Shown: positions 1 through 64,000 of the stretch, piece by piece | Numbering within the stretch: position 1 is the stretch's first letter | How the letters are laid out: the number at the start of each line of letters is the position of its first letter | Origin: a virus | Taxonomy: Duplodnaviria > Caudoviricetes | Length of the DNA stretch: 64,000 bases | Virus record (IMG/VR): IMGVR_UViG_3300032285_003957 | Location: 96,001-160,000 of that record | Direction: 5' to 3' (one strand) | Position numbers and translations under genes: made by a program | Notes under the pieces: model-generated | Database searches by the model: none | What the model saw: only the letters and a program-made list of their open reading frames with translations | Told to the model about the DNA's origin: nothing

Positions 1-51
1 GACAAAATGAAAAAATTAATGGGGAAACTTGATAATTTTTTAGGTAAATAA
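1..51 (+). CDS. 3' end of upstream gene (DKMKKLMGKLDNFLGK*), possibly prohead protease
   Basis: Open frame 1-51 ending TAA, directly before the scaffold gene. Protease identity is inferred only from the T4-like gp21-gp22-gp23 gene order. Confidence 0.35.
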   Translation, partial: DKMKKLMGKLDNFLGK

Positions 52-135
52 GCAATTTTTTAGGTATAACAATATCAAAAACAAGTTTTTTATTAATAAC
101 ACACTATTTATATAGTAATAAAACCAATTTAAATA

Positions 136-1398
136 ATGGCTGAAAAATCAATTTTAGAACAAGCTTTACTTCAAATCGAAACACTTGAAGAAGCAGTTAA
201 AGCAAATGCAAAAGGTATAATTTCTTCAACTATGAAGAAAGAACTAAGCGAATTGCTTAAAGAATCTAAAGAAGAAGAGGATGAAAACTGGGCATCACAA
301 GAAGAGGAAGCTAAGGCTTCTGAAGAAGATGATGACGAAAGTGCTATTCCTGACGAAGAGGAAGAAAATGATATGGCAAGCGACGACGAGGAATCAGATG
401 ACGATGAGTCAGATGAAGAAGGAGAAGCTGCTGATGACACAGACCTCGATAATGAACCAAAAGGTATCGACTCATTAGATGCTGATTCTGACATGGATGC
501 TGACGCTGATATGGATGATTACAATGCTGATGATGAAGATGATACTGATGTTGACGCGGACAACGACGTTATGGACATGACAGGTGCTTCAGATGATGAA
601 GTTATGAAAGTGTTCAAAGCTATGAAACCAGAAGATGGTATCGTAGTTAAAAAAGACGGAGGTCATCTTAGCGTTAATGACGGTGACAATGAGTATATCA
701 TTAAACTTGATGATGAATCTACACCATCTCATGAAGAAGAATCTGAGCCGTTTACGGATCATACTTCAGATGAGGAAGAAGAAGATGAATCAAATTTATA
801 TGAAATAACATTGGATGAAGAAGACACTGACCCTACTACACCTGATACTAATTTAGGTGAAGAAGAGGATGAAGACGAAGATGATGACGATGACCACAAA
901 GTTCAAGCTGATGAAGCTGCAAGAACTAAGTCTAATCCTCATGGTAACAAAAACGGTATGCATCGTGCAGGTTTACCAAGTAAGAAAAAATACAAAGCAG
1001 GTTCAACAATCAACGAAGAGGTTGAAACTTTGAAGAAACAAAATGGTGAATATAAAAAAGCCTTAGTTCTTTTCAAAGACAAACTTAACGAAGTTGCAAT
1101 CTTCAATGCAAACTTAGCTTACTTCACTCGTTTGGTGACTGAGCATTCAACAACAAAACAAGAGAAATTGAACATATTAAAGAGATTTGATTCAGTTTCT
1201 ACTATGAATGAGTCTAAAAACTTATTCAAAACTATTGAAGCAGAATTAGGTTCTAAAAAACCAGTAACCGAGTCTGTTGTAAATAAAATCTCTGCAACTC
1301 CAACAACATCTTCTTCTCAAGAGACATTGACTGAGTCAAAAGCTTACGAAAATCCTCAATTCAAGAGAATGAAAGATTTGATGAGTAAAATAAAATAA
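136..1398 (+). CDS. Prohead core/scaffolding protein (T4 gp22-like)
   Basis: Directly upstream of the MCP; very D/E-rich middle region, coiled-coil-like ends. Confidence 0.75.
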   Translation: MAEKSILEQALLQIETLEEAVKANAKGIISSTMKKELSELLKESKEEEDENWASQEEEAKASEEDDDESAIPDEEEENDMASDDEESDDDESDEEGEAADDTDLDNEPKGIDSLDADSDMDADADMDDYNADDEDDTDVDADNDVMDMTGASDDEVMKVFKAMKPEDGIVVKKDGGHLSVNDGDNEYIIKLDDESTPSHEEESEPFTDHTSDEEEEDESNLYEITLDEEDTDPTTPDTNLGEEEDEDEDDDDDHKVQADEAARTKSNPHGNKNGMHRAGLPSKKKYKAGSTINEEVETLKKQNGEYKKALVLFKDKLNEVAIFNANLAYFTRLVTEHSTTKQEKLNILKRFDSVSTMNESKNLFKTIEAELGSKKPVTESVVNKISATPTTSSSQETLTESKAYENPQFKRMKDLMSKIK

Positions 1399-1430
1399 AA
1401 TAAAAATTAAAAAAAACAAAAACATACAAA

Positions 1431-3191
1431 ATGGGAGCATTATTAGAATCAGGTATGGTTGGTAACATCGGTCTTAAGCACTTACGTGTTATCAAAGAAG
1501 ATACCATCAAAAAATGGGATGACTTAGGATTTTTAGAAGGTCTTGAAGGTCACCAAAAAGATAACATCGCGCAATTATATGAAAACCAAGCGTCTTATTT
1601 AATCAACGAAGCTGCAACTGCAGATGCGTCTGGTTCTTTCGAGACTGTGGTATTCCCTATCATTCGTCGTGTATTCTCTAAATTATTAGCTAACGACTTA
1701 GTGTCTGTTCAAGCTATGAACTTACCAATTGGTAAATTATTCTACTTCATTCCTAAAATTCAGGAAAGAAATAGTGGAGACCATTACGGTCCTTACATGG
1801 GTGAAAACTCTAACTTTAGTGGAACAAACACATCTAAAGGTGCAGGATATCCTGATACAGCTAAAAGCCTTTACGATCGTTTCTATGAAAATAGTGATGA
1901 TGTAAACCAAGGTCTTTTTGATTACTCAAAAGGAGCTTTCACGCTTAACACTGCAACTGTTGCTGATATCGTTTCATTTGCTACTGGTACTGAAGCAAGT
2001 ATCAACCCAATCGCTACTGGTGTAACAGTAAATTCTGTAATATTGAAAGTTACTGGTTTCACAAGTGATGGTGCTGGTAAAATCGCAGGTCCAGACGGTA
2101 ACTTAATGGATACTGAAGAATTTTTAGCTTCTTTAACAGTTGCTTGTTCTCAAATTACAAATAGTAACACTGGTTACACTACAAACTTACCATTCAACAT
2201 TGTAACTCAAAAATATGGTAAAGGTATTGTAGAATACGGTAGCAAGCATACAGGTGCTTACACAACTGGTAAGTATTATGATATTTGTGATCAAACAGGA
2301 GTAATTTATCTTTCTGTAGATACACAATATTACGATGCAACTGGTTTCCACGGTTATTCAGTAGCAGGTTCAACTTTAGCGGTTGGTGATTTCACAGTAA
2401 CTTTCAGAAGTTATGACACATTAGAGTTTGAAGAAAACATCGGTGAAGTTTCTTTCGATTTACAATCAGTAACAGTTTCTGTAACTGAAAGAAAATTAAG
2501 AGCAAGCTGGTCTCCTGAATTAGCTCAAGACGTTAGTGCATTCCACAACATCGATGCTGAAGCTGAATTAACAGCTTTATTATCTGAGCAAATCGCAGCA
2601 GAAGTTGACCGTGAAATCTTACGTGACTTACGTAAAGGTGCAGCATGGACAGCTAAATGGGATTACAATGGATGGAAATACGGTGGAAACGGTAACTCAA
2701 CTTTACAAGGTTACACTCAAAAAGATTGGAACCAAACTTTGATTACTAAAATCAACCAAATTTCTGCTCAAATCCACAAAACAACATTAAGAGGTGGTGC
2801 TAACTGGATTGTTGTTTCTTCAGAAGTTTCTGCAGTATTCGACGATTTAGAATATTTCCACGTTTCTAATGCAGAGCCAGAGCAAGATCAATACAACATG
2901 GGTATCGAGAAAATCGGTTCAGTAGCAGGTCGCTACCAAGTTTACCGTGACCCTTACTTCCCAGCAGGTAAAATTTTGATTGGACATAAAGGAAAGTCAT
3001 TATTAGACGCAGGTTATATCTACGCTCCATATGTGCCTTTACAATTAACTCCAACAATGTATAACCCATTCAACTTTACTCCAGTAAAGGGAATCATGAC
3101 TCGTTACGCAAAGAAAATGGTGAACAACCGTTATTTCGGTGTAATCAACGTGAGTGGTTTACAAACTTTCGATATGAACACTTTAAGATAA
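1431..3191 (+). CDS. Major capsid protein (T4 gp23-like)
   Basis: gp23-family motifs VSVQAMNLPIGKLFY, RKLRASWSPELAQD, DAEAELTALLSEQIAAEVDREI, YAPYVPL, GIMTRY. Confidence 0.97.
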   Translation: MGALLESGMVGNIGLKHLRVIKEDTIKKWDDLGFLEGLEGHQKDNIAQLYENQASYLINEAATADASGSFETVVFPIIRRVFSKLLANDLVSVQAMNLPIGKLFYFIPKIQERNSGDHYGPYMGENSNFSGTNTSKGAGYPDTAKSLYDRFYENSDDVNQGLFDYSKGAFTLNTATVADIVSFATGTEASINPIATGVTVNSVILKVTGFTSDGAGKIAGPDGNLMDTEEFLASLTVACSQITNSNTGYTTNLPFNIVTQKYGKGIVEYGSKHTGAYTTGKYYDICDQTGVIYLSVDTQYYDATGFHGYSVAGSTLAVGDFTVTFRSYDTLEFEENIGEVSFDLQSVTVSVTERKLRASWSPELAQDVSAFHNIDAEAELTALLSEQIAAEVDREILRDLRKGAAWTAKWDYNGWKYGGNGNSTLQGYTQKDWNQTLITKINQISAQIHKTTLRGGANWIVVSSEVSAVFDDLEYFHVSNAEPEQDQYNMGIEKIGSVAGRYQVYRDPYFPAGKILIGHKGKSLLDAGYIYAPYVPLQLTPTMYNPFNFTPVKGIMTRYAKKMVNNRYFGVINVSGLQTFDMNTLR

Positions 3192-3207
3192 TCTTAATTG
3201 TCTATAG

Positions 3208-3240
3208 TAAAAAGCCCTCGAGAAATCGGGGGTTTTTTAT
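3208..3240 (+). terminator. Rho-independent terminator after MCP
   Basis: GCCCTCGA-GAAA-TCGGGGGT hairpin followed by a T tract. Confidence 0.85.
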
Positions 3241-3272
3241 TTTGGTTAATTGGGAATTCTTATGTATATTTG
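3241..3272 (+). promoter_or_regulatory. Bacteroidota-type housekeeping sigma promoter (-33 TTTG, -7 TATATTTG)
   Basis: TTTG 3241-3244, 20-nt spacer, TATATTTG 3265-3272; matches the TTTG-N19-21-TAnnTTTG consensus. Confidence 0.75.
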
Positions 3273-3276
3273 CACC

Positions 3277-3615
3277 ATGACCAAAAAGAACCTTAATAAT
3301 ATCATTAATTCGGGTCCAATTGACTACGAAAAATTGCGCTTAGATGTTTTGTCTCGTTTAATTGACGAAAGGGGTATTTCTTGTAAAAACAAAAAGGATG
3401 AGATGATAAAATATCTCAAAATGGATGATGAGGGGAAATATATTCGTGAAACCACTTATGAGAAGTGGGAAGGTCGTTTATTAGTGGGTATAGACCTTAA
3501 AAATACAGCTCATTTATTACAAATGGGTAAGTTAGTGGAAAAGAGAGAAGCGTCCTCTAAAGGCTTATATGCATCAGATAGAGTATACTTTATATCTAAT
3601 CAAAAACTAATATAG
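3277..3615 (+). CDS. Small protein with HeH/SAP-like helix-extension-helix motif (probable start ATG 3277)
   Basis: DYEKLRLDVLSRLIDERGISCKNKKDEMIKYL fits a SAP/HeH/Rho-N pattern. The promoter lies inside the longer 3250 ORF, which favours ATG 3277. Confidence 0.55.
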   Translation: MTKKNLNNIINSGPIDYEKLRLDVLSRLIDERGISCKNKKDEMIKYLKMDDEGKYIRETTYEKWEGRLLVGIDLKNTAHLLQMGKLVEKREASSKGLYASDRVYFISNQKLI

Positions 3616-3616
3616 A

Positions 3617-4366
3617 TTACCAAGTTCTACAAGCCCAATAACGAGGTTTCCAACGTGGACCTGGATTGTCACAGTTCATACGTGCTCTAAAGGATTTTCT
3701 TCTCTTAGGGTTATTTTTCTTGATAACCATTCTTTTACCGTGAGCAGATTTACCGCCAAAACCAAAGTTTACTTTAACGACTTTACCTTTATCGTTTTTA
3801 ACATATACTTTAAATTTCTTGATGTCACCTTGCATGATTTTACCTAATTGAACCTTTTTACCGTGGTATTCAGCTTCATTTAAAAAATCATTGGCTTCAA
3901 AATTTGTATTTTGAACTGAACCAGTTTCATCTTCATAAATCAACACAGGTGTTTGTTCGTTATATTCAAAAAGTCTTTCGAATTGTTCTTCGCTTATTTG
4001 TATAATTGTTCTTTTTTCCATACTTTCATTATAATGTGTCATCGTTGGTTTATTACCCTTACCAATTTTAGGGTGTTTTTTTTCAGCCCTTCTTTTTTGG
4101 TTGGTCATTGCTTTTTTTTCTTTTTTATCGTAAGAGGATGCGATTTTTGGAGTTTCTTTGGACACTTTCTTTGAAGGTCTACATTTTGGATATGATTTAC
4201 CGTCAGCGTCTTTCCTACCACATGGTGGGTTTTTACCGTTAACTTTTTTGCTAACGTCTACCCATTTTTCTTTAAACCACCTTCTAAGGTCTTCTTTTAA
4301 AACCTCACCTGACTCTATGGACTCTTCAATATATTTTAAATCTTCTTTTGAAACTATAATATTCAT
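3617..4366 (-). CDS. Modular basic protein, putative internal head protein
   Basis: Two Lys/Arg/Trp/Cys-rich modules (RRWFKEKWVD...PPCGR...YPKCRP and RRKSFRARMNC...RYWAC), each preceded by an LxE site; TATTTAT upstream. Confidence 0.6.
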   Translation of the reverse strand: MNIIVSKEDLKYIEESIESGEVLKEDLRRWFKEKWVDVSKKVNGKNPPCGRKDADGKSYPKCRPSKKVSKETPKIASSYDKKEKKAMTNQKRRAEKKHPKIGKGNKPTMTHYNESMEKRTIIQISEEQFERLFEYNEQTPVLIYEDETGSVQNTNFEANDFLNEAEYHGKKVQLGKIMQGDIKKFKVYVKNDKGKVVKVNFGFGGKSAHGKRMVIKKNNPKRRKSFRARMNCDNPGPRWKPRYWACRTW

Positions 4367-4379
4367 TTAAATAAATATT

Positions 4380-5147
4380 TTATAAACCCATATTATCTAT
4401 GAATTTTTTATGTGATTTTTTATACGATGATTCTTTTTCGTCATTTACGTCTTTAGTGTATTGCCAATTCCAATATAGATTTTTATTAGGTTTAAAACCA
4501 TAAAATTCATGGACTTTCATTTGAACTTTAGTAACTTCTTCTCCATTCCAATTTTGTCCTACACAAATGAAACCCGTTTCAATATTTTTTATGATATTAT
4601 CTTCACCTAAAGTGGTATGTCTGTTTTCAATCCAAGTAAGCCTTTCAATAAGATTTTGGTAATACATATTTGTTTGTCCCCACCTTATTGAACTGAAAAA
4701 TAAAACGGCGTCGCTTTCAAATAATTCTTTAGAAATCTTCCATAATTCATCCGTTTTATTGTTGAAACTGGCCCAACATCTGTGATAACCCGACGGATTT
4801 TTTTTATCATTGTCAAGTAATGCTTTTTTTACCCCACAACCATTACCATCTTTTCTTGATACATTACCCTCACAAGGAAATATTTTTAATTCGGAAACAT
4901 CAATCAAAACAGCTTTATCACCAAGTTCTTCTTTTAAATAAGTTGCAATGATTTTTGATTTTGGAATATCTTCATTTTTTTCATCCCAATTAAACCTGTT
5001 TGAACAGCTTAACAATAAAACCTTTTTATTGTTTTTCAATATGTCCAATGTAGCTTTTAGTTTTTTAGCGCCATTTTCTTGGACTAATTCTTCTAAAAGC
5101 ATCATTTTCCTAATTTTAGATACTTCTTCTTGTAGTATGTTGGACAT
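4380..5147 (-). CDS. Flavodoxin-fold NAD(P)H-dependent FMN reductase / iron-sulfur flavoprotein-like protein (start at MSNIL, 5147)
   Basis: VLLLSCSNR, PKS..IA, IFPCEG, SDAVLFFSSIRWG...LIERL and GFICVGQNWNGE match the FMN_red/Isf fold. The start was moved because the 5234 start overlaps the upstream gene. Confidence 0.7.
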   Translation of the reverse strand: MSNILQEEVSKIRKMMLLEELVQENGAKKLKATLDILKNNKKVLLLSCSNRFNWDEKNEDIPKSKIIATYLKEELGDKAVLIDVSELKIFPCEGNVSRKDGNGCGVKKALLDNDKKNPSGYHRCWASFNNKTDELWKISKELFESDAVLFFSSIRWGQTNMYYQNLIERLTWIENRHTTLGEDNIIKNIETGFICVGQNWNGEEVTKVQMKVHEFYGFKPNKNLYWNWQYTKDVNDEKESSYKKSHKKFIDNMGL

Positions 5148-5148
5148 A

Positions 5149-5796
5149 TTATTTACATTTTCTCCATCCACCGCCTTTTGCTTTGTAATTTTTTGCAGCC
5201 CAACCATTTGCGTAAGCGCTTGGGTATACATCAAATTTAGCTTTAGCAGCCGCTTTAGATGCAGCCCATTTTGCAGGGTCAGTAGGACAATTTTTACTTT
5301 CGTCTATTTCACCATGTGATTTATTTTTAGGTTTTTTACCTTTTTCTTTCATATGAATAGCGATAGCAGCTTGTTGTGCGGGATTTTTTGCTTCATTTGT
5401 TGGGACACAATTTGGAACCATTTTCCCGTTCTTTTTTTTACCGCCAACTTGTTTGTAACCATCCCAACATTTCTCATCAAGTTGTCCGTTTTCATTTAAA
5501 CTAAATTGATTCACATCTGCGGAAACAGATTGTTGATTATCGCTTCCTTTAGTTTCATTCATTAAAAAATCAAAAACTTGGTCGATATTTTCTTTAGCAC
5601 TTGAGATATGGTCGTCAGCCCAATCATGGCCATTTTCCAATATTTCATTAACCATGTTTTGGTCAAGTTTTAATAATAATTCACATTGTCTTTTTATTTG
5701 TTCTAAATTGCTAAAGAACATATAATTACCACCGTGTGATTCGTTTTCTTTAATAACATCTCTTAGATGTTTTTTGATTAATTCGTTTAAATTCAT
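5149..5796 (-). CDS. Modular protein with DUF5872-like C-terminus, putative internal head protein
   Basis: Modules KCWDGY...MVPNCVP, AKNPAQQAAIAI and KAKFDVYPSAYANGW...KGGGW, each following an xxE site. Confidence 0.6.
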   Translation of the reverse strand: MNLNELIKKHLRDVIKENESHGGNYMFFSNLEQIKRQCELLLKLDQNMVNEILENGHDWADDHISSAKENIDQVFDFLMNETKGSDNQQSVSADVNQFSLNENGQLDEKCWDGYKQVGGKKKNGKMVPNCVPTNEAKNPAQQAAIAIHMKEKGKKPKNKSHGEIDESKNCPTDPAKWAASKAAAKAKFDVYPSAYANGWAAKNYKAKGGGWRKCK

Positions 5797-5807
5797 GTAT
5801 ATAAATA

Positions 5808-7178
5808 TTATTTTTCTGAGACAATCTCAAATTTTATTAGTTCATTATGAAATATTTCTTCATCGTGTATTTTAGTTTTACACTCCAAATGATATTCTCT
5901 TGGGATATATATTTCAGTGTCAAAATAGAAGAAATTTTCGTTAGTTGAATCGACCATAGTCCAATCATGAACCATAACTTGGGTTCTACCTTCATAAATG
6001 AATATTCTATAATACGTTTCGCCAATAACCTGTGCTATAGGGTTCTCAATAGATTTTGTTGCGATTGTGATTTTTCTTTTTTCACCCTTTTTAATTTTCT
6101 CATTTAATTGAATACCATAGAATTGAATTACATAACGATTAGTGTCTCTTGGGTTTTCACCGACACTAAATAAAGAGGTATATGGTTTAGGTATGAATTT
6201 TTGACAAACGTCATTAATTGCAATTCCGTCTAAAACTAAGTTTTTCCAACAATCATAATAAAATCTCTTACCGTCACAAACAACACCATCAATACCAAAA
6301 TTCACCTTATATACACCTTTTCTAACTTTAACGGTTTCCAAGTCGTTTAGACCACTTATAACGTTACCTGAAGCGTCTTTAATATCGACCATAGGTAATT
6401 CATCTAAATCAAAAAAGTTTGTTCCTTTTGTAATGAAAAGATACAAATTTTGCATTTGTTTTTCGATAAAATTGTAACGATTATCGATAACCGTATCCTC
6501 AAAATAAGACTCAACAAATGGTTCAAAAAATGTTTGAGTATATTTGGTAAAGAATGCCACAGATTGGTCATTAGCAGGGTTTAAATCTTGGTAAATTACA
6601 GAAAAAGCAATACCTAATCCGTTATTAACATCACCCGATAATAATCCGTTAATATAGTCAGTTATATCAGCTTCTAAATTTTCATCACCATTATCAAAAT
6701 TCACTGTAGCTACTATGTCAGGGGAATCATTATAAACTCCTTCAATAGCCCATGTGTGTTCAGTATCTCGATAAAACCAGTTAGAAGGTCTAACGTCAAA
6801 TGTTAAATTACCCTTAGAGAAATCATATCCCCCATCCTCATAATCAAAACCAACACCTTCATTCCAAAATTCTGGAATTCTGAATATTATTAAATTAAAT
6901 GATGTTGCTCTATCTCTTCCCGTGCTTCTACCTTGACCCTTAAATCCTTCATCACCAAAAATGGTATTAGTCATTTTTAGAGTGTGTTTAGTGTTAGAAT
7001 CTATCACCAAATCACCAGAATTAATTCTATTTTGTAAATTTATAAGGTCAACTTTAAATAAAAACTTGGAAAACCCCGAACCATAGAAAATCTCGGTTGT
7101 TGGGTTTTTAGCTGTATTAGCTGAAGATTTCTTAATTATCGTATTGTTCTTCTCAAAATATGAACGGAAATATGACAT
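5808..7178 (-). CDS. Putative structural protein with DNRLRE/CBM96-like beta domain
   Basis: FNLIIFRIPEFWNEG...SNW...TW...DITDYING...NNGLGI...P pattern; TATTTAT upstream. Confidence 0.45.
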   Translation of the reverse strand: MSYFRSYFEKNNTIIKKSSANTAKNPTTEIFYGSGFSKFLFKVDLINLQNRINSGDLVIDSNTKHTLKMTNTIFGDEGFKGQGRSTGRDRATSFNLIIFRIPEFWNEGVGFDYEDGGYDFSKGNLTFDVRPSNWFYRDTEHTWAIEGVYNDSPDIVATVNFDNGDENLEADITDYINGLLSGDVNNGLGIAFSVIYQDLNPANDQSVAFFTKYTQTFFEPFVESYFEDTVIDNRYNFIEKQMQNLYLFITKGTNFFDLDELPMVDIKDASGNVISGLNDLETVKVRKGVYKVNFGIDGVVCDGKRFYYDCWKNLVLDGIAINDVCQKFIPKPYTSLFSVGENPRDTNRYVIQFYGIQLNEKIKKGEKRKITIATKSIENPIAQVIGETYYRIFIYEGRTQVMVHDWTMVDSTNENFFYFDTEIYIPREYHLECKTKIHDEEIFHNELIKFEIVSEK

Positions 7179-7201
7179 GTCTTTTATTATATAAATATCA
7201 A

Positions 7202-8731
7202 TTAGTTGATTCTAATTGAATGGTTCAACATTTCCTCTTCCAAAGTCTCAAGTTTACGTTTTAAAGTTTGAAAATTGTCATCAGATTGCTCAAGTGGTTC
7301 AAGAATATCGTGTTTGTGACTTGCAAATAAACTAAACATCATTTGTAAAACCTCTAAAAGAGTTTCACCTCTAACAGAAGCAAAGGTATTTGGCCAAATT
7401 TTATTAACATATTCATCCTGAGTTAATTCGTATTTTTCTAATGCGTCAAAATTAATATCCGTTGCGCCCGCAGATTTTGTGGGCATGGTAGATAAAAAGA
7501 AAACTTGGTCAGACTTAATTGTAGCAAAAGTTTGCTCACCAGTTTCTTCGGTAACAATAGATTGTTGGACAATCTTTTTGTTTGGTTGCGGCGTTATTTT
7601 CGTTGGGCTATACACCAAACCATGTTCTTTAATATTGAAGACATTTATACCGTCCAAAAATTGTTTTTTACCCGTTATATTTGTGGCACTTTCTTGAAAA
7701 TTTTTAGTAGGTCTAAAAAAGAATGGATGTAAATTACCGGTTGTAGTAAAAAAGGTTGTTCCATAGGTGTTATCATTTACTAATCCATTTGTGTGAAATT
7801 TTTGTAGAAAGTCATTTGTTTTTCTATATAAATTGTCAACTGTGGCTCCTGTAAATGATAGTGTTGTATTTTCATCTTTAGCATCTACATAAGATGATGG
7901 GAATGGCGGTATGTTTTTAACCAACTCGTAATAACCATCTAAAAGAGGTGCGCTCGATAAATATGGATTTTCCAATCTATATTGTTTTTCAGGGTCAGGT
8001 TTTAATTTATAAAAGTAAAAATTAACTGTATCCAATGCATCTGAAATTTCATATTCAACGATGTATTTTAAATCACCTGTTGGGAAATCAGTTACTTCGA
8101 CAGGACCTGTTGACCATTTTTTAGTTGTTGGGAATTTTTTAAGATAGATGTTAGACGTTTTATTTGACATAATTGGTCTATCAACCATGGATTTTTTTTG
8201 AGCTCCATCAGCACTATTCTTAGCTAAGAATTTACCACCGCGAAGCATTAAACCATTATCGGTAAAAATTAAATCTGAACCATATTTTCCATAAACACCA
8301 TAATGATTATGTTTGGCAAATGAACCCTTAGATTTTTTATCCAAGTAATTACCCAATTTATCTACAACGTCCTGACTTCTTTTAACTGGTCCACCATAAC
8401 TCGTAAATTCTAATTGGCCTAAATGTGTCTGAGCGTTATAATCAGACATTGTTGTAAATGGACCTGCAACGTATTCCTGATTTGTAAAATCTTTATCGGT
8501 GTTATAATTAATAATTTTTACTGACTGTCCAACTTCAGGTATGAAGTTAACATTTGTCGGTAAAAAGGGTGACGCAACAAATAAATCCTTTTTCGTCCAT
8601 TTTTCGGCTTCGGTTATATTGAATGTTCCTTCAATCTCACCCGTTTGTGAACTATAACGATTAACACGTATTCTACCCATATGTTGTGGATCTTGGTTAT
8701 CCACGCACATTGCTATATCAATTATTTTCAT
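7202..8731 (-). CDS. Baseplate spike/hub protein (gp5/VgrG-like N-terminal OB fold)
   Basis: N-terminal VDNQDPQHMGRIRV and FIPEVGQSV; C-terminal VRGETL...SHKH, typical of spike proteins. Confidence 0.65.
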   Translation of the reverse strand: MKIIDIAMCVDNQDPQHMGRIRVNRYSSQTGEIEGTFNITEAEKWTKKDLFVASPFLPTNVNFIPEVGQSVKIINYNTDKDFTNQEYVAGPFTTMSDYNAQTHLGQLEFTSYGGPVKRSQDVVDKLGNYLDKKSKGSFAKHNHYGVYGKYGSDLIFTDNGLMLRGGKFLAKNSADGAQKKSMVDRPIMSNKTSNIYLKKFPTTKKWSTGPVEVTDFPTGDLKYIVEYEISDALDTVNFYFYKLKPDPEKQYRLENPYLSSAPLLDGYYELVKNIPPFPSSYVDAKDENTTLSFTGATVDNLYRKTNDFLQKFHTNGLVNDNTYGTTFFTTTGNLHPFFFRPTKNFQESATNITGKKQFLDGINVFNIKEHGLVYSPTKITPQPNKKIVQQSIVTEETGEQTFATIKSDQVFFLSTMPTKSAGATDINFDALEKYELTQDEYVNKIWPNTFASVRGETLLEVLQMMFSLFASHKHDILEPLEQSDDNFQTLKRKLETLEEEMLNHSIRIN

Positions 8732-8931
8732 TAGTCAGTTTTTCTTTTGTCAATTTCTTCAATCACTTTATTATATAAATTTTCAATAGCGTCTAAATGT
8801 TTAGTCAAATCCAAAATCAATTCTTTTGTTTTTTGGAATTCTTCAAATAATTCATTTTCAACAGCAAATAAATCTTTGTTAGATTTATTCTCCACATCTT
8901 GCGTAATCTCAATAATTTTTTCTTTAGTCAT
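8731..8931 (-). CDS. Small coiled-coil hypothetical protein
   Basis: 66 aa, translationally coupled to neighbours, heptad pattern. Confidence 0.6.
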   Translation of the reverse strand: MTKEKIIEITQDVENKSNKDLFAVENELFEEFQKTKELILDLTKHLDAIENLYNKVIEEIDKRKTD

Positions 8932-8932
8932 G

Positions 8933-10852
8933 TTAGAAATTTTTTCCGTGTGAAGTTATTAATCCCGGAGGAACTATAATAGGTCCTGTTGGCCCTGGTA
9001 AAATTGTAAGATTGTTACCAGTTGATACATAACCAAATGAATCTTCGTGTTCTTGATGCCCATCAACCATTGCTGATACTAAAGCCTGTAAGTTAGTTGT
9101 TTGTTTATCAAATAGAGCACCTGTATTTACACCATGATTTTCAAGTTTACCAAATATTTGTGATTTCATAATATCTGTGCTTTTACCCGGTAAAAAGTTT
9201 GAAAAGCTAAGTAAAAATCCAGGAATACTTAAACCTGGTATTAGCGCACTACCTGCAATCAAAGCATCTATAGCTAAATTAATGGCATCAAACATACCTT
9301 TACAACTACCAAAATCAACATTATTTAATATACCTAATAATAAAGCAATTAAAGCGGCGATAATAACTAAGTATCTTTTTTGTTTATTCAATATAATTCT
9401 TCTAAGTAATTTTGCTAAAAATCTGTATAAATGTGGTTTTGATAAATCCCAAAAATGAACTCTAAATCTCCATAATAATTTTGTGATTATCGCGTTAAAC
9501 AATTTCCACATTTTTTTCATAACCACTTTAACATCTTCAACCACAGTTCCTAATGCACCATTAACGGCTTTGTAAACTATGATAATTGGTAAAAAATATT
9601 TAGGTGAAAGAACTGATTGTATTAATGCTTTTGGTAAATTTAATATTAAACTATTAATTAGGTTTATGTGAAAGCTTGCCATCGGAATACTGTCGCTACC
9701 TGATTGGTTGTGAGCATCTATAGCAGCATTTAAAATAGCATTATCTAGTTTTTTAGCTGTAGTTTGTCCTTGTAAATAAACAAAATTATCATAATGAGAT
9801 GGATTGATAGGGACTGTAAAATTATCACAATCTCTAAACCTTAAAACTTTATTTAATCTATCAGCTTCATCATCTAAATCAATACCCTCCACATCATCAA
9901 AATCAAAATAAAACTCAATGTCATCATCGGTTTCATTAAATTGTTGTTGTGGACTTTGTCCTAATCCCTTTTTATTGTCATCAGAATTACCACAATAGCC
10001 ACATAATTTAGCTAACAAACGATTTAATATGTTTGTGCTAATATCAAAAGCAAGTGGTTCTTTACCATCACCATGTAACGTCATATAAACTGCGGTGTTT
10101 AAAACGTTGTCAATGTTAACATGGTCTACCGCACCATAATACCCCAACATAAAGTCTTCTAACTTACCGGCGCCACCAGGATTAAAATCTGAAAATGTGA
10201 ATTTTTGTTCGTATTGGTCAAATCTTGCTTTGAACATGGTATCACCATTTTTACTCGATATATTAACGGTGTCACCTGTTATTGCGCTGTATAAGTCTCT
10301 ATTAACTGCACCCATTGACCCTTCAGGTTCATAAACAATTTTACCTGTTGTGCTTGTAGGGTCAACAGTCAAAGCATTTAAAAAATCAAACTCATAAGGA
10401 TGTAACGAACATTCAGTAAAATTTAATCCTTGGAATGTTTTGTCTGTTCCACATATGCCATCACCAACAAATAATGTTTGCATAACAGCATCCATTATTA
10501 TTTGTTTAGATTCATTTAAGGTTCTATTCATGGCAGCAATTGAGATTTGCTGAACCATTTGTTTTGATAAAAAAGGCTTGTTAGGGTCAGTGCTTGTAGG
10601 TCTTTCCTCACTAAAAAAACTTTCAACCACATGTATCAAATCTTTGAAAACATCATGGTGATTAGTATTTTTTTTCTTTTTCTTACTCGCTAAATCGGAA
10701 ATATTTTTACCGATATTTTCAGAAGACGGCACTTTTATAGATGAATCAATTGCATTATCAATTAATTTACCAAGAATATCGTCTGACCTGCTAAGTGATG
10801 ATATTTTTCCCGCAAGTCTATTTGCAGAATTTACGTTGTTTTGGAAACTCAT
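8933..10852 (-). CDS. Hypothetical (probably virion) protein with hydrophobic C-terminal segments
   Basis: 639 aa ORF in the operon with the spike gene. Confidence 0.55.
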   Translation of the reverse strand: MSFQNNVNSANRLAGKISSLSRSDDILGKLIDNAIDSSIKVPSSENIGKNISDLASKKKKKNTNHHDVFKDLIHVVESFFSEERPTSTDPNKPFLSKQMVQQISIAAMNRTLNESKQIIMDAVMQTLFVGDGICGTDKTFQGLNFTECSLHPYEFDFLNALTVDPTSTTGKIVYEPEGSMGAVNRDLYSAITGDTVNISSKNGDTMFKARFDQYEQKFTFSDFNPGGAGKLEDFMLGYYGAVDHVNIDNVLNTAVYMTLHGDGKEPLAFDISTNILNRLLAKLCGYCGNSDDNKKGLGQSPQQQFNETDDDIEFYFDFDDVEGIDLDDEADRLNKVLRFRDCDNFTVPINPSHYDNFVYLQGQTTAKKLDNAILNAAIDAHNQSGSDSIPMASFHINLINSLILNLPKALIQSVLSPKYFLPIIIVYKAVNGALGTVVEDVKVVMKKMWKLFNAIITKLLWRFRVHFWDLSKPHLYRFLAKLLRRIILNKQKRYLVIIAALIALLLGILNNVDFGSCKGMFDAINLAIDALIAGSALIPGLSIPGFLLSFSNFLPGKSTDIMKSQIFGKLENHGVNTGALFDKQTTNLQALVSAMVDGHQEHEDSFGYVSTGNNLTILPGPTGPIIVPPGLITSHGKNF

Positions 10853-11226
10853 AATTGATAGTTAGCTTCACCTTTATTATCATTATCATTAATCATTTTG
10901 TCTAATAAGGCTCTATCTTCATCGGATAATTCAAGTTTACCCATAGGCATACTTTTACCTCCACCGCCTGTTGTTTGCTTTAGTAATGCACCTTGCAATT
11001 TAACTAATGATATTTTCTTTTCTGTGCAATCGTTCAAAATCTTTTGTTGTTCCTTAATTACAGGACCAATTACACTCATATCTTCCGCATCTTTCATAAA
11101 ACTCATCATTTTACGCATGATTTGGGAAGCTGTGTTACGATTTTCTACAACGTCATTGTAAATTTCTTGCATTAAGGATAATGCAGAATCGACATCAAGA
11201 CTGATATTATTTCTTTGTCCTCTCAT
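10849..11226 (-). CDS. Hypothetical helical protein
   Basis: 125 aa; TATTTAT 5 nt upstream of ATG. Confidence 0.6.
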   Translation of the reverse strand: MRGQRNNISLDVDSALSLMQEIYNDVVENRNTASQIMRKMMSFMKDAEDMSVIGPVIKEQQKILNDCTEKKISLVKLQGALLKQTTGGGGKSMPMGKLELSDEDRALLDKMINDNDNKGEANYQL

Positions 11227-11242
11227 AGTATATAAATAGGTT

Positions 11243-11944
11243 TTATTCTAAAAACCCACCTAAAATCCCGTCATACATTTTTTTGTATCTTTTCAGTGAA
11301 ATACGGATTTCTTTTGTTGAGAGCGATGTCATTTCCCTGAGGGATAATAGAATTAGATTTTTGTTGAATTTATTGCCATCACCTACTTGGAAAATTTTGT
11401 CAAAATTGCTAAAAATCTCCAATAGGGCGTAACCCAATTTTTGTTCATTATCTGACATATCTTCCTTTTCGATGAATTCTTCTAAGGATATGGTTAACTT
11501 AATAATTACATCTCTATAATCAATAATATGTTCATCAATCACATATGTTAAGTCGGGCCTACCTTCTTCAATATCGGATGAAATGTCATCGTAAGATATT
11601 TGTCTATTTTGTTCTTTGGTGTCCTTTTGAATGGCACCCATTAAGTAGTTTTTACAAATAGTTCCAAAATATGAATACGCTTTGGTATTCTTAGTGTGGT
11701 CAAATTTGTTAATTTTGGTGATTAGAAAAGACATCGTATCATTATGTATTTCGTCAAATTCTAAATCTTTCCTATATAATTTATAACGTCGAATAATTGA
11801 TTCAACCATTATAATTAGGGGTTCACGTAAATATTCATTGAATATCTTATTTCTTTCTGCCTCATCACTACTTTCTAAGTAATTGACTACCGCCTTCTCT
11901 TGATCCTCCCCAAAATAAATTTTTTGGGTTCGTTTTCTCGGCAT
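11243..11944 (-). CDS. Phage RNA polymerase sigma factor (T4 gp55-like late sigma)
   Basis: Region-2-like KFDHTKNTKAYSYFGTICKNYLMGAIQK resembles gp55; possible HTH-like LREMTSLSTKEI at the C-terminus. Confidence 0.75.
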   Translation of the reverse strand: MPRKRTQKIYFGEDQEKAVVNYLESSDEAERNKIFNEYLREPLIIMVESIIRRYKLYRKDLEFDEIHNDTMSFLITKINKFDHTKNTKAYSYFGTICKNYLMGAIQKDTKEQNRQISYDDISSDIEEGRPDLTYVIDEHIIDYRDVIIKLTISLEEFIEKEDMSDNEQKLGYALLEIFSNFDKIFQVGDGNKFNKNLILLSLREMTSLSTKEIRISLKRYKKMYDGILGGFLE

Positions 11945-12735
11945 TAAGCTTCGGTATAATTTACATCGCGTTTATTTTTGAAGAAGAATTCTTTTTTAGC
12001 TGCGTCTAACCAAAACTTAACTTCTTTTTCATTCAATTTAAGTGTATCATCGTTTTTGTATAACCAAAATAACGAATCCTCTCTCATATTAAGGTGTGTA
12101 TAACCAATCTTAGGGATTGACATTATTTTAACATTGTTATTAGTTAATCTTAATAAGAATTCATAACTAAATGTCAATTTGATATTTTCTTTAAATTTAC
12201 CTTGCTCTTTAATAACGCTTGTTCTATAAATTCCGCCACTTGTTTGGTAGTTTTGGAAATCTAATAAAGCTTCATTATCTAAAAATCCTTGAACATCTGT
12301 AAATCCGTAAGCCCATACAGATTCATTAATATAACCGATAAATTTACCGTCTGTATTAACGTCTTTTACAATTGGTAAGAACACATCAACATCAGGATTT
12401 TCTTTTGAATAATCGTTAAATAATTTTAACCATTGTGAATTATATGTGTCATCAATTTCTAAAATTGAAAACCATTCAGTTTCACATGATTCAATACCAA
12501 TATTTAATTGATTACAAAAATCCGTTGGTTCGTTGTGAACTTTAAAATCAATGTTTAATGTTTGACTCAATGTCATTTTACTTACCTCATCTTTTACATT
12601 AGATGGACAAACGATTAAAAGATTTACATCGTTATGAAAGCTTTCAATAGAGCCAACTGCTTTTAACAATAACTCTTTATAAGTTTCATCAATTTTATGA
12701 ATAGGTAAAATAATTGTGATTAATTGTTGTTTCAT
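11944..12735 (-). CDS. Glycosyltransferase family 2 (GT-A)
   Basis: ITIILPIH, QLNIGIE, WFSILEIDD (DxD-like), YEFLLRL. Confidence 0.8.
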   Translation of the reverse strand: MKQQLITIILPIHKIDETYKELLLKAVGSIESFHNDVNLLIVCPSNVKDEVSKMTLSQTLNIDFKVHNEPTDFCNQLNIGIESCETEWFSILEIDDTYNSQWLKLFNDYSKENPDVDVFLPIVKDVNTDGKFIGYINESVWAYGFTDVQGFLDNEALLDFQNYQTSGGIYRTSVIKEQGKFKENIKLTFSYEFLLRLTNNNVKIMSIPKIGYTHLNMREDSLFWLYKNDDTLKLNEKEVKFWLDAAKKEFFFKNKRDVNYTEA

Positions 12736-13817
12736 ACAGTTTCTTCTTCTTTTTCTTCTTTTAAATTTTCTATCGCTTTATTGATAGCTTCAATTCGTTT
12801 ATTTTTTATCGATGTGAATAAGGAAATAATATTTTCTTCCGTTATTTTTGTTTCATAAGGTAATAACGTGTCTTTCATTTTTTGTTTAACGTCGTCAGTT
12901 AATTCAATACCTTCTAACCACGCTAAAACATAAGTTCCTAATGTTTCAGTAATTTTTGTTACGTCATAAGTCCACATACCATTTTCACCCATCCAATCAG
13001 GTTCGGTATTAGGAACTTTACCAATGACAGGAACATTACATTTCATTGATTCTAAAGGATATGTTCCAAATGTTGATTCATCATCAACCCAAACCGAAAC
13101 CATACATTCATTTAAATTTGTTGCAAAATCTTCATAACTTGTTTGAACCATGTCTCTAAAAGTAATCCAACGTAATTGTGGGTATTTCAAATAGAATTCT
13201 GAAATGATTCTTTTATTAACATTTCTATCTCTACAATTAATTGCAATCAATGGTTTTGTTTGTTTGTCAGTAGGCTTGAAATGGTCACCAATAATAGGTG
13301 GGATAATAAACACTAAAGACTCAGGGAAAATATCTAATATATATTTTTTAGCTGCTTCAGTTGTTGTAATAACTCTATCAAATCCATAATCACTCCATCT
13401 ACTTCCAATTGGTAACGTTTCAAAAATGTAATCTTTTTGTTGAACTAACATAATTTTTGAACATCTAATGTTCGCTAATTGTTGTAACGCGTTTGAATAG
13501 TGTTCAGGAACAACTAAAACATCATCAATTTTTAATTCAACTTTATCGTCTTTTATTGAAACAACTTCAAGGTCATCATAAGTGTTACCTAACCATCCGC
13601 TAACACCTGTGTAGCTGTTATTTTCTACAAGTATTTTAGCAATAAAGCCATTCTTTTTTAATGTTAAGGCTAAATCATAAATGTGCTTGATGGATGCTCT
13701 TGGGTTATTTTTGCTATCATATGTTAAGAAATAGACAATACTTTCATTTGTATTTAATCTTTCTAATGACGCTTTTAATTTTTCAATGTTTTCTTCTATT
13801 TTATTCATATTCTTCAA
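12732..13817 (-). CDS. Glycosyltransferase, GT-B fold
   Basis: DVLVVPEH, IMLVQQ, ESTFGTYPLESMKCNVPVIG resemble the GT4 EgFGlpplEAM motif. Confidence 0.7.
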   Translation of the reverse strand: MKNMNKIEENIEKLKASLERLNTNESIVYFLTYDSKNNPRASIKHIYDLALTLKKNGFIAKILVENNSYTGVSGWLGNTYDDLEVVSIKDDKVELKIDDVLVVPEHYSNALQQLANIRCSKIMLVQQKDYIFETLPIGSRWSDYGFDRVITTTEAAKKYILDIFPESLVFIIPPIIGDHFKPTDKQTKPLIAINCRDRNVNKRIISEFYLKYPQLRWITFRDMVQTSYEDFATNLNECMVSVWVDDESTFGTYPLESMKCNVPVIGKVPNTEPDWMGENGMWTYDVTKITETLGTYVLAWLEGIELTDDVKQKMKDTLLPYETKITEENIISLFTSIKNKRIEAINKAIENLKEEKEEETV

Positions 13818-14082
13818 TTAATATTTCATTTTTTATAAGTGTATTGAACGCCAAGTTAAATGCGATTGAGGTTTGTTTAGCGGCGAATGCTCCCATTTCA
13901 TTATCGACATCTTGTATTTCAGATAAGACAGTTTCTAAACACATTTTAATAACTTCATATTTAAAAATGTTCACTTCTAAAGTGTCTTGATCATCTTCGT
14001 CCTTTATTGTTTTTCCTGTTCTACATCTGTCTGTGATTCCGTCAAGGTCAATGTAGTAGTATTTTCCAAAGATTTCAACCAT
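13801..14082 (-). CDS. Hypothetical protein
   Basis: 93 aa, overlaps both neighbours. Confidence 0.55.
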   Translation of the reverse strand: MVEIFGKYYYIDLDGITDRCRTGKTIKDEDDQDTLEVNIFKYEVIKMCLETVLSEIQDVDNEMGAFAAKQTSIAFNLAFNTLIKNEILIEEYE

Positions 14083-14651
14083 GGTTCTTGTATTTCAGTT
14101 AATTTAGATATTTCTTTAGTATTTGTAAAGTATTGATTATAAATGTTATTAAATTTATACACGGTTTTATTTTCAGGACATGCGTTAATAATTTTTTCAT
14201 TGTCCGTAATCCAAACATCACAATTGTTCCAATTGGATTCAATATCGAATGAGTTGATAAATTTAATATTACTTCCTAAAAATCCATTTTTTGATAAAAA
14301 GAATAATGTTGCAGGCTTTGCTTTACCTAATTCATCTAAACCAACTAATGTAAAGTTGTGTTCGGGGTTTTGAAATATTATTTTATGTAAATCGGATATT
14401 GCTGTATTGTAACTTAAACCCGCGTGACCAAATATCTCTATTGGATATTCAATAAATAAAAAAAACTCAAACTCTTCCGTTGATTGGAATTTGTATGAGT
14501 TTAATAAATTATTATTATGTATTGGTTCTGTTATACCATATTCAAAATTGTTATCAAGAATTTCTGCATCAATATATGCGTCCTTGTAATGATAATCAAA
14601 TTTTTGAATTAAATTTCTTAAGACTCCGTCTATACTTACAAATATTTCCAT
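14004..14651 (-). CDS. HAD-superfamily 5'(3')-deoxyribonucleotidase-like protein with degenerate motif I
   Basis: IFVSIDGVLRN (motif I, first Asp replaced by Ser); DVWITD...KFNNIYN resembles NT5C-type motif IV. Confidence 0.6.
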   Translation of the reverse strand: MEIFVSIDGVLRNLIQKFDYHYKDAYIDAEILDNNFEYGITEPIHNNNLLNSYKFQSTEEFEFFLFIEYPIEIFGHAGLSYNTAISDLHKIIFQNPEHNFTLVGLDELGKAKPATLFFLSKNGFLGSNIKFINSFDIESNWNNCDVWITDNEKIINACPENKTVYKFNNIYNQYFTNTKEISKLTEIQEPWLKSLENTTTLTLTESQTDVEQEKQ

Positions 14652-14688
14652 AGATGTAATATAACACGATTTATGTCAGAAGTAAATG

Positions 14689-15420
14689 CTAATCGTATCT
14701 TTGTAAAATCTCTCCGATGATTGGATTTCTAACAATATCTTGGTTACCAAATTCAAACACACCAATACCTTTTACACCTTCTAATCTTTTCTTAGCGTCG
14801 AATAAACCTGACTTTGTTTTGTCTTTAAATTTGTCCGATTGTTCAAGGTCACCTGATAAGAAAAATTTAGAATTAAATCCGATACGAGTTAACAATAATT
14901 TAATCTGAGCAGGGGAAGCATTTTGAGCTTCTTCAAAAACTAAGATAGTATTGTCAACATTCCAACCTCTCATATAAGCAAGTGCCGCAACTTCAATATA
15001 ACCTTGATCTTTTAAAGTTTCGCGAGCTTCTTTACCTATAATCTTATTTAAAAGATAATATGATGGATAAATGTATGGGTCTAACTTTTCTTCCAAACCA
15101 CCAGGTAATGAGCCAAGTTTTTCTTCAGCTTCTACAGCGGGTCTAACAATAATAATCTTCTCATACTTGTTAGAATCGTCGTATAATAAGTCTACAGCAC
15201 GTTTCATTGCTATATAAGACTTACCTACACCCGCAGGTCCAAAACATAAGGTAATTTGATTTTCACCAAGAATGTTCCAATAGGTTTCTTGGTTTTTGGT
15301 TAGGAATTTTTCTTTAGGACGTTTAATTATTTGTCTAATCCTATCTTTATGTGATATTTTCTTTTCTTCGGTGATGGTGATGGTTGGTTCTACTTTCTTT
15401 GTTTTTGTTCTTAAGGCCAA
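14689..15420 (-). CDS. phoH: PhoH-family ATPase
   Basis: GPAGVGKS, IVRPAVE, LGSLPG, LAYMRG, EEAQN, GDLEQSD, IVRNPII. Confidence 0.95.
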   Translation of the reverse strand: MALRTKTKKVEPTITITEEKKISHKDRIRQIIKRPKEKFLTKNQETYWNILGENQITLCFGPAGVGKSYIAMKRAVDLLYDDSNKYEKIIIVRPAVEAEEKLGSLPGGLEEKLDPYIYPSYYLLNKIIGKEARETLKDQGYIEVAALAYMRGWNVDNTILVFEEAQNASPAQIKLLLTRIGFNSKFFLSGDLEQSDKFKDKTKSGLFDAKKRLEGVKGIGVFEFGNQDIVRNPIIGEILQRYD

Positions 15421-15464
15421 AATTTTAAGTTTTAAAATTGAACTTTATTCCTTATAAATATGTG

Positions 15465-16106
15465 CTATTTCCCTGTTGAACCAAATCCACCTGACCCTCT
15501 TTCGGTATCGGATAATTCGGGAACTTCGGTCATATATATTTTTGGATAAGGCATGATTATGATTTGTGCGCCTCTGTCACCGACATTGTATTTAATACTA
15601 TCCAACCCATTGGTTTTTTTAAATGTTGCTTGTATTTCTCCTCTATACCCGCTATCAATAACCCCAACGCAATTTGATAAAATCAATTCTTGGTTTCTAA
15701 CTGATGAGCGAGGGAACACAAAACCTACGAAATTTTTAGGTATTTCCATTGAAATACCAAAACCATAGGTTACACTAAATGATGTGTTTTCAATAATGCT
15801 TGTAATAGTTAAATCCATTCCTGCATCACCAACTTTAGAATAAGATGGGATTACCGCATTAGGACTTATTTTTTTTACTTTAATAAGAAATCCATCATTA
15901 AAAACGTTAAGGTCATTATATGATGTTTGTTGTGGTTGTGATGTAGCTATATTTTGTGGCTGCGCATTACCCATTTTCTCGTTAACCAAAGCCATGATGT
16001 CATCAATCTCTTTTAAGAAATTTTGGTCAACTTCGACATCATTATTAATATCCTGTTCAATTTGTTTTAACTTTTCAACGTAAGCTAAAATATCTTTACT
16101 ATCCAT
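15465..16106 (-). CDS. dut: Trimeric dUTPase with ~70 aa N-terminal extension
   Basis: DAGMDL, PRSS, GVIDSGYRGEI, AQII, RGSGGFGSTG. Confidence 0.95.
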   Translation of the reverse strand: MDSKDILAYVEKLKQIEQDINNDVEVDQNFLKEIDDIMALVNEKMGNAQPQNIATSQPQQTSYNDLNVFNDGFLIKVKKISPNAVIPSYSKVGDAGMDLTITSIIENTSFSVTYGFGISMEIPKNFVGFVFPRSSVRNQELILSNCVGVIDSGYRGEIQATFKKTNGLDSIKYNVGDRGAQIIIMPYPKIYMTEVPELSDTERGSGGFGSTGK

Positions 16107-16320
16107 TTGTTTTCTTTTTTTCTTCTATCCATTTATCCAACGACTTAATTCTTTTTTTAAGGTCGTCATCTTGCGGTCTTAAAACGCATTCGACAAATAA
16201 ATCCGTAATTCTTTGTAATTCTTCTACTGAAATAATAATACCAACTGACGTAACATAATCAAGAGCTAACTTGCTTTGAGATTGGCGCATTATTTGAATG
16301 TCTCGACTATAAAATTCCAT
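16099..16320 (-). CDS. Hypothetical protein
   Basis: 73 aa ORF coupled to dut. Confidence 0.55.
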   Translation of the reverse strand: MEFYSRDIQIMRQSQSKLALDYVTSVGIIISVEELQRITDLFVECVLRPQDDDLKKRIKSLDKWIEEKKKTNG

Positions 16321-16340
16321 CAGTTGGTATATACCAATAA

Positions 16341-16577
16341 TTACTTAGACTTATAATATTCGGGTGTATTTTTTTGGTCAATGACACACTCGATAGCCAT
16401 TTTAACAACACTTAAACTTTCGCTACCTCTAATATCACCTTCGCGATATTTTGCGGCCACAATTGTCGCTTCTTCTACTGATTCGGCTTGAATCACGTAT
16501 TTTACTTTTTTGATACGTGGGTTACCTTCTTTGTCCATTTGTTCGGTTTCATAACCGATTGTAACTTGATAATACAT
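16341..16577 (-). CDS. DUF4494-like small protein
   Basis: MYYQVTIGYE...GNPRIKKVKYVIQAESVEEA resembles the Bacteroidota DUF4494 pattern. Confidence 0.55.
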   Translation of the reverse strand: MYYQVTIGYETEQMDKEGNPRIKKVKYVIQAESVEEATIVAAKYREGDIRGSESLSVVKMAIECVIDQKNTPEYYKSK

Positions 16578-16580
16578 AAT

Positions 16581-17810
16581 TTACTTGTTTATAATTGATT
16601 TAAAAAATTCTACTCTATCTTGACAAACTTTTTTTAATGAGTATTTGTCTTTAACCGTCTCATATAATCTCATACCTAAATCCTCAATCATATTAGGGTT
16701 TTCAATTAAACGTTTCATATGTTTTCCCCAATCTTTGTGGTTTCGTTTTGGGTTAACAAATAATGCGTTTCCTTTATCATTGAATTTACCTTCGTCAACA
16801 GCTGAAATTAAATCTAACGTATATGGTTTTGTTTCACTTGCAATAATAGCTTTTTTATGAAAGCCCGCCTCAATAATTTTTAATTGAGATTTATTTGCAT
16901 TAAACTCACTTTCAACAATAGGAGCTAAAGATACATCAAATAAATTGTAATTAAATGCGTATTTTGTAATTTCTTGTGTCCATACTCTTCTATATGGTTT
17001 ATCAATATCGTTGTATGGAATTTGTATGAAGTCTGTAAGATAATTTTTATAATCTTCGTCTAAAACTTTATAGTTATCGGTAAAAATTTTTTCATATTTA
17101 TACCAAACAGTTTCCATTGGTTCAATTGGTCTTTGTTTTTGTTGACCAGTGTTTCTATCGATTTCATGAACAGTTCCTCTTAAATCAAATCCACATAAAA
17201 CAAATTGAACTTTATCTTTGAAGCTGTTATGTGTTGTTGAAATTCCTTGTTCTAATAATTCGATATCATATAAATGTGATGAACCACCTAACCACCCAAA
17301 TCTAACTTTATCCGATTTTGTTGGTTGAGATTTAAATTGTTCTTCATCTTCGTTTACCGCATTTGGAAAAACTAAGATATTCTCTATTTTTAATTTTTGT
17401 TTAATCGTATCTGCAAATATTGGTGTAGTCGTTGTAACATAATCAGCCAATTTTAACATTTCAATTTTCTTCTCGCCGACTTTGTTATGTTTAATATGTT
17501 GATACATTGGATGTCTATGGTCAACAAACCATAAATCGTCAATATCCATAACAACTTTAATACCATTTTCTTTTAACCACTTTATTCTATTGATGTTATC
17601 TTCATGTGTGGTTATATGGATAAAACTATGTAAAACAACGATATCGTAATTTCTAAAAAATTCATCGTCATTTGGATCAACCTTAGTTGCTAAATCAACA
17701 TGTATTTCGTCTTGATGATTTTCACCTATAAACGTGTATGGGTCAGACATTCTAAATTTACCCACGCCGTGCTTGTCAGATGGTATTGCTAATATTCTAA
17801 TTTTTGACAT
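16581..17810 (-). CDS. Glycosyltransferase, GT-B (GT4-like); probable start MSKIRIL
   Basis: GVGKFRM, VMDIDDLW, VFPNAVN, FGWLGGSSHLYDI, DVSLAPI..SEFNANKSQLKIIEAG. Confidence 0.8.
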   Translation of the reverse strand: MSKIRILAIPSDKHGVGKFRMSDPYTFIGENHQDEIHVDLATKVDPNDDEFFRNYDIVVLHSFIHITTHEDNINRIKWLKENGIKVVMDIDDLWFVDHRHPMYQHIKHNKVGEKKIEMLKLADYVTTTTPIFADTIKQKLKIENILVFPNAVNEDEEQFKSQPTKSDKVRFGWLGGSSHLYDIELLEQGISTTHNSFKDKVQFVLCGFDLRGTVHEIDRNTGQQKQRPIEPMETVWYKYEKIFTDNYKVLDEDYKNYLTDFIQIPYNDIDKPYRRVWTQEITKYAFNYNLFDVSLAPIVESEFNANKSQLKIIEAGFHKKAIIASETKPYTLDLISAVDEGKFNDKGNALFVNPKRNHKDWGKHMKRLIENPNMIEDLGMRLYETVKDKYSLKKVCQDRVEFFKSIINK

Positions 17811-17863
17811 TAATAATTCATTATATGATAAAATATAACGAATTAAAATCAAAAAACAAAATG

Positions 17864-18454
17864 TTACTTAGATTTATTTACCCCTGTGATTTTACCTTTG
17901 AATATTGAATCACCAACTTTTAATACAAGGTTTTCGCTAATTGTTTGTGTTTGTTGTGCAGTAAGGATTTGATTTAATTTCTCATCCATAACTTTGCGAA
18001 CTGTATTTTCAATAAGGGTTGCAATTGCATTCATATCTATATTAGATGTAACCGGTGCTTGCTGTCTTTGTAATGGTTGTCCTTTTTTAACTTGAACACC
18101 TTCTTGCTCCATTAATCTTTTAGCACCTTTAACAAAATCCATATCTAATGTTTCGTTTAAAGAGATTGACGGCATTTGTTCAATGGGATGCTCAATCATT
18201 GCTTTTTTAATTGCTTCAGGTAATTTAGAATTTTGTATTCTATCAACATTTACAGGACCACTTACAGGTCGAGTCAAAGATGATTGTGGCGCTTGTTGCA
18301 TTCCCATAGCTTCGCTTGGGTCAGATAATAACATTGACTCATTTACTTGACCTCTTTGATAGTTACCACCATCCACTTTATTCATTACTTTTTTAGCATT
18401 TACTAATTTACGCATTAAATCGTTTTCTGATATTGTTCCTTGACCTTGTGACAT
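17864..18454 (-). CDS. Hypothetical protein
   Basis: 196 aa ORF with Q/P-rich linkers. Confidence 0.6.
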   Translation of the reverse strand: MSQGQGTISENDLMRKLVNAKKVMNKVDGGNYQRGQVNESMLLSDPSEAMGMQQAPQSSLTRPVSGPVNVDRIQNSKLPEAIKKAMIEHPIEQMPSISLNETLDMDFVKGAKRLMEQEGVQVKKGQPLQRQQAPVTSNIDMNAIATLIENTVRKVMDEKLNQILTAQQTQTISENLVLKVGDSIFKGKITGVNKSK

Positions 18455-18484
18455 ATTATGTGTTTTCTATAATAATAATGTTTT

Positions 18485-19273
18485 TTAATAAAACATTAAA
18501 CGTTTTATTTTTAAAATTGATTCATTTAATTGATTACCATCTTCTTCTTCCTTTTCTGGTTCTTCAGGATTAACTGATGGCTTTTGTTCAGGTTTTGGTT
18601 GAGGTAAATTTTTATCAATTGGTCCAACAGGTTCAGCCGTAGGTTTTTCAGTTGGTGGAACTTGTATTGGTTCAGCAGTTGGCGGAACTTCAGCTGTTGG
18701 TTTAGCTTTAGTTGTTGGTGTTGGTAATTCTGCTGATGGAACTTCTGGTTTAACTTCAGGCTCAATTGCAGGTTTTTCTTTACTAACTTTAGTTGTCGGC
18801 TTAGTTGGTTCCACTTTTGGTTTAGCAACTTTCTTAGGTTTAACTTCTTGATTCCAATCAGTTTTAGCATATACAACTGACATGCTTTTATCACCGCTTT
18901 CATTATAACCTGGTCTTTTAACATCAAATGTTTCATCTGTAATTTGAACGTTATTTGTTCTTGATAGAATAAATGTCCTCCAATTAGTTTTACTAAATCC
19001 CTTTTTAGATGTTGAAGGTGGCTCAACCCAAGCTCTTAACACTAAGTTACCCTTTTTATTTAAACCCATCGCAACAGGTTCAACTTTAACTCTATAACCC
19101 GCTTTTACATTATTTTTTTTAGGTCTTCTTGGGCCCGTGTAATAAAATGTAATTTTCTTCCTATTTTTAATAGCATCATAGATAGGCTTATTGCGCGTTG
19201 TTTTCAATATATTTTTGTTATATTGTTCATCGCTCATTAGCTCAGTTAATAATATGTTAGATAATGATATCAT
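18485..19273 (-). CDS. WYL-domain protein without HTH, with Pro/Glu/Lys-rich tail
   Basis: AIKNRKKITFYY...RVKVEPVAMG...LRAW...WRTFILSRTNNVQITDETF matches the WYL Sm-like core. Confidence 0.7.
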   Translation of the reverse strand: MISLSNILLTELMSDEQYNKNILKTTRNKPIYDAIKNRKKITFYYTGPRRPKKNNVKAGYRVKVEPVAMGLNKKGNLVLRAWVEPPSTSKKGFSKTNWRTFILSRTNNVQITDETFDVKRPGYNESGDKSMSVVYAKTDWNQEVKPKKVAKPKVEPTKPTTKVSKEKPAIEPEVKPEVPSAELPTPTTKAKPTAEVPPTAEPIQVPPTEKPTAEPVGPIDKNLPQPKPEQKPSVNPEEPEKEEEDGNQLNESILKIKRLMFY

Positions 19274-19992
19274 TAAAAATCGGGGTATCTTTTTGTTTCA
19301 CCAAATTTATTTTTATTAATCAAATTGGTTCTTTTAGTAATATCAGTGATAGAACCAACTGTTCCCGTATCACCAATTTGTCCTTTACCAAATTCATCGC
19401 CATTTGAAAGTGCGTCAAGATTTGTAGATGAATATTGATTATCAATACCATATCTATTTCTTGCAATACTACTAATTCTTTGTTGAATGTCAGTTGCAGA
19501 CCCAACTGTTCCTGTATCACCAATTTGACCTTTACCAAATTCATCACCGTCAGACAAAGCGTCTTTGTTTATTGATGAGTATTGGTTTGTGTCTTTATAT
19601 CTATTTCTTGCTAAACTTTCATTTCTAACATTAATATCCGTTAAAGAACCGATTGTTCCTGTATCACCTTTTTGTCCTTTACCAAATTCATCACCATCAG
19701 ATATTGCGTCCTTATTACTAACACCATATCCATTATTTGGGTTGTATCTGTTTCTTGCAACAGAATCAATTCTTGTATTAATATCGGTTAAAGAACCGAC
19801 TTGGCCAAACTCATTTTGACCTTTACCAAATTCATCACCATCAGATATAGCATCTTTGTTTGCCACATCATATCCATTTCCTGTGCCGTATCTATTTCTT
19901 GCAATACTTTCATTTCTAACAACAACACTTGCTGCCTCTAATGGACTTGGTTTGTCAGGATTTGAACCGTATACTTCTGTAAATTGCGCCAT
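19273..19992 (-). CDS. Tandem-repeat protein (4 x 48-49 aa)
   Basis: Unit R.xS(I/V/L)ARNRY...Y...NKDA(I/L)SDGDEFGKGQ...G.VGSxTDI repeated four times. Confidence 0.75.
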   Translation of the reverse strand: MAQFTEVYGSNPDKPSPLEAASVVVRNESIARNRYGTGNGYDVANKDAISDGDEFGKGQNEFGQVGSLTDINTRIDSVARNRYNPNNGYGVSNKDAISDGDEFGKGQKGDTGTIGSLTDINVRNESLARNRYKDTNQYSSINKDALSDGDEFGKGQIGDTGTVGSATDIQQRISSIARNRYGIDNQYSSTNLDALSNGDEFGKGQIGDTGTVGSITDITKRTNLINKNKFGETKRYPDF

Positions 19993-19993
19993 A

Positions 19994-20485
19994 TTATAAC
20001 ATTAATTTTTTTATTTTTTCAACTTCTTCAAATAATTTCATAGATGAAAGAGCTGATATTGACGTTTTATGTGAATTGCTTTTCATTAAATTAACAGGAA
20101 TAGCAAAGCTTTGTTTTTTGGTATGCCTTTTTAAATGACTATTTTTTCTGCTACCTTCTCCTGCAATATTGTCAGCTTGCATTTTAGAATCTTTACGATT
20201 ACTAACTAAATCTCTTTCACCTTTTAAAAATTGGTTAGCCCATTTTTCCATTAAATCGCCACCCACCAAATCATACTTTTGTCTTTCATTAATTTTATCC
20301 ATATTTTTTAAATCGTGGATAATTCTTTTTAATTGACCGTATTTTACTTTTTTATCGGTAAGAATTTTTTGAGCACGATGAGCTCCATCAACATAATTCC
20401 CGTTTAAACCAACCAAGGTATGATTGATTTTATCCAAGATATTTTGAGGAACATCAAAAATTCGGCTTTTTAATTCTTTATTCAT
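19994..20485 (-). CDS. Hypothetical protein with C-terminal LFEEVEKIKKLML tag
   Basis: 163 aa ORF, coupled to neighbours. Confidence 0.6.
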   Translation of the reverse strand: MNKELKSRIFDVPQNILDKINHTLVGLNGNYVDGAHRAQKILTDKKVKYGQLKRIIHDLKNMDKINERQKYDLVGGDLMEKWANQFLKGERDLVSNRKDSKMQADNIAGEGSRKNSHLKRHTKKQSFAIPVNLMKSNSHKTSISALSSMKLFEEVEKIKKLML

Positions 20486-21254
20486 TATCGTCGTCTAATT
20501 TATCTTCCAAATAATCAATCACATCTTCAATTTCTAAACCGTGACTTTTTAAATTGTTTTTTAATGATGTTAGTTGTCTTTTAAGAATTTTGTCAATTTC
20601 TTTTTTTTCGTTCTCAACAGACTTTTTAACAATGTCACCGTCTTTATGCTTCTTTTTTGATAAAACGCTTTCAATATATTCTTCCATGAATTTTTTAGGT
20701 GTTTCAATCAATCTTACCTTATCGTCACCCGCTGGTTCATCAGGAATATAACCCATTGCTTCTAATCTTTCTATAGATTCTTCATGAGATAAACCTAAGT
20801 CTTTGGTAAAATGGTTGTAAGCTTGTTTAAAATTTTCATCTTTTTCCATGGTATTTTCGTAACCCAAAGACTTACTCATGTCAGCTTCAGCCCAATATCT
20901 TAAAGATGTGTGTGTTCCATGAACACCATGAATACCCATTGAACCTGCACCTGTTTTAACAACTTTATCGGTTGTTGAATTTGATGTAATCCCTTTAGTA
21001 TTAAAATCACGAGGTTTTTTACCACGAGCTATGTTACCGTTTTTATCAACAATTTCATCAACTTCTTTCTCTACACCATCCTCATCAACTTTATTAGGTA
21101 TTTTTTTGTAATCAGTTTTGTCTGAGAATTCCTTAGCCCACTTAGCCCATTTCTTACCTTTTTTTCCTCCTTTACCCGCTTGAGCATAAAAGAATCTTTG
21201 TTGTGCTTTGGACTTAAACGCTTCCTCAATTATGTTTTCAATAAATTTATCCAT
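20478..21254 (-). CDS. Putative internal head protein
   Basis: IIEE followed by basic module AFKSKAQQRFFYA...KWAKEFSDKT; TATTTAT upstream. Confidence 0.55.
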   Translation of the reverse strand: MDKFIENIIEEAFKSKAQQRFFYAQAGKGGKKGKKWAKWAKEFSDKTDYKKIPNKVDEDGVEKEVDEIVDKNGNIARGKKPRDFNTKGITSNSTTDKVVKTGAGSMGIHGVHGTHTSLRYWAEADMSKSLGYENTMEKDENFKQAYNHFTKDLGLSHEESIERLEAMGYIPDEPAGDDKVRLIETPKKFMEEYIESVLSKKKHKDGDIVKKSVENEKKEIDKILKRQLTSLKNNLKSHGLEIEDVIDYLEDKLDDDNE

Positions 21255-21265
21255 TAGATAGACTT

Positions 21266-21306
21266 TTTATATAAATATCAAACGATACGAAAGATATTTA
21301 TATAAA
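21266..21306. promoter_or_regulatory. Divergent pair of TATTTAT motifs forming a perfect 14-bp inverted repeat
   Basis: TTTATATAAATATC-N13-GATATTTATATAAA at the strand switch between ORFs 21254(-) and 21308(+). Confidence 0.6.
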
Positions 21307-21307
21307 C

Positions 21308-21670
21308 ATGAATACTCAGAATATTTTACGATTTTATGGCTCAAAATTGGATATTTCATTAGACTCTTCTGAGTTTTATGATTTCAAATTGGACACAAAC
21401 AAATTAGTTGATTTAACATTAGACGTGTCTGAACTATATGATTTTAAATTGGATACGTTGGTCGATAGAATGGATATTGTTGATTTAAAATTGGATTATT
21501 CTGAATATTATGATTTTGAGTTGGTTAATGTTTATGATTATCAAACCAACTATGTTAATGGTGATGAAATGATTATTAGCGTAAAAGTTGAAGATAATTA
21601 TTACATCTTATCAAAGGATGGCTTTGTGTTAATGACTGAAAATAATGAAAAAATACAATTTCAGTTTTAA
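21308..21670 (+). CDS. Hypothetical protein with three LDxSE(F/L/Y)YDF repeats
   Basis: LDISLDSSEFYDFKLD, VDLTLDVSELYDFKLD, VDLKLDYSEYYDFEL. Confidence 0.6.
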   Translation: MNTQNILRFYGSKLDISLDSSEFYDFKLDTNKLVDLTLDVSELYDFKLDTLVDRMDIVDLKLDYSEYYDFELVNVYDYQTNYVNGDEMIISVKVEDNYYILSKDGFVLMTENNEKIQFQF

Positions 21671-21687
21671 AAAAAATATTTATTTAA

Positions 21688-23631
21688 ATGACAAATAAGA
21701 GAATTGACCAATTACAGGAATTTACGGGAGACACAACGGGGGCGTATTTTATAATGAATAATAGTGGTGAAACCACAACTTATAAAGTAAGAAGAGAAAC
21801 TATATTGGGTCAATCTCAAACATCAGGAACAAGTGGAACATCTGGTTCTTCAGGTTTAAATGGAACATCGGGTTCTTCGGGAACATCGGGTTCAAATGGT
21901 TTATATGGCTCAAATGGTAGTTCAGGAACCAGCGGCACATCGGGTTCAAATGGTTCATCAGGTAGTTCAGGGTCATCGGGCTCAAGCGGAAGCTCAGGAA
22001 TTAATGGTAACTCAGGTTCATCAGGAACATCAGGGTCGAATGGTAGTTCAGGAAGTAGCGGTTCATCTGGTGTTTCAGGTTCAAATGGTAGTTCAGGTTC
22101 ATCAGGAACTTCAGGAATAAATGGTAATAACGGTAGTTCTGGTTCAAGCGGAACATCTGGTAACGGAACTTCAGGAACATCGGGTAGCTCAGGTTCATCT
22201 GGTGTAAATGGAACTAATGGTTCGTCAGGAACATCAGGGTCGAATGGTAGTTCAGGTTCTAGTGGAACATCGGGAATAGGTTCGTCAGGAACCGCAGGAT
22301 CAAGTGGAACATCAGGTTCTAATGGTAGTTCCGGAACGTCAGGAAGTAATGGTTCATCAGGAACTAGTGGCACATCAGGTAGTAACGGTTCATCCGGAAC
22401 TTCGGGAACAAGTGGTTCATCCGGTACATCAGGTTTATTAACATTAACAGGGACAACCACAAATGGTGTAATAACATATAATGGTTCAGGAACAAATGCC
22501 ACCGTTCAGTCAGGAATGACATATAGTGGAACAACTTTATCATTAACAGGTTCATTAATTATAAGCGGTAGTTCAAATACCGTAAATAATAGGTTAACAA
22601 CATTAGAAAATTCTATAATAACAGGTAGCGCAAATTATGTTCAAGTATTGGGAAATCAAAGAACGGGTATAAATGCAGGTGGCGTTTCTATTATTAGTGG
22701 AAGTATCACTACAACAGGTAATCCTGTTCAAATAATGGTTACAGGTGACGCAAACCCAATAGGAGGAAGTGCTTGGGCTAGATTACAAATTTATAGAGAT
22801 GGTAATGCAATTGGAAACATTATTCAGGCGGAAAATGGTTCAAACTTAAATGTTCCGTATTGTTTAAATATAATAGACACACCGTCATCCGGAACTTATA
22901 CATATAGTATGAGAACCGTATTAATGGGTGGGACGATGGATTTTGGTGAGGCGACAGGTCCTCTTTTAACTGCAATAGAATTAAAAACAAATACTAATTT
23001 ACCAAGCACAAATAACACATTTACAGGAACAAATACATTTAGTGGTTCAACAACAATTAAAGGTGGATTAAATATAAATAATGCTGTTGGTAGTGGTGGT
23101 TCGTTGGAAGGTGGGGAAATAGATTTACAATATGCACCATCTACCACATTAACAGGTAGTTTTGCGGTATTTGATGTTTATGGTGATAAAATAAGAATTT
23201 TTGAGGGTGGTGGAAACTCAAGAGGTGTGAGTATAGATTTAAGTAAATCTCCCGTAGGTGTTGGTGGTGAATTGTTATGGAAAACAAGTGGGTTTGTAAA
23301 TGCTGGAACATTTTTAACATTAGATAATCTAAAAGTAACCGTAACAACCAGTGGTAATAGAGGATTAAGTATAGCTGCGGTATCCACAAATTTTACCGCT
23401 AACATATCGGGTTGGTATGGATATACTGGTGGTGGAAGTGGAAATTCCGCATATAGTGTATCATATACAACAACCGCATCTAATTCTCCGTTTGGTTGGA
23501 GTTTTACAACAGAAGGTGATACAGCTCAATACAACATATTAGATAAAACAAATAGTAGAATGTATAGAGTTACGATGATGATAGGGTTTGGTTTTAACAA
23601 TAACTTTATTTCAATAGAAAGATTATATTAA
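21688..23631 (+). CDS. Collagen-like (Gly-Ser/Thr-Ser/Asn) fibre or decoration protein
   Basis: About 200 aa of Gly-X-Y triplets followed by beta-rich fibre domains. Confidence 0.75.
   Translation: MTNKRIDQLQEFTGDTTGAYFIMNNSGETTTYKVRRETILGQSQTSGTSGTSGSSGLNGTSGSSGTSGSNGLYGSNGSSGTSGTSGSNGSSGSSGSSGSSGSSGINGNSGSSGTSGSNGSSGSSGSSGVSGSNGSSGSSGTSGINGNNGSSGSSGTSGNGTSGTSGSSGSSGVNGTNGSSGTSGSNGSSGSSGTSGIGSSGTAGSSGTSGSNGSSGTSGSNGSSGTSGTSGSNGSSGTSGTSGSSGTSGLLTLTGTTTNGVITYNGSGTNATVQSGMTYSGTTLSLTGSLIISGSSNTVNNRLTTLENSIITGSANYVQVLGNQRTGINAGGVSIISGSITTTGNPVQIMVTGDANPIGGSAWARLQIYRDGNAIGNIIQAENGSNLNVPYCLNIIDTPSSGTYTYSMRTVLMGGTMDFGEATGPLLTAIELKTNTNLPSTNNTFTGTNTFSGSTTIKGGLNINNAVGSGGSLEGGEIDLQYAPSTTLTGSFAVFDVYGDKIRIFEGGGNSRGVSIDLSKSPVGVGGELLWKTSGFVNAGTFLTLDNLKVTVTTSGNRGLSIAAVSTNFTANISGWYGYTGGGSGNSAYSVSYTTTASNSPFGWSFTTEGDTAQYNILDKTNSRMYRVTMMIGFGFNNNFISIERLY
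21826..22434 (+). repeat. Gly-X-Y coding repeat (~67 triplets, GSS/GTS/GSN, two register breaks)
   Basis: Direct translation; no Pro in the repeat. Confidence 0.9.
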
Positions 23632-23632
23632 T

Positions 23633-24619
23633 ATGTCAACAATATACGAAATAGGAACAAATGGTTTATCAAGAAGAACCGAAAAAGGATGGACAACCAA
23701 TTTTGTCTTTAATAGAAATAATTTACCTTGGAGTTCAGGTTCCGTTTTCTACTATTGGGGTATTGAAAATGAGTATATTAACACCAATTACTTAGATAAT
23801 AACTTATCATTTCAATTCACAAACGATGGAAGAGTTAATTGGACTGCAGTTCATTATTCAGGTAATTGTGATTCAACATCTGGATATACCACATCGTCAT
23901 ACGTAGCAACGGGCTCCACGGACATATTATGTAATGATGGGACAAGTAACGATTTTAATTTAACAATCACATTCGAAAGAAATTATCAATTAACTGATTG
24001 TGATATTGAAAACGCAGGTGGTTGGAATGATTTAATACAAGGTCCTCACGCGATTCCATATACGGACCAACTTTGGGAACCAACAGGTGATACAACAGGA
24101 TTTTTATCAGGAGCATTTATTGGTCATGCGGACCAAATTGTCACTGGTTATACCATGACAACAGGTTCTTTAGATTGGATTACAGGTGCCACAGAATATA
24201 CATATGTTGAAGAGTTAAATAAGAAATGGTCTCATGAAAAAGATAAGAGATTAGGGACACTGAAAATGTATTTGAATGGCGAACGAATATATAAATTAAA
24301 AAATTGGGAAGAAATTATTCCATCACAAAGGAGTTCCGAGAATAGATTAATTCAATCTTGGGGAGGGGGGACGTCAGGGTCTTTAGATTTACATATTGGT
24401 GACACTCAGTTTGAATTAAAACAAATAAACTATTTTGATATTCCTTTAGATTTTACCCAAGTTAAAGATTATTATTCAGGTTCAATTAAATCAAATTATA
24501 ATATTGTAGAATGTAGTTACCCATGTGAAAACCCTATTACTGTTTTCACCAATGTTGGAATTTTAACGGAAAACTTAGAATATCTGTTAAATGAAAGTGG
24601 TGACGTAATCATATATTAA
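23633..24619 (+). CDS. Putative virion protein with LamG/concanavalin-like elements
   Basis: GTLKMYLNG and QINYFDIPL-type strands; C-terminal ILTENLEYLLNESG. Confidence 0.5.
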   Translation: MSTIYEIGTNGLSRRTEKGWTTNFVFNRNNLPWSSGSVFYYWGIENEYINTNYLDNNLSFQFTNDGRVNWTAVHYSGNCDSTSGYTTSSYVATGSTDILCNDGTSNDFNLTITFERNYQLTDCDIENAGGWNDLIQGPHAIPYTDQLWEPTGDTTGFLSGAFIGHADQIVTGYTMTTGSLDWITGATEYTYVEELNKKWSHEKDKRLGTLKMYLNGERIYKLKNWEEIIPSQRSSENRLIQSWGGGTSGSLDLHIGDTQFELKQINYFDIPLDFTQVKDYYSGSIKSNYNIVECSYPCENPITVFTNVGILTENLEYLLNESGDVIIY

Positions 24620-24632
24620 ACTATTTATGTAA

Positions 24633-27290
24633 ATGGCAAGTAAAAAAATTTCACAGTTACCAAGCGGTTCATTAGCAATACCTCTTTCAGGTCAAACTGC
24701 GGTTGTTTATTCAGGAATAACACACCAACAAACTTTATCATCACTTAGACAAATTTTAGTGGATAGTGGTTCTCACCATTTCACAGGTAGTCAATTTATT
24801 AACGGTAATTTAGTTGTTACTGGTTCAATTATAGCACAAGAATATATAATCAGTTCATCCGTATCACATATTACGGTTGAGACAGTTAGTGGTTCATCCA
24901 ATTTTGGTGACACATTAAACGATAATCATAATTTTACAGGTTCAGTTAAAATAACAGGTTCGTTAAATGTTAACGGTAATGTTGGCTACACAGGTTCACT
25001 TAAATTAAGTGGTTCGTTAAATGTTAATGGTAAAACATCATTAACTGGTAGTGTTTTAATCGGAACAGGTTCTTTTGAAACTGATAATCCTGAAATTTTA
25101 CATGTTGAGAATAGCGGAAGTTTTAATGTTGTTCATTTACAAGCCAATAACCAATATTATGCTCAAATAAATTTAAAAAATACAAATTCAGGAAATAATG
25201 CAAGTGGTGATTTTGTAATTACTGCTGATAATGGAAACGAAGGAATTCATTACGTGGATTTGGGTATTAACTCATCAACTTATACCGGTGGTTTAGTAGG
25301 TGCAGAAAATGATGCTTATTTATTGAATGTTGGTAATGATTTATATATCGGAACCGTAGGTGGTGGCTTTCATCCAGGTGATGTTAGAATATTCACACAA
25401 AATAGTTGGCAGGAACCTCAAATAGCTATTAGCGGTTCAGGCCAAATAATGTTTAATACTGGTTCAGTTTCTAATGGATTTGAATATGAATTTAGTGGTA
25501 GTGTTAAATTAGATAATGATTTAAAAGTTGATGGTGCAATTGAAACCGATTACTTATATGGTAATGCGCAACAATGGAATTACTTAGCTTTAAATGGTAG
25601 TGTTAGCGGTGCACCGGATGTTGAATTAGGTTCAAATAATAATATTTCACTTTGGGCTGAAGGTGGGACAGTTAATGTAACTGGTTCACTAATTGTTAGT
25701 GGCACAATTGATACTAATGGTTATGATATTAATACTAATGGCGGTAATTTAAATGGTGTTATTGCCAACGTCTCTAAATTACATTTATCAGATAATGACC
25801 CATTACCTTCAGGTATTTTAGGTGACTTAGCTGTTTCAGGTAGTAATTTATATTTTTATAATGGCACAGAATGGAAAGAAGTTTCGTTTGGAGGTGCTAT
25901 AAACAATCCAACACCAACTCCTACCCCAAGTCCAACTATGGATGTTACACCGACATCAACGCCAACACCTACGCCTACTTCAACAATGGATGTTACACCA
26001 ACACCTACACCAAGTAGCACGATGACTGTTACACCGACATCAACGCCAACACCTACGGTAACACCAACTTTACAACAATGTAATACAACTTCATTAATAG
26101 CAATTAATGCTAATATAACCGCAAACAGCGCAATTAAAACATCTGGTGGTGGTTGGGATTCAAGTGCTTATTCAACAGAAACATATTCAGGTCCAGTTAC
26201 ATTAACTTTTCAAGCTTCAGATAATGGTAATTATTTGATGGGTGGATTTTCTGTTAATCCAACATTGAATTCTGAAACTTATTTGAATACAACTTATGGT
26301 TTTTATTTACAAAATAATTTTTTAGAGATATATGAGTATGGTGCCCAAGTTACTGTTCCTGGTTATATCACTACGTTATCAACAGATGTGTGGAAAATAA
26401 TATACAATGGAGCAACTGTTACATATTATCAAAACGATAATTTAATTTACACCTCAACAAATCCAGTAACACAGCCATTACACGTATACTTTGCTCTTTT
26501 AACAGGGAATAAAGGGGTTACAAATATTTGTGCTAAAGGAACTGTTGATTCTGCACCAACCCCAACTCCTACCCCTACAACAACTTTAACACCAACTCCA
26601 AGTTCGGTAAGTAATGGTTTTTACTATAGTGCAAATAGCTATGTATGTTATTCAACCGGTTGTCAAGACCCTTCTTATTGTGTTGTTAATTCTACCACAC
26701 CATTAACAGTTGGACAATTCTATAAAAGCCCAACAGAATCAAACATAACATATGAAATATTATCTTTAATTGCTAATCCAAATTATAGTAGTGAAGATTT
26801 AACAGGTATATCTGGATTTGCCGATTGTTTTTCGGCTTGTTATCAATTACCAATTAGTTATTCGGGATACCAATATACATTAGTAACAGATCCAGGTTCT
26901 CCACAATATACACAACTTAAATTTACCGAAAACACAACATATCTGAATAATCCAAATTTAATTGGTCAATATGATGGAGATGGTGTTCAATATAATTTTG
27001 GTTTTAATGAACATGATATTACATTAGCAGATAGAACTTCATATTTTTATCATATGATTATGGTTCAACCTGGTAGTGATATAATAATATGGTTTGTTCA
27101 AAATGGTGACGCTGCGGTTTATTTAGCACCTAGAGGTAATAATAATTTTGTTGGTAGTCATCCTTCGGGAACTATAACTGGAGGTAGATTCGGTGAATTA
27201 GACAATTGGATTTTATTAAAACCATCAAATAATAATTTTATTACTGATGATGTTAATCAACTTGTGACCATAGGATATATGGCATTATAA
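24633..27290 (+). CDS. Multi-domain fibre/decoration protein with Pro-Thr linkers
   Basis: Repeated (V/I)TGS(L/V) beta motifs, two PT-repeat linkers, Cys-containing distal domain. Confidence 0.7.
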   Translation: MASKKISQLPSGSLAIPLSGQTAVVYSGITHQQTLSSLRQILVDSGSHHFTGSQFINGNLVVTGSIIAQEYIISSSVSHITVETVSGSSNFGDTLNDNHNFTGSVKITGSLNVNGNVGYTGSLKLSGSLNVNGKTSLTGSVLIGTGSFETDNPEILHVENSGSFNVVHLQANNQYYAQINLKNTNSGNNASGDFVITADNGNEGIHYVDLGINSSTYTGGLVGAENDAYLLNVGNDLYIGTVGGGFHPGDVRIFTQNSWQEPQIAISGSGQIMFNTGSVSNGFEYEFSGSVKLDNDLKVDGAIETDYLYGNAQQWNYLALNGSVSGAPDVELGSNNNISLWAEGGTVNVTGSLIVSGTIDTNGYDINTNGGNLNGVIANVSKLHLSDNDPLPSGILGDLAVSGSNLYFYNGTEWKEVSFGGAINNPTPTPTPSPTMDVTPTSTPTPTPTSTMDVTPTPTPSSTMTVTPTSTPTPTVTPTLQQCNTTSLIAINANITANSAIKTSGGGWDSSAYSTETYSGPVTLTFQASDNGNYLMGGFSVNPTLNSETYLNTTYGFYLQNNFLEIYEYGAQVTVPGYITTLSTDVWKIIYNGATVTYYQNDNLIYTSTNPVTQPLHVYFALLTGNKGVTNICAKGTVDSAPTPTPTPTTTLTPTPSSVSNGFYYSANSYVCYSTGCQDPSYCVVNSTTPLTVGQFYKSPTESNITYEILSLIANPNYSSEDLTGISGFADCFSACYQLPISYSGYQYTLVTDPGSPQYTQLKFTENTTYLNNPNLIGQYDGDGVQYNFGFNEHDITLADRTSYFYHMIMVQPGSDIIIWFVQNGDAAVYLAPRGNNNFVGSHPSGTITGGRFGELDNWILLKPSNNNFITDDVNQLVTIGYMAL
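25908..26069 (+). repeat. Pro/Thr-rich linker repeat (second copy ~26556-26610)
   Basis: PTPTPTPSPTMDVTPTSTPTPTPTSTMDVTP... Confidence 0.85.
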
Positions 27291-27304
27291 TATAATTTTT
27301 AAAT

Positions 27305-27661
27305 ATGGAATTTTTTATCAGACAAGGGGCGACAGACCCAATATTAAAAATGAGATTAATTGATGACGGTAAAAACGACAAGTCATCTTTTAATGATACA
27401 TTGGAAACCGCAACAATTACATTAGAAATGATGGATGCAACAACAAGCGAATATCAGGTATTGGATAGCCCTTGCTCAACTGTGTTAAGAACAAAAAAAT
27501 ATGGTTATCAAACTGATGAAATATATATCACACACAGATTTACAAAACAGCAAACTTCAACAATCGGTCGATTTGAAGGAAAAATTAATATTAACTTTGC
27601 TGATGGTAATCTTTTAATCGTTCCAATTAAAGAAAAATTATTTATCAACATAATTTCTTAA
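27305..27661 (+). CDS. BppU-N-like Ig-fold adaptor protein
   Basis: MEFFIRQGATDPILKMRL...GRFEGKININF...LIVP. Confidence 0.5.
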   Translation: MEFFIRQGATDPILKMRLIDDGKNDKSSFNDTLETATITLEMMDATTSEYQVLDSPCSTVLRTKKYGYQTDEIYITHRFTKQQTSTIGRFEGKININFADGNLLIVPIKEKLFINIIS

Positions 27662-27752
27662 TACCCTTTTTTTTCGTTATACTTATTAATGTAAACAATG
27701 CAAACTGTGGAAAATCCACAAGCTAATACGTCACATTAAAAAAATATATAAA

Positions 27753-30650
27753 ATGAAAGAGGTTATCTCTCAGGAGGTTATTGAGGCATTTCTCAATGGC
27801 GGCGACGATGAAATGTATATCGTTGGAGTCGAATACGACTACAGAACAAACAAAATTCACAAAATTATTCAAGACCCTGAACAGGGTAAAATTATCAAAC
27901 CAGATACGTTCACACCATTCTTATGGGTTGGTGATTTATCGGGCTTAGGGTTTTATGGTAATTCTAAAGCAACGCAAAAAAAGGCGATGACCAAACATGG
28001 AATTATTATAGAAAAACTTGAAACCGATGGAAACGAACGATTAGAAAATGGCTTAAAGTATTTGGTTAAATCATTAAAGAGTTACACCAATTTAACAAGT
28101 TTTTTTAAAGAGGGTGGTATTGACCCATGGGGTGAAAATTTTAGACAATACTTTGCTATTTTATCGCCTGTTGAGCAATATCTAATAGATAAGAGAAAAA
28201 GATTATTTAAAGGTATTGATGATTATTCAGGTGTTCATCGATTTGTATTCGATATTGAGACGACAGGTTTGGAACCCGAAAATTGTAACATTATTTTGAT
28301 TGGTGTTAAAGATAATAGAGGGTTAAACAGAACTATTCCTGCGTTTGGTGAAGATGGTGAAAAAAAATGTATTGAAGAATTTTTCTTAATTATTAGAGAA
28401 ATAAAACCAACAATAATCGGTGGATATAACTCAGCATTTTTTGACTGGCCATTTATATTAAAGCGTGCTGAAATTTTAGGGGTCGATACTCAAGGCTTAA
28501 CCAAAATATTTACAAATGATGGTATTTCAGAAAAAGAAGGTATGCTTAAACTTGCTAATGAAGTTGAACCATACAAACAACATGTCATATGGGGATTTAA
28601 CATTGTTGATATTGCGCATGCTGTTCGTAGAGCACAAGCAATCAACTCAGAAATCAAATCATGGGGATTAAAATACATTACAAAATATTTGGAAAAAGAA
28701 AAACCTAATCGTGTTTATGTAGAAGGTTCAAAAATTTCTAAAATATATTTGGATAATGAAACATATTATGTAAATCCTAAAACAGGTGGTTACAAATTAG
28801 TTGGTGAACCTGGTACCGAAGATTTATTAATAAAATATCCAAATAAATTTGAAGTATGGGGTGGGCAAAAAATCGTGGAGCAATATCTTGATGATGACTT
28901 AACAGAAACTATGGTTGTTGATGATTCTTTTAGTCAATCAACATTTTTACTTTCTAAGTTAGTCCCAACAACATATGAGAGGATTGCAACAATGGGAACA
29001 GCTACATTATGGAAAATTATCATGTTAGCTTGGTCTTATGAAAATGGTTTAGCGATTCCCGCAAAAGATGAGAAGCGAGCAATCACAGGTGGTTTATCAC
29101 GTTTGTTAAATGTCGGCTATTCAAAGAATATCGTTAAGTTTGACTATGCATCACTTTATCCATCAATTCAATTAGTATATGATGTGTTCCCTGAATGTGA
29201 TGTTATGGGCGTTCAGAAATCAATGTTAAAATATTTCCGTAACATTCGTATTAAGTATAAACGTTTAGCGGGTGAATTGGCTAAAACAAATCCAGTTGAA
29301 GCTGAAATGTATGACCGTAAACAATTACCGATTAAGATTTTTATTAACGCTTATTTTGGTTCATTATCTGCACCACATGTATTTCCTTGGGGAGATATGA
29401 ATATGGGTGAAACAATTACTTGCACAGGTCGTCAATGTTTACGTATGATGATTATGTTCTTTATGAAAAAAGGTTATAAACCTCTTGTGATGGATACGGA
29501 TGGTGTTAACTTTGAAACGCCCTCAACAATTGATACACACACATATATTGGTAAAGGTTTAAATGAATTAACCGAAGAGGGTAAAGAATATAAAGGTATT
29601 GAAGCAGACACAGCCGAATTCAATGATATCTTTATGAGAAATGAAATGGGTTTAGATATTGACTATGTTGCGCCTGCTTGTATTAATGTATCTCGTAAGA
29701 ATTACATTATCAAAATGATGAAAAAAGGTAAAGAGAAAATTAAATTAACGGGTAATACTATCAAGTCAAAAAAATTACAACAATATGTTGTTGAGTTTTT
29801 AGATGAAGGTTTAAAATATTTGTTAAATGGCGATGGTCATGCTTTTGTGGAATTGTATTATGATTATGTAAATAAAATTTATAATAAGGAAATTCCATTA
29901 GCAAAGATTGCAAACAAATCTCGTGTTAAACAATCGTTAGAGGATTATAAAAAACACATTAAGAAAACTACTAAAGCAGGTTCATTAATGTCGAGACAAG
30001 CACACATGGAATTAATTTTGGAAAACAATTATCCTGCGGGTCTCGGTGAAACAATCTATTATGTTAATAACGGTATTAAAAAATCATCAGGCGATGTTCA
30101 AAAAATAACTAAACCAACTAAAAAAGCACAAGAAGAATTTTTAGCTAAACATGGTCACCCAATGCCAAATGATTATATTGAAATTAATTGTTATATGATT
30201 CCTGAAAAGGAAATTACTAATAATCCTGATTTGAAAGGTGATTATAATGTTGCTCGTTATTTGAATAATTTCAATAAAAGAATTGAACCATTATTATGTG
30301 TATTCAAAACAGATATTCGTGACGACATCTTAATTGAAGACCCAAAGGATAGACAATACTTTACTAAATCACAATGTGAACTTGTTAATGGTTTCCCATT
30401 AAAAGAAGATGGTCAAGATAAATTTGATGAAGTAATGACTTTATCTGATAGTGAAGTTTTGTTTTGGAACAGAGTTAAAAGAGACCCTTTCTTTATGTAT
30501 GTTGAAAACAGTTTAGAACTTGTTGACCAAAATTGGGTTGAGCACAATAGAAAAGTTGTTGCATTACAAGCAAATAGCACCGTAAGTAATGAAGATGAAA
30601 TCATTGAAACAAATGGACATGATTATGCTTATCATGCGATAGAAAGTTAA
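27753..30650 (+). CDS. polB: DNA polymerase family B with 3'-5' exonuclease
   Basis: ExoI FDIETTG, ExoII GYNSAFFD, DYASLYPS, KIFINAYFG, MDTDG, KKNY-like SRKNY. Confidence 0.95.
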   Translation: MKEVISQEVIEAFLNGGDDEMYIVGVEYDYRTNKIHKIIQDPEQGKIIKPDTFTPFLWVGDLSGLGFYGNSKATQKKAMTKHGIIIEKLETDGNERLENGLKYLVKSLKSYTNLTSFFKEGGIDPWGENFRQYFAILSPVEQYLIDKRKRLFKGIDDYSGVHRFVFDIETTGLEPENCNIILIGVKDNRGLNRTIPAFGEDGEKKCIEEFFLIIREIKPTIIGGYNSAFFDWPFILKRAEILGVDTQGLTKIFTNDGISEKEGMLKLANEVEPYKQHVIWGFNIVDIAHAVRRAQAINSEIKSWGLKYITKYLEKEKPNRVYVEGSKISKIYLDNETYYVNPKTGGYKLVGEPGTEDLLIKYPNKFEVWGGQKIVEQYLDDDLTETMVVDDSFSQSTFLLSKLVPTTYERIATMGTATLWKIIMLAWSYENGLAIPAKDEKRAITGGLSRLLNVGYSKNIVKFDYASLYPSIQLVYDVFPECDVMGVQKSMLKYFRNIRIKYKRLAGELAKTNPVEAEMYDRKQLPIKIFINAYFGSLSAPHVFPWGDMNMGETITCTGRQCLRMMIMFFMKKGYKPLVMDTDGVNFETPSTIDTHTYIGKGLNELTEEGKEYKGIEADTAEFNDIFMRNEMGLDIDYVAPACINVSRKNYIIKMMKKGKEKIKLTGNTIKSKKLQQYVVEFLDEGLKYLLNGDGHAFVELYYDYVNKIYNKEIPLAKIANKSRVKQSLEDYKKHIKKTTKAGSLMSRQAHMELILENNYPAGLGETIYYVNNGIKKSSGDVQKITKPTKKAQEEFLAKHGHPMPNDYIEINCYMIPEKEITNNPDLKGDYNVARYLNNFNKRIEPLLCVFKTDIRDDILIEDPKDRQYFTKSQCELVNGFPLKEDGQDKFDEVMTLSDSEVLFWNRVKRDPFFMYVENSLELVDQNWVEHNRKVVALQANSTVSNEDEIIETNGHDYAYHAIES

Positions 30651-31759
30651 ATAATATTAATAGGGCTTGGCATTGCTCTGAACTTCAAAGATTTGTTAAG
30701 ATTTTCAGCCTCACCTGCTTTTCTTTCAAGCATTTTGTCGGGACGTAATCTTTCTAATCTTGCCATAAGTTCTTCAACTAATTTAGATTTTTCATCTTTA
30801 CCTTCGGTAAGTAATGAATTGTAATCTAATTTAACTGAATTATCAGGAACTTGTAAATCTCCTGAGAATTTACCCCAGATTCTACCCAAACCCTCTTTAG
30901 AGTAGGCGATAAGATATTTTCTTACCCAATTCTGAGAGGGTTTATTTAATGAATCCCATGTAAGCGCCTCAGTATCGACATCTGAAGGTAATTTAATAAC
31001 ATCTTTGTTTTTCTTTAAACAAGTGTCTCTATCCATAGTATCATAATACCAATACCAAACTTGATAACTATTTTGTAATGAACCGAAATCAAATCTGCCG
31101 CCCGGAACATTTAATAAGTGTAATAGCTTTTTACCTTCAGGACCTGCAGTGATTCTATATGTTAAATCACCACCAATCATTCTATTCTTAAGGTTTCTAT
31201 CACCCATTCTTAATAACAAGTCAAATGCAGGTAATAGGAAATAAGAACCTGAAGTTCCAACCTGAGCAAATCCACCCACGCCACCAAATCCAACACCACC
31301 AAGACCACCAAATCCACCCAAGAATGGGTCAACAATTGAATCGGTTAATGTTGCACGAGTAAACCATAAAACCTCATTTATTTCACGTCCTGCAGGTATT
31401 TCATATATTTGTTGTCCTTTTTCTAAAGTAATATAATCTTTCTTTAACTCCCAATCACCACCTGCTTGTAAACCAACTATTTTAGAATAAGAATGTGTAT
31501 ATTGAGTTTCAAAATCCAAACTTCTTGTTGTAAAAGCTCTACTCAAAGATTGAGTATCAACGTTTAATCCATATAATGATGACCATTGTGATTCTATCAA
31601 CCAGTCACTCACATATTGTTCATATTCGGAAATAGATAACTCCAAGAAAGTATCCATTTGTTCTTCCGTTAATTCCACACCACGAACAGGTAATCCCAAT
31701 AAATGGAATATCTGGGTGTATAATTTTTGTTTGTCAGATTGTGAAATAATGTCGCTCAT
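30647..31759 (-). CDS. Neck protein (T4 gp13-like)
   Basis: LLGLPVRGVELTEEQMD, WVRKY...GRIWGKFSG...LDYNSLLTEG. Confidence 0.75.
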   Translation of the reverse strand: MSDIISQSDKQKLYTQIFHLLGLPVRGVELTEEQMDTFLELSISEYEQYVSDWLIESQWSSLYGLNVDTQSLSRAFTTRSLDFETQYTHSYSKIVGLQAGGDWELKKDYITLEKGQQIYEIPAGREINEVLWFTRATLTDSIVDPFLGGFGGLGGVGFGGVGGFAQVGTSGSYFLLPAFDLLLRMGDRNLKNRMIGGDLTYRITAGPEGKKLLHLLNVPGGRFDFGSLQNSYQVWYWYYDTMDRDTCLKKNKDVIKLPSDVDTEALTWDSLNKPSQNWVRKYLIAYSKEGLGRIWGKFSGDLQVPDNSVKLDYNSLLTEGKDEKSKLVEELMARLERLRPDKMLERKAGEAENLNKSLKFRAMPSPINII

Positions 31760-31760
31760 A

Positions 31761-31792
31761 TTTGATAAATATTTGAATTTTGCTTATATTTG
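31761..31792 (+). promoter_or_regulatory. Bacteroidota-type promoter, overlapping the opposite-strand TATTTAT motif of the neck gene
   Basis: TTTG 31761-64, 20-nt spacer, TATATTTG 31785-92; ATG 5 nt downstream. Confidence 0.7.
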
Positions 31793-31797
31793 ATTAT

Positions 31798-32004
31798 ATG
31801 AACAGTAAACTATACGAACTATTTGAAATTGGCGGAAAAAACAATTTTGAGTTTTCATACAAAGCAAAGGAGGGTGAGGATAATGTATTTTCAATAGATT
31901 TTGAAAATAAACGAATATCCGCCTTGGTTGGAAACCCTGAAGACGAAAACCTAACAAACCTAATAGAAGATTGTATAAAACAACTAAAGGAGGCTCTTAA
32001 GTAA
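31798..32004 (+). CDS. Small acidic hypothetical (early-type) protein
   Basis: 68 aa from ATG 31798, directly after a host-type promoter. Confidence 0.55.
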   Translation: MNSKLYELFEIGGKNNFEFSYKAKEGEDNVFSIDFENKRISALVGNPEDENLTNLIEDCIKQLKEALK

Positions 32005-33735
32005 GTCTTTACTGAACGATTCCGAATATTCACCGTCACCCATTACTTGATCAATGACGTTCTTTTTCTTTTGTAAAATATTGTAAATAATCTTTTCAAT
32101 CGTATTTTCAAAAACGGGATAATAAACCAATACACTATTTTTTTGACCGTATCTATAAGCTCTATCCTCACCTTGGGAGTGGTCGGCAGGGACAAATGAT
32201 AAGTCATTCATAATAACAACCTCAGCAGCAGTTAAAGTAATACCGACGCCCGCAGCTTTAATGTTACCAATGAATACTTTTATTTTATCTTCGTTTTGAA
32301 ATTTATCAACAGCTTCTTGTCTTCTGTCTTTAGTCATACGACCATCCAACACCACAGAATTCTTTTTATACTTTTCGTGAAGCATATCTAAAGTCATTGT
32401 AAAGTTTGTTAACACAATTACTTTTTTACCTTGATCTAAACATCTATCAATTAGTTCACAAGTATAAGGAATCTTCTCATAAGAAATTAATTGTCTAACT
32501 TTCATTAAACGATTTAAAGTTACTGTTATAGTGTCTTCATCTTTCTTTTCATTGCTAATTCTTGTAAATTCTTCCAATTCCTCATCATACATCTTACTTG
32601 TTAATTCAACGAAAATCGGCGTGATAATTTTTTCAGGTAAATCAAGAATATCAGTTTTCATTCTTCTTAATACAATGTTCTTTGTTCTTTCGCGCAGTTC
32701 GTCCAAATTGCTTGCCCCACTTGTATTCCACACTTTTCTGTTACCCACTCTAAATTGAAAACCTTTACAATATCTACGAACATATGATTGCCAATTCAAT
32801 GTCAAAGGCGAATCAACAATCTTTAATAAGTTGAAATAGTTAATTGGTCTTGAGGTCATCGGAGTTCCTGTTAGTAACCAAACCTTAGGAATTTGTTCTA
32901 ACACGTCATTTAATAAACGAGTTCTATTTGCTGTTGTATTTGAAACGTAATGCGCTTCATCCACAATTGCTAAATCAAATCCTGCGTTTACTAATAATTT
33001 ATAATCATCACTATCTTCTGATTTATCTGTTGAATGATAGTTTTTAATAATATCATAATTGATAATATAAAAATCAAATGTAGAACCCCATTTACGTCCT
33101 TCAACAATTAAGACTCTCCTATCGGTATAATTTTTAATTTCTCTTTCCCAATTTATTTTAAGAGATGCGGGACAAACAATTAATATTTTTTTTGCACCAC
33201 TTTCTAATGACGCAATGACAGCTGAGGTAGTTTTACCCAAACCCATATCGTCAGCAAGAATAAACTTATCGTTTGCTAATAACTTTTCAATTGCGACTTT
33301 TTGGTGCTCCAATGGAGGACGAGTTTCATACACTGAATAATCAATAACCCTATTTAATTTTTTTTCGGGTTGAACCACAGCCGCTTTAGGTAACCACATT
33401 GCTGATAGTTGGTCGCTATCTAAAACTTTACCCCATATGTGAAAGGCTTTATCGGATTCACATAATAATTTCTCACACCAAATTTGTTCAGGTGCTTTTG
33501 GTAAAAGTCGTTCCTCTTGAATTTTTTCCCCAAACGAAGAAACTATACTAATATACTTTTTAGCAACTTTTGGGGTCACATCTTTATATTTTAAAACATA
33601 CTCAGCTTGAGGTCTTGTTAATTTAAAATTCTTAACATCTATAAATTTTCGCTTAAATTCTAATAAATGGTTGTTAGAACCTTCATACGTCGTCAATACA
33701 TCTCTAGCCTCTATTTCTGGTATCATTGTGCTCAT
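31984..33735 (-). CDS. SNF2-family (HARP/SMARCAL1-like) helicase/translocase
   Basis: LADDMGLGKT, IVDEAH, LTGTP, AAGVGITLT, QGEDRAYRYGQ. Confidence 0.9.
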   Translation of the reverse strand: MSTMIPEIEARDVLTTYEGSNNHLLEFKRKFIDVKNFKLTRPQAEYVLKYKDVTPKVAKKYISIVSSFGEKIQEERLLPKAPEQIWCEKLLCESDKAFHIWGKVLDSDQLSAMWLPKAAVVQPEKKLNRVIDYSVYETRPPLEHQKVAIEKLLANDKFILADDMGLGKTTSAVIASLESGAKKILIVCPASLKINWEREIKNYTDRRVLIVEGRKWGSTFDFYIINYDIIKNYHSTDKSEDSDDYKLLVNAGFDLAIVDEAHYVSNTTANRTRLLNDVLEQIPKVWLLTGTPMTSRPINYFNLLKIVDSPLTLNWQSYVRRYCKGFQFRVGNRKVWNTSGASNLDELRERTKNIVLRRMKTDILDLPEKIITPIFVELTSKMYDEELEEFTRISNEKKDEDTITVTLNRLMKVRQLISYEKIPYTCELIDRCLDQGKKVIVLTNFTMTLDMLHEKYKKNSVVLDGRMTKDRRQEAVDKFQNEDKIKVFIGNIKAAGVGITLTAAEVVIMNDLSFVPADHSQGEDRAYRYGQKNSVLVYYPVFENTIEKIIYNILQKKKNVIDQVMGDGEYSESFSKDLLKSLL

Positions 33736-33784
33736 TGTTATAATATAACTAAATAGAATAAAAGATTAAACTATTTATTAGGAT

Positions 33785-34294
33785 ATGGCTAAACTACCTA
33801 TAACCAGACTTACCAAATTTTTTGGTCAAGAAGACTACGATTTAAACATCCAAATTGGACAAGAATACCTACATGGCGATTTGGGTATGAAATTAGTATT
33901 GTATCGAGTTGATAGCAGTAAAACTGACGGAGACTCTGTTTATGCTGAGGCGGGCCTTGATCAAATTAGATATTTTCCACCCGTTGAATTTTTTGGGTTG
34001 GTTAAGATAGATGGGCCAAAGAACACAACATATAAAACAGGTATAATGAGATATAATGAACCGGGTAATATGACTGTTTCGGTTTATATGAATCATTTAG
34101 AAGAATTAAAAATCGACATAAAATATGGCGATTATATTGGGTATCCTGAAAATGAGAATAAAATGAGATACTATGTTGTGACAAATGACGGTAAGGTTGT
34201 TACCGATAATAAACATAATATGTGGGGTTATAAACCATTTTATAGAACAATAACTTGTGCGTTTACGCAAGAAGGAGAATTTAGAGGAGTATAA
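33785..34294 (+). CDS. Head completion/neck protein (gp14-like)
   Basis: Position before the terminator and sheath genes; VLYRVD...YAEA...PPVE, GDYIGY...YVV. Confidence 0.6.
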   Translation: MAKLPITRLTKFFGQEDYDLNIQIGQEYLHGDLGMKLVLYRVDSSKTDGDSVYAEAGLDQIRYFPPVEFFGLVKIDGPKNTTYKTGIMRYNEPGNMTVSVYMNHLEELKIDIKYGDYIGYPENENKMRYYVVTNDGKVVTDNKHNMWGYKPFYRTITCAFTQEGEFRGV

Positions 34295-34297
34295 TAT

Positions 34298-35527
34298 ATG
34301 CCATTACCAAGAAAAAAAAATATTAAATTATATCAAGAAAACGAACTAACGGCCAGAAGACAAGAGCTTTTGGATGATATAACTAAATCAGATACTTTTT
34401 TACCTGATTCCATTTTACACGATGATTTGGATAAAGGAATGTTAGAATATGTTAAAAAGAATTTTGTGGTTATTTCTGAAGGTAAAAAAATACCTGTTAT
34501 TGATAAAATTCTAACAGTTCAAAGATGGGGTGAGTTTTCACAAAATTGGGAGTTCACTGATGAAGATGGTAATGTTAAATTACCTTTTATTGTTACAATT
34601 AGAAAACCCGATGTTCAACCGGGAACACATCCTGCAGTTCAAAGAACTATACCTGATAGACATCAATTCTATTATGCTTCAGTTCCAACTTGGGACGGAA
34701 CACAAATGGGTGCGGACATATATAAAATACCTCAACCCGTTCCTGTAGATATTTCATATGAAATCACAATTGTTTGTAATAAGTTTAGAGATTTGAATCG
34801 ATTTAATAAAATTGTTTTACAAAGATTTGCATCAAGACAAGATTATACAACAATAAAAGGACATTATATACCTATTCAATTAGAGAGTATAGACGACAAT
34901 ACCCCAATGGATACGTTAGATGGCCGTAGATTTTATGTTCAAAATTATAAATTTACAATGATGGGCTTCTTAATTGATAGTGAAGAATTTGAGGTATCAC
35001 CCGCAGTTAGTAGATTTTTCCTTTTAAATGAATTTATAAAAAGTAATAACTTCTCAAAAAAATATTTAAGCAAAGCTGTCGACATAACTGTGGTAAATTT
35101 TACAGGAGATGGTATGCAAACTCAATTTAGTGTTGGTGAAAGTATTGGTGCGTTGTTTAGCGTATCGATAAATGGTCTATTACAAGAAAGAAATGTTGAT
35201 TATTATCACATACAAGGAACTTCTAAAATATCGTTTGAATCGGCGCCATATGAAGGTAGTATTATAACCATCAAGTATTATAAAGGTAAAAATAACGTCA
35301 TCATTGACAATTATGGTAAACTGATACAAGTAACAACGGAATATTATGAATATACAGGTTCACTAACCTTTAGTGTGACTCAAGCTATTGAAAGTGTTGT
35401 TTCTTTAGATATAAATGGTCTTGTGGAAGAGGAGGGATTAGGATTCAATATAACTGGTTTACATGAAATAACATTAGTTGGTGCACCAGTAATGAATTCT
35501 AAAATAGGTATTACTTATTTGTATTAA
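34298..35527 (+). CDS. Tail terminator/sheath stabiliser (gp15-like) with C-terminal Ig-like repeats
   Basis: LPFIVTIR, PVPVDISYEITIV, YKFTMMGFL; two FTGDG/YTGS-type beta repeats at the C-terminus. Confidence 0.65.
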   Translation: MPLPRKKNIKLYQENELTARRQELLDDITKSDTFLPDSILHDDLDKGMLEYVKKNFVVISEGKKIPVIDKILTVQRWGEFSQNWEFTDEDGNVKLPFIVTIRKPDVQPGTHPAVQRTIPDRHQFYYASVPTWDGTQMGADIYKIPQPVPVDISYEITIVCNKFRDLNRFNKIVLQRFASRQDYTTIKGHYIPIQLESIDDNTPMDTLDGRRFYVQNYKFTMMGFLIDSEEFEVSPAVSRFFLLNEFIKSNNFSKKYLSKAVDITVVNFTGDGMQTQFSVGESIGALFSVSINGLLQERNVDYYHIQGTSKISFESAPYEGSIITIKYYKGKNNVIIDNYGKLIQVTTEYYEYTGSLTFSVTQAIESVVSLDINGLVEEEGLGFNITGLHEITLVGAPVMNSKIGITYLY

Positions 35528-35553
35528 TATATCCCTTCATTTATGTGGTGCAA

Positions 35554-35709
35554 TTATTCACCATATATGTCCTTCTTTTTAGGTTTGCAGTAATCTTCAA
35601 TAAATTTTTCCAAAACTTTATAAATTTTTAAACCATTCTTATCACAATGGTTTTTAAGCATTTCATGGTGTTTTTCACTAATTTTTACGTTTTTCTGTTT
35701 GTTTTCCAT
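35554..35709 (-). CDS. Unlisted 51-aa ribbon-helix-helix-like DNA-binding protein
   Basis: MENKQKNVKISEKHHEMLKNHCDKNGLKIYKVLEKFIEDYCKPKKKDIYGE*; strand-helix-G-helix pattern; below the ORF-track cutoff. Confidence 0.65.
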   Translation of the reverse strand: MENKQKNVKISEKHHEMLKNHCDKNGLKIYKVLEKFIEDYCKPKKKDIYGE

Positions 35710-35826
35710 AATGAAAGATAGTTTTAGATAAATAACTATCTTTTTAAAAAAACTTGGGAAATCTTTGATAAAAACAAAGATATTTATAATAAACTAATAA
35801 AAAAAATCTACTCAAACACAATTTAG

Positions 35827-38685
35827 ATGGCAAATTCAAACAAAGTATTCGTTTCTCCGGGTGTTTACACATCAGAGAAGGATTTAACATTCGTAGCTCA
35901 GAGCGTAGGTGTAACTACTTTAGGATTGGTTGGTGAGACCCTGAAAGGTCCTGCATTTGAACCAATTTTAATCGGAAGTTATGACGAATTCAAAACATAT
36001 TTCGGAACAACATCTCCTGAAAAGGATGGTTCGGGAGCACCAAAGTATGAACTACCTTATGTAGCTAAGGCTTATTTACAAGAATCAAACCAATTATTCG
36101 TAACAAGAATATTGGGTAAAACTGGTTACCTACCATATAAAACATTCGGTATTCAAACAATCGGTGGAATGGTTGTTAATTTAGCATCATTCACACATAG
36201 TGCTTCTACTATGGACCCTGATGCGCATACAGGTATGACAAATAGTAGTTTCTACTCAGCATTAAACGCTCACACATCAGTTGACGGTGTGAACTCTGTT
36301 GCAGCATATATTGAAAAGAACTATAGCGGAAATACACAACATCCTTCAACAGGTGCATGGTTCCAAATCGGTGCAATTCCTGATACAGACGTTCCTGGTG
36401 GAAGTAAATTATTATCTCCATTCAGTGCATATAACAATAAGAATTGGTATAATGTATGGAATAATGGAACTGACGCAGTTTATTCTTATTTATTTGTATG
36501 GAATGTAGGCGGATGGTTTGATGTGACAAGATATGTATATGCTGCTGAAGTTAATGCCGATTATGATGGTATTACTGTTGCAGCTTTAAGATCAAGAGGT
36601 CATTACGATACTCACCAAAATTTAGTGTTAGAAGTAACTGGTGACACAAGCTTCCAATTAGCTGATGTTAGTGGTATTCAAACAAACCCATTGGCGGAGT
36701 TTTCAATAAATGTAACAGGACATACAGGTGGTGTTAAATCATTCACATGTTCATTAGATACAACTTCTACAAAATACATCACTAAAGTTTTAGGAACAGG
36801 TGTATTTGATAAAGACTACAGCGGTCATCCGTTATATGTTCATGAAGTTTATCCTAACTTATTATTAAACGCTTATAATCAAGGGTTTATCAAAGGTTTA
36901 AGTTTAGTTGAAGTTTACAATCTTGAAGGTGATGATTTCAAACAACCTTGGGATACTACAATGTCAAATATGGTTGTATCTGAAGTTAGAGGTAATAAAG
37001 TTGACGAATTATTCTCAGTTCAAACAATTGCGGATGGTGAAGCAGCTAACTTCCAATTAAAAATACAAATTCAAAACATTAACATTGAAACAGGTGAATT
37101 TGATATGGTTCTTCGTGATTTCTACGATACTGATGATAATCAAGTAGTATTAGAGAAATTTACAAGATGTTCAATGAATCCTGATTTACCGGGTTACATC
37201 GCAAGAAAAGTCGGAACATCAGATGGTGAATATCCATTAAATTCAAAATACATTACATTAGTAATGGCAGACGGTGCACCAACAGATGCATTCCCTGCAG
37301 GTTTCAAAGGTTTCGTAAACAATAGCGCGTTTGGTAGTGACAATACTTTAGGTAATGTTTTATATAAAACAAACTATTTTGATGCAGGTGAAACAGTATA
37401 CTACAATGCTGATGGTAGTGTTAAAATGTCTGATGGTGACAAAGTAAGAAGAGTAACTTTAGGTTTATCTACACAATCTGGATTCAAATATGATGAAGAT
37501 TTATTCAAATATAAAGGATACGGCGCAAGTAGTTCAACTTATGGTTTCCACCTTTCAACTAACGCATCTTCAATTGTTGATACACAGAGTAAACAAGTTT
37601 ATCAAACAACAGGTTATGATTTAGAAGGTCAAACAGGTGACGCTAATAACAAATTAACAAACATTAATTACCGTAAATTTACTTTCGCAGTATGTGGTGG
37701 TTTTGATGGTTGGGATATCTACAGAAGCACAAGAACAACTGGAGATGGTTACATCTACGGTAAACACACTTACATTTCAGGTAACACTAACAATGGCGGT
37801 GTATTCAATGCTGATTATGGTAACTCAGATTATTATGCTTACTTAGCAGGTATTCAAACATATTCTAATCCTGAAGCAATTGACATTAACTTATTTGCAA
37901 CTCCTGGTATCAATTTCATTGACCATAGTTCATTAGTTAGTCAAGCAATTGATATGGTTGAAAATGATAGAGCTGACTCATTATACATTATTGGTGCTCC
38001 AGGTCCTAACTCACAACAAGAAGTTGATGGTGTAGTTGGTGATTTAGAATTATCAAATATTGATTCTAACTACTCAGCAACATATTGGCCTTGGATTCAA
38101 GTAAGAGACACTGACAATGCAACTCAAATCTATCTTCCACCAACAGGTGAAGTAGTTAAGAACATTGCTTTAACAGATAATGTAGCTTATCCTTGGTTTG
38201 CACCTGCAGGTTATTCAAGAGGTTTGGTTAATGCAATCAAAGCTTACAAGAAATTAACACTTGATGATAGAGATACATTATACAAAAACAGAATTAACCC
38301 AATTGCAACATTCTCAGATACCGGTACCATTATTTGGGGTAACAAAACGTTACAAGTTAGAGAATCTGCTTTGGACAGAATCAACGTAAGAAGATTATTG
38401 TTAAGAGCAAGAAAGTTAATCTCTGCTGTTGCTGTAAGATTATTGTTTGAACAAAACGATGACCAAGTAAGACAAGAATTCTTAAGATTGGTAAACCCTA
38501 TCTTGGAATCAATTAAGAAAGAAAGAGGTTTGTATGAATTCAAAGTAACTGTGTCTAACGACCCAGAAGATATCGATGCAAATACATTGAGAGGTAAAAT
38601 TTACGTTAAGCCTACTCGTTCTCTTGAATTTATTGATTTGGAATTTGTAATTACTCCAACAGGAGCTTCATTTGAAAATATCTAA
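35827..38685 (+). CDS. Tail sheath protein (gp18-like)
   Basis: FVSPGVYTSEKD, YSATYWPW, PWFAPAGYSRG, LYKNRINPI, WGNKT, RINVRRL, KPTRSLEFI. Confidence 0.95.
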   Translation: MANSNKVFVSPGVYTSEKDLTFVAQSVGVTTLGLVGETLKGPAFEPILIGSYDEFKTYFGTTSPEKDGSGAPKYELPYVAKAYLQESNQLFVTRILGKTGYLPYKTFGIQTIGGMVVNLASFTHSASTMDPDAHTGMTNSSFYSALNAHTSVDGVNSVAAYIEKNYSGNTQHPSTGAWFQIGAIPDTDVPGGSKLLSPFSAYNNKNWYNVWNNGTDAVYSYLFVWNVGGWFDVTRYVYAAEVNADYDGITVAALRSRGHYDTHQNLVLEVTGDTSFQLADVSGIQTNPLAEFSINVTGHTGGVKSFTCSLDTTSTKYITKVLGTGVFDKDYSGHPLYVHEVYPNLLLNAYNQGFIKGLSLVEVYNLEGDDFKQPWDTTMSNMVVSEVRGNKVDELFSVQTIADGEAANFQLKIQIQNINIETGEFDMVLRDFYDTDDNQVVLEKFTRCSMNPDLPGYIARKVGTSDGEYPLNSKYITLVMADGAPTDAFPAGFKGFVNNSAFGSDNTLGNVLYKTNYFDAGETVYYNADGSVKMSDGDKVRRVTLGLSTQSGFKYDEDLFKYKGYGASSSTYGFHLSTNASSIVDTQSKQVYQTTGYDLEGQTGDANNKLTNINYRKFTFAVCGGFDGWDIYRSTRTTGDGYIYGKHTYISGNTNNGGVFNADYGNSDYYAYLAGIQTYSNPEAIDINLFATPGINFIDHSSLVSQAIDMVENDRADSLYIIGAPGPNSQQEVDGVVGDLELSNIDSNYSATYWPWIQVRDTDNATQIYLPPTGEVVKNIALTDNVAYPWFAPAGYSRGLVNAIKAYKKLTLDDRDTLYKNRINPIATFSDTGTIIWGNKTLQVRESALDRINVRRLLLRARKLISAVAVRLLFEQNDDQVRQEFLRLVNPILESIKKERGLYEFKVTVSNDPEDIDANTLRGKIYVKPTRSLEFIDLEFVITPTGASFENI

Positions 38686-38708
38686 TCTAAAAGGAGATAT
38701 AAAAATAG

Positions 38709-38742
38709 AAAAGGGGATGCTAAAAACATCTCCTTTTTTTAT
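38709..38742 (+). terminator. Rho-independent terminator after sheath
   Basis: GGGGATG/CATCTCC stem plus T7. Confidence 0.75.
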
Positions 38743-38746
38743 TGAA

Positions 38747-38762
38747 TGTTCCACATGGAACC
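38747..38762. promoter_or_regulatory. parS-like site
   Basis: TGTTCCACATGGAACC vs parS palindrome TGTTCCACGTGGAACA (14/16 match), intergenic. Confidence 0.5.
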
Positions 38763-38789
38763 TGTATCCAAATATTTGATTTACCTTAC

Positions 38790-38895
38790 CCAGTATACTG
38801 GAACTAGATACTAGAACTTATATTCTGGTACCTTATATATTATTTATATTTAATTAAAGATTTTATATTTATTTATTCTGGAACTAGTATACTGG
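38790..38895. repeat. Palindrome/direct repeats flanking a near-pure AT tract (origin-like)
   Basis: CCAGTATACTGG palindrome, CTGGAACTAG x2, AGTATACTGG x2, 45-nt AT tract with one G. Confidence 0.55.
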
Positions 38896-39023
38896 TGTAA
38901 AAAACTACGAAAAAAAATTGACAAAAACAAGAAATACCAAGATTTTCTTTAAAAAAAAATTATTTCCAATACCGATATATTTATAAGAAAGCAAAATAAC
39001 ACATTAAATTTAACTAACACAAT

Positions 39024-39512
39024 ATGGCAGATTTATTAATGAAGATGCCGGTTCCATTTGAACCGAAACGTAAAAATCGATTTATCCTAAGATTTCCTTC
39101 TTCCTTGGGTATCAATGAATGGTATATCGCTTCTACGGCAAGACCAACAGCTAAAATCAAATCAGTAGAAATACCATTTTTGAATACGAAGTCTTACGTA
39201 GCAGGACAATTTGAATGGGAAGAAATCAAAGTAACATTTAGAGACCCAATCGGTCCTTCAGCATCTCAAGCTTTAATGGAATGGTTCCGTTTACATGCAG
39301 AATCAGTAACAGGTAGAATGGGTTATGCAGCTGGATACAAAAAAGATGTGGAATTAGAAATGTTAGACCCAACAGGAGTTGTTGTTGAGAAATGGATTTT
39401 ACAAGGATGTTTCTTAACTAACTTAAACTTCGGTGATTTAGATTACTCAAGAGATGATTTAGCGACAATCGATTGTAGTTTGAGAATGGATAGATGTATT
39501 CAAGTTTATTAA
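39024..39512 (+). CDS. Tail tube protein (gp19-like)
   Basis: FEPKRKNRF, WEEIKVTF, ALMEW, YKKD...LDPTG..VEKWILQGCF. Confidence 0.9.
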   Translation: MADLLMKMPVPFEPKRKNRFILRFPSSLGINEWYIASTARPTAKIKSVEIPFLNTKSYVAGQFEWEEIKVTFRDPIGPSASQALMEWFRLHAESVTGRMGYAAGYKKDVELEMLDPTGVVVEKWILQGCFLTNLNFGDLDYSRDDLATIDCSLRMDRCIQVY

Positions 39513-39534
39513 TATTACATTTTTTTCATATGTA

Positions 39535-39572
39535 AAGACCGGTATTTCAGAAATGGATACCGGTTTTTTTTA
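39535..39572 (+). terminator. Rho-independent terminator after tube
   Basis: ACCGGTAT/ATACCGGT stem plus T tract. Confidence 0.8.
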
Positions 39573-39616
39573 TTTAAAATCTTTACTTTCTTGTAGTTAT
39601 AGTATAAACTTACAAT

Positions 39617-40366
39617 ATGAACAATCAATATATTGACCCAACAATTGCATATGACGTAGTTGAATTACCTAGTATGGGGATTTACTACCCAAATAAGAAA
39701 AAGTCCGTTAAAGTGGCTTATTTGACCGCCTCTGACGAAAATATATTAGCTGCACCCAACTTAACACAGACCAATCAAATCGTTACCGAAATTCTTAAAA
39801 GAAAAGTAGTAGATAAAGATATTGATGTTGAAGATTTAGTTGATGAGGATAGACAAGCTATTTTAATCTTTTTAAGAAATACTGCATTTGGAACTGAATA
39901 TAAAGTATCGTTAACTGACCCAAAAACAAATGAGTCTTTTGATGTTGAAGTTGATTTAAGTTCGTTATCATATAAGAAATTTGATTTAGTAGCTGACTCA
40001 AATGGTGAGTATTCGTATACAATGCCAAAAAGTGGTGCCGATGTAACATTTGTATTTGTTAATCAAAAACAAGAATTAGAATTAGACCAAATTCAAAAAA
40101 GTTGGAATGGTAATGGTGCTGCACCAATTATCACAAAAAGAATGGAAATGATGATTAAATCGGTTAGAGGTAATAGAGACCCAATGTCTATCAGACATTT
40201 CATCGAAAGTTTACCAATTAAAGATTCCCAAGATTTTAGAAAATATACACAAGAAAAGAAACCAGGTCTTGATTTAACCCAAAAAACAACAACCCCGTCA
40301 GGAGAAGAAGTCCAATTTAATATTGGATTCGGGGTGGAATTTTTTCGTCCTTTCTACGGATTATAA
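39617..40366 (+). CDS. Tail/baseplate assembly chaperone (T4 gp26-like)
   Basis: VELPSMG.YY, AYLTASDENIL, DRQAILIFLR, FIESLPIKDS, ends FFRPFYGL; lies between tube and tape measure. Confidence 0.75.
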   Translation: MNNQYIDPTIAYDVVELPSMGIYYPNKKKSVKVAYLTASDENILAAPNLTQTNQIVTEILKRKVVDKDIDVEDLVDEDRQAILIFLRNTAFGTEYKVSLTDPKTNESFDVEVDLSSLSYKKFDLVADSNGEYSYTMPKSGADVTFVFVNQKQELELDQIQKSWNGNGAAPIITKRMEMMIKSVRGNRDPMSIRHFIESLPIKDSQDFRKYTQEKKPGLDLTQKTTTPSGEEVQFNIGFGVEFFRPFYGL

Positions 40367-40502
40367 AAAAGACCAACTTACCGAGATTTTATTTTTAGTC
40401 AAAAGAGGATTCACTTATGGTGATGTCCTTACTATGCCTGTATATGTAAGGAGATATTACATCCAATATATCATTGAGATGGAAGAAGAAAATAACAAAT
40501 AA
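40344..40502 (+). CDS. Unlisted overlapping ORF lacking a 5' ATG; probable frameshift extension of the chaperone
   Basis: FVLSTDYKKDQLTEILFLVKRGFTYGDVLTMPVYVRRYYIQYIIEMEEENNK*; +1 frame starting in the T6 run. Confidence 0.65.
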   Translation, partial: FVLSTDYKKDQLTEILFLVKRGFTYGDVLTMPVYVRRYYIQYIIEMEEENNK

Positions 40503-40516
40503 CCTATTTATATACT

Positions 40517-42466
40517 ATGGGACTAACACCGTTAGAATATTTAGGAAAGAATCCAAAAATGAGTCTTAAGGATTTGAAAGATGCTTATCCAAATGAGGAT
40601 CATTCAAAGTTAGAGACTATTTTCAATAACCATAATAGCAATGCAAGTAGCACTAATTCATATAGTGATGTAAAAAGCGATGTAGGGTCAGGTGCTAAGG
40701 AACAGGGACGAAGTATTGGTAATGTTGTTGTAAAGGGTATTCAAGAAGCTTTTACTGCATCAGAAAGTAACGTAATGACCACCGCTAAGGATGAGTTTGT
40801 TACGGTAAACGATTTATTCAATAAAGTATTCACAGCTGAAGGTAAATTAAGAAGTGCAGGTGACATGTTCAAAGGTATTATGGAATCAGCCTTTAACGGC
40901 ATTAAAACATACTACCAACAACAAAGTGCGTTAATTACTGAAGTTAATACAAAAACAGGATTAACAGGTGAGTTATCAAAACAATTTAGAGAAGAATTAA
41001 CACAATCAAATATTAGTTTAACAAGGTTTGGAATAAGTTTTGAAGATTTATCAAATGCCGCAACAAAGTTAGTTTCTGAAAGTGGTAGATTTTTATTATA
41101 CAACAAAGAATCATTTGATTTATTTGCAAAAGTAGGACAAGCATATGTTGGTAACTTAGAAAAGTTAACAGCAATGTTACCTGAATTTGAAAAAGTAGGT
41201 ATTGGTGGTGTAAGTGCAGCAACAGCAATAGGTGATGCAGGACAAAAAGCTTTAACCTTAGGTTTGAATTCCCAAAAAGTAACGGGAATGATTGGTGAAA
41301 ATATTGGTAAATTAAATCAATACGGTTTTAAAAATGGTGTTGAAGGTTTATCAGCAATGACAAGAAAAGCCATTGAGTTTAGAACAGAATTAGGTAGTGC
41401 ATTTAGTATTGCTGAAAAAGTTATGGACCCTAAAGGTGCATTAGAATTTTCTGCTAAATTACAAGTTATTGGTGGTGCTATTGGTGATTTTGGTGACCCA
41501 CTTAAGTTAATGTATATGGCTACAAATAATGTTGAGGGATTACAAGATGCATTTATAAAAGCAGCAGGTGGTTTAGCAACATATAATGCGCAGCAAGGTA
41601 AATTTGAAATTAACTCTCTTAACATGAGAAGAGTTAGAGACATGGCTGAGGCGACAGGACAAAGTGTTGAGAATTTAACTAAAACAGCAATTGCATTCCA
41701 AGAAAGAGCATTTGCTAAAAATCAATTAATTAATTTAGGATTAAAACCTGAACAAGAAGAATTCATTACTAACCTCTCAAGAATGGAAGGTGGTAAGATG
41801 ACAATTGATTTACAAGGAACATCAATGAGAAGTATGTTTGCAGACATTGCTCAAAATGGTAAAGTCACTTTAGACCAAGTTAGAGATAACAAACAATTAC
41901 GTGAGGCGATAATAAAAAATCAAGATGAATTTGCAAAGAAAACACCTGAGCAAATTATTGCAAGTCAAGCATCAGATGTAAAACAAATTACAAGATATGT
42001 TAGCTTCTTAGTTGCAAGAGCAAGATTTGAAATGGGTAAAACGGCAGATGCGGGTATTGGAAAAGCATTAAGTGCTGCGTTTGGTGTTGATACAGATATT
42101 GTTGGGGCGATAAAAGGTAAATTAGCTTCAGGTGAAGTTAAGATGAAAGATTTAGGTGAAGATGTTAGAAAATTCATTGGCGCTAATGATGCTCGATTAA
42201 AAAGTTTAACAGCTAACGCAACAAAAAATGAAAACGATAGAGTGAACTTAGCCAATACTGCAGAAGCTCAAATGAAAAAAGATAAACAAGCTAACGCAAC
42301 TACAACTGCTAATACTAATAATCCACAAGAAGTTAAACATACTGTTGAAATAAAAGCACCTGCATTAATGGATGGTTGGTCAAGAGAAATGGTTAGAGAT
42401 TCAAGCATAGCTGATTCATTTACTTACGTAAACCCAAGATCATATACAGCGTCAGAAAAAAAATAA
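40517..42466 (+). CDS. Tape measure-like protein
   Basis: Helical A/G-rich 649 aa after the chaperone; GLTGELSKQFR, GAIGDFGDPLKLMY. Confidence 0.7.
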   Translation: MGLTPLEYLGKNPKMSLKDLKDAYPNEDHSKLETIFNNHNSNASSTNSYSDVKSDVGSGAKEQGRSIGNVVVKGIQEAFTASESNVMTTAKDEFVTVNDLFNKVFTAEGKLRSAGDMFKGIMESAFNGIKTYYQQQSALITEVNTKTGLTGELSKQFREELTQSNISLTRFGISFEDLSNAATKLVSESGRFLLYNKESFDLFAKVGQAYVGNLEKLTAMLPEFEKVGIGGVSAATAIGDAGQKALTLGLNSQKVTGMIGENIGKLNQYGFKNGVEGLSAMTRKAIEFRTELGSAFSIAEKVMDPKGALEFSAKLQVIGGAIGDFGDPLKLMYMATNNVEGLQDAFIKAAGGLATYNAQQGKFEINSLNMRRVRDMAEATGQSVENLTKTAIAFQERAFAKNQLINLGLKPEQEEFITNLSRMEGGKMTIDLQGTSMRSMFADIAQNGKVTLDQVRDNKQLREAIIKNQDEFAKKTPEQIIASQASDVKQITRYVSFLVARARFEMGKTADAGIGKALSAAFGVDTDIVGAIKGKLASGEVKMKDLGEDVRKFIGANDARLKSLTANATKNENDRVNLANTAEAQMKKDKQANATTTANTNNPQEVKHTVEIKAPALMDGWSREMVRDSSIADSFTYVNPRSYTASEKK

Positions 42467-42486
42467 AACCTATTTATAAATAAAAA

Positions 42487-45400
42487 ATGCCAAGTTATTT
42501 AGATTTTGAATCAAGCAGAAATGGAAAAAATATCCCTGATTCCCAAACGGGCTTCAGAGATTATTTATTGGCTAAAACATTAAAAAGACCAAATGGTCCG
42601 CAAACATTTACTGCTGCAAATTATTCTGAACAAAGTTTATCTGAACTACCGAACAAAGATGTTGGTGGTATAGATAACAGTGAAAATTTTAATTTGAATA
42701 GTAGTTTGGTAAAAACTTCGGCAACAAACACATACAAACCAATTCAGTTTTTAGTTAAAGATACTTTGGTAACATTACCAAGAGCAAAGAATCTAAATTT
42801 ATATCCATATTTTGAAAGTTCAAATCATACCTTAATTGGTATTATGAGTGGAACAATAGACAATAAAGAATCGGATATGATTCAATTCGCTGAAAATTTT
42901 ATCAAGAACGATAGAAACGGACCCGTGTTTGCAAGATTAGCAAGAAATATTGACACTGAATTTAATGGTAAAAATAGATTATTAGATGCATTAAATGGTA
43001 ATACTGCAACAGCTATTAATTTAGTTACGGGTAGAGAACCATTAATTGAATATAATAATTCAATCACTGTTGCAAAAACATTACCGGGTAAAGCAATAGA
43101 TTTTTTAGAAAAGATAGCAGGTGTTACGGCACCATTTAGTGAAATACCTGGTGATTATTTAACTAATCCCGCACATCCAATTAACTATAGACAAACAATT
43201 GACCCAAAAACAGGACAACCTGTTGACCAATCACAATCAAATAAATTGTGGCAAGATATCACAGGTGCTATAGGTTCATTAATTGGTATACAAAGAAGAC
43301 CTAATTTCACAAGAAAGCCATCTGACTTAATGATTGAGTATTTGGGTGAAGGTCAAAAAATGAAATTATATAATGCGTTAACATTTAACACATATTCACC
43401 AAACTATTCAACAACAGCAATGTCACAAAACTCGTCAAAGGTTTTTAATTTCATTGATAAAGTTGCAAGTTTTGGTAAAAAATTAATTGGTGAAGAAGCA
43501 CCAAATGGTAAAGGTGTTTATGATAAACAAGGTAATTTAGTTGGACGTCGTTCAGCATATATTGGCGATGATAGAGGTGAGGATGTAAAACATGCAATGT
43601 CTGATTTTTACAGCATCATGTATAAGAGTCCTTTTTATCTTAGTCAAATGTTTGATGCAATACCTGGTGGTGGTTATTATGATGGAACAGATTTATTTCA
43701 TCAAAATAAACCATTAGTTTGGGTTAAAGCAAGTGGTGTAACAGATGGTTCAGCTGATATGAATTTCAGACCCGATTCATTATTAGATTATACACAATTT
43801 ATTGTTGGCCTTTCATCTAAAGATGGTGAAGACCACGTATCAAGAGCTATTGATCAAACATCAAAATATTTTGTTGACGGTGGTAAAAAATTTTCAAAGG
43901 GTTCAGCTGTTAAATTACTAAAAGACAAAAGTAGTGATGTTATTGGTGCGGAATATGGTAGAGTGTGGACAAAAACAAATGGTTACAATAGTTTAGACAA
44001 AACAATGAAGCAAGGTTCAAACATAAGAAAGTTTGAAGGTAGCGTATTAGGTGGTAAAAGTAGAGTTTGGAATTTAAACATGGCACCAATGTCAAATGGT
44101 AAAAAATCATTTGAAGGTTCAACAAATATTTTTGAAAGAACAAATGGTGCTAAAGATTTCTATGCTAAAAAATATATGTTCTCTATTGAGAACTTAGCGT
44201 GGAAAACATCAACAATGCCGGGTTTCACATATGATTCATTACCTGCTTGTGAAAGAGGTAATAACTTTGGTAGAGTTATGTGGTTCCCACCATATGGTTT
44301 ACAAATTAGTGAACAGAACAATGCAAAATGGGAGGAGAATACCTTTTTAGGTAGACCTGAACCAATTTACACATATCAAAACACATCAAGAGGTGGACAA
44401 TTGAAATTTAAAATAATTGTTGACCACCCAAGTATTCTTAATTTATTAATAAGAGAACATTTTAAAGATATGACTGATGAACAAGCTGAAGAACATATCT
44501 TAGCTTTTTTTGCGGGAACAGAAACTTTTGATTTTTACACATTAATAAAAACATACACAACATTGGATGCTAATGATGTTGGGTTAATTAAAGCATTTAT
44601 GAATGCACACAATAAACCTGACACATCAACAATTAAAAAGTATAGATATACAAGTGAACCCGTTCCAACAGACAACCCATCAAAACCAGATAATACTAAA
44701 CCCGGAGCACCAATAAAAGCATCTTTTTATTTTGAAAATGATGTTCCTGGTAAATTTTCTGAAAAGAAATCAACATCTGATTTTACTTATGCTCAATTAT
44801 ATGCACCTTATTTAAACAAGAAAGAACAATATCAAGTAGACTTAGCAACGGATTTAAATCAATTATTAACAGGAACAACAGCTGATTACAAATCGGATAT
44901 AAAAGTTATATTTGGAAATGATGTAAAATCTGAAGAAAAAGCAACCGCAATTTCAAAAAGAGTTGAATCTGTTGGTAAAATCTTTGATAAGATGAGAGAC
45001 GATTTTGCAGGCTTAAATACAAGTCTTGCAGATTTGAAAAAACAAATATCAGGTAATACGGTTGATGACGTTACAATTGTTATTGAAAGTTCCACATCAG
45101 AAGTCGGCGAAGATAACCCAAACTTTTATTTAGGTGTTAGAAGAGCTCATAGCATTGCACAAACAGTATTTGAGTTATTAACTGCACCGGGAACTAAAAT
45201 AGATTTTTTAAAATGGCCATCAAGTAGCGATTTAAAAGATAGTTCTAAGAAAGGTTCTGACTTTTTAAAGAATGAATATCCGTTATCAAGTTTTGGTTGG
45301 AAAGAAAATAAAGGTAAATTAAAGTTATCATTCAAATCATACGGTGAAGACTATCAATCAGGTGACTTTAGTTGTAAACAAGTTATTAAAACAAAATTTG

Positions 45401-47268
45401 GTTTAAAGAAAACCGCACCGGTTGCAGTTGGTTGTAGAACTGGTTCTGTTAAGATTACATATGATGTTAAAAATAATCCTGCAACAGTAACAACTGTTCC
45501 ACAAAAAATTAAAATAATTGTGGACGAAGAACCACTGGTTCCTATTCCTAAACCTACAATTGATGTTATGAAACGTATCATCATGAAAACTTTAGGTGAA
45601 TGTTATTATTTTAAAAAATTAGAAGATACAGATCCATTAGTATTCAATGCGTTAAGAGATAAATTAAAATATTTTCATCCTGCATTTCATTCAACAACAC
45701 CTGAAGGTTTAAATACAAGATTAACATTCTTGTTACAATGTGTTAGACCAGGTGATACAATACCTATTAAAGGATTAACTGATGCTTTGGACCAAAATGC
45801 GAGAAATACAACTTTTGGACCACCACCAATTTGTATATTAAGAATTGGTGATTTCTATCATTCAAAAATTATTATTCGTGATGTTAATATCGATTATGAA
45901 GATAATTTATGGGATATGAATCCTGAGGGAATTGGTGTGCAACCAATGATTGCTAACGTTAGTTTATCAATAAACTTTATTGGCGGACAAGGTTTAGAGA
46001 AACCCGTTGAAAGATTACAAAATGCATTATCGTCAAACTTCTTCGCTAATACAGAAATGTATGACGAAAGATCAACATCAACTAACACAATAATTGACGG
46101 TAAAGTAGCTGAAGATTTTGAATATGAATTTTTACATGAATTAGAAAAGAAACCTGAATATCAATTAGTTGATGATGCTGACAAAGGTAACAATGTTTTT
46201 GAAGGACAAACAGTAGGAAAAGCAGATATAAACAATCAAGGACCAATTTTAAGTTATAATTGGTTAATCGATAGTATATATAACTATTCTAAAGTTTACA
46301 CCGACGGAGTTACATCTGCATATGAAAAAATGGTAAAAGATTATGGATTCAAAATTGCAAATCCATTCTTTAATCCTTCAATTAGAACTATAAACCAATA
46401 TGATGTTCAAACACCAAGCGGAACAACACCAATAGGATTTATCGGTTTACACCCAAAAGGTAGTGATATACAAACAACAATTTTAAAAATAAAAACGGCC
46501 GTTCTTGATGCTGTTGAAAACAGTAATTTAGCGGTTGATATTTTAAAGTTAGTTGATAACGCAGACGACGGCCCTGTAACGGAATTAGAAAGAGCGTTAA
46601 AACCATTAATTAAAAAAGTTATTACTGACAAATTAGATGCTATTTCAAGTATTGGCGCTTTAAAAGAAATTGATGACAAGAGAAATGCTGTAACTAGTGA
46701 TTTTGATTACATGAACTATGTTATAAAATACGGAAAAGACGGTTTTATAACAGGAACAACATATAATGACGTTTCATTAAATGGTTTCACAAAAGAAGAA
46801 TTATTTGGTGGATATTCAAATGTTGTAGGTTATCTTTTAGATTTTAATAATAATATGATTCAATCATTAGATACGAGCCTTGATTTTATGGCCATACAAG
46901 GTTTACCGGCTCAAGAAGCAAAAGTTATTATACCTTATTTGATTAAAGATGATGAAAACAAAATTATTGAAGAATTAAAAAAAGAAGAAATTCTTTCATT
47001 AAGTGATTCAACTGGTTTACCATATATTAATAAAATAACGATTAATTTATATAGTCAATCACCTAAACCAATAACAGATTTCAAATACAAGAAAACGACT
47101 GAAGTAAAAAGAAAAGATACTAAAAAATACGAATACGTTAAAGGTGCTGTAGAAGAAATCGCTGCCGAAGACCCTGATGGTAAAAAACCAATTTTGAACA
47201 ATCTTTGGATTAATAAAAATATTGAACCAACAGGAACTAAATTAAATTATTATAAAAAGAAAGGATAA
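42487..47268 (+). CDS. Giant baseplate/tube-initiator-like protein with inserted OmpA-like domain
   Basis: WEENTFLGRPEPIYTY..R..LKFKIIVD and PPICILRIGDF...VNIDY...P..ANVSLS flank FYFEND...IESSTSE...NFYLGVRRAHSI. Confidence 0.6.
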   Translation: MPSYLDFESSRNGKNIPDSQTGFRDYLLAKTLKRPNGPQTFTAANYSEQSLSELPNKDVGGIDNSENFNLNSSLVKTSATNTYKPIQFLVKDTLVTLPRAKNLNLYPYFESSNHTLIGIMSGTIDNKESDMIQFAENFIKNDRNGPVFARLARNIDTEFNGKNRLLDALNGNTATAINLVTGREPLIEYNNSITVAKTLPGKAIDFLEKIAGVTAPFSEIPGDYLTNPAHPINYRQTIDPKTGQPVDQSQSNKLWQDITGAIGSLIGIQRRPNFTRKPSDLMIEYLGEGQKMKLYNALTFNTYSPNYSTTAMSQNSSKVFNFIDKVASFGKKLIGEEAPNGKGVYDKQGNLVGRRSAYIGDDRGEDVKHAMSDFYSIMYKSPFYLSQMFDAIPGGGYYDGTDLFHQNKPLVWVKASGVTDGSADMNFRPDSLLDYTQFIVGLSSKDGEDHVSRAIDQTSKYFVDGGKKFSKGSAVKLLKDKSSDVIGAEYGRVWTKTNGYNSLDKTMKQGSNIRKFEGSVLGGKSRVWNLNMAPMSNGKKSFEGSTNIFERTNGAKDFYAKKYMFSIENLAWKTSTMPGFTYDSLPACERGNNFGRVMWFPPYGLQISEQNNAKWEENTFLGRPEPIYTYQNTSRGGQLKFKIIVDHPSILNLLIREHFKDMTDEQAEEHILAFFAGTETFDFYTLIKTYTTLDANDVGLIKAFMNAHNKPDTSTIKKYRYTSEPVPTDNPSKPDNTKPGAPIKASFYFENDVPGKFSEKKSTSDFTYAQLYAPYLNKKEQYQVDLATDLNQLLTGTTADYKSDIKVIFGNDVKSEEKATAISKRVESVGKIFDKMRDDFAGLNTSLADLKKQISGNTVDDVTIVIESSTSEVGEDNPNFYLGVRRAHSIAQTVFELLTAPGTKIDFLKWPSSSDLKDSSKKGSDFLKNEYPLSSFGWKENKGKLKLSFKSYGEDYQSGDFSCKQVIKTKFGLKKTAPVAVGCRTGSVKITYDVKNNPATVTTVPQKIKIIVDEEPLVPIPKPTIDVMKRIIMKTLGECYYFKKLEDTDPLVFNALRDKLKYFHPAFHSTTPEGLNTRLTFLLQCVRPGDTIPIKGLTDALDQNARNTTFGPPPICILRIGDFYHSKIIIRDVNIDYEDNLWDMNPEGIGVQPMIANVSLSINFIGGQGLEKPVERLQNALSSNFFANTEMYDERSTSTNTIIDGKVAEDFEYEFLHELEKKPEYQLVDDADKGNNVFEGQTVGKADINNQGPILSYNWLIDSIYNYSKVYTDGVTSAYEKMVKDYGFKIANPFFNPSIRTINQYDVQTPSGTTPIGFIGLHPKGSDIQTTILKIKTAVLDAVENSNLAVDILKLVDNADDGPVTELERALKPLIKKVITDKLDAISSIGALKEIDDKRNAVTSDFDYMNYVIKYGKDGFITGTTYNDVSLNGFTKEELFGGYSNVVGYLLDFNNNMIQSLDTSLDFMAIQGLPAQEAKVIIPYLIKDDENKIIEELKKEEILSLSDSTGLPYINKITINLYSQSPKPITDFKYKKTTEVKRKDTKKYEYVKGAVEEIAAEDPDGKKPILNNLWINKNIEPTGTKLNYYKKKG

Positions 47269-47594
47269 TGAGTAGAAGTTATGTAGATAGGTATCAGTAT
47301 TTTATGAACGATGGTGAATATAAAATCGTTCCAGGTATTGATATACCATTTAAAGGAACCGACCGATATACCCAATACAAAAAAGGTAGAGACAGATTAG
47401 ATAGGATTTCCCAAGAAAACTACGGGTCACCTTTATTCGGATGGTTAATATTAATTGCTAACCCAAGGGTTGGTAGTATTGAGTTTGAAATTCCTGATAA
47501 TTCGTATTTAAGAATACCATATCCATTAATTAGTTCATTACAAGACTATAAAAATCAGGTGGATTTGTATAAATTGTATTATGGCGAACAGTAA
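47268..47594 (+). CDS. LysM-like baseplate protein (gp53/P2 gpX-like)
   Basis: DRLDRISQENYGSPLFGWLILIANP...IPDNSYLRIP. Confidence 0.75.
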   Translation: MSRSYVDRYQYFMNDGEYKIVPGIDIPFKGTDRYTQYKKGRDRLDRISQENYGSPLFGWLILIANPRVGSIEFEIPDNSYLRIPYPLISSLQDYKNQVDLYKLYYGEQ

Positions 47595-50500
47595 TATTCC
47601 GGGTAATGAAAATATACTTGTTAAAGTAGACCAAAACAACATCGTATTTATTGACCCCAATAGCGTTGTTGAGAATGGTGATGTTAAAACAAGAAATGTC
47701 CAACAAGAAAATCTTGTTATCTATGTTAATTTAGAAGCGGATTTAATTGAAAGAACTGTATTGGCAGTTAACAATACTGAAGAACCTTCAGCAAAATCCT
47801 CATTGTTATCTGTTGCTAAGGGAACGTTAAACATGTTAAAAAATAACAATGGTAATGATTTTGATACAACATGGACAAATTCATTTATTGAGAATACAAA
47901 AACTACAACAAACAATGGTAAAACAACCAAAACATTTGTTGATAGTATGGCAGATTCATCTGCACAATCATTCGGTATTGAAAGTGTTAATATAACAATT
48001 GCAGGTGCTAACTTTATACCACAAATCAACATCAACTTTATTGATGTTAGAGGGAAGACATTATTTGAGTCACCAAAGAACTCACCATATTCAGCATTTT
48101 TCCATTTACCTTGGCCAATATTTTATTTAACGGTTAAGGGGTTTTATGGTAAAGCAATTAGATACAGATTACACTTAGTTGATTTTTCATCATCATTTAA
48201 TGGAACAACGGGTAACTTTGATATCAACACAACATTTGTTGGTTCAACGTATGCGTATTTGAATGATATCCCATTAGACGGTGCGTTCACCGCTCCATAT
48301 CTTTATTCAATTGAAAAAGATAGAAAATCAACAACAGTTGAAAAACAAGTAACAAACAATGGTAAAACGACAACCGAAAAAACAACAACAACAAAAATTA
48401 ACATCTCTAAGAATTCCAAAGGATACCAAATGTTACATTCGGTATATCAGGAATATATTCAAAAGGGGTTACTACCTAAAAATTTTAGAACAATCACATT
48501 AAGCGAATTGGTGAATAAAGCCAAAAGCTTGGATATGGTTATTGAACAATCAATTTTTAAAGGTGTTGATGCTAAAGTTTTTGCAGGTATAAAAGAATAT
48601 GAGGATACGTTAAATGATTTTGAAACATCATTAAATGCGTGGAAATCTTCTTATACCGATACCAAACCAATAACTGTAGGTAATAAAGTTTATTACCCAT
48701 TAAAAGCAAGTCTTAACGGAAAAACTGATTCTGTTTTTAACACAAGCGACGCAAATTCGTTGGTTAGTATTTTAAAATCTTATCCTGAAAAATTATCTAA
48801 ATCTGCAATTTTCATTGATAAATTTGTTAAAGATAAAACTAACGCTTCATTTAAAGGATTGTCGTTCGTTTATAAAAATTATATACAAGATGTTGGGAAA
48901 TATACATTAGAAGATAGTCCAAATTTCTTGGTTAACATCAGTGGAGACGAAACAAATCCAACAAGTATATTAAATGACTTGTATAGAATGTTCGCATCGT
49001 TTGTTGAACAAAGAGATAAGTTTCAGAAAAAAATTGAAGAATTAATCAATAACGTAATTAGAGATTCTAAAACAGGTTTAGGATTTGAACCAACGGTAAG
49101 AAACGTTATTGGTGTTTTATTAGCAAATGCGGATGTGTATGTTAGATTATTAAAAGATGTTCATACAAGAGCATTTAACGCAGGTGCAAAACGAAAAGAT
49201 AAAGTTACTCCGATGTGTAATGAAACAATCGGTAAAAATGAAGTTTATCCTTGGCCTGAAATCACAAAAGCCTCATCAGGTAGTAAACAAAAAGTAATTG
49301 TATATCCGGGTGACGAAAGTATGTATAGAACATTGGGTTCAAATGACCCATCATTATGGCCAGAGGTTGAGTTTGTTGAAAACTATATTGCTGTATCAAC
49401 AAAAAGAGTTGACCCAAAAGCAGACAAAGAAGGTGGTGTTAATAAAGTGGATTTTGTTTTTGAACAAGATGAAAAGTATTCTAAAACAAAAAGAATATCT
49501 ACATTATTTCAATTGTGGGATGACGCACCTTATGTTAATAAAACCTTAAGTTCGGTATTATTTGAAATTTGGGAAAGAGCAAGATATGCTACTTTTTATG
49601 ATTCATATGATTTAAAGGTTGTCGAAGAAATTGCAAAAATAGAATCGGAAAATTTAAAAGAATGTATAACTGAAGATTTGGACATTATTGAAATGTTAAA
49701 ATCGGTATTAACAGTTAATAAAGATGATAACGCTGCAGGCATTACCGATTCATATCATAAATTTTTAGCATATTTGGATAGTTTTTCACCATTTGAAAGA
49801 GCACCTTATCTAAAAGATTTTTTACCAACAGTTCCATATGTTAAGGATATTATAACACAGTCATTTACATTAGAACAATATGGTGATGCAACGATTTTTG
49901 TAAATAACGATAAGGATTATCCAAAATTAAGCACGTTTATAAAATCATATGAACCTGAAAAATACAGAGCAGACATATATCCATTCAAGTCACCAACTTA
50001 TTTGTCATATCTTAATTTAACTAAGTTTGATAAGGTTAAACAATTAAGAATGTCCAACATATTGAATGTGAACACTGAAGATGGTTTAATTAGCACATCG
50101 AACAATTTAAAATGGGTTAAAAGCGGATTTGAGGATAATTTATTTAAAAACCAAATTACATTCCCTAACCAAACAAAGGTTCATATTTTAAACACACCAT
50201 ATTTTCATAAAGCATTACTTTATGATGTATCAAGACCTGTATCATATGCAAAATATGTTGGTTCAGCTTATTTGTTATTGAACTCATTACCATTTAAGGA
50301 CTTATCTGACACAATGATTGATGAGACAACAAAGAGTGAGGTGATGTTATCAACAATGTTTAAAGAAGCTGGTGCTTCTCATACAATACCATATCATTTA
50401 ATTTGTAAGTGGGGTTCAATATATCATAGATATAAAAACTATGTTTTAGACGGCGGTGATATTTTATCAGGATTTACAACAAGTAATATGATAAACCCAA

Positions 50501-53367
50501 TAAGCGGTTCAACGGCTTTTGATGACAATGCGGGTTTAACATATGTATTGTATGGCAAGAACGTATCAGATGATACCAATGATATTGGTATTCATCCATT
50601 TTATGATGATGTTTTTTATCAAGTTGTAAATGGTTATAGTTTCTTTGACCCACATGCGGGTAGTGTTGAATACAACGAAAAAATTGATAATGGAATTGTT
50701 AAAAACAGAATCAGAACAAAAGTAGGAACAAGGTATTACACCAATTATATTCAAAATTTTAATATTGACGCTACGGATGCTTTTTATACGTTACTACCAT
50801 GTGATGGCGCAAATACGCCTGATACAAATTTAAATGTAAACAAAGATTTAGCATTAGATGCTCAAAATGGTTATAGAATATTATGGTATACTGGTGAAAC
50901 GGCTAATGTAGATTATTCTAACAAAAAAATACCAAGCCCTTATGAATATATGTCAACACTTGTAACAGGTGGCACAAGAAACGGTGATAATATCTATGGG
51001 TTTGCTGACAACTACAGAAAAGTTATTGATTTAATTGCGACGTTTAGTCCTGAAATATTAGACAAGTTTGAAGAAACATTTTTAGAATTTGCATCTGAAA
51101 ATTTAAACTTAGAAATACCTTATGTTAGATATCCAAATGTCAGCATGAGTAAATTCCAAGATTTATTGAAATCCATTGTTACGGTAGGTAAGTCTAATAT
51201 TACTTCAACAGAAACGGATGCGGTTATTAAAGAGTTGAGTGAAAAACAAGGTGCAAGACTTAAAACAATGACCACAGCTATGCTTGCACAAAATAGTTTA
51301 ATGAAACTTACAATATCAAATCCAAAAGATATTGATATTAACATTTTAGGTGGATTTGTTGGCTTTGAAAAAATTAGAACATCATATGGTCCATATCAGG
51401 AATACAAATACGAAGACAACAAAAAATATATCGATTTATACATCGGGGAAGAATTAGACATAACTAAAAAGTATAAAAGATTCTTCATGGATAATAACAT
51501 TGACCTCAATGAACAAAATGTTAGAGCGCTAAGACCATTGGTTTATATATATGCAGGTGGGATGGCACATAACTTTAATACCCCTGAGGGATTTAAAGTT
51601 TATTTGACGGAAAATATTATCCTTCCTTATACAACAAGAAATAGATTATTCATCGATTTAATTATTAGAGGATTTAAAGATTTGCAAAATACAAACGGCG
51701 GAAGTCCGTTAAGTTTATACAAAGGTTATAATACCGAAATCAACAAAATAAACATGTATAGTGATTTTAAATCATTTAACGATAAATGGGTTGCAGGTAA
51801 CTCAATCGGTCAGCGTTTATTATTAGAAGAATTTTTGTTTATCGATAGAGCAAACAGAGATATTGGTGATAACGCTTATGTTGATATTGGTAAAATCATT
51901 TCACTTGACGACTCCCAAAATACTAAAACATCAATATATAGTGCAATAGGGACACTCATTGAAGGTTCTAACTTTATATTCAGAGGATTACCTGCGTATG
52001 TAAATTTCTACGGCTCAAATTTATCTACCAAATCAAAATTGGAAGGTTCTAAAAAAACAGCAAGAAATATTTTTGGAACATTCTTGGAAGTAGATTACCA
52101 AGAAGCAAGTCCAAAGATGATTATTCAATACGTTGGCCCAACATCAAAACATCTTGATATGGAATATATTCAAGACAAGATGAAATTTAAAAATGATAGC
52201 GGTAATTTATTTGACATGAACGCAAGTCCATTAATCATTACCAATAACGATATTCTAAAAACAGGAGATTTAAATAAATCAAATAAGGTTGTTGCGTTTG
52301 AAATTAGTATTGGTGACCAAGCAAATGGTTTGTTTAAAGGAATAAAACTTGACCAAGCAACGTTAAGAAATTCATATGCATCACAAATTGTAAATGAAAA
52401 CATGGGTCGTTCTGAAACTGGTTCGGGTGTTTATCAAGTTGATATCGGGTTGTTTGACATATACAGACAAGTATCCTATACTTGCGAAGTAACAATGATG
52501 GGATGTGCAATGATACAACCGTCCATGTATTTCTATTTGAAAAATGTTCCAATGTTTAAGGGTTCATATTGGATTACGGAAGTAAAACATAACATTAGAA
52601 ATAATGGTATGGAAACATCCTTTACGGGATATAGAATGCCATATGCTGCATTACCTGACCCTAAGGATTCAATCATGTTAGCTTATAGAGCATTATTCGA
52701 ATCAATAACTAATAAAGCAATAGCGTTAGTTAAATCTGAAAATACAAACATTGCAAGCAAATCAAATGTTGCGACTCAAAACGATAAAAATATTATAGAC
52801 CAAAAAGGTAAACAAAAAACAATCAACGAAGGTGACCCTAAAGCATTACCTAAAAACTTTGTTGAAACCAAAATTAATAAATCCGATTTATACAATGAGG
52901 TTATACCTTATAATGGTTACGAAGGTGAAAAGCTTATTCAATTAGTTAAACTTGAAGATGGTGTTGAATGGTTAAAAGCAGTTGCATGCACATTGGGTGG
53001 TAAAAATAATTCACTTGACGATAATACAGCATTCTATATTGCCACTTTCGCTTCAGGAACTCAAACAACATGGAAAAATTTGAAAGGATTTACAGATACA
53101 GCCAGTATGTATACAACAAAATTCAAACAAGACCATTTGAATGAATTACAAATAACCAATTTACAAAACAAGAGCACAGTATTTTTAAACCCGTATAATA
53201 ATAAAACATTGAATGTAACACATTCATTATGTCCTAATTGTCCAATCCCTAACGGACCAATTGGTATAGGGCCAAATAGCAACAAGTATGGTATTGCATT
53301 ATCTAAAGCAGCTATGTCTCGTTTAGGGTTATACGAAGGTCAAACAGTTTATTTCAGGTTTAAATAG
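47581..53367 (+). CDS. Very large baseplate hub protein (gp27/VgrG-like, 1928 aa)
   Basis: FGIESVNI...ININFIDVRG near the N-terminus; YTCEVTMMGCAMIQP...GSYWITEVKHNI...TSFTG near the C-terminus. Confidence 0.65.
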   Translation: MANSNIPGNENILVKVDQNNIVFIDPNSVVENGDVKTRNVQQENLVIYVNLEADLIERTVLAVNNTEEPSAKSSLLSVAKGTLNMLKNNNGNDFDTTWTNSFIENTKTTTNNGKTTKTFVDSMADSSAQSFGIESVNITIAGANFIPQININFIDVRGKTLFESPKNSPYSAFFHLPWPIFYLTVKGFYGKAIRYRLHLVDFSSSFNGTTGNFDINTTFVGSTYAYLNDIPLDGAFTAPYLYSIEKDRKSTTVEKQVTNNGKTTTEKTTTTKINISKNSKGYQMLHSVYQEYIQKGLLPKNFRTITLSELVNKAKSLDMVIEQSIFKGVDAKVFAGIKEYEDTLNDFETSLNAWKSSYTDTKPITVGNKVYYPLKASLNGKTDSVFNTSDANSLVSILKSYPEKLSKSAIFIDKFVKDKTNASFKGLSFVYKNYIQDVGKYTLEDSPNFLVNISGDETNPTSILNDLYRMFASFVEQRDKFQKKIEELINNVIRDSKTGLGFEPTVRNVIGVLLANADVYVRLLKDVHTRAFNAGAKRKDKVTPMCNETIGKNEVYPWPEITKASSGSKQKVIVYPGDESMYRTLGSNDPSLWPEVEFVENYIAVSTKRVDPKADKEGGVNKVDFVFEQDEKYSKTKRISTLFQLWDDAPYVNKTLSSVLFEIWERARYATFYDSYDLKVVEEIAKIESENLKECITEDLDIIEMLKSVLTVNKDDNAAGITDSYHKFLAYLDSFSPFERAPYLKDFLPTVPYVKDIITQSFTLEQYGDATIFVNNDKDYPKLSTFIKSYEPEKYRADIYPFKSPTYLSYLNLTKFDKVKQLRMSNILNVNTEDGLISTSNNLKWVKSGFEDNLFKNQITFPNQTKVHILNTPYFHKALLYDVSRPVSYAKYVGSAYLLLNSLPFKDLSDTMIDETTKSEVMLSTMFKEAGASHTIPYHLICKWGSIYHRYKNYVLDGGDILSGFTTSNMINPISGSTAFDDNAGLTYVLYGKNVSDDTNDIGIHPFYDDVFYQVVNGYSFFDPHAGSVEYNEKIDNGIVKNRIRTKVGTRYYTNYIQNFNIDATDAFYTLLPCDGANTPDTNLNVNKDLALDAQNGYRILWYTGETANVDYSNKKIPSPYEYMSTLVTGGTRNGDNIYGFADNYRKVIDLIATFSPEILDKFEETFLEFASENLNLEIPYVRYPNVSMSKFQDLLKSIVTVGKSNITSTETDAVIKELSEKQGARLKTMTTAMLAQNSLMKLTISNPKDIDINILGGFVGFEKIRTSYGPYQEYKYEDNKKYIDLYIGEELDITKKYKRFFMDNNIDLNEQNVRALRPLVYIYAGGMAHNFNTPEGFKVYLTENIILPYTTRNRLFIDLIIRGFKDLQNTNGGSPLSLYKGYNTEINKINMYSDFKSFNDKWVAGNSIGQRLLLEEFLFIDRANRDIGDNAYVDIGKIISLDDSQNTKTSIYSAIGTLIEGSNFIFRGLPAYVNFYGSNLSTKSKLEGSKKTARNIFGTFLEVDYQEASPKMIIQYVGPTSKHLDMEYIQDKMKFKNDSGNLFDMNASPLIITNNDILKTGDLNKSNKVVAFEISIGDQANGLFKGIKLDQATLRNSYASQIVNENMGRSETGSGVYQVDIGLFDIYRQVSYTCEVTMMGCAMIQPSMYFYLKNVPMFKGSYWITEVKHNIRNNGMETSFTGYRMPYAALPDPKDSIMLAYRALFESITNKAIALVKSENTNIASKSNVATQNDKNIIDQKGKQKTINEGDPKALPKNFVETKINKSDLYNEVIPYNGYEGEKLIQLVKLEDGVEWLKAVACTLGGKNNSLDDNTAFYIATFASGTQTTWKNLKGFTDTASMYTTKFKQDHLNELQITNLQNKSTVFLNPYNNKTLNVTHSLCPNCPIPNGPIGIGPNSNKYGIALSKAAMSRLGLYEGQTVYFRFK

Positions 53368-53412
53368 AAATAATAAGATTATTGGGATATTTATATTAAT
53401 AAAAAGAATATT

Positions 53413-53616
53413 ATGGAAAATAATAGATTAAACAATGCAATGGATCAATTCTTACAACCAAAACAAGTTAAGAGAGTATCTCAAGACGGTATGGAAAGAG
53501 AAGAGTGTGATTTAATGACAGGCGAATGTTATACAATCAGAGAAAAAGACGGTATAGTTGAAAGAATAAATAAAAGATACATTACCAACGACGGTAGACA
53601 ATTATTACAAGATTAA
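53413..53616 (+). CDS. Small hypothetical protein
   Basis: 67 aa; TATTTAT upstream. Confidence 0.6.
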   Translation: MENNRLNNAMDQFLQPKQVKRVSQDGMEREECDLMTGECYTIREKDGIVERINKRYITNDGRQLLQD

Positions 53617-53619
53617 GCT

Positions 53620-54300
53620 ATGTTAGAACAAAAATTACAAGAAGAATTAAATCGTTATAAAGCCATTAACAAATATGGTAAAAAAATGATTATGGAACAA
53701 GACGCACCGCCAGATGCAGCAGCAGGCGCAGCGCCTCCAGACCCTTCAGCGGCGGCAGCACCGGACCCATCGGCAGGAGCAGCGGCAGCACCTGACCCTT
53801 CAGCAGCACCCGCACCAGGTGGTGCAACTCCCCCTCCTGCAGCAGGCGCAGCAGCACCGGCAGCGGATAAAACTGAAGAATTAGATATTACTGATTTAGT
53901 TGATATGGTGAAAAGTATTAAAAACCATCAAGAACAATCAGGAAATGGTGATTCTGAAGCAACAAGCAAAATGGATGACGTATTCTCTAAATTAAACGAT
54001 TTAGAAAGTAAGTTAGGTGTTATGGACCAATTGATTAATAAAATTGACCAATTAGGTTCAGAAGTTAAGCAAATGAAACCAAAAACAGAACAAGAGAAAT
54101 TAGAGATGCGTTCATTGGATTCATATCCGTTTAACCAAAATCCTCAGCAATTCTTTGCACAAAAGCAACCTGAAATGCAAGCAACAGGTAAAAACGAATA
54201 TGTGTTAACTAAGAATGATGTTAATGATTACTCAAATAATATGATAAGAGACACCTTCGGTGGTGAAAATAATACTAACGAAGATGAATTTAAGTTCTAA
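53620..54300 (+). CDS. Hypothetical protein with Pro/Ala-rich repeats and coiled coil (putative head protein)
   Basis: KLQEELNRYKAIN N-terminal tag; (A)AAPDPS x3. Confidence 0.6.
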   Translation: MLEQKLQEELNRYKAINKYGKKMIMEQDAPPDAAAGAAPPDPSAAAAPDPSAGAAAAPDPSAAPAPGGATPPPAAGAAAPAADKTEELDITDLVDMVKSIKNHQEQSGNGDSEATSKMDDVFSKLNDLESKLGVMDQLINKIDQLGSEVKQMKPKTEQEKLEMRSLDSYPFNQNPQQFFAQKQPEMQATGKNEYVLTKNDVNDYSNNMIRDTFGGENNTNEDEFKF

Positions 54301-54655
54301 TGTAAATTTCTTTTTGGGGCTACAATGCCAAATAAAAATAATGCACTGGCAAACTAAGGGTTATGCAAGACATAAAGCTTTGGACGATACATTTGGTGAA
54401 TTATTAGATTTGGTAGATACCTTTGTTGAAGAAGCAATGGGTAAGTATGGTCGCTTTAAATTAGATGATGAAACTAATACAATAAAATTAGCAAACTTAA
54501 GTGAACTTGACCCTAAAGCAATGGTTAAAACAGTTTGCGAAGCATTAATACAAATAACAGACCAAGTTGAAGAAACGGATACAAATTTATTAAACGTAAG
54601 AGACGAAATGTTAGGCTTATTTAATAAATTAAACTATCTTTTAACTTTAGAATAA
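54284..54655 (+). CDS. Ferritin/Dps-like four-helix protein (DUF5856-like)
   Basis: IKIMHWQTKGYARHKALDD...LVDTFVEEAMG...NVRDEML. Confidence 0.7.
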   Translation: MNLSSNVNFFLGLQCQIKIMHWQTKGYARHKALDDTFGELLDLVDTFVEEAMGKYGRFKLDDETNTIKLANLSELDPKAMVKTVCEALIQITDQVEETDTNLLNVRDEMLGLFNKLNYLLTLE

Positions 54656-54668
54656 AAACAATTTAAAA

Positions 54669-55544
54669 ATGATATCAGGATCAGCAGCAGCATCTGCATC
54701 TAGCACAACAAGGGGAACCTTATCATATATAAACAATTTAATAACTGGTGCAACATTATCCGGTTCATACACTGTTTATGCAAATGAAAAAACCATGGAC
54801 GATAACATGGCCTATGTGTTAAGAACAACATATGGTTATAATGTAACCAAACTAAATGAATTTATGGGGACACTTTCTGAATATTCAATCAATTGGGGCG
54901 GACCTGCAGCAAGTTCAGGAACAATATTATTTAACGGACAAGACCCGACTAACAATGGTTCATACGTTTCAGCACCAAGAGCAACTATTGCAACATGGTT
55001 ACCAGGAAATGATGACTTCACAGTAGAGTGGTTCCAATATCAAACACAATTAACATCACACCCAAGAGTGTTCTCTATTGGTCCTGATACAACACCAAAA
55101 TATGGTGTTAGTATTGAAGGAAATAGCATATATACATGGCCAGGAGGAAATGCATATGCTATAGGAAAGACATATCAAAATACTTGGATACATGTTGCGC
55201 TTGTAAGAACTTCAGGTTCAACTAAATGTTATATCGATGGAACACAAGTAGGAACAGCACAATCTAATGCTGTTACAATAAGTGGAGCAACATATGACTT
55301 CTTTATTGGTGCGGATGGATTGTCAGCGGGTGATGGATTCCCTGGTAAAATTACTAACTTCCGTTGGACAAATTCAGCGGTTTACAGCTCAAACTTTACA
55401 AGACCAAGCTCACCATTGACAGTATTACCACAAACTAAGTTATTATTATTAGGTGGTTCTCCTGCGAACCCTGTGGTGGATTCAACGGGAATCAATACAT
55501 TGACAAACTTCAATACAACATGGGGGCCTGAGTCACCATTCTAA
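54669..55544 (+). CDS. LamG/concanavalin A-like lectin domain protein
   Basis: DFTVEWF, WIHVALVR, CYIDG, GKITNFRW, TKLLL. Confidence 0.8.
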   Translation: MISGSAAASASSTTRGTLSYINNLITGATLSGSYTVYANEKTMDDNMAYVLRTTYGYNVTKLNEFMGTLSEYSINWGGPAASSGTILFNGQDPTNNGSYVSAPRATIATWLPGNDDFTVEWFQYQTQLTSHPRVFSIGPDTTPKYGVSIEGNSIYTWPGGNAYAIGKTYQNTWIHVALVRTSGSTKCYIDGTQVGTAQSNAVTISGATYDFFIGADGLSAGDGFPGKITNFRWTNSAVYSSNFTRPSSPLTVLPQTKLLLLGGSPANPVVDSTGINTLTNFNTTWGPESPF

Positions 55545-55569
55545 TAACAAAAATACATTTAAAATAATT

Positions 55570-55600
55570 AAGCCCGGATTTTTTAATTCGGGTTTTTTTA
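55570..55600 (+). terminator. Rho-independent terminator
   Basis: GCCCGGA/TTCGGGT stem plus T tract. Confidence 0.75.
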
Positions 55601-55643
55601 TTTATATTTTCTTATAACAATTTTCTAATTAAAATTTTTTATT

Positions 55644-56489
55644 ATGTCAACATTTGATGCAGTTCTCGCTCAATACGAGAAAAACAAAAACGCCGCAAGC
55701 GGCAGCGCAAACAAGATGTCTCAAGAAGACAGATTAAAACGTTATTTCACAACAGTATTACCTAAAGGGGTAAGAAATGAAGAAAGACGTATCCGTATTT
55801 TACCTACAAGTGATGGTTCATCACCATTTAAAGAGGTAAATTTCCATGAAATCCAAGTGGATGGTAAATGGACAAAATTATACGACCCTGCTCAAGAAGG
55901 GAAGCGTTCTCCTTTAAATGAAGTTAGAGAAGCTTTAAGTATGACAGGTATTGAAGCTGACAGAGAGTTAGCTCGTCAATATCGTTCTCGCAAGTTTTTT
56001 ATTGTTAAGGTAATCGATAGAGACCACGAAGAAGATGGTCCTAAGTTTTGGAGATTTAAAAACAATGTTAAACAAGATGGTATCTTAGACAAGATTTTCC
56101 CAATCTTCCAAAAGAAAGGTGACATTACCCACCCTGAAACAGGTAGAGATTTAACTTTATTTTTATCTTTAACTAAAGCAGGAACAGGTAAAGAATACAC
56201 AACAATCAATTCAGTAATTCCTGAAGACCCAAGTCCATTACATGCGGACGCAAATGTTGCAAAAACATGGGTTGAAGATCCTGCAACTTGGTCTGATGTT
56301 TACTCTAAAAAGAGTGAAGATTATCTTGACATGGTTGCTAAAGGTGAAGTTCCACGTTGGGATTCAGTTACAGGTAAATGGGTTTCAAACTCACAAGCTG
56401 AAGAAACTTTAGGTGCACCACAAAAAACAGTAACAACTGTTGAGGACCCACAAGAAAACGACGAAGCGGACGAGGACTTACCGTTCTAA
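55644..56489 (+). CDS. ssDNA-binding protein (T4 gp32-like)
   Basis: RIRILP, KFWRF, GDITHPETGRDL; acidic tail DEDLPF. Confidence 0.8.
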   Translation: MSTFDAVLAQYEKNKNAASGSANKMSQEDRLKRYFTTVLPKGVRNEERRIRILPTSDGSSPFKEVNFHEIQVDGKWTKLYDPAQEGKRSPLNEVREALSMTGIEADRELARQYRSRKFFIVKVIDRDHEEDGPKFWRFKNNVKQDGILDKIFPIFQKKGDITHPETGRDLTLFLSLTKAGTGKEYTTINSVIPEDPSPLHADANVAKTWVEDPATWSDVYSKKSEDYLDMVAKGEVPRWDSVTGKWVSNSQAEETLGAPQKTVTTVEDPQENDEADEDLPF

Positions 56490-56544
56490 TTATTAATGGA
56501 GGGGTGGAGATAACGTCAGAAACCCCATTTTTAAAAACAATTTT

Positions 56545-57549
56545 ATGGGTATAAAGAAAAATAAATTTAATTCGGACGACATAAAGAAAAAATTCTCATC
56601 GACAACAAAATATAAAGAAGCAAGTTTTTATAATTGCGGTGAGGCTTTTTTAAGAGCAACAGGTTTACCGGGTCCTATTATGGGTGGTATTAATATGTTG
56701 TTAGGTCACTCTAATACATCCAAAACAACTGCATTAATTTTAGCTGCGGCAGATGCACAAAAGAAAGGTCATCTTCCTGTATTCATTATTACTGAAAAGA
56801 AATGGAATTGGGAACACGCCGTTCAATTAGGATTACAAGCAGAAAAAGATGAGAATGGTGAATGGGTTGGAGACTTCATTTTTAACGATAGCTTTGAATA
56901 TATTGAGCAAATTACTGACTTCATGAACGAAGTATTAGATGCTCAAGAAAAAGGAGATTTAGACCAATCAATTTTATTCTTATGGGACTCAGTTGGTTCT
57001 GTTCCTTGTAAGATGACATTTGAAGGTAAAGGTGGTAAGCAACATAATGCTGCAGCCTTAGCTGACAAAATTGGTATGGGTCTTCATTCAAGAATTTCAA
57101 AATCTAAAAAAGAAGATTATCCAACAAAAGAAAACCCATTATACAGCACATTGATTGTTGTTAACCAACCTTGGGTAGATTTACCAGATAATCCATTTGG
57201 ACAACCTGAAATCAAAGCAAAAGGTGGTGAAGCATTATGGTTAGCATCATCATTTGTATTCTTATTTGGTAATCAAAAGAAAGCGGGTATCAATCATATT
57301 GACGCAACTAAAGACGGAAGAAAAGTTGCATTTGCTATCAGAACTAAAATCTCAGTATTAAAAAACCACGTAAATGGTTTACAATATAAAGACGGTAAGG
57401 TGATTGCCGTTCCAACGGGTTATATTGATGATACAAAAGAAGCTTTAGAGGAATACAAGAAAGAATATTCAAAAAATTGGAAGGACAGTATGGGTAACAT
57501 AACTCCTCTTGAATTATTTGAAAACGAAGAAGACAATATTGAAGAATAA
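56545..57549 (+). CDS. RecA/UvsX-like recombinase
   Basis: Walker A-like GHSNTSKT, FLWDSVGS, VVNQ, KGGEAL, KNHVNG. Confidence 0.85.
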   Translation: MGIKKNKFNSDDIKKKFSSTTKYKEASFYNCGEAFLRATGLPGPIMGGINMLLGHSNTSKTTALILAAADAQKKGHLPVFIITEKKWNWEHAVQLGLQAEKDENGEWVGDFIFNDSFEYIEQITDFMNEVLDAQEKGDLDQSILFLWDSVGSVPCKMTFEGKGGKQHNAAALADKIGMGLHSRISKSKKEDYPTKENPLYSTLIVVNQPWVDLPDNPFGQPEIKAKGGEALWLASSFVFLFGNQKKAGINHIDATKDGRKVAFAIRTKISVLKNHVNGLQYKDGKVIAVPTGYIDDTKEALEEYKKEYSKNWKDSMGNITPLELFENEEDNIEE

Positions 57550-57564
57550 TAAACAAAATTTAAA

Positions 57565-58596
57565 ATGTCGGTTTTATTAGTAGATGGAGACAATTTACTC
57601 ACAATTGGTTTTTACGGCTACAAAAATGCCTTTTATAAGGGACAACATATTGGAGGAATTTTTCATTTTCTTAATACTCTTAGGAGAGAATTTGAAAAAC
57701 ACCATTTAGATAAAATCGTTGTCTTTTGGGATGGTAAAGACGGGGCATTAAGCCGTAAAAAAATCTACCCCTACTATAAAGAAAATAGAAAGGAAAGAAT
57801 AAGAACCGAGGAAGAATTAAATTCGTATCAATACCAAAGACATAGAATCAAAGAATATCTTGAAGAACTTTACGTTAGACAAGGTGAATTTGAACAATGT
57901 GAAACCGACGATTGCATTGCTTATTATACACAAAATTCAAACAAAGAAAACAAAATAGTTTATTCATCCGATGGGGATTTAACACAATTGGTTTCACCAA
58001 CAACACAAATTTACAACCCATCACATCAAAAACTTTACAAACAGAACGATACGATTGTTTATGACCACGAAGAGATTTTAATTGAAAATGTTAAAATTGT
58101 TAAAATGTTATGTGGGGACAATTCAGACAATATTGCAGGCATAAGAGGAATGGGAGTTAGAAGGTTTTTATCTTTAATCCCTGAACTAAAGACAGAGCAC
58201 TTATCTGTCCAACAAGTAAAAGACAAATGTAACGCGATTTTTGAAGCTGACAAGTATAATAAGTCAGTTGCAAATTTACTTACAGGAGTAACAAAGCACG
58301 GCGTATTAGGTGAAGAATTTTTCGATATAAACAATCGTATTGTAAGTTTGGAGGAGCCACTTTTAACTGATGAAGCAAAAGAAGTTATCACGCTATTAAT
58401 TAATGAAATATTAGAGCAAGAAGGTAGGTCCTATAAAAATGCCATGAAAATGATGAAGGACGACGGCTTGTTTAATCTCCTACCTAAATCAGAAGACGGA
58501 TGGATTAATTTTTTAGACCCATTCCTTAGGTTAACAAGAAAAGAAAAAAATAATAATAATAAAAAAAAAATGATTAAAATTAAAAATTATGAGTAA
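57565..58596 (+). CDS. 5'-3' exonuclease / flap endonuclease (T4 RNase H, PolI N-terminal-like)
   Basis: LLVDGDNL, VFWDG, YKENR, ETDDCIA, SSDGDLTQL, GDNSDNIAGIRGMG. Confidence 0.92.
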   Translation: MSVLLVDGDNLLTIGFYGYKNAFYKGQHIGGIFHFLNTLRREFEKHHLDKIVVFWDGKDGALSRKKIYPYYKENRKERIRTEEELNSYQYQRHRIKEYLEELYVRQGEFEQCETDDCIAYYTQNSNKENKIVYSSDGDLTQLVSPTTQIYNPSHQKLYKQNDTIVYDHEEILIENVKIVKMLCGDNSDNIAGIRGMGVRRFLSLIPELKTEHLSVQQVKDKCNAIFEADKYNKSVANLLTGVTKHGVLGEEFFDINNRIVSLEEPLLTDEAKEVITLLINEILEQEGRSYKNAMKMMKDDGLFNLLPKSEDGWINFLDPFLRLTRKEKNNNNKKKMIKIKNYE

Positions 58597-59038
58597 TCAA
58601 CAGTTAGACATCACAAAATTTGAGTTCTTGTTATCATTAGACGGTAACATTATTTGTCAACGATTTTTCAATGTCAAAGACCACAATCCTGCTGCTCGCA
58701 GAAGTATGGATTTACATTATTATGTAAAAAATATTTGTGAGGATATTAGTGAGGATTTAAAAATAAAAAGTTCCAATTATCTATGCGAAAATCAAAATTA
58801 TATCCTAAATTTTGAAAATGTGGAAGATTCAAAAATCAATGAAAAAGAAGAATTTTTATTGGAAATTAAGATAGGAGAGGACGTATTTATTCAAAGGATG
58901 TTCCCCGCTTATTACTACCACCCAAAGGTTAGATATGCCGTGGACATCAGACCGAGACTTAAGACTATATTGACAGACTTGACTGACATTTTGTCTTCAG
59001 AAGAATTGGAAACAACTTATTTACAATACGAATTATAA
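58589..59038 (+). CDS. Hypothetical protein
   Basis: 149 aa, coupled within the replication operon. Confidence 0.6.
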   Translation: MSNQQLDITKFEFLLSLDGNIICQRFFNVKDHNPAARRSMDLHYYVKNICEDISEDLKIKSSNYLCENQNYILNFENVEDSKINEKEEFLLEIKIGEDVFIQRMFPAYYYHPKVRYAVDIRPRLKTILTDLTDILSSEELETTYLQYEL

Positions 59039-59049
59039 TAAAAACAAAC

Positions 59050-60429
59050 ATGATAACAGAAGAAAAAAATTTCGGGAGATTAGGATTTTCATTCCAACAA
59101 TCGCTAATAAAAGCAATAATTGAAGATAGAAAATATGGTGAAACAATTATTGACGTGATTGAAAGCAAATTTTTTGATAACGCCTCTTTCAAATATATAA
59201 TGGAGAATTTGAAGGAATTGTATAAGTCTTACAAAAAGATACCAGACTATCCTTCAATTTCACAAAAGATAATGGCTGAAAATGGCGATACAACATCAAC
59301 CAGAGCACATTTAGATACTTTAGAACAAATACAAAACAACGAGCAACAATCCGATTTAGTTAAGGATACTGCACTTAATTTTTGTAAACAACAAAACTTA
59401 AGAAGAGAGTTAAAAAATGTTCAAAACATCATCGAACAAGGTGAGTTTGAATCGTATAACAAAATCGAAGAAATCATCCAAAAAGCGCTTCAGGTTGGCA
59501 TATCTGGTGAAGATGCTACGGATGTATTCCACGACATTGAATCGGCTTTAGAAAAGGATAACAGACATCCAATACCAACAGGTATAACAGGTATTGATAA
59601 CCTTTTAAATGGTGGTTTAGGTAGAGGTGAATTAGGAGTGGTATTAGCACCAACTGGAACTGGTAAAACAACAATACTTACCAAAATTGCTAATACAGCA
59701 TACAATAATGATTATAATGTTCTTCAAATATTTTTTGAGGATAATCCGGGTAACATTAAAAGAAAGCATTACACTATTTGGTCTAATATTGCACCTGACC
59801 AACAACCTGAAAATAAGGAAGAGGTAATGAGAATTGTTGAAGAGCATCAGTCTCGTTCAAAGGGTAACTTAAAGCTTTTAAAATTGCCAAGTGATAATGT
59901 TACAATATCTGAAATTAAAAACAAAATCAGAAAATTAAACTCTGACGGTTTTAAATTAGATTTGTTAATCATTGACTATGTTGACTGTATTAGTCCTGAA
60001 AGAACGGCATTAGGTGAAGAATGGAAAGGCGAAGGTTCAATTATGAGAAGTTTAGAATCAATGACAGGCGAGTTTGATATTGCAGTTTGGACAGCAACAC
60101 AAGGTAATCGTGAATCAATTTCAAGCGAAGTTGTAACAGGAGACCAAATGGGTGGTTCAATCAAGAAAGCACAAATTGCCCACGTTATTATGTCGATTGG
60201 TAAAACATTAGAACAAAAAGAACATAACTTAGCAACATTATCATTAATCAAATCTCGTATTGGACGTGACGGTGTGGTATTCTCAAATTGTAAATTTAAC
60301 AATGAGATGCTAATTATTGATACCGAATCACAAAGCACATTATTAGGACACGAACAACAAGTGGCTCAGAATAATGTAAACAGAGCTGCTGATTTATATA
60401 AGAAGAGACAAGAATTACTAAAAAAATAA
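59050..60429 (+). CDS. Replicative DnaB-like helicase (gp41-like)
   Basis: APTGTGKT, IIDYVD, WTATQGNR, KSRIG. Confidence 0.92.
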   Translation: MITEEKNFGRLGFSFQQSLIKAIIEDRKYGETIIDVIESKFFDNASFKYIMENLKELYKSYKKIPDYPSISQKIMAENGDTTSTRAHLDTLEQIQNNEQQSDLVKDTALNFCKQQNLRRELKNVQNIIEQGEFESYNKIEEIIQKALQVGISGEDATDVFHDIESALEKDNRHPIPTGITGIDNLLNGGLGRGELGVVLAPTGTGKTTILTKIANTAYNNDYNVLQIFFEDNPGNIKRKHYTIWSNIAPDQQPENKEEVMRIVEEHQSRSKGNLKLLKLPSDNVTISEIKNKIRKLNSDGFKLDLLIIDYVDCISPERTALGEEWKGEGSIMRSLESMTGEFDIAVWTATQGNRESISSEVVTGDQMGGSIKKAQIAHVIMSIGKTLEQKEHNLATLSLIKSRIGRDGVVFSNCKFNNEMLIIDTESQSTLLGHEQQVAQNNVNRAADLYKKRQELLKK

Positions 60430-60443
60430 ATTAAATAGATAAC

Positions 60444-61457
60444 ATGAGTAAATTATTTACGGAGAGAATACCGTTTAAACCATTTGAATATCCTGATTAT
60501 TATAATGAAGGGTGGTTAAAGCAAATGCAAGCGTTTTGGTTACATACCGAAATACCTATGCAAGGGGATGTTAAAGATTGGAATGAAAATTTAAATGAAT
60601 CGGAAAAACACTTAGTAGGTAATATACTTTTAGGTTTTGCACAAACTGAATGTGCTGTATCGGACTATTGGACTGGTATGGTTACTAAATGGTTTCCAAA
60701 GCATGAGATTAGACAAATGGCAATGGCGTTTGGTTCACAAGAAACAATTCACTCAATTGCGTATTCATATTTAAATGAAACATTGGGATTAGATGACTTT
60801 GAAGGATTCTTACATGATGAAGCAATGAAAGAAAGATTTGAATTATTAACTAATACATCCGCAGATTGGACCCCAAAAGATTTAGATACTAATCCAAAAG
60901 CGAGAGTTGAAGTTGCTCGTTCACTTGCTATCTTTTCGGCATTTGCGGAAGGCGTTGCATTATATTCTTCGTTCGCTGTATTATATTCTTTTCAAATGAG
61001 AAATCTATTGAAAGGGATTGGACAACAAATGAAATGGAGCGTTAGAGATGAATCTTTACACTCAAAGATGGGTTGTCAATTATTCAGACATATGTGTGAA
61101 GAATTTCCTGAATTATTAGAAGAAGCTAAAGCTGACATATACAAAGCAGCTGAACTTATCAGAGATTTAGAACATAAGTTTATTGACAAGATTTTTGAAA
61201 TGGGTGATTTAGATAATCTTAAAAAGAATGACTTAAAAGAATTCATAACAAAAAGAGTTAATGAAAAGTTAGCAGAGTTAGGATACAATCCAATTAAGGG
61301 TGGTAGCGACTACTTTGAATTTAACGAAAAGAAAGCATCTGAATTAGATTGGTTCTATCATCTTACAGGTGGAGTTACACATACCGATTTCTTTGCTATG
61401 AGACCTACTGATTACAGTAAGGCAGGTGAAGGTGAAAATTGGGATGACATTTTTTAA
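60444..61457 (+). CDS. nrdB: Ribonucleotide reductase class Ia beta subunit
   Basis: FAQTE, ETIHSIAY (radical Tyr), FAEG, VRDESLH, TDFF. Confidence 0.95.
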   Translation: MSKLFTERIPFKPFEYPDYYNEGWLKQMQAFWLHTEIPMQGDVKDWNENLNESEKHLVGNILLGFAQTECAVSDYWTGMVTKWFPKHEIRQMAMAFGSQETIHSIAYSYLNETLGLDDFEGFLHDEAMKERFELLTNTSADWTPKDLDTNPKARVEVARSLAIFSAFAEGVALYSSFAVLYSFQMRNLLKGIGQQMKWSVRDESLHSKMGCQLFRHMCEEFPELLEEAKADIYKAAELIRDLEHKFIDKIFEMGDLDNLKKNDLKEFITKRVNEKLAELGYNPIKGGSDYFEFNEKKASELDWFYHLTGGVTHTDFFAMRPTDYSKAGEGENWDDIF

Positions 61458-61476
61458 ATAAAAAAAATTATATATT

Positions 61477-63255
61477 ATGAAATATTACGGCGAAGAATTT
61501 GGCTGGGAGATTGGTGTCGACTACCCTGAATGGGCTAACACCGAGATTTACGTTAAAACAATATCAAAAGGTTATTTACAAGAAGGTGAAAAACCAAAAG
61601 ATGCATATTGGAGAGTATCAACTGCGGTTGCAAAAAGATTAGGTAAACCTGCTTTAGCAACTAAGTTTTTCGATTACATTTGGAAAGGATGGTTATGTTT
61701 AGCCACACCAGTTTTATCAAATACAGGAACGGATAGAGGTTTACCAATCAGTTGTTTTGGTATTGATGTTGGTGATAGTATTTTTGAAATTGGTAACAAA
61801 AACTTAGAGTTAATGTTATTGGCAAAGCATGGTGGCGGTGTTGGTATCGGTATCAACATGATTAGACCTGCAGGTGCAAAAATTACAGGTAACGGAACAT
61901 CAGATGGCGTTGTTCCATTTGTTAAAATTTATGATTCAACAATTCTTGCAACAAATCAAGGTTCAGTTCGTAGAGGTGCGGCATCTGTTAATATTAAAAT
62001 AGACCACAAAGACTTTGATGAATTTTTAGAAATCAGAGAACCAAAAGGTGATGTAAATCGCCAATCACTTAACTTACATCAATGTGTTGTGGTTAGTGAT
62101 AAGTTCATGAAAAAATTAGAAGAAGGCGATAATGAAGCTCGTAGAAAATGGGGTAAGTTATTACAAAAAAGAAAAGCGACTGGCGAACCTTATATCATGT
62201 ATAAAGGAAACGTTAACAAACAAAATCCTGACATGTATAAGAAGAACGGATTGAAAGTTCACATGACAAATATTTGTTCTGAAATTGTTTTGCACACTGA
62301 CGAACAACATTCATTTGTTTGTTGTTTAAGTTCTTTAAATTTAGCAAAATATGATGAATGGAAAGATACTGATTTAGTTTACACCTCAACAATGTTCTTA
62401 GATGGAGTTTTAGAAGAATTTATTCAAAGAGCTAAGAATATGCGTGGTTTTGAAAATGCTGTTCGTTCTGCCGAAAGAGGAAGAGCATTAGGTTTAGGTG
62501 TATTAGGATGGCACACTTACTTACAACAAAAAGGGATTCCATTTGAAGGCTTACCTGCTCAATTTGAAACTCGTAAAATCTTCTCTCAAATTAAGATTGA
62601 ATCTGAAAGAGCAAGTAGAGATATGGCTAAAGAATTTGGTGAACCATTATGGTGTAAAGATTTCGGTATGAGAAATACACACTTAAGAGCTGTAGCACCT
62701 ACTGTATCAAATTCTAAGTTGAGTGGTAACGTAAGTAGTGGTATTGAGCCATGGGCGGCTAATGTATTCACAGAGCAAACAGCAAAAGGAACTTTCATTA
62801 GAAAAAATCCTGAATTAAGAAAAGTCTTGAAAAAAATAGGTTATGACACAAAAGAAGTTTGGGACCAAATTTTAGCTGATGGTGGTTCTGTATTAGGATT
62901 AGATTTCTTAGATGATTATTGCTACATTGATACTAAGATTGTTGAAGTAAAAGATGTGGACGATAGTAATAAATTTAAAATTGTCCCCGTTAAAGATGTT
63001 TTTAAAACATTTAAAGAAATAAATCAATTGGATTTAGTAAGACAAGCAGGTATTAGACAACAATATATAGACCAAGCGGTATCATTAAATTTAGCGTTCC
63101 CTGCTACAGCAGAACCAAAATGGATTAACCAAGTTCATTTGGAAGCGTGGAAGCAAGGTGTTAAAACACTTTATTATATGAGAACCGAATCGGTTTTAAG
63201 AGGCGATATAGCTGCACAAGCAATGAATCCTGATTGTGTTAGTTGTGAAGCATAA
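61477..63255 (+). CDS. nrdA: Ribonucleotide reductase class I alpha subunit (no ATP cone)
   Basis: ISCF, TNICSEI, APTVSNS, TLYY, C-terminal CVSC. Confidence 0.95.
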   Translation: MKYYGEEFGWEIGVDYPEWANTEIYVKTISKGYLQEGEKPKDAYWRVSTAVAKRLGKPALATKFFDYIWKGWLCLATPVLSNTGTDRGLPISCFGIDVGDSIFEIGNKNLELMLLAKHGGGVGIGINMIRPAGAKITGNGTSDGVVPFVKIYDSTILATNQGSVRRGAASVNIKIDHKDFDEFLEIREPKGDVNRQSLNLHQCVVVSDKFMKKLEEGDNEARRKWGKLLQKRKATGEPYIMYKGNVNKQNPDMYKKNGLKVHMTNICSEIVLHTDEQHSFVCCLSSLNLAKYDEWKDTDLVYTSTMFLDGVLEEFIQRAKNMRGFENAVRSAERGRALGLGVLGWHTYLQQKGIPFEGLPAQFETRKIFSQIKIESERASRDMAKEFGEPLWCKDFGMRNTHLRAVAPTVSNSKLSGNVSSGIEPWAANVFTEQTAKGTFIRKNPELRKVLKKIGYDTKEVWDQILADGGSVLGLDFLDDYCYIDTKIVEVKDVDDSNKFKIVPVKDVFKTFKEINQLDLVRQAGIRQQYIDQAVSLNLAFPATAEPKWINQVHLEAWKQGVKTLYYMRTESVLRGDIAAQAMNPDCVSCEA

Positions 63256-63279
63256 ACAAGTATATTTATTTAAAAAAGT

Positions 63280-63543
63280 ATGTTAGAAGTAAAGAAATTT
63301 TCAGCAGCATGGTGTGGTCCTTGTAAAGCTTTGGCCCCCATTATAAACGAAGTTAAAACACAATTTAACAACGTAATGTTCACTGAACATGATGTAGATA
63401 ACGATTATGAGGCGGCGACAAAATACAGTATACGCTCAGTCCCAACAGTAATAATTCTGAAAGACGGGGTGGAGATTGAAAGAGTCACGGGGTTATCAAG
63501 TAAATCTAACTACATGAAGCTAATTAATGAAGCGGTAAAATAA
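63280..63543 (+). CDS. trxA: Thioredoxin
   Basis: WCGPC, IRSVPT. Confidence 0.93.
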   Translation: MLEVKKFSAAWCGPCKALAPIINEVKTQFNNVMFTEHDVDNDYEAATKYSIRSVPTVIILKDGVEIERVTGLSSKSNYMKLINEAVK

Positions 63544-63547
63544 GAGT

Positions 63548-63581
63548 AAAGTCAGGACCAAAAATCCTGACTTCTTTTTTT
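63548..63581 (+). terminator. Rho-independent terminator
   Basis: AAGTCAGGA/TCCTGACTT stem plus T tract. Confidence 0.8.
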
Positions 63582-63622
63582 CAGTATACACAACCATTTT
63601 ACCTTTGTTTATATTTATTAAC

Positions 63623-64000
63623 ATGGCAGTAAAGTATGGTTTAGATTTCCCCTTTAGAACGAGTTTAGAGGGACTTTATTTGAAGATGACCACATCTAAC
63701 GAAAGAGAGGTGCGTGCAAATCTCATTCATTTATTATTAACCAGAAAGGGTAGTAGATACTTTTTACCTGATTTTGGAACAAGATTATATCAATACATTT
63801 TTGACCAAAATGATGCAGTAACATGGGGTTTAATTGAAGAAGAAATAAGAAATTCTGTTAGAACATATATTCCTAATTTAGATATTCAAGATATAACAAT
63901 TGTAGCTGCAGACCAAGACCCTGAACAAAGCACAACCTTTGCGCAACAAGAAGACGAAAGATTATTTAGAGTGAGTGACCATACAAATGATTCATATACC
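63623..64000 (+). CDS. Baseplate wedge protein gp25/GPW-like (partial, runs off the window)
   Basis: MAVKYGLDFPF...NLIHLLLTRKGSRYFLPDFGTRLYQYIFD. Confidence 0.85.
   Translation, partial: MAVKYGLDFPFRTSLEGLYLKMTTSNEREVRANLIHLLLTRKGSRYFLPDFGTRLYQYIFDQNDAVTWGLIEEEIRNSVRTYIPNLDIQDITIVAADQDPEQSTTFAQQEDERLFRVSDHTNDSYT

What the first reader, a model, noticed from the sequence alone, without database searches (positions are those of the whole stretch)
1340..53680. Shared short helical tag (LxEE-x-x-K/R-I-K/R-x-L/M-M) on unrelated proteins: candidate capsid-targeting system
Similar amphipathic 12-15 aa motifs sit at the termini of unrelated proteins: ILQEEVSKIRKMML (N-term, flavodoxin-like 5147), LNESILKIKRLMFY (C-term, WYL protein), LFEEVEKIKKLML (C-term, 19994 ORF) and LQEELNRYKAINKY (N-term, 53620). 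Looser versions end the scaffold (QFKRMKDLMSKIK) and the upstream gene (KMKKLMGKL). A second motif class, I-x-(I/V)-S-x-E-x-(F/L), occurs twice in ORF 3617-4366. Most carry an LxE site like the T4 gp21 protease consensus. By analogy with the T4 capsid-targeting sequence, this may be a portable scaffold-binding tag that works at either terminus, loads enzymes and regulators into the prohead, and allows co-injection with the DNA. This is my best candidate for an undescribed system here.
Basis: partly seen in the sequence, partly recalled or inferred. Interest (0 to 1): 0.78.

Follow-up and report, generated by a model that had tools for sequence, protein, structure and literature searches.

The report
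Portable end-tag on phage proteins
An uncultured freshwater T4-like phage and its relatives put the same 12-residue helix at the very start or very end of many unrelated proteins; the helix shares its core with the tails of the head scaffold and head protease, so it is most likely an address label that loads proteins into the young capsid, though packaging has not been shown.

Summary
The motif L-x-E-x-[IVL]-x-[KR]-[IMF]-K-x-L-[MI] sits within 9 residues of a terminus in all eight best profile hits of this 234-kb T4-like phage genome. It is conserved in orthologues while the adjoining linkers drift. In IMG/VR, 74 of 81 matches to its back-translated pattern were terminal, on at least 21 unrelated protein families. 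The same pattern in cellular genomes gave 11 of 80, almost all chance.

A regex built only from cargo tags hits three further proteins in the proteome. All three hits are C-terminal, and two are the prohead protease and the scaffold. Tagged genes sit behind the same late-type promoter motif as the structural genes. N-terminal tags are followed by [LIVM]-x-E in 19 of 20 cases, which fits the T4-type head protease encoded here. AlphaFold gives domain, disordered linker, lone terminal helix.

Capsid targeting is therefore the best reading (about 0.55), but all support is circumstantial. The likely partner is whatever the scaffold tail binds, not necessarily the scaffold.

This scan has already noted the same kind of tag on other DNA, including relatives of this phage.

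The parts
1..51 (+). C-terminal end of the prohead protease (genome 95368-96051). The tail reads KMKKLMGKLDNFLGK and carries the tag core K-M-K-K-L-M.
   Evidence: Peptidase_S77 at 5.4e-23 and phrog_207. The tail [DN][KR]M[KR][KN]LM[GS]xL[DN]xFL[SG]K is conserved in about 45 distinct relatives. It ranks 6th in the tag profile at 6.7 bits and is hit by the tags-only regex.
136..1398 (+). Scaffold (gp22 position, directly upstream of the capsid gene). The C-terminal helix QFKRMKDLMSKIK lies at 1357-1395.
   Evidence: The tail YENPQF[KL]RMKDLMSKIK is near invariant although the whole proteins are only 50-60% identical. Thirty other clade members read YENPQFxRIKEMMxKIK. It is hit by the tags-only regex but not by the full profile.
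1431..3191 (+). Major capsid protein (gp23 family) and candidate receptor of the tag. Residues 1-108 are almost invariant. The last [LI]-x-E before the conserved core is I-N-E60|A61 (nt 1602-1610).
   Evidence: Pfam Gp23 at 4.4e-74, a 40-sequence alignment, and a match to mature T4 gp23* starting near query residue 63. The cleavage site itself is inferred.
5088..5147 (-). N-terminal class-1 tag MSNILQEEVSKIRKMMLLEE of ORF 4380-5147 (255 aa, weakly flavodoxin-like).
   Evidence: Orthologues start MNLQENIQRIRQMMISEE or MNLEENIQRIKQMMISEE. The gene follows ORF 5149-5796, which has the late-type motif at -11.
18488..18532 (-). C-terminal class-1 tag QLNESILKIKRLMFY of the WYL-domain protein (18485-19273).
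   Evidence: The tag is kept in 80 of 80 loci while the acidic/Pro-rich linker varies. AlphaFold gives a domain at 1-150, disorder at 159-243 and a helix at 245-261. The fold matches the WYL domains of BrxR, DriD, PafBC and CapW.
19997..20038 (-). C-terminal class-1 tag KLFEEVEKIKKLML of ORF 19994-20485 (163 aa, no known fold).
   Evidence: The tag is kept in 80 of 80 loci. AlphaFold gives a helical domain at 1-108, disorder at 134-148 and a lone helix at 151-162. No PDB fold match was found.
53620..53700 (+). Diverged N-terminal variant MLEQKLQEELNRYKAINKYGKKMIMEQ of ORF 53620-54300, followed by a Pro/Ala-rich linker.
   Evidence: It scores 5.9 bits and ranks 7th. The motif L-x-E-E-L-x-R-[YF]-x-x-I-N-[KR]-Y...[LI]-M-E-Q is conserved in four relatives.
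4319..4366 (-). Class-2 N-terminal motif MNIIVSKEDLKYIEES of ORF 3617-4366.
   Evidence: The class-2 regex gives 9 hits in the proteome against 0.19 in shuffles, and 7 of them lie at residues 2-5.
3962..4015 (-). Second, internal class-2 motif KRTIIQISEEQFERLFEY in ORF 3617-4366. It marks the start of a module that is a separate gene in some relatives.
   Evidence: Relatives L106 and L149 have separate proteins that begin at this motif.
5740..5796 (-). N-terminus MNLNELIKKHLRDVIKENE of ORF 5149-5796. It is a weak tag-like helix, and relatives carry a clear class-2 motif at the same place.
   Evidence: It scores 2.4 bits. Orthologues begin MKKIIISEDQLKKIIES or MKKIILTESQLKKIIQME.

Best explanation
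The 12-residue amphipathic helix L-x-E-x-[IVL]-x-[KR]-[IMF]-K-x-L-[MI] is a portable prohead-targeting tag.

Proposed mechanism:
1. Late in infection, tagged proteins are made together with the head proteins.
2. The tag sits on a flexible linker at either end of the cargo. It docks on the site that also receives the similar C-terminal helices of the scaffold and the prohead protease. That site is most likely the inner face or the N-terminal prodomain of the major capsid protein.
3. The cargo is thereby enclosed as the shell grows.
4. The T4-type protease then cuts at [L/I/V/M]-x-E next to the tag: after an N-terminal tag, or at the L-x-E that opens a C-terminal tag. This frees the cargo inside the head, to leave with the DNA.

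Shown here: the tag exists, is terminal, is conserved at the protein level, is modular, is restricted to the clade, shares its core with the scaffold and protease tails, sits in late-type promoter context, and is a lone helix on a disordered linker.

Inferred only: binding, the partner, cleavage, packaging and injection.
For: 1. Terminal and non-random. All top-8 profile hits lie within 9 residues of an end. In IMG/VR, 74 of 81 pattern matches are terminal, against 11 of 80 in cellular genomes.
2. Purifying selection on the peptide. The tag is kept in 80 of 80 orthologue loci of two families while the linkers vary, and the codons vary synonymously.
3. Modularity. At least 21 unrelated families carry the tag, including M23+VanY hydrolases, GNAT, M78 peptidase, PAP2, DeoC and WYL. 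Homologues also swap class-1 for class-2 or for no tag.
4. Link to head-core proteins. A regex from cargo tags alone hits only three further proteins. All three hits are C-terminal, and two are the protease and the scaffold. Both tails are near invariant. A scaffold variant reads R-I-K-E-M-M in 30 contigs.
5. A Peptidase_S77 protease is encoded, and [LIVM]-x-E follows 19 of 20 N-terminal tags against a 12-14% background.
6. The late-type motif TATTTAT precedes the portal, protease, scaffold, sheath and tube genes and also the tagged genes or their operons.
7. AlphaFold shows domain, disordered linker and terminal helix in both proteins folded.
8. Clade restriction. Five of six tag-bearing contigs with a capsid-gene match have a capsid protein 63-69% identical to this one. 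A Flavobacterium T4-like phage with about 40% capsid identity has no tags.
9. Precedent. T-even internal proteins share only a capsid targeting sequence (PMC3012670), and how core proteins are localised is still called 'mysterious' (PMC9958956).
Against:
- The scaffold tail shares only six residues with the tag and scores about 0 bits with the full profile. The protease scores only 6.7 bits.
- The L-x-E at the start of the motif is equally conserved in N-terminal tags, where cutting there would not release the cargo.
- The WYL protein and ORF 19994 are core genes in an operon with glycosyltransferase-like genes and a putative gp55-like late sigma factor gene, not in the head module.
- One tagged protein (696 aa) has a transmembrane segment.
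- The cargo tags do not follow the scaffold switch between RMKDLM and RIKEMM in the few contigs that hold both regions.
Confidence: 0.55

Rival explanations
1. The tag is a docking helix for a different common hub that is not the capsid, for example a phage replication or transcription platform, a chaperone, or a host protein. On this view it gathers late accessory enzymes in one place in the cell.
For: Terminal position on long flexible linkers fits any short linear docking motif. The WYL protein and ORF 19994 sit in an operon with non-head genes. The scaffold similarity fails the full-profile test.
Against: It does not explain why the only extra regex hits include the C-termini of both the prohead protease and the scaffold. 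It also does not explain the protease-type site after N-terminal tags. The putative gp55-like late sigma factor here ends in a different motif. The tag is absent from cellular genomes, so a widely conserved host receptor is unlikely.
Confidence: 0.2
2. The helix is a self-association (coiled-coil) element that merely makes each protein oligomeric, as scaffold proteins are. There is no common receptor.
For: Hydrophobic residues fall at positions 1, 5, 8 and 11/12, a narrow a/d-type stripe flanked by Glu and Lys/Arg. Scaffolds are coiled-coil proteins.
Against: Twelve residues are short for a stable coiled coil. Near-identical sequence on more than 20 unrelated families and strict restriction to the extreme termini are not needed for self-association. 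The regular [LIVM]-x-E after N-terminal tags is left unexplained.
Confidence: 0.1
3. The helix is a membrane-targeting amphipathic helix, like the terminal helices of MinD or FtsA (comparison from general knowledge). It would hold envelope-acting proteins at the inner membrane.
For: Several cargos act on the envelope: M23+VanY hydrolases and PAP2. One is a 696-aa protein with a transmembrane segment and a peptidoglycan-binding-like region.
Against: The motif has invariant Glu residues, a net charge near zero and a narrow hydrophobic stripe. WYL, GNAT, aldolase and M78 cargos have no envelope role. The shared core with the scaffold and protease tails is unexplained.
Confidence: 0.05
4. The similarity is chance, arising from low-complexity K/E/I/L-rich sequence in an AT-rich genome.
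For: The genome is 31-35% G+C and its proteins are rich in K, E, I, L and N.
Against: Residue shuffles give 0.35 terminal hits against 5 observed, and 0 of 1000 shuffles reach 5. An equally AT-rich 160-kb phage has none. The tag is conserved in orthologues with synonymous codon change. The same DNA pattern is 91% terminal in IMG/VR and 14% terminal in cellular genomes.
Confidence: 0.02

Closest known systems
Capsid targeting sequence (CTS) of phage T4 internal proteins IPII/IPIII (Mullaney and Black 1996, as cited in PMC9958956 and PMC3012670)
   Same: Both are a short shared terminal peptide on otherwise unrelated, variable proteins of a T4-type phage that encodes a gp21-type protease. In both, an (L/I)-x-E site follows the N-terminal tag. 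The cargo includes enzymes and candidate anti-defence proteins.
   Different: There is no sequence similarity to the T4 CTS (recalled from memory as MKTYQEFIAE). The tag here is 12 rather than about 10 residues long and is used at the C-terminus as often as at the N-terminus. It sits on long disordered linkers. Its core is shared with the scaffold and protease tails, whereas the T4 review says the CTS is not found in other core proteins. A second, interchangeable tag class exists. Packaging has not been shown here.
C-terminal capsid-binding helices of scaffolding proteins and their mimics (phage 80alpha scaffold and SaPI1 CpmB; P22 scaffold). From general knowledge, not re-read here.
   Same: An unrelated protein carries a copy of the scaffold's C-terminal helix and so reaches the same site on the capsid protein.
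   Different: In those systems the mimic changes capsid size. Here many enzymes and regulators carry the helix, and binding to the capsid protein is only inferred.
C-terminal targeting region of the HK97 prohead protease, and encapsulin cargo-loading peptides. From general knowledge.
   Same: Both use a short terminal peptide on a flexible linker that tethers a protease or cargo to the inside of an HK97-fold shell. Encapsulin tags occur at either terminus.
   Different: The sequences and shell lineages differ. Encapsulin cargo is not released by a protease or injected.

Membership tests
T4-type capsid targeting sequence system | Phage has a T4-type head: gp23-family capsid protein, gp21-family (Peptidase_S77) prohead protease, and a scaffold gene between them | tested here: met
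   Pfam Gp23 at 4.4e-74. Peptidase_S77 at 5.4e-23 and phrog_207 at 2.3e-40. The gene order is protease, 420-aa scaffold, capsid protein.
T4-type capsid targeting sequence system | The same short terminal peptide on otherwise unrelated proteins | tested here: met
   Eight proteins in this genome and at least 21 unrelated families in relatives.
T4-type capsid targeting sequence system | Sequence homology to the T4 CTS, with N-terminal position only | tested here: not met
   The consensus L-x-E-x-I-x-R-I-K-x-L-M is unrelated in sequence, and 50 of the 74 terminal matches are C-terminal.
T4-type capsid targeting sequence system | Tag bounded by a prohead-protease site (L/I)-x-E and removed on maturation | tested here: inconclusive
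   [LIVM]-x-E follows 19 of 20 N-terminal tags (p about 1e-16), and L-x-E opens every C-terminal tag. Cleavage itself cannot be tested with these tools.
T4-type capsid targeting sequence system | Tagged proteins are found inside proheads or virions, and the tag carries foreign proteins in | not testable with these tools
   No cultured relative was found: the best capsid-protein match among isolate phages covers only 59% of the query at 39.6% identity, and the best full-length matches are 29-34% identical.
Scaffold C-terminal helix mimicry (80alpha scaffold / CpmB type) | Tag resembles the scaffold's own conserved C-terminal helix | tested here: inconclusive
   The six-residue core [KR][IFM][KN]xL[MIL], taken from cargo tags only, hits the scaffold and protease C-termini. 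A scaffold variant reads RIKEMM in 30 contigs. The 13-residue profile gives the scaffold tail about 0 bits.
WYL-domain proteins (for the cargo at 18485-19273) | WYL (Sm-like beta-barrel) fold | tested here: met
   Foldseek matches BrxR 7qfz (8.8e-4, prob 1.00), DriD, PafBC and CapW over 91-102 residues. The Pfam WYL score of 20.5 bits lies just under the 21.8-bit cut-off. No winged-helix DNA-binding domain was matched.

The most novel reading that the evidence does not exclude
A whole clade of abundant uncultured freshwater T4-like phages uses a capsid-loading code that works at either terminus. The scaffold, the head protease and dozens of exchangeable cargo proteins all carry the same helix core and dock on one site of the capsid protein. 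The cargos include a stand-alone WYL domain, peptidoglycan hydrolases, GNAT and M78 enzymes. A second, interchangeable N-terminal tag class (I-x-I-[ST]-E-S-Q-[LF]) serves the same purpose. The injected proteome could then be read directly from sequence, and the unknown rule that localises T4-type core proteins would become testable.
Probability: 0.45. Interest if true: 0.75.

Novelty: new variant of a known kind. Interest (0 to 1): 0.6.

Why it matters
A recent T4 head review states that how proteins are localised to the T4-type scaffolding core is still 'mysterious' (PMC9958956). In this clade the scaffold, the protease and many cargo candidates share one short helix core. That points to a single docking rule which peptide-binding, cryo-EM or tag-GFP packaging experiments could test.

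If the rule holds, the tag lists from sequence alone the proteins that these widespread lake phages carry into their hosts. The candidates include a WYL domain of the kind that regulates BREX and CBASS defence systems. The tag would also be a compact label, usable at either end, for loading foreign proteins into T4-type capsids.

The finding is less fresh within this scan. Similar tags, including this one in related genomes, have already been noted.

Tried and rejected
- The full 13-residue tag profile does not detect the scaffold tail, in either the RMKDLM or the RIKEMM form. Only the six-residue core is shared.
- tblastn of ORF 19994 and of a 26-aa tag peptide against isolate phages gave nothing. 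No cultured relative with proteomics was found.
- A literature search for the peptide strings gave only unrelated hits.
- The T4 late promoter TATAAATA is not enriched upstream of genes: 6 of 294. Its reverse complement, TATTTATA, is the enriched motif instead.
- A DNA-level explanation (a recombination or regulatory site) is rejected. Codons vary synonymously while the residues are kept.
- The fold of ORF 19994 has no PDB match.
- Pfam and PHROGs are silent on most cargos.
- No co-variation was seen between the scaffold variant (RMKDLM or RIKEMM) and the cargo tags, which keep L-M. This rests on five contigs that appear both and, compared by eye only.


Full report
**Setting.** The window is bases 96001-160000 of a 234,116-bp virus record. 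It encodes a gp23-family major capsid protein at 1431-3191 (Pfam Gp23, 4.4e-74). A 420-aa scaffold-position gene lies directly upstream at 136-1398. Before that comes a Peptidase_S77 prohead protease that ends at window 51. The nearest isolate phages have capsid proteins only 29-40% identical to this one. IMG/VR, in contrast, holds many close relatives.

**The observation.** I built a profile from the tags of orthologues of the two C-tagged proteins. In a 294-protein proteome it ranks the following on top:
- ORF 19994.
- The WYL protein.
- The protein at genome 22693-23397, which starts MNLQENIHRIKTVMGL.
- The protein at genome 200998-202473, which ends LNEEIKKMKTL.
- The protein at genome 21310-21630, which starts MKANLNEELSRIQGMM.
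- The prohead protease tail.
- ORF 53620.
- The protein at genome 53674-55764, which starts MESIKRIKLIMGY.

All eight hits lie within 9 residues of an end. ORF 4380-5147 joins them once its real start is used. The consensus is L-x-E-x-[IVL]-x-[KR]-[IMF]-K-x-L-[MI].

**Conservation.**
- In 80 IMG/VR loci, the orthologues of ORF 19994 and of the WYL protein all keep the tag, while the acidic or Pro-rich linker in front of it changes freely.
- Orthologues of ORF 4380 keep the N-terminal tag.
- Across 82 distinct tag DNA sequences the codons vary synonymously (TTA/CTT/CTA/TTG, ATT/ATA/ATC, AAA/AAG, AGA/CGA). Selection therefore acts on the peptide, not on the DNA.

**Breadth and controls.**
Of 81 matches, 50 lay 0-6 residues before a stop codon, 24 lay right after a start Met, and 7 were classed internal. 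Two of those seven (L193 and L244) sit 6 residues into the reading frame and may be N-terminal tags.
- The matches fall on at least 21 unrelated protein families. These include M23+VanY peptidoglycan hydrolases, GNAT acetyltransferases, an M78/IrrE-like peptidase, PAP2 and a DeoC-type aldolase.
- The same pattern in 185,579 cellular genomes gave 80 readable matches. Forty were in short frames and 29 were internal. Only 11 were loosely terminal, and one or two of those look like mis-binned phage contigs.
- A 160-kb Flavobacterium T4-like phage of similar composition has no hit above 4.4 bits.
- Nine tag-bearing contigs were searched for this capsid gene. Five have a capsid protein 63-69% identical to this one, one has a distant T4-type capsid protein (35%), and three had no match; two of those three are short fragments.

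The tag is therefore a trait of this phage clade.

**Modularity.** The protein at genome 52044-52304 begins with the class-2 motif MKLVISEKQFKLIL. Its homologue in L202 begins with the class-1 tag MLHEEIQKIKKLM on the same downstream domain. An M78-like protein is tagged in L166 but untagged here.

Class 2 (I-x-[IL]-[ST]-E-S-Q-[LF]...) is itself strongly N-terminal. It gives 9 hits against 0.19 in shuffles, and 7 of them lie at residues 2-5. The second copy inside ORF 3617-4366 marks a module that is a separate gene in some relatives.

**Link to the head core.**
- The scaffold tail YENPQF[KL]RMKDLMSKIK and the protease tail ...[DN][KR]M[KR][KN]LM[GS]xL[DN]xFL[SG]K are almost invariant across relatives whose scaffolds are only 50-60% identical overall.
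- I took positions 7-12 from cargo tags alone to make the regex [KR][IFM][KN].L[MIL]. It hits five proteins in the proteome: the two training proteins, the protease, the scaffold, and one further protein (genome 27777-29570). All five hits lie within 9 residues of the C-terminus. Shuffles give 0.35 terminal hits, and none of 1000 reaches five.
- Following a lead from another first-stage note, I found 30 clade contigs whose scaffold ends YENPQFxRIKEMMxKIK, which carries the tag's R-I-K core.
- Against this, the full 13-residue profile gives the scaffold tail about 0 bits, and the protease reaches only 6.7 bits. The resemblance is limited to the second half of the helix.

**Timing.** TATTTAT(A) is enriched 11-fold upstream of genes: 68 of 294. 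It lies 11-13 nt or 20-48 nt before the ATG of the portal, protease, scaffold, sheath, tube and baseplate genes. It also precedes the tagged genes at genome 21310, 22693 and 200998, and the operons that hold WYL/ORF 19994, ORF 5149/4380 and ORF 53620. I read it as the late promoter element, but this is inference.

**Protease sites.**
- Nineteen of 20 distinct N-terminal tags are followed within a few residues by [LIVM]-x-E, often L/I-N-E, and then by a polar or Ala/Pro-rich linker. The background frequency is 12-14% (p about 1e-16).
- C-terminal tags begin with L-x-E.
- The capsid protein's near-invariant N-terminal 108 residues contain L-I-N-E60|A61 just before the region that aligns with mature T4 gp23*.
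- These features fit the (L/I)-x-E specificity of T4 gp21 (general knowledge). No cleavage has been observed.

**Architecture.** AlphaFold2 with 38-sequence alignments gave the following.
- ORF 19994: a confident helical domain at 1-108, disorder at 134-148, and a lone helix at 151-162.
- WYL protein: a domain at 1-150, about 90 disordered residues, and a helix at 245-261.
- The WYL fold matches BrxR, DriD, PafBC and CapW. ORF 19994 has no PDB match.

**Interpretation.** The most economical reading is a prohead-targeting tag that copies the docking helix of the scaffold and protease tails. In other phages such tails bind the capsid protein, so the receptor is more likely the capsid protein than the scaffold.

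T4 offers the precedent of diverse internal proteins that share only a capsid targeting sequence (PMC3012670). A recent review says the localisation mechanism of core proteins remains 'mysterious', and that the CTS is not found in other core proteins (PMC9958956).

This case differs from T4 in five ways: the tag works at either end, it sits on long linkers, its core is shared with the scaffold and protease, there are two interchangeable tag classes, and the cargo set is much larger. I give this reading about 0.55. Every functional step (binding, cleavage, packaging, injection) is inferred, and the complex predictor was not available. The rivals are a non-capsid hub, self-association and membrane anchoring. 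They explain the terminal helix but not the protease and scaffold hits or the flanking protease-type sites.

**Earlier notes of this scan.** Similar shared tags read as capsid-targeting signals have been reported on many other phage genomes. First-stage readers of related genomes noted this same helix, the class-2 TESQ motif, the TATTTATA motif and the LINE|A site. These are unchecked AI notes and I did not count them as evidence. I tested the RIKEMM scaffold claim and confirmed it.

Noticed in passing
whole genome; in the window e.g. 20478-21254/21308 divergent pair, 21688, 24633, 30647, 33785, 40517, 42487: TATTTAT(A), the reverse complement of the T4 late promoter TATAAATA, is enriched 11-fold upstream of genes (68 of 294). 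It has two spacing classes, 11-13 nt and 20-48 nt before the ATG. The short class would give nearly leaderless late mRNAs.
   Followed up: partly
genome 30533-30685 (outside the window; locus L450:4533-4685): A 50-aa protein that consists only of a class-2 tag at its N-terminus (MAKIKITESQLERLVKEN) and a class-1-like helix at its C-terminus (INEAVKKIMADFKRFK). It could be an adaptor or a mini-scaffold.
   Followed up: no
genome 53674-55764 (locus L082:1674-3764): An N-tagged 696-aa protein with one transmembrane segment, Thr/Ser/Gly-rich tracts and a peptidoglycan-binding-like Cys-containing region. It has no Pfam or PHROG hit and resembles an ejection or trans-envelope protein.
   Followed up: partly
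genome 52044-52304 (L082:44-304) and homologues L182, L202, L218: A small protein family with repeated Y-P-[ST]-V-T-K-W-E-S-G-x-T-R-G-x-A-N peptides behind a tag and an Ala/Pro/Ser linker. The tag class differs between homologues. The function is unknown.
   Followed up: no
window 3617-5796 (minus strand), just downstream of the capsid gene: A mosaic block of small genes with DUF5872 pieces and basic Cys-containing ends (YPSAYANGWAAKNYKAKGGGWRKCK; NPGPRWKPRYWACRTW). Modules are fused, split or absent in different relatives. ORF 4380 is present in only 11 of 80 loci.
   Followed up: partly
window 1431-1754 (capsid protein residues 1-108): The N-terminal 108 residues of the capsid protein are almost invariant across 40 relatives that are otherwise 63-81% identical. 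This suggests a strongly constrained prodomain or interaction surface.
   Followed up: partly
window 18485-19273: A stand-alone WYL-fold protein without a recognisable DNA-binding domain, conserved in all 80 relatives sampled. It carries a linker of about 90 residues with ELPQPKP-like repeats before the tag.
   Followed up: partly
genome 27777-29570 (L450:1777-3570): A 597-aa protein with no family hit, a late-type motif at -12, and a C-terminus (YFKFKRLIISK) that matches the six-residue tag core. It may be a further tagged protein.
   Followed up: no

Follow-up and report, generated by a model that had tools for sequence, protein, structure and literature searches.

An orphan parS-like palindrome of host chromosomal type in the sheath-tube gap of an uncultured T4-like jumbo phage, a candidate binding site for host ParB

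The window analysed here is a stretch of 64,000 nt that comprises bases 96001-160000 of a single IMG/VR viral contig of 234,116 bp (G000), 33.5% G+C. The contig lacks a terminal repeat, and CheckV puts its completeness at about 70%. Within the window, a tail sheath gene encoding 952 residues (35827-38685, plus strand; phrog_23 tail sheath, E 1.4e-65) is followed by a tail tube gene encoding 162 residues (39024-39512, plus strand; phrog_4542 tail tube, E 8e-27). The 338 nt between them (38686-39023) are, as the sequence-only reading had noticed, the largest stretch of the window that is not covered by a listed ORF of at least 100 residues, and every motif listed by that reading was found where it had been placed. 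The first element in the gap is the predicted intrinsic terminator of the sheath gene (38707-38741, plus strand), a hairpin of -14.3 kcal/mol, as computed for the RNA of 38705-38745, that is followed by a run of seven T. The only match of the gap in Rfam is a sub-threshold one to this terminator. The next element is an unstranded, orphan, host-type parS-like palindrome (38747-38762), and behind it lies a copy of the early-promoter motif (38770-38789, plus strand; Bacteroidota-type, for host sigma-A), which resembles the motif at contig 10-19 kb. Two clusters of short words of the type WWCTRG follow on the plus strand. The left cluster (38790-38832) includes a perfect 12-bp palindrome (38790-38801), and the right cluster (38874-38897) is reached across an A/T tract of 45 nt that contains a single G (38833-38877). 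Copies of a 10-nt direct repeat start at 38798 and 38878, and a second 10-nt word is found at 38792 and 38886. The remainder of the gap contains a conserved, A-rich upstream box with a partly dyad-symmetric TTGA..TCAA core (38897-38931, plus strand) and the late tube promoter (38974-38987, plus strand), whose core TATTTATA at 38978-38985 lies 38 nt before the ATG.

Judged by its sequence, the phage looks like a virulent, T4-like jumbo myovirus with genes devoid of Shine-Dalgarno sequences and with early promoters of the Bacteroidota type. A tyrosine integrase was not found in the contig. In the whole contig a Shine-Dalgarno core within -20 to -4 precedes only 10 of the 271 called genes, and the early genes at contig 10-19 kb have TTTG-N20-TAnnTTTG promoters upstream. 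The few Shine-Dalgarno cores, the early promoter type, and the variant of the parS sequence suggest a Bacteroidota-like host. The late genes use TATTTATA directly upstream of their starts, and 63 of the 99 matches of the contig to TATTTAT[AT] are located within 80 nt upstream of a gene start on the same strand. This agrees with T4-type late promoters, which consist of a short A/T octamer at about -10 before late, structural genes and have no -35 element. The sheath gene carries the motif at the same distance from its ATG as the tube gene. The cultured phages that are nearest by tail tube are all distant, with at most 43% tube identity, and include a Microcystis phage, Flavobacterium phage immuto, and Rhodothermus phage RM378.

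A search with the tube protein identified at least 597 related stretches in IMG/VR. We kept 80 related loci, 72 of which contain both the end of the sheath gene and the tube gene, so that the window and these relatives together form a set of 73 loci, and 70 loci could be placed in a tree. The sheath-tube spacer is long in all 72 relatives, measuring 245-431 nt in 71 and 941 nt in one into which a gene has been inserted. Among the 56 unique spacers, 45 have a sheath terminator with a hairpin of -6 kcal/mol or below and a T-run, and the stem sequences are unrelated between lineages. The copy of the early-promoter motif between palindrome and repeats is found only in the window and in L001, and a different AT-rich sequence takes its place in the other relatives. 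L001 is 98% identical to the window, and its copy fits the early consensus better.

The sequence-only reading had counted 14 of 16 matches between the palindrome and parS, which is correct with respect to the perfect palindrome TGTTCCACGTGGAACA, the mismatches being positions 9 and 16. Chromosomal parS sites are 16-bp palindromes of two TGTTnCAC half-sites, and this is the pattern present here. No other match to TGTTCCACGTGGAACA with up to two mismatches is present in the window (0.01 expected from shuffles), and the 14-bp core is matched only once in the whole 234-kb contig. The choice of the consensus matters, because the site scores 13/16 against the Bacillus-style consensus and 14/16 against TGTTCCACGTGGAACA. 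With the Bacillus-style consensus alone the match appeared chance-like and better matches were found inside genes, a view that was dropped after the relatives and host genomes had been compared.

Exactly one palindrome with up to two mismatches to the core is present in 59 of the 73 loci, and the parS match is thus conserved in the relatives. It occupies one of two slots, either 42-85 nt after the sheath stop codon or 43-85 nt after the tube stop codon, and never both; in L048 it is found further along because of the inserted gene. Among the loci placed in the tree, 25 of 70 have the palindrome after the tube gene and 13 have no site with up to two mismatches in either slot (14 of all 73 examined). 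In these lineages the site is either dispensable or located elsewhere. Five small contigs of site-less lineages, which are 2-18% complete, contain no site elsewhere. In the tree of sheath plus tube, loci of the same state (site after the sheath gene, after the tube gene, or not seen) group together, and about six changes are needed. This pattern could be explained by two ancestral arrangements that recombine as well as by repeated relocation. The spacers of L024, L029, L030, L052, and L077, which have no palindrome, contain extra words with GGACC. Second matches to the palindrome in two related contigs (G001 and G002; loci L081 and L084) were rejected because they lie inside ORFs and are compatible with chance at one to two mismatches.

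By our own arithmetic only about 0.002 matches of this kind are expected by chance per locus in about 740 nt, so that the selection of the sites was not circular. In 39 unique contexts, no change is seen at positions 2, 4, 6, 13, and 14 and hardly any at positions 5, 7, and 15. Variation is found in the outer bases, at the two central positions, and in the flanks. Conservation is sharply limited to positions 2-15. The relatives include perfect 14-bp cores, and their variants exchange C and T at position 5 of the half-site, as do known parS sites. The site of L070 matches the spo0J-type site of B. subtilis at 15 of 16 positions, the site of L031 differs from the general consensus by a single central transition, and the central G-to-A change of the window site (G9A) is seen again in roughly half the contexts of the phage sites. 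The changes in the two arms are not compensatory, which argues for a protein-binding site and not for an RNA hairpin. The comparison shows the palindrome to be a selected cis-element whose sequence is that of a genuine parS site.

The parS reading of the palindrome, which the sequence-only reading had proposed, also agrees with bacterial genomes, both with sites known to be bound by ParB and with clusters in Bacteroidota. More than 120 stretches of bacterial genomes, spread over many phyla, contain the exact 16-mer, and often two to five copies share a segment of a few kb. The exact core is present in 50 of 301 evenly sampled Bacteroidota genomes, compared to one for the control. Among the matches listed, the copies of multi-copy Bacteroidota genomes lie within about 2 kb of each other, except for one genome with pairs on two contigs. 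In Chitinophaga, a Chitinophagales MAG, Algibacter, Flavobacterium soli, and Daejeonella all matches to the degenerate core fall into one cluster of at most 4 kb; these five genomes have no match to the reversed control and one ParB gene each. For example, the 390 nt that separate mnmG/gidA from ybeY in Chitinophaga contain four copies. In P. aeruginosa the perfect 16-mer corresponds to parS2/3 and the A16C form to parS1/4, and ParB of this species binds all ten sites in vitro, those with two mismatches at lower affinity (PMC4368675). The perfect sites of the phage relatives are therefore identical to parS2/3, and the half-site TGTTCCAC is used by P. aeruginosa and other bacteria, whereas the window site equals parS1/4 with one additional central G-to-A transition (PMC4368675). 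The chromosomal sites differ in that they are clustered near oriC on a replicon that encodes parAB, while the phage site is a single orphan.

The site is not restricted to this phage family. In IMG/VR the exact 16-mer was found on at least 120 viral contigs (loci L205-L324) compared to three for the reversed control palindrome, and these contigs differ greatly in G+C. Among the at least 120 viral loci listed, only 2/120 belong to the phage family of the window and only 2/120 have a ParB-like gene nearby. Judging from these sequences, host-type parS sites on viral contigs that do not encode ParB seem to be common. The excess of at least 40-fold suggests a general, little-described phage strategy that might bear on carrier states, pseudolysogeny, and host takeover. 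Scans for parS sites in phages should be made with the half-site variant that the host clade uses and not with the Bacillus consensus alone. In L260, L291, and L324 two different parS variants are found side by side.

Alternatively, a palindrome with this sequence and location could serve a dimeric regulator encoded by the phage as its operator, or act as a roadblock to transcription linked to the terminator, and share the parS sequence by coincidence. It is always found in the tail module beside the tube gene, usually 0-40 nt from the T-run of the terminator, extra half-sites are present in L036, L050, L055, and L057, and the palindrome could fold into a 5-bp hairpin of -5.5 kcal/mol. However, a 7-nt half-site would match parS at all specified positions by chance in only about 1 in 4,000 cases, the tolerated variants are those known from parS, and the absence of compensatory arm changes speaks against a hairpin in the RNA. 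In addition, L048 has kept the site although the inserted gene parts it from the terminator, and the exact site is enriched at least 40-fold on unrelated viral contigs. We regard the operator or roadblock as unlikely. With the palindrome read as a parS site, its position mostly directly downstream of the terminator may shield it from transcribing polymerases. This adjacency is not obligatory, as the reverse-strand gene between terminator and palindrome in L048 demonstrates.

If the palindrome is a parS site, the question is which ParB would bind it. The sequence-only reading had seen no parAB genes in the window, and this extends to the whole contig: the models for ParB_N, HTH_ParB, and the ParA-type ATPase did not match anywhere in the 234 kb, those for ParB_N and HTH_ParB did not match in four related contigs of 91-251 kb, and tblastn with five Bacteroidota ParB proteins found no match in the contig or in 84 loci of the family. 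All these phage contigs are partial (27-75% complete according to CheckV), so that ParB has to be called not found, and a divergent or distantly encoded phage ParB is possible. No DNA similarity was found in the early region by which the partial contigs would jointly cover the whole genome. A self-contained parABS system, with cognate parA and parB on the same replicon as the site, was accordingly not found in these partial contigs. Since the five partial phage contigs yielded neither a ParB nor a ParA gene, the protein binding the palindrome is likely to be the ParB of the host. The window site has two mismatches, one of which is central (G9A), and in P. aeruginosa such mismatches lower the affinity (PMC4368675).

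In the proposed mechanism, dimers of host ParB would recognise the two half-sites, bind CTP, close as clamps, and spread over the neighbouring phage DNA. The loaded ParB complex would engage ParA and may load SMC, and the phage genome would be handled like the origin region of the host, with ParA-driven positioning or segregation, as has been suggested for phi29 and Spo0J. A more speculative and quite doubtful idea is that a host ParB-CTP clamp loaded beside the tube gene slides along the DNA and thereby regulates the late transcription of the tail genes, in analogy to the gp45 clamp of T4 or KorB/BisD.

Phage genomes that are partitioned by a ParB-parS complex are known. The phage-plasmids P1 and N15 are temperate, encode their own ParA and ParB, and have dedicated parS sites that are not of the chromosomal type. 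The phage of the window resembles them in the putative partition by ParB and parS, but differs in that neither ParA, nor ParB, nor a tyrosine integrase was detected. A closer likeness is found in phi29, whose DNA contains five parS sites and for which the host protein Spo0J has been implicated in the segregation of the phage genome into the prespore, as summarised in PMC2731898 (citing Meijer et al. 2005). Like phi29 and Nf, as they are described there, the phage analysed here appears to be a virulent phage without ParB that carries a chromosomal-type parS and would use the segregation protein of its host (PMC2731898). What we find corresponds to the phi29 type at the sequence level: a host-type parS that is conserved on a phage for which neither ParB nor an integrase has been detected. 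The podovirus phi29 has a genome of 19 kb with five sites that serve to trap it in the spore (PMC2731898), in contrast to the single site of a jumbo myovirus of more than 234 kb with the signals of a non-sporulating, Bacteroidota-like host. The pay-off must therefore be different from that of phi29, because the host signals point to a bacterium that does not sporulate. Candidates are the inheritance of a carrier state, the positioning of replicating genomes, and the titration of ParB. The principle of a ParB-less phage with a host parS is thus already known from phi29 and Nf, and what the sequences described here add is a very different phage and host. In the literature that was searched, no parS of a ParB-less phage beyond that of phi29 was identified. 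Outside of phages, the integrative element SGI1 stabilises itself through the parABS of its helper IncC plasmid, according to PMC10954446. It is similar in being a mobile element that exploits the partition system of another replicon, and it differs in that an integrative element and a plasmid system are involved instead of a phage and a chromosomal system (PMC10954446). If host ParB does load at the palindrome, a widespread family of uncultured jumbo phages (at least 597 IMG/VR stretches) would use the segregation machinery of the host while encoding none itself. Such a use by a ParB-less phage has so far been demonstrated only for phi29, where it is linked to sporulation.

The sequence-only reading had combined the palindrome with the repeats and the AT tract into a replication origin, with the AT tract as the unwinding element and parS as the centromere. 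Taken in full, this model would make the repeats initiator-binding iterons and the whole a plasmid-like maintenance module. The layout behind this proposal is real. Two clusters of repeats do bracket a 45-nt AT tract, and outside the genes the contig has no other word cluster of this kind. The two clusters are complementary to each other (MFE -31 kcal/mol, z -6.3), and the distance between parS and the repeats is at most about 1 kb in each relative that has the site. In addition, origins of the T4 type can sit outside replication modules. The parS part of the proposal is well supported by the conservation of the site and its identity with chromosomal sites, but the origin part is not. A DnaA box is absent from the gap, and none of the eight perfect boxes of the contig lies beyond its first 35 kb. 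The GC skew, which had been suggested as a check, follows the orientation of the genes, is positive on both sides, and has no inflection at the gap; the cumulative skew reaches its minimum at position 20,555 of the contig, next to a spacer between divergent genes that contains two DnaA boxes. The AT tract could be an unwinding element but is not exceptional, since an equal AT content is reached at 24 places of the contig at a scale of 60 nt. No initiator gene is adjacent, the neighbours being the sheath and tube genes. Furthermore, parS can be separated from the repeats, which stay upstream of the tube gene in the 25 loci that have parS behind it.

The repeats themselves also differ from those of known origins. 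Iteron-type origins such as lambda ori and T4 oriE have repeats beside an AT-rich tract. Compared to these, the repeats in the gap are much shorter, irregular, and hypervariable, and they are accompanied neither by an adjacent initiator gene nor by a skew that would support an origin. Direct repeats of about 17-22 bp in regular phase, as expected for iterons, were not found in the window, where words of 6-10 nt are spaced by 6-53 nt. Across the relatives the words vary strongly in sequence and number, and some relatives have almost none. Phage origins do not need to show a skew, and nothing that we examined favours an origin at the gap, which is thus not supported; we consider the origin with its centromere quite improbable. 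It is also quite doubtful that parS, the repeat/AT region, and the early DnaA boxes together turn the phage into a host-driven mini-chromosome that is replicated by host DnaA, segregated by host ParAB, and maintained in a carrier state in non-sporulating bacteria. The perfect DnaA boxes are more numerous in the contig than expected (eight compared to about three), and those of the early region near the skew minimum might be a better candidate for an origin than the gap. This lead is weak because the boxes in four relatives show a weak excess but no tight pairs. Outside the window, DnaA boxes are located at contig positions 18,896-18,924 and 19,649, and two of them are 20 nt apart in a divergent intergenic region of 293 nt.

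The short words in the relatives form several layouts, namely two WWCTRG clusters around an AT tract, tandem arrays of 7-8 nt with up to 15-19 words, or almost no words at all, and copy numbers differ even between close relatives. They remain upstream of the tube gene irrespective of whether parS is adjacent or located beyond the tube gene. The left cluster is conserved as a class in those relatives that have parS beside the repeats (S-type). The S-type lineages mostly use words containing CTGGAAC, a sequence that matches a parS half-site at 6 of 7 positions, and the lineages with parS after the tube gene (T-type) use words with TTAG and TA. The difference between the two vocabularies could be due to phylogeny or could be functional.

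The repeat region might be a structured element, with a long hairpin over the AT tract that forms in the RNA of a sheath-tube read-through transcript or in single-stranded DNA of a replication intermediate. Folds of single sequences indeed pair the left and right arms in many relatives, with z-scores of -3 to -6.8. However, these scores are inflated, given that the arms consist of palindromic words and the shuffles preserved the mononucleotide content only. A consensus structure was not obtained with RNAalifold (-0.34 kcal/mol), covariation gives no support because the columns that pair hardly vary, and Rfam has no match beyond the sub-threshold one on the terminator. A structured element is therefore very improbable.

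In contrast to the words, the box of about 35 nt can be aligned in nearly all of the 56 unique spacers, where it always follows the short words, and it is unique in the contig. The late-promoter motif is found about 45 nt beyond the box and is invariant across the relatives. In L024, L029, L030, L052, and L077 the module of box and promoter is duplicated in tandem, which ties the box to the promoter because both have been duplicated as one unit. The simplest view is that repeats, box, and promoter together serve the highly expressed tube gene as a region of upstream control or of architecture, a role that we assign to repeats and box from their position. Taken as a whole, the gap is probably a composite of the sheath terminator, an orphan parS of chromosomal type with host ParB as its presumed binder, a variable AT-rich region of short words, the conserved box, and the late tube promoter.

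Two further observations concern other genes. The gene inserted between the sheath terminator and parS in L048 (1532-2185, minus strand), which gives rise to the spacer of 941 nt, encodes 217 residues with a GDS(L)-type motif, and its start codon overlaps parS. The vocabulary of the short words is also present in the repeats of collagen-like Gly-Thr-Ser fibre genes, which was judged coincidental since these genes are of low complexity. The fibre-like genes, at 21688-23631 of the window and at contig positions 217,351-231,594, are very large and have Gly-Ser/Thr-Ser triplet repeats, and their codons yield dozens of parS half-sites (one 9-mer occurs 36 times) as well as the short words of the gap.

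Follow-up and report, generated by a model that had tools for sequence, protein, structure and literature searches.

We describe here a tail assembly chaperone gene of a large uncultured tailed phage which, in our judgement with high probability, directs the synthesis of both a short and a long protein, the latter by means of a +1 ribosomal slip at UUU-UUU-CGU that would generate a pair resembling the lambda G and GT proteins. No protein, Ribo-seq or reporter evidence exists for this event, and the proposal is founded on comparative sequence analysis. The putative slip site and the reading frame that follows it are conserved far beyond chance.

The window, i.e. the whole stretch of DNA that was analysed, comprises 64,000 nucleotides of a virus record from IMG/VR (234 kb, 33% G+C, approximately 70% complete by estimate).

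The chaperone gene and its overlapping frame

The order of genes in this region is sheath, tube, the 249-aa gene, an overlapping open reading frame (ORF), a 649-aa ORF and a 1593-aa ORF (Table 1). The 249-aa protein matches the Pfam family PF12322 (T4_baseplate) with 36.9 bits (cut-off 24.5), over residues 25-232 and profile positions 10-206 of 219, and the PHROG family phrog_150 ("baseplate hub") with an E value of 1e-12. PF12322 is also matched by both T4 gp26 (208 aa) and T4 gp51 (249 aa), of which only gp51 possesses the C-terminal tail discussed below; these two proteins are listed as hub assembly chaperones in a review of the T4 tail (PMC3004832, Table 2). The profile matches identify the predicted product of the 249-aa gene as an assembly chaperone of the T4 gp26/gp51 type, and not, by sequence, as a homologue of lambda gpG. 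The comparison with lambda G/GT made in the original prediction is therefore valid for the arrangement of the locus and does not extend to sequence homology with gpG, the family being PF12322. Likewise, the description of the virus as T4-like applies only loosely: its tube, gp26-like and UvsX-like genes are of T4 type. A single PF12322 gene was found in each of the window genome (the 234-kb record), Listeria phage LIS04 and LR756508 (a 484-kb uncultured phage), and two were found in T4. A newer Pfam family, PF28602, is listed on gp51 homologues.

The tube gene product also matches PF06841 (T4 gp19) with 25.4 bits, slightly below the cut-off. The 649-aa ORF is probably the tape measure gene, an assignment that relies only on its position and on one language-model lead (similarity of 0.93 to PF10145 and TMP_3 clusters). 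Searches of Pfam, PHROG and NCBIfam with this ORF returned no match, and BLASTP detected no similarity to the tape measure protein of Flavobacterium phage immuto. The order tube, chaperone, tape measure is also present in immuto and LIS04, in which the tape measure protein is annotated. With this qualification, the succession of tube, chaperone, overlapping ORF and tape measure that had been predicted holds.

The 3' end of the chaperone gene reads, in frame 0, ...GGG GTG GAA TTT TTT CGT CCT TTC TAC GGA TTA TAA, with GAA TTT TTT CGT at positions 40337-40348 and the stop codon at 40364-40366. The sequence agrees with the original placement of the slip site in a T6 run, eight sense codons before the chaperone stop. 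The overlapping frame is indeed +1 relative to the 249-aa gene and stays open between 40278 and the TAA at 40500-40502; its length had been given as 52 aa, which is nearly right, since 51 residues are counted from the slip site. Candidate start codons in this ORF are limited to TTG at 40323 and ATG at 40434, so the claim that it has nothing better than a weak TTG or a late ATG is confirmed. Residues 1-243 joined to the extension constitute a predicted long form of 294 aa, with the predicted +1 junction peptide ...GVEFF-VLSTDYK (junction sequence ...GVEFFVLSTDYK).

Table 1. Positions of tail genes and putative recoding elements in the window
Feature	Position	Strand	Description	Evidence
Sheath gene	35827-38685		952 aa	
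Tail tube gene	39024..39512	+	162 aa, adjoins the chaperone gene on its 5' side	phrog_4542 tail tube protein, E 8e-27
gp26/gp51-family hub and tail assembly chaperone gene	39617..40366	+	Frame-0 short form, 249 aa, C-terminus ...GVEFFRPFYGL	
Upstream RNA hairpin, candidate 5' stimulator	40309..40329	+	Stem 40309-40316 with 40322-40329, -7.2 kcal/mol	Function inferred
GGGG, possible Shine-Dalgarno-like stimulator	40331..40334	+	Rare Gly codon GGG and the next G; 5 nt 5' of the first UUU	Role inferred
Putative shift site TTT TTT CGT	40340..40348	+	T6 at 40340-40345, CGT at 40346-40348	
Predicted +1-frame extension	40347..40502	+	51 codons (VLSTDYKK...EMEEENNK) and TAA stop	
Probable tape measure protein gene	40517..42466	+	649 aa, directly 3' of the extension	Position and one language-model lead

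Conservation of the site and of the +1 frame

A first scan of viral contigs provided eight relatives, all of which contain GAR TTT TTT CGY followed by a conserved +1-frame peptide. A profile scan revealed more than 580 relatives in IMG/VR; the best 80 were taken and 77 of them, whose proteins are 41-94% identical to that of the window, could be evaluated. Among 77 distinct sequences the second Phe codon is always TTT and the first is TTT in 76. The following codon is CGN in 76 (third base reported as T in 37, C in 29, G in 8 and A in 3) and CTC in one. Conservation of the slippery site, which had been named as a check on the original prediction, is borne out: TTT_CGN is present in 76 of the 77 relatives and TTT_C in all of them. 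The one variant that interrupts the T6 run (contig L041, TTC_TTT_CGC) still retains UUU_C. The wobble position of CGN varies freely, with V, A, G or D as the first residue of the extension and the frame-0 Arg unchanged, and the frame-0 tail and stop codon are themselves conserved. The codons that precede the slip codon are GAR UUU, and not the UCC that contributes to efficiency in influenza PA-X. In the 234-kb genome TTT accounts for 73% of Phe codons, AGA for 71% and CGT for 15% of Arg codons, and in-frame TTT_TTT_CG occurs only once among 125 long ORFs.

A hidden Markov model (HMM) of the extension gave a significant match in the +1 frame of all 77 evaluable loci and in the -1 frame of none. 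In 16 of the 77 distinct sequences the +1 frame offers none of ATG, GTG and TTG from its upstream stop codon as far as the site; in 13 of the 16 that stop lies immediately next to the Phe codons, so that the shift must fall within the nine codons before the frame-0 stop. At the stop-abutting loci the first conventional start codon lies 16-94 nt downstream, beyond conserved residues, and in the remaining sequences the position of the TTG candidates is not conserved. The comparison of predicted translations thus demonstrates that the downstream +1 frame is conserved coding sequence, devoid in many relatives of a start codon of its own.

A search for close in-frame fusions by words in common with the extension, restricted to proteins of 161-515 aa, identified none. 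An exhaustive search with an extension-only profile retrieved 248 proteins, mostly separately called ORFs of 30-110 aa. Natural relatives in which both parts share one frame are represented by two metagenomic proteins, P0140 and P0058. P0140 (331 aa) contains PF12322 at residues 55-260 and the extension, in frame, at 265-312, with TTC TTC GGA, a non-slippery sequence, at its junction ...NFF-GLPDNYR. The alignment of P0058 (293 aa) with the fusion product predicted for the window extends from one end to the other (E 2e-31). The junction residues in these relatives number two (FF in P0140, LF in P0058), not three. As judged from these protein alignments, it is established that natural in-frame relatives carry the extension as one continuous stretch with the chaperone domain, and the original interpretation of the extension as a C-terminal module of the chaperone is supported by their encoding of both in one frame. 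Another database protein, P0005, shows a fusion approximately 10 codons farther upstream that resembles an indel.

The contig encoding P0058 (L101) has the order tube, 51-aa ORF, 252-aa short copy, P0058 (long form) and two tail genes. The short copy shares 33% identity with the window protein and terminates in ...LDFFYPNTNQ. This contig represents a two-gene solution, in which the same locus contains a short copy followed in tandem by a long one, like T4 gp26 and gp51.

The synteny sheath, tube, hub, gap or small ORF, tape measure recurs in distant phages, i.e. immuto, Microcystis phage Mel-JY01 and the LIS04/SP-15 phages. An HMM of the +1 peptide built from the window clade alone (alignment A2) recognized the extensions of Mel-JY01 (E 7e-12), immuto (4e-4) and LR756508 (5e-4), and matched those of Listeria LIS04 and Bacillus SP-15 only weakly (E 0.1 for LIS04). 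The corresponding sites are AGC_TTT_CTT in immuto, AAC_TTT_CTA in LR756508, TTT_TTT_TGG in Mel-JY01 and TTT_TTT_AGT in LIS04, at the last two of which a +1 slip would lead from one UUU to another. In Agrobacterium jumbo phage Atu_ph07 a homologous extension (BLASTP E 2e-7 against the tail of P0140) resides in the -1 frame, behind the canonical heptamer in CA T_TTT_TTC GCA TGA. No frameshift is annotated in the records of immuto, Mel-JY01 and LIS04/SP-15. The extension is annotated as a separate ORF in the GenBank records of Mel-JY01 and immuto, and it appears as a stray hypothetical ORF or is omitted in the public records of immuto, Mel-JY01 and Atu_ph07. The statement that the frameshift is unannotated is true of all the public records that we inspected.

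Possible routes to the long form

According to the mechanism that we propose, most ribosomes would terminate at 40364-40366 and release the short form. Some would stall while UUU is occupied by peptidyl-tRNA-Phe and CGU, a minor Arg codon, waits in the A site, whereupon the tRNA-Phe would re-pair one base forward (with UUC in place of UUU or, at the first Phe codon, with UUU again) and the slipped ribosomes would read the +1 frame to 40502, yielding the 294-aa long form. The two products may act as a G/GT-like pair, a function that is inferred: the common domain would handle the tape measure and the hub, and the three-helix extension would add a second contact, with an unknown partner. In T4, the equivalent pair would be supplied by two paralogous genes, 26 (short) and 51 (long).

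Several rival explanations have to be weighed against this. The original prediction allowed for a slip of either +1 or -2, and of these the +1 slip is favoured. For a -2 shift on U6, in which the tRNA-Phe on the second UUU would slip back by two and produce ...EFFFVLSTDYK with an extra Phe, we see only a small chance. The U6 run would allow perfect re-pairing, T6 is present in 76 of the 77 relatives and -2 shifting on U6 tracts has reportedly been observed in vitro in the presence of a downstream structure (PMC3458567); at the present site, however, no conserved downstream structure exists, and the in-frame relatives have two junction residues instead of three. The +1 slip is preferred to the -2 slip because L041, immuto and LR756508, which lack the T6 run and could re-pair after a +1 but not after a -2 slip, nevertheless have UUU_C. 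The original comparison with the UUU-CGU motif of the influenza PA-X type is upheld, with UUU in the P site, CGN following it, and the +1 direction inferred from the U6-less variants. The same variants (TTT_C-only and TTC_TTT_C) also keep the arrangement in a manner not expected of transcriptional slippage, in which the polymerase would drop one U from T6 (or add two) and a subset of mRNAs would carry the long form in frame. A strongly conserved homopolymer lying exactly at the frame junction is what this explanation would predict, but it gives no role to the conserved CGN or to the C that is conserved behind the run. Moreover, six bases are short for productive slippage; known bacterial cases involve runs of about 9 or more. 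The chance that we allow it is faint.

No less faint is the prospect that the +1 ORF is a separate small gene, translated from a TTG or ATG of its own or by ribosomes that reinitiate once past the chaperone stop. Gene callers do routinely call an ORF of 30-110 aa here, as is also done in GenBank for Mel-JY01 and immuto, and besides the TTG at 40323 in the window, some upstream TTG, GTG or ATG is in frame in 61 of the 77 relatives. However, no start position is conserved and 16 of the 77 have none, so independent initiation, which would have refuted the original prediction, cannot account for the ORF. In the 13 relatives whose stop abuts the site, the conserved LST-Y...L-E segment would remain untranslatable. 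In addition, the in-frame relatives join domain and extension exactly at the FF junction, and the extension of Atu_ph07 is in another frame, behind a textbook -1 heptamer. It could also be argued that the true gene is a single 294-aa ORF, broken by an assembly or sequencing indel or by decay, as homopolymer runs are error-prone and the upstream fusion in P0005 looks like an indel. This can practically be dismissed, since the frame break is found in all 77 independent metagenomic contigs and also in cultured phages from different laboratories (three isolates of immuto, and Mel-JY01), with the frame-0 tail and stop conserved.

The +1 slip remains our preferred reading, and elements that could promote it were sought around the site. 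In bacteria UUU_Ynn is known to be prone to +1 slips (PMC5009743). Upstream duplexes promote +1 shifting by 70S ribosomes (PMC6321510), and a stimulating effect of refolding upstream hairpins and of Shine-Dalgarno duplexes has been shown by experiment (PMC3639245, PMC6321510). In the window, the 3' end of a predicted hairpin lies 11 nt 5' of the T run. Across the 77 relatives, the 30-nt segment from -36 to -7 has a mean folding energy of -5.7 kcal/mol, compared with -2.35 kcal/mol for synonymous recodings, and most other 30-nt segments of the chaperone gene have about -0.7 to -1.9 kcal/mol. The stems covary: their sequences differ and complementarity is kept, with the encoded residues changing along. 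When pairs were counted in a fixed register, 57% of cells were paired. Since the register differs between clades, the case for the hairpin rests on the energy excess of individual sequences. In the distant phages the hairpin ends only 4-7 nt 5' of the site, which would place it within the ribosome when the slip occurs and fits a stimulator model less well. A second low-energy peak over the site, formed by GGGG with CC(U) at +8..+11, was judged irrelevant, as both of its arms would be inside the ribosome. On the downstream side, RNAalifold predicted no pairs for 39 sequences, and folding of the single sequence gave z -1.1.

The Gly codon 9 nt 5' of the site is GGG in 66 of the 77 relatives, compared with 4.7% of the Gly codons of the genome. 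The presumed hosts, Bacteroidota, make little use of Shine-Dalgarno pairing, which weakens the idea of GGGG as a stimulator. The upstream hairpin and GGGG may stimulate the slip, the roles of both being inferred. The "hungry codon" step is only weakly supported, because CGU, at 4.4 per 1000 and 15% of Arg codons, is a minor but not a very rare codon, GUC, the A-site codon in the +1 frame, is rare as well (3.1 per 1000), and the phage genome carries its own tRNA-Arg(ACG).

Relationship to T4 gp26/gp51 and other systems

In a MAFFT alignment the end of gp26 (...KEFFELL) is placed opposite ...GVEFF of the window protein, and the gp51 tail opposite the extension. The phrog_150 profile is covered at positions 14-235 by gp26 and 13-280 by gp51, and at 17-233 by the short form and 17-273 by the fused form of the window protein, with a gain of 2.8 bits for the latter. 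Comparison by hhalign of the extension profile with a gp51-tail profile (92 sequences: T4 gp51 and 91 homologues) gave a P value of 2e-5, a score of 28.5 and the consensus LVK-(F/Y)S-..-I(L/M)-M(P)-ER-...-L-E; in 200 column shuffles of the gp51 tails the score was 10.3 +/- 2.3, with a maximum of 18.6. An extension-only HMM (11 sequences) failed to detect the T4 gp51 tail. Profile-profile comparison and colinearity therefore make it likely that the extension is the equivalent of the gp51 tail, which we do not regard as proven because the simple HMM missed it.

In structure prediction, the fused form was represented by the model of its natural in-frame relative P0140 (pLDDT 92.8), in which the extension folds into three helices (266-280, 287-292 and 295-326), and the short form by an AlphaFold model of the window protein (pLDDT 89.5). 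Among 48,161 solved chains both models have the same top matches, with one match of tail assembly chaperone size per half of the domain: 3fgx_B (Z 6.2) for the N-terminal half and YqbN, 3klu_A (Z 5.2-5.4), an XkdN-type tail chaperone, for the second half. The HK97 tail assembly chaperone 2ob9_B (Z 4.1-4.9), 5ir0_B and 3pes_B are also among the top matches. All these Z values are below 8, modest and not decisive, and Foldseek found no significant match in the PDB. Because of these modest values, the notion that the modelled domain consists of two chaperone-like halves is no more than a lead, and not a result.

Frameshifted chaperone pairs are a hallmark of long-tailed phages, to which T4-type phages have been noted as an exception, and what T4 gp26 and gp51 do in hub assembly is still obscure. 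A literature search for a frameshift in gp26/gp51 or "baseplate hub" genes found no description, most subscription journals being outside its scope. We lean slightly towards the broader hypothesis that the gp26/gp51 family is the tail assembly chaperone that has long been missing from T4-type and many jumbo myoviruses, composed of two chaperone-like half-domains, and that the short/long pair is an ancient requirement met interchangeably by (i) a +1 slip (UUU_CGN), (ii) a -1 slip (U_UUU_UUC), or (iii) duplication (the L101 tandem; gp26 and gp51). One ancestral family would thus satisfy one need by three routes. That short and long forms are both needed has only indirect support, in that lineages without the frameshift (L101, T4) keep both a short and a long gene. 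If the hypothesis is correct, T4 gp51, for decades the "catalyst" of hub assembly, would be a GT-type long form, and the upstream refolding hairpin, GGGG and UUU_UUU_CGN would together represent a new bacterial +1 signal. This provides a concrete hypothesis open to test, in which gp26 would be the short form, and gp51 the long form, of a chaperone that serves both tape measure and hub. The relatives in IMG/VR add a large natural set (>580) of putative bacterial +1 sites to the UUU_CGN motif, previously known mainly in eukaryotic viruses, and annotation pipelines should merge the extension with the chaperone gene.

The closest parallel in arrangement is lambda gpG/gpGT, a conserved tail-chaperone frameshift of long-tailed phages reportedly described by Levin et al. 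in 1993 and by Xu, Hendrix and Duda in 2004 (both cited in PMC5009743). Exceptions using +1 or -2 shifts have been noted among tail chaperones. As in lambda, a single gene located between those for the tube (major tail) and the tape measure is predicted to give two nested products, the second ORF has no start of its own, a conserved slippery site lies near the 3' end, and the long form would equal the short form plus a C-terminal module. In contrast to lambda, the window gene would shift +1 at UUU_CGN instead of -1 on X_XXY_YYZ, its -1 frame closing quickly, and the protein is about twice as large as gpG and belongs to another sequence family (PF12322). Its similarity in fold to solved chaperones (HK97 2ob9 and YqbN 3klu) is only modest (Z 4-6).

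T4 gp26 and gp51 share PF12322 with the window protein, at approximately 15% identity, with the end of gp26 in register with ...GVEFF and, by profile comparison, the C-terminal tail of gp51 matching the +1 extension. Unlike the window gene, they are encoded by separate, divergently transcribed genes without a frameshift, located beside genes 27-28-29 and not directly after the tube gene.

The UUU_CGN motif of +1 frameshifting is that of influenza A PA-X (UCC_UUU_CGU) and amalgaviruses (PMC5009743). The proposed event has in common with these the movement of tRNA-Phe from UUU to UUC, a CGN Arg codon in the A site and the absence of a downstream structure. It differs from PA-X in that it would take place on bacterial ribosomes, in that UUU (after GAR) precedes the site instead of UCC, and in its conserved upstream hairpin and GGGG. 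The likeness is one of mechanism, and not of shared ancestry. A bacterial parallel is provided by the prfB (RF2) site CUU_UGA, where the P-site tRNA also slips +1 onto an overlapping codon, cognate or near-cognate, and a G-rich motif lies a few bases upstream. Unlike in prfB, with its internal Shine-Dalgarno sequence, the A site of the window gene would hold a sense codon and not a stop codon, no autoregulatory logic is apparent, and GGGG is separated from the slip codon by 5-8 nt, compared with 3 nt in prfB.

The tRNA gene cluster and folding around the probable shift site

The phage genome (the whole 234-kb record, G000:C1) carries, upstream of the window, a cluster of 25 tRNA genes, which include those for tRNA-Phe(GAA), tRNA-Arg(ACG) and tRNA-Arg(TCT). 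These three tRNAs of the phage cluster are the ones that decode the codon of the slip and the codon that waits in the A site at the probable +1 shift site (TTT TTT CGT) at the 3' end of the chaperone gene. Frameshifting during infection could be tunable by the supply of phage-encoded tRNAs. Within the chaperone gene itself, two stretches 5' of the site have a more stable fold than their surroundings in the 77 related sequences compared.

Features near the probable shift site, elsewhere in the phage genome and in a related contig
Feature	Position	Strand	Remarks
Tail sheath, 952 aa	window 35827-38685		
More stable fold	window 40103-40135		about -237 to -205 from the site; mean 24-nt window MFE -2.8 kcal/mol, 77 relatives
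More stable fold	window 40259-40288		about -81 to -52 from the site; mean 24-nt window MFE -2.2 kcal/mol, 77 relatives
Giant ORF, 1593 aa	window 42487-47268		first of two directly 3' of the probable tape measure gene
Giant ORF, 1928 aa	window 47581-53367		second of this pair, 3' of the first
Cluster of 25 tRNA genes	G000:C1:60886-68007	minus	upstream of and outside the window
Tandem PF12322-type paralogues, one short and one long	L101:865-2514		Logan contig from SRR13933267; a short way 3' of the tube gene

Neighbouring tail genes

Sheath domains are recognisable only at about residues 664-943 of the tail sheath protein, the large N-terminal and middle region of which lies outside them and has no assignment. 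Neither of the two giant ORFs had a PHROG match, and the 1593-aa ORF had no Pfam match; both presumably encode baseplate or fibre proteins.

Extension homologues and arrangements in relatives

P0005 and P0056 are two of the proteins retrieved by the profile search with the extension alone. In P0005, the junction between frame 0 and the +1 frame is placed about 10 codons 5' of the usual site, which probably results from an indel in its contig. P0056 (335 aa) has the extension motif at its start, followed by a long downstream protein; either its start may have been miscalled, or the extension may be fused to the gene that follows.

The Agrobacterium phage Atu_ph07 (NC_042013.1, about 470060-470300) contains an unannotated canonical -1 site (T_TTT_TTC) at the 3' end of a gene annotated as 'baseplate hub', which opens into a homologous extension; the GenBank entry at this extension is only a 40-aa hypothetical protein.

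According to precomputed annotations, homologues of T4 gp51 carry, beside PF12322, the newer Pfam family PF28602, which is probably the gp51 C-terminal tail. The tandem paralogues of the metagenomic contig L101 represent a naturally occurring stage intermediate between a single gene with a frameshift and the two genes of T4.
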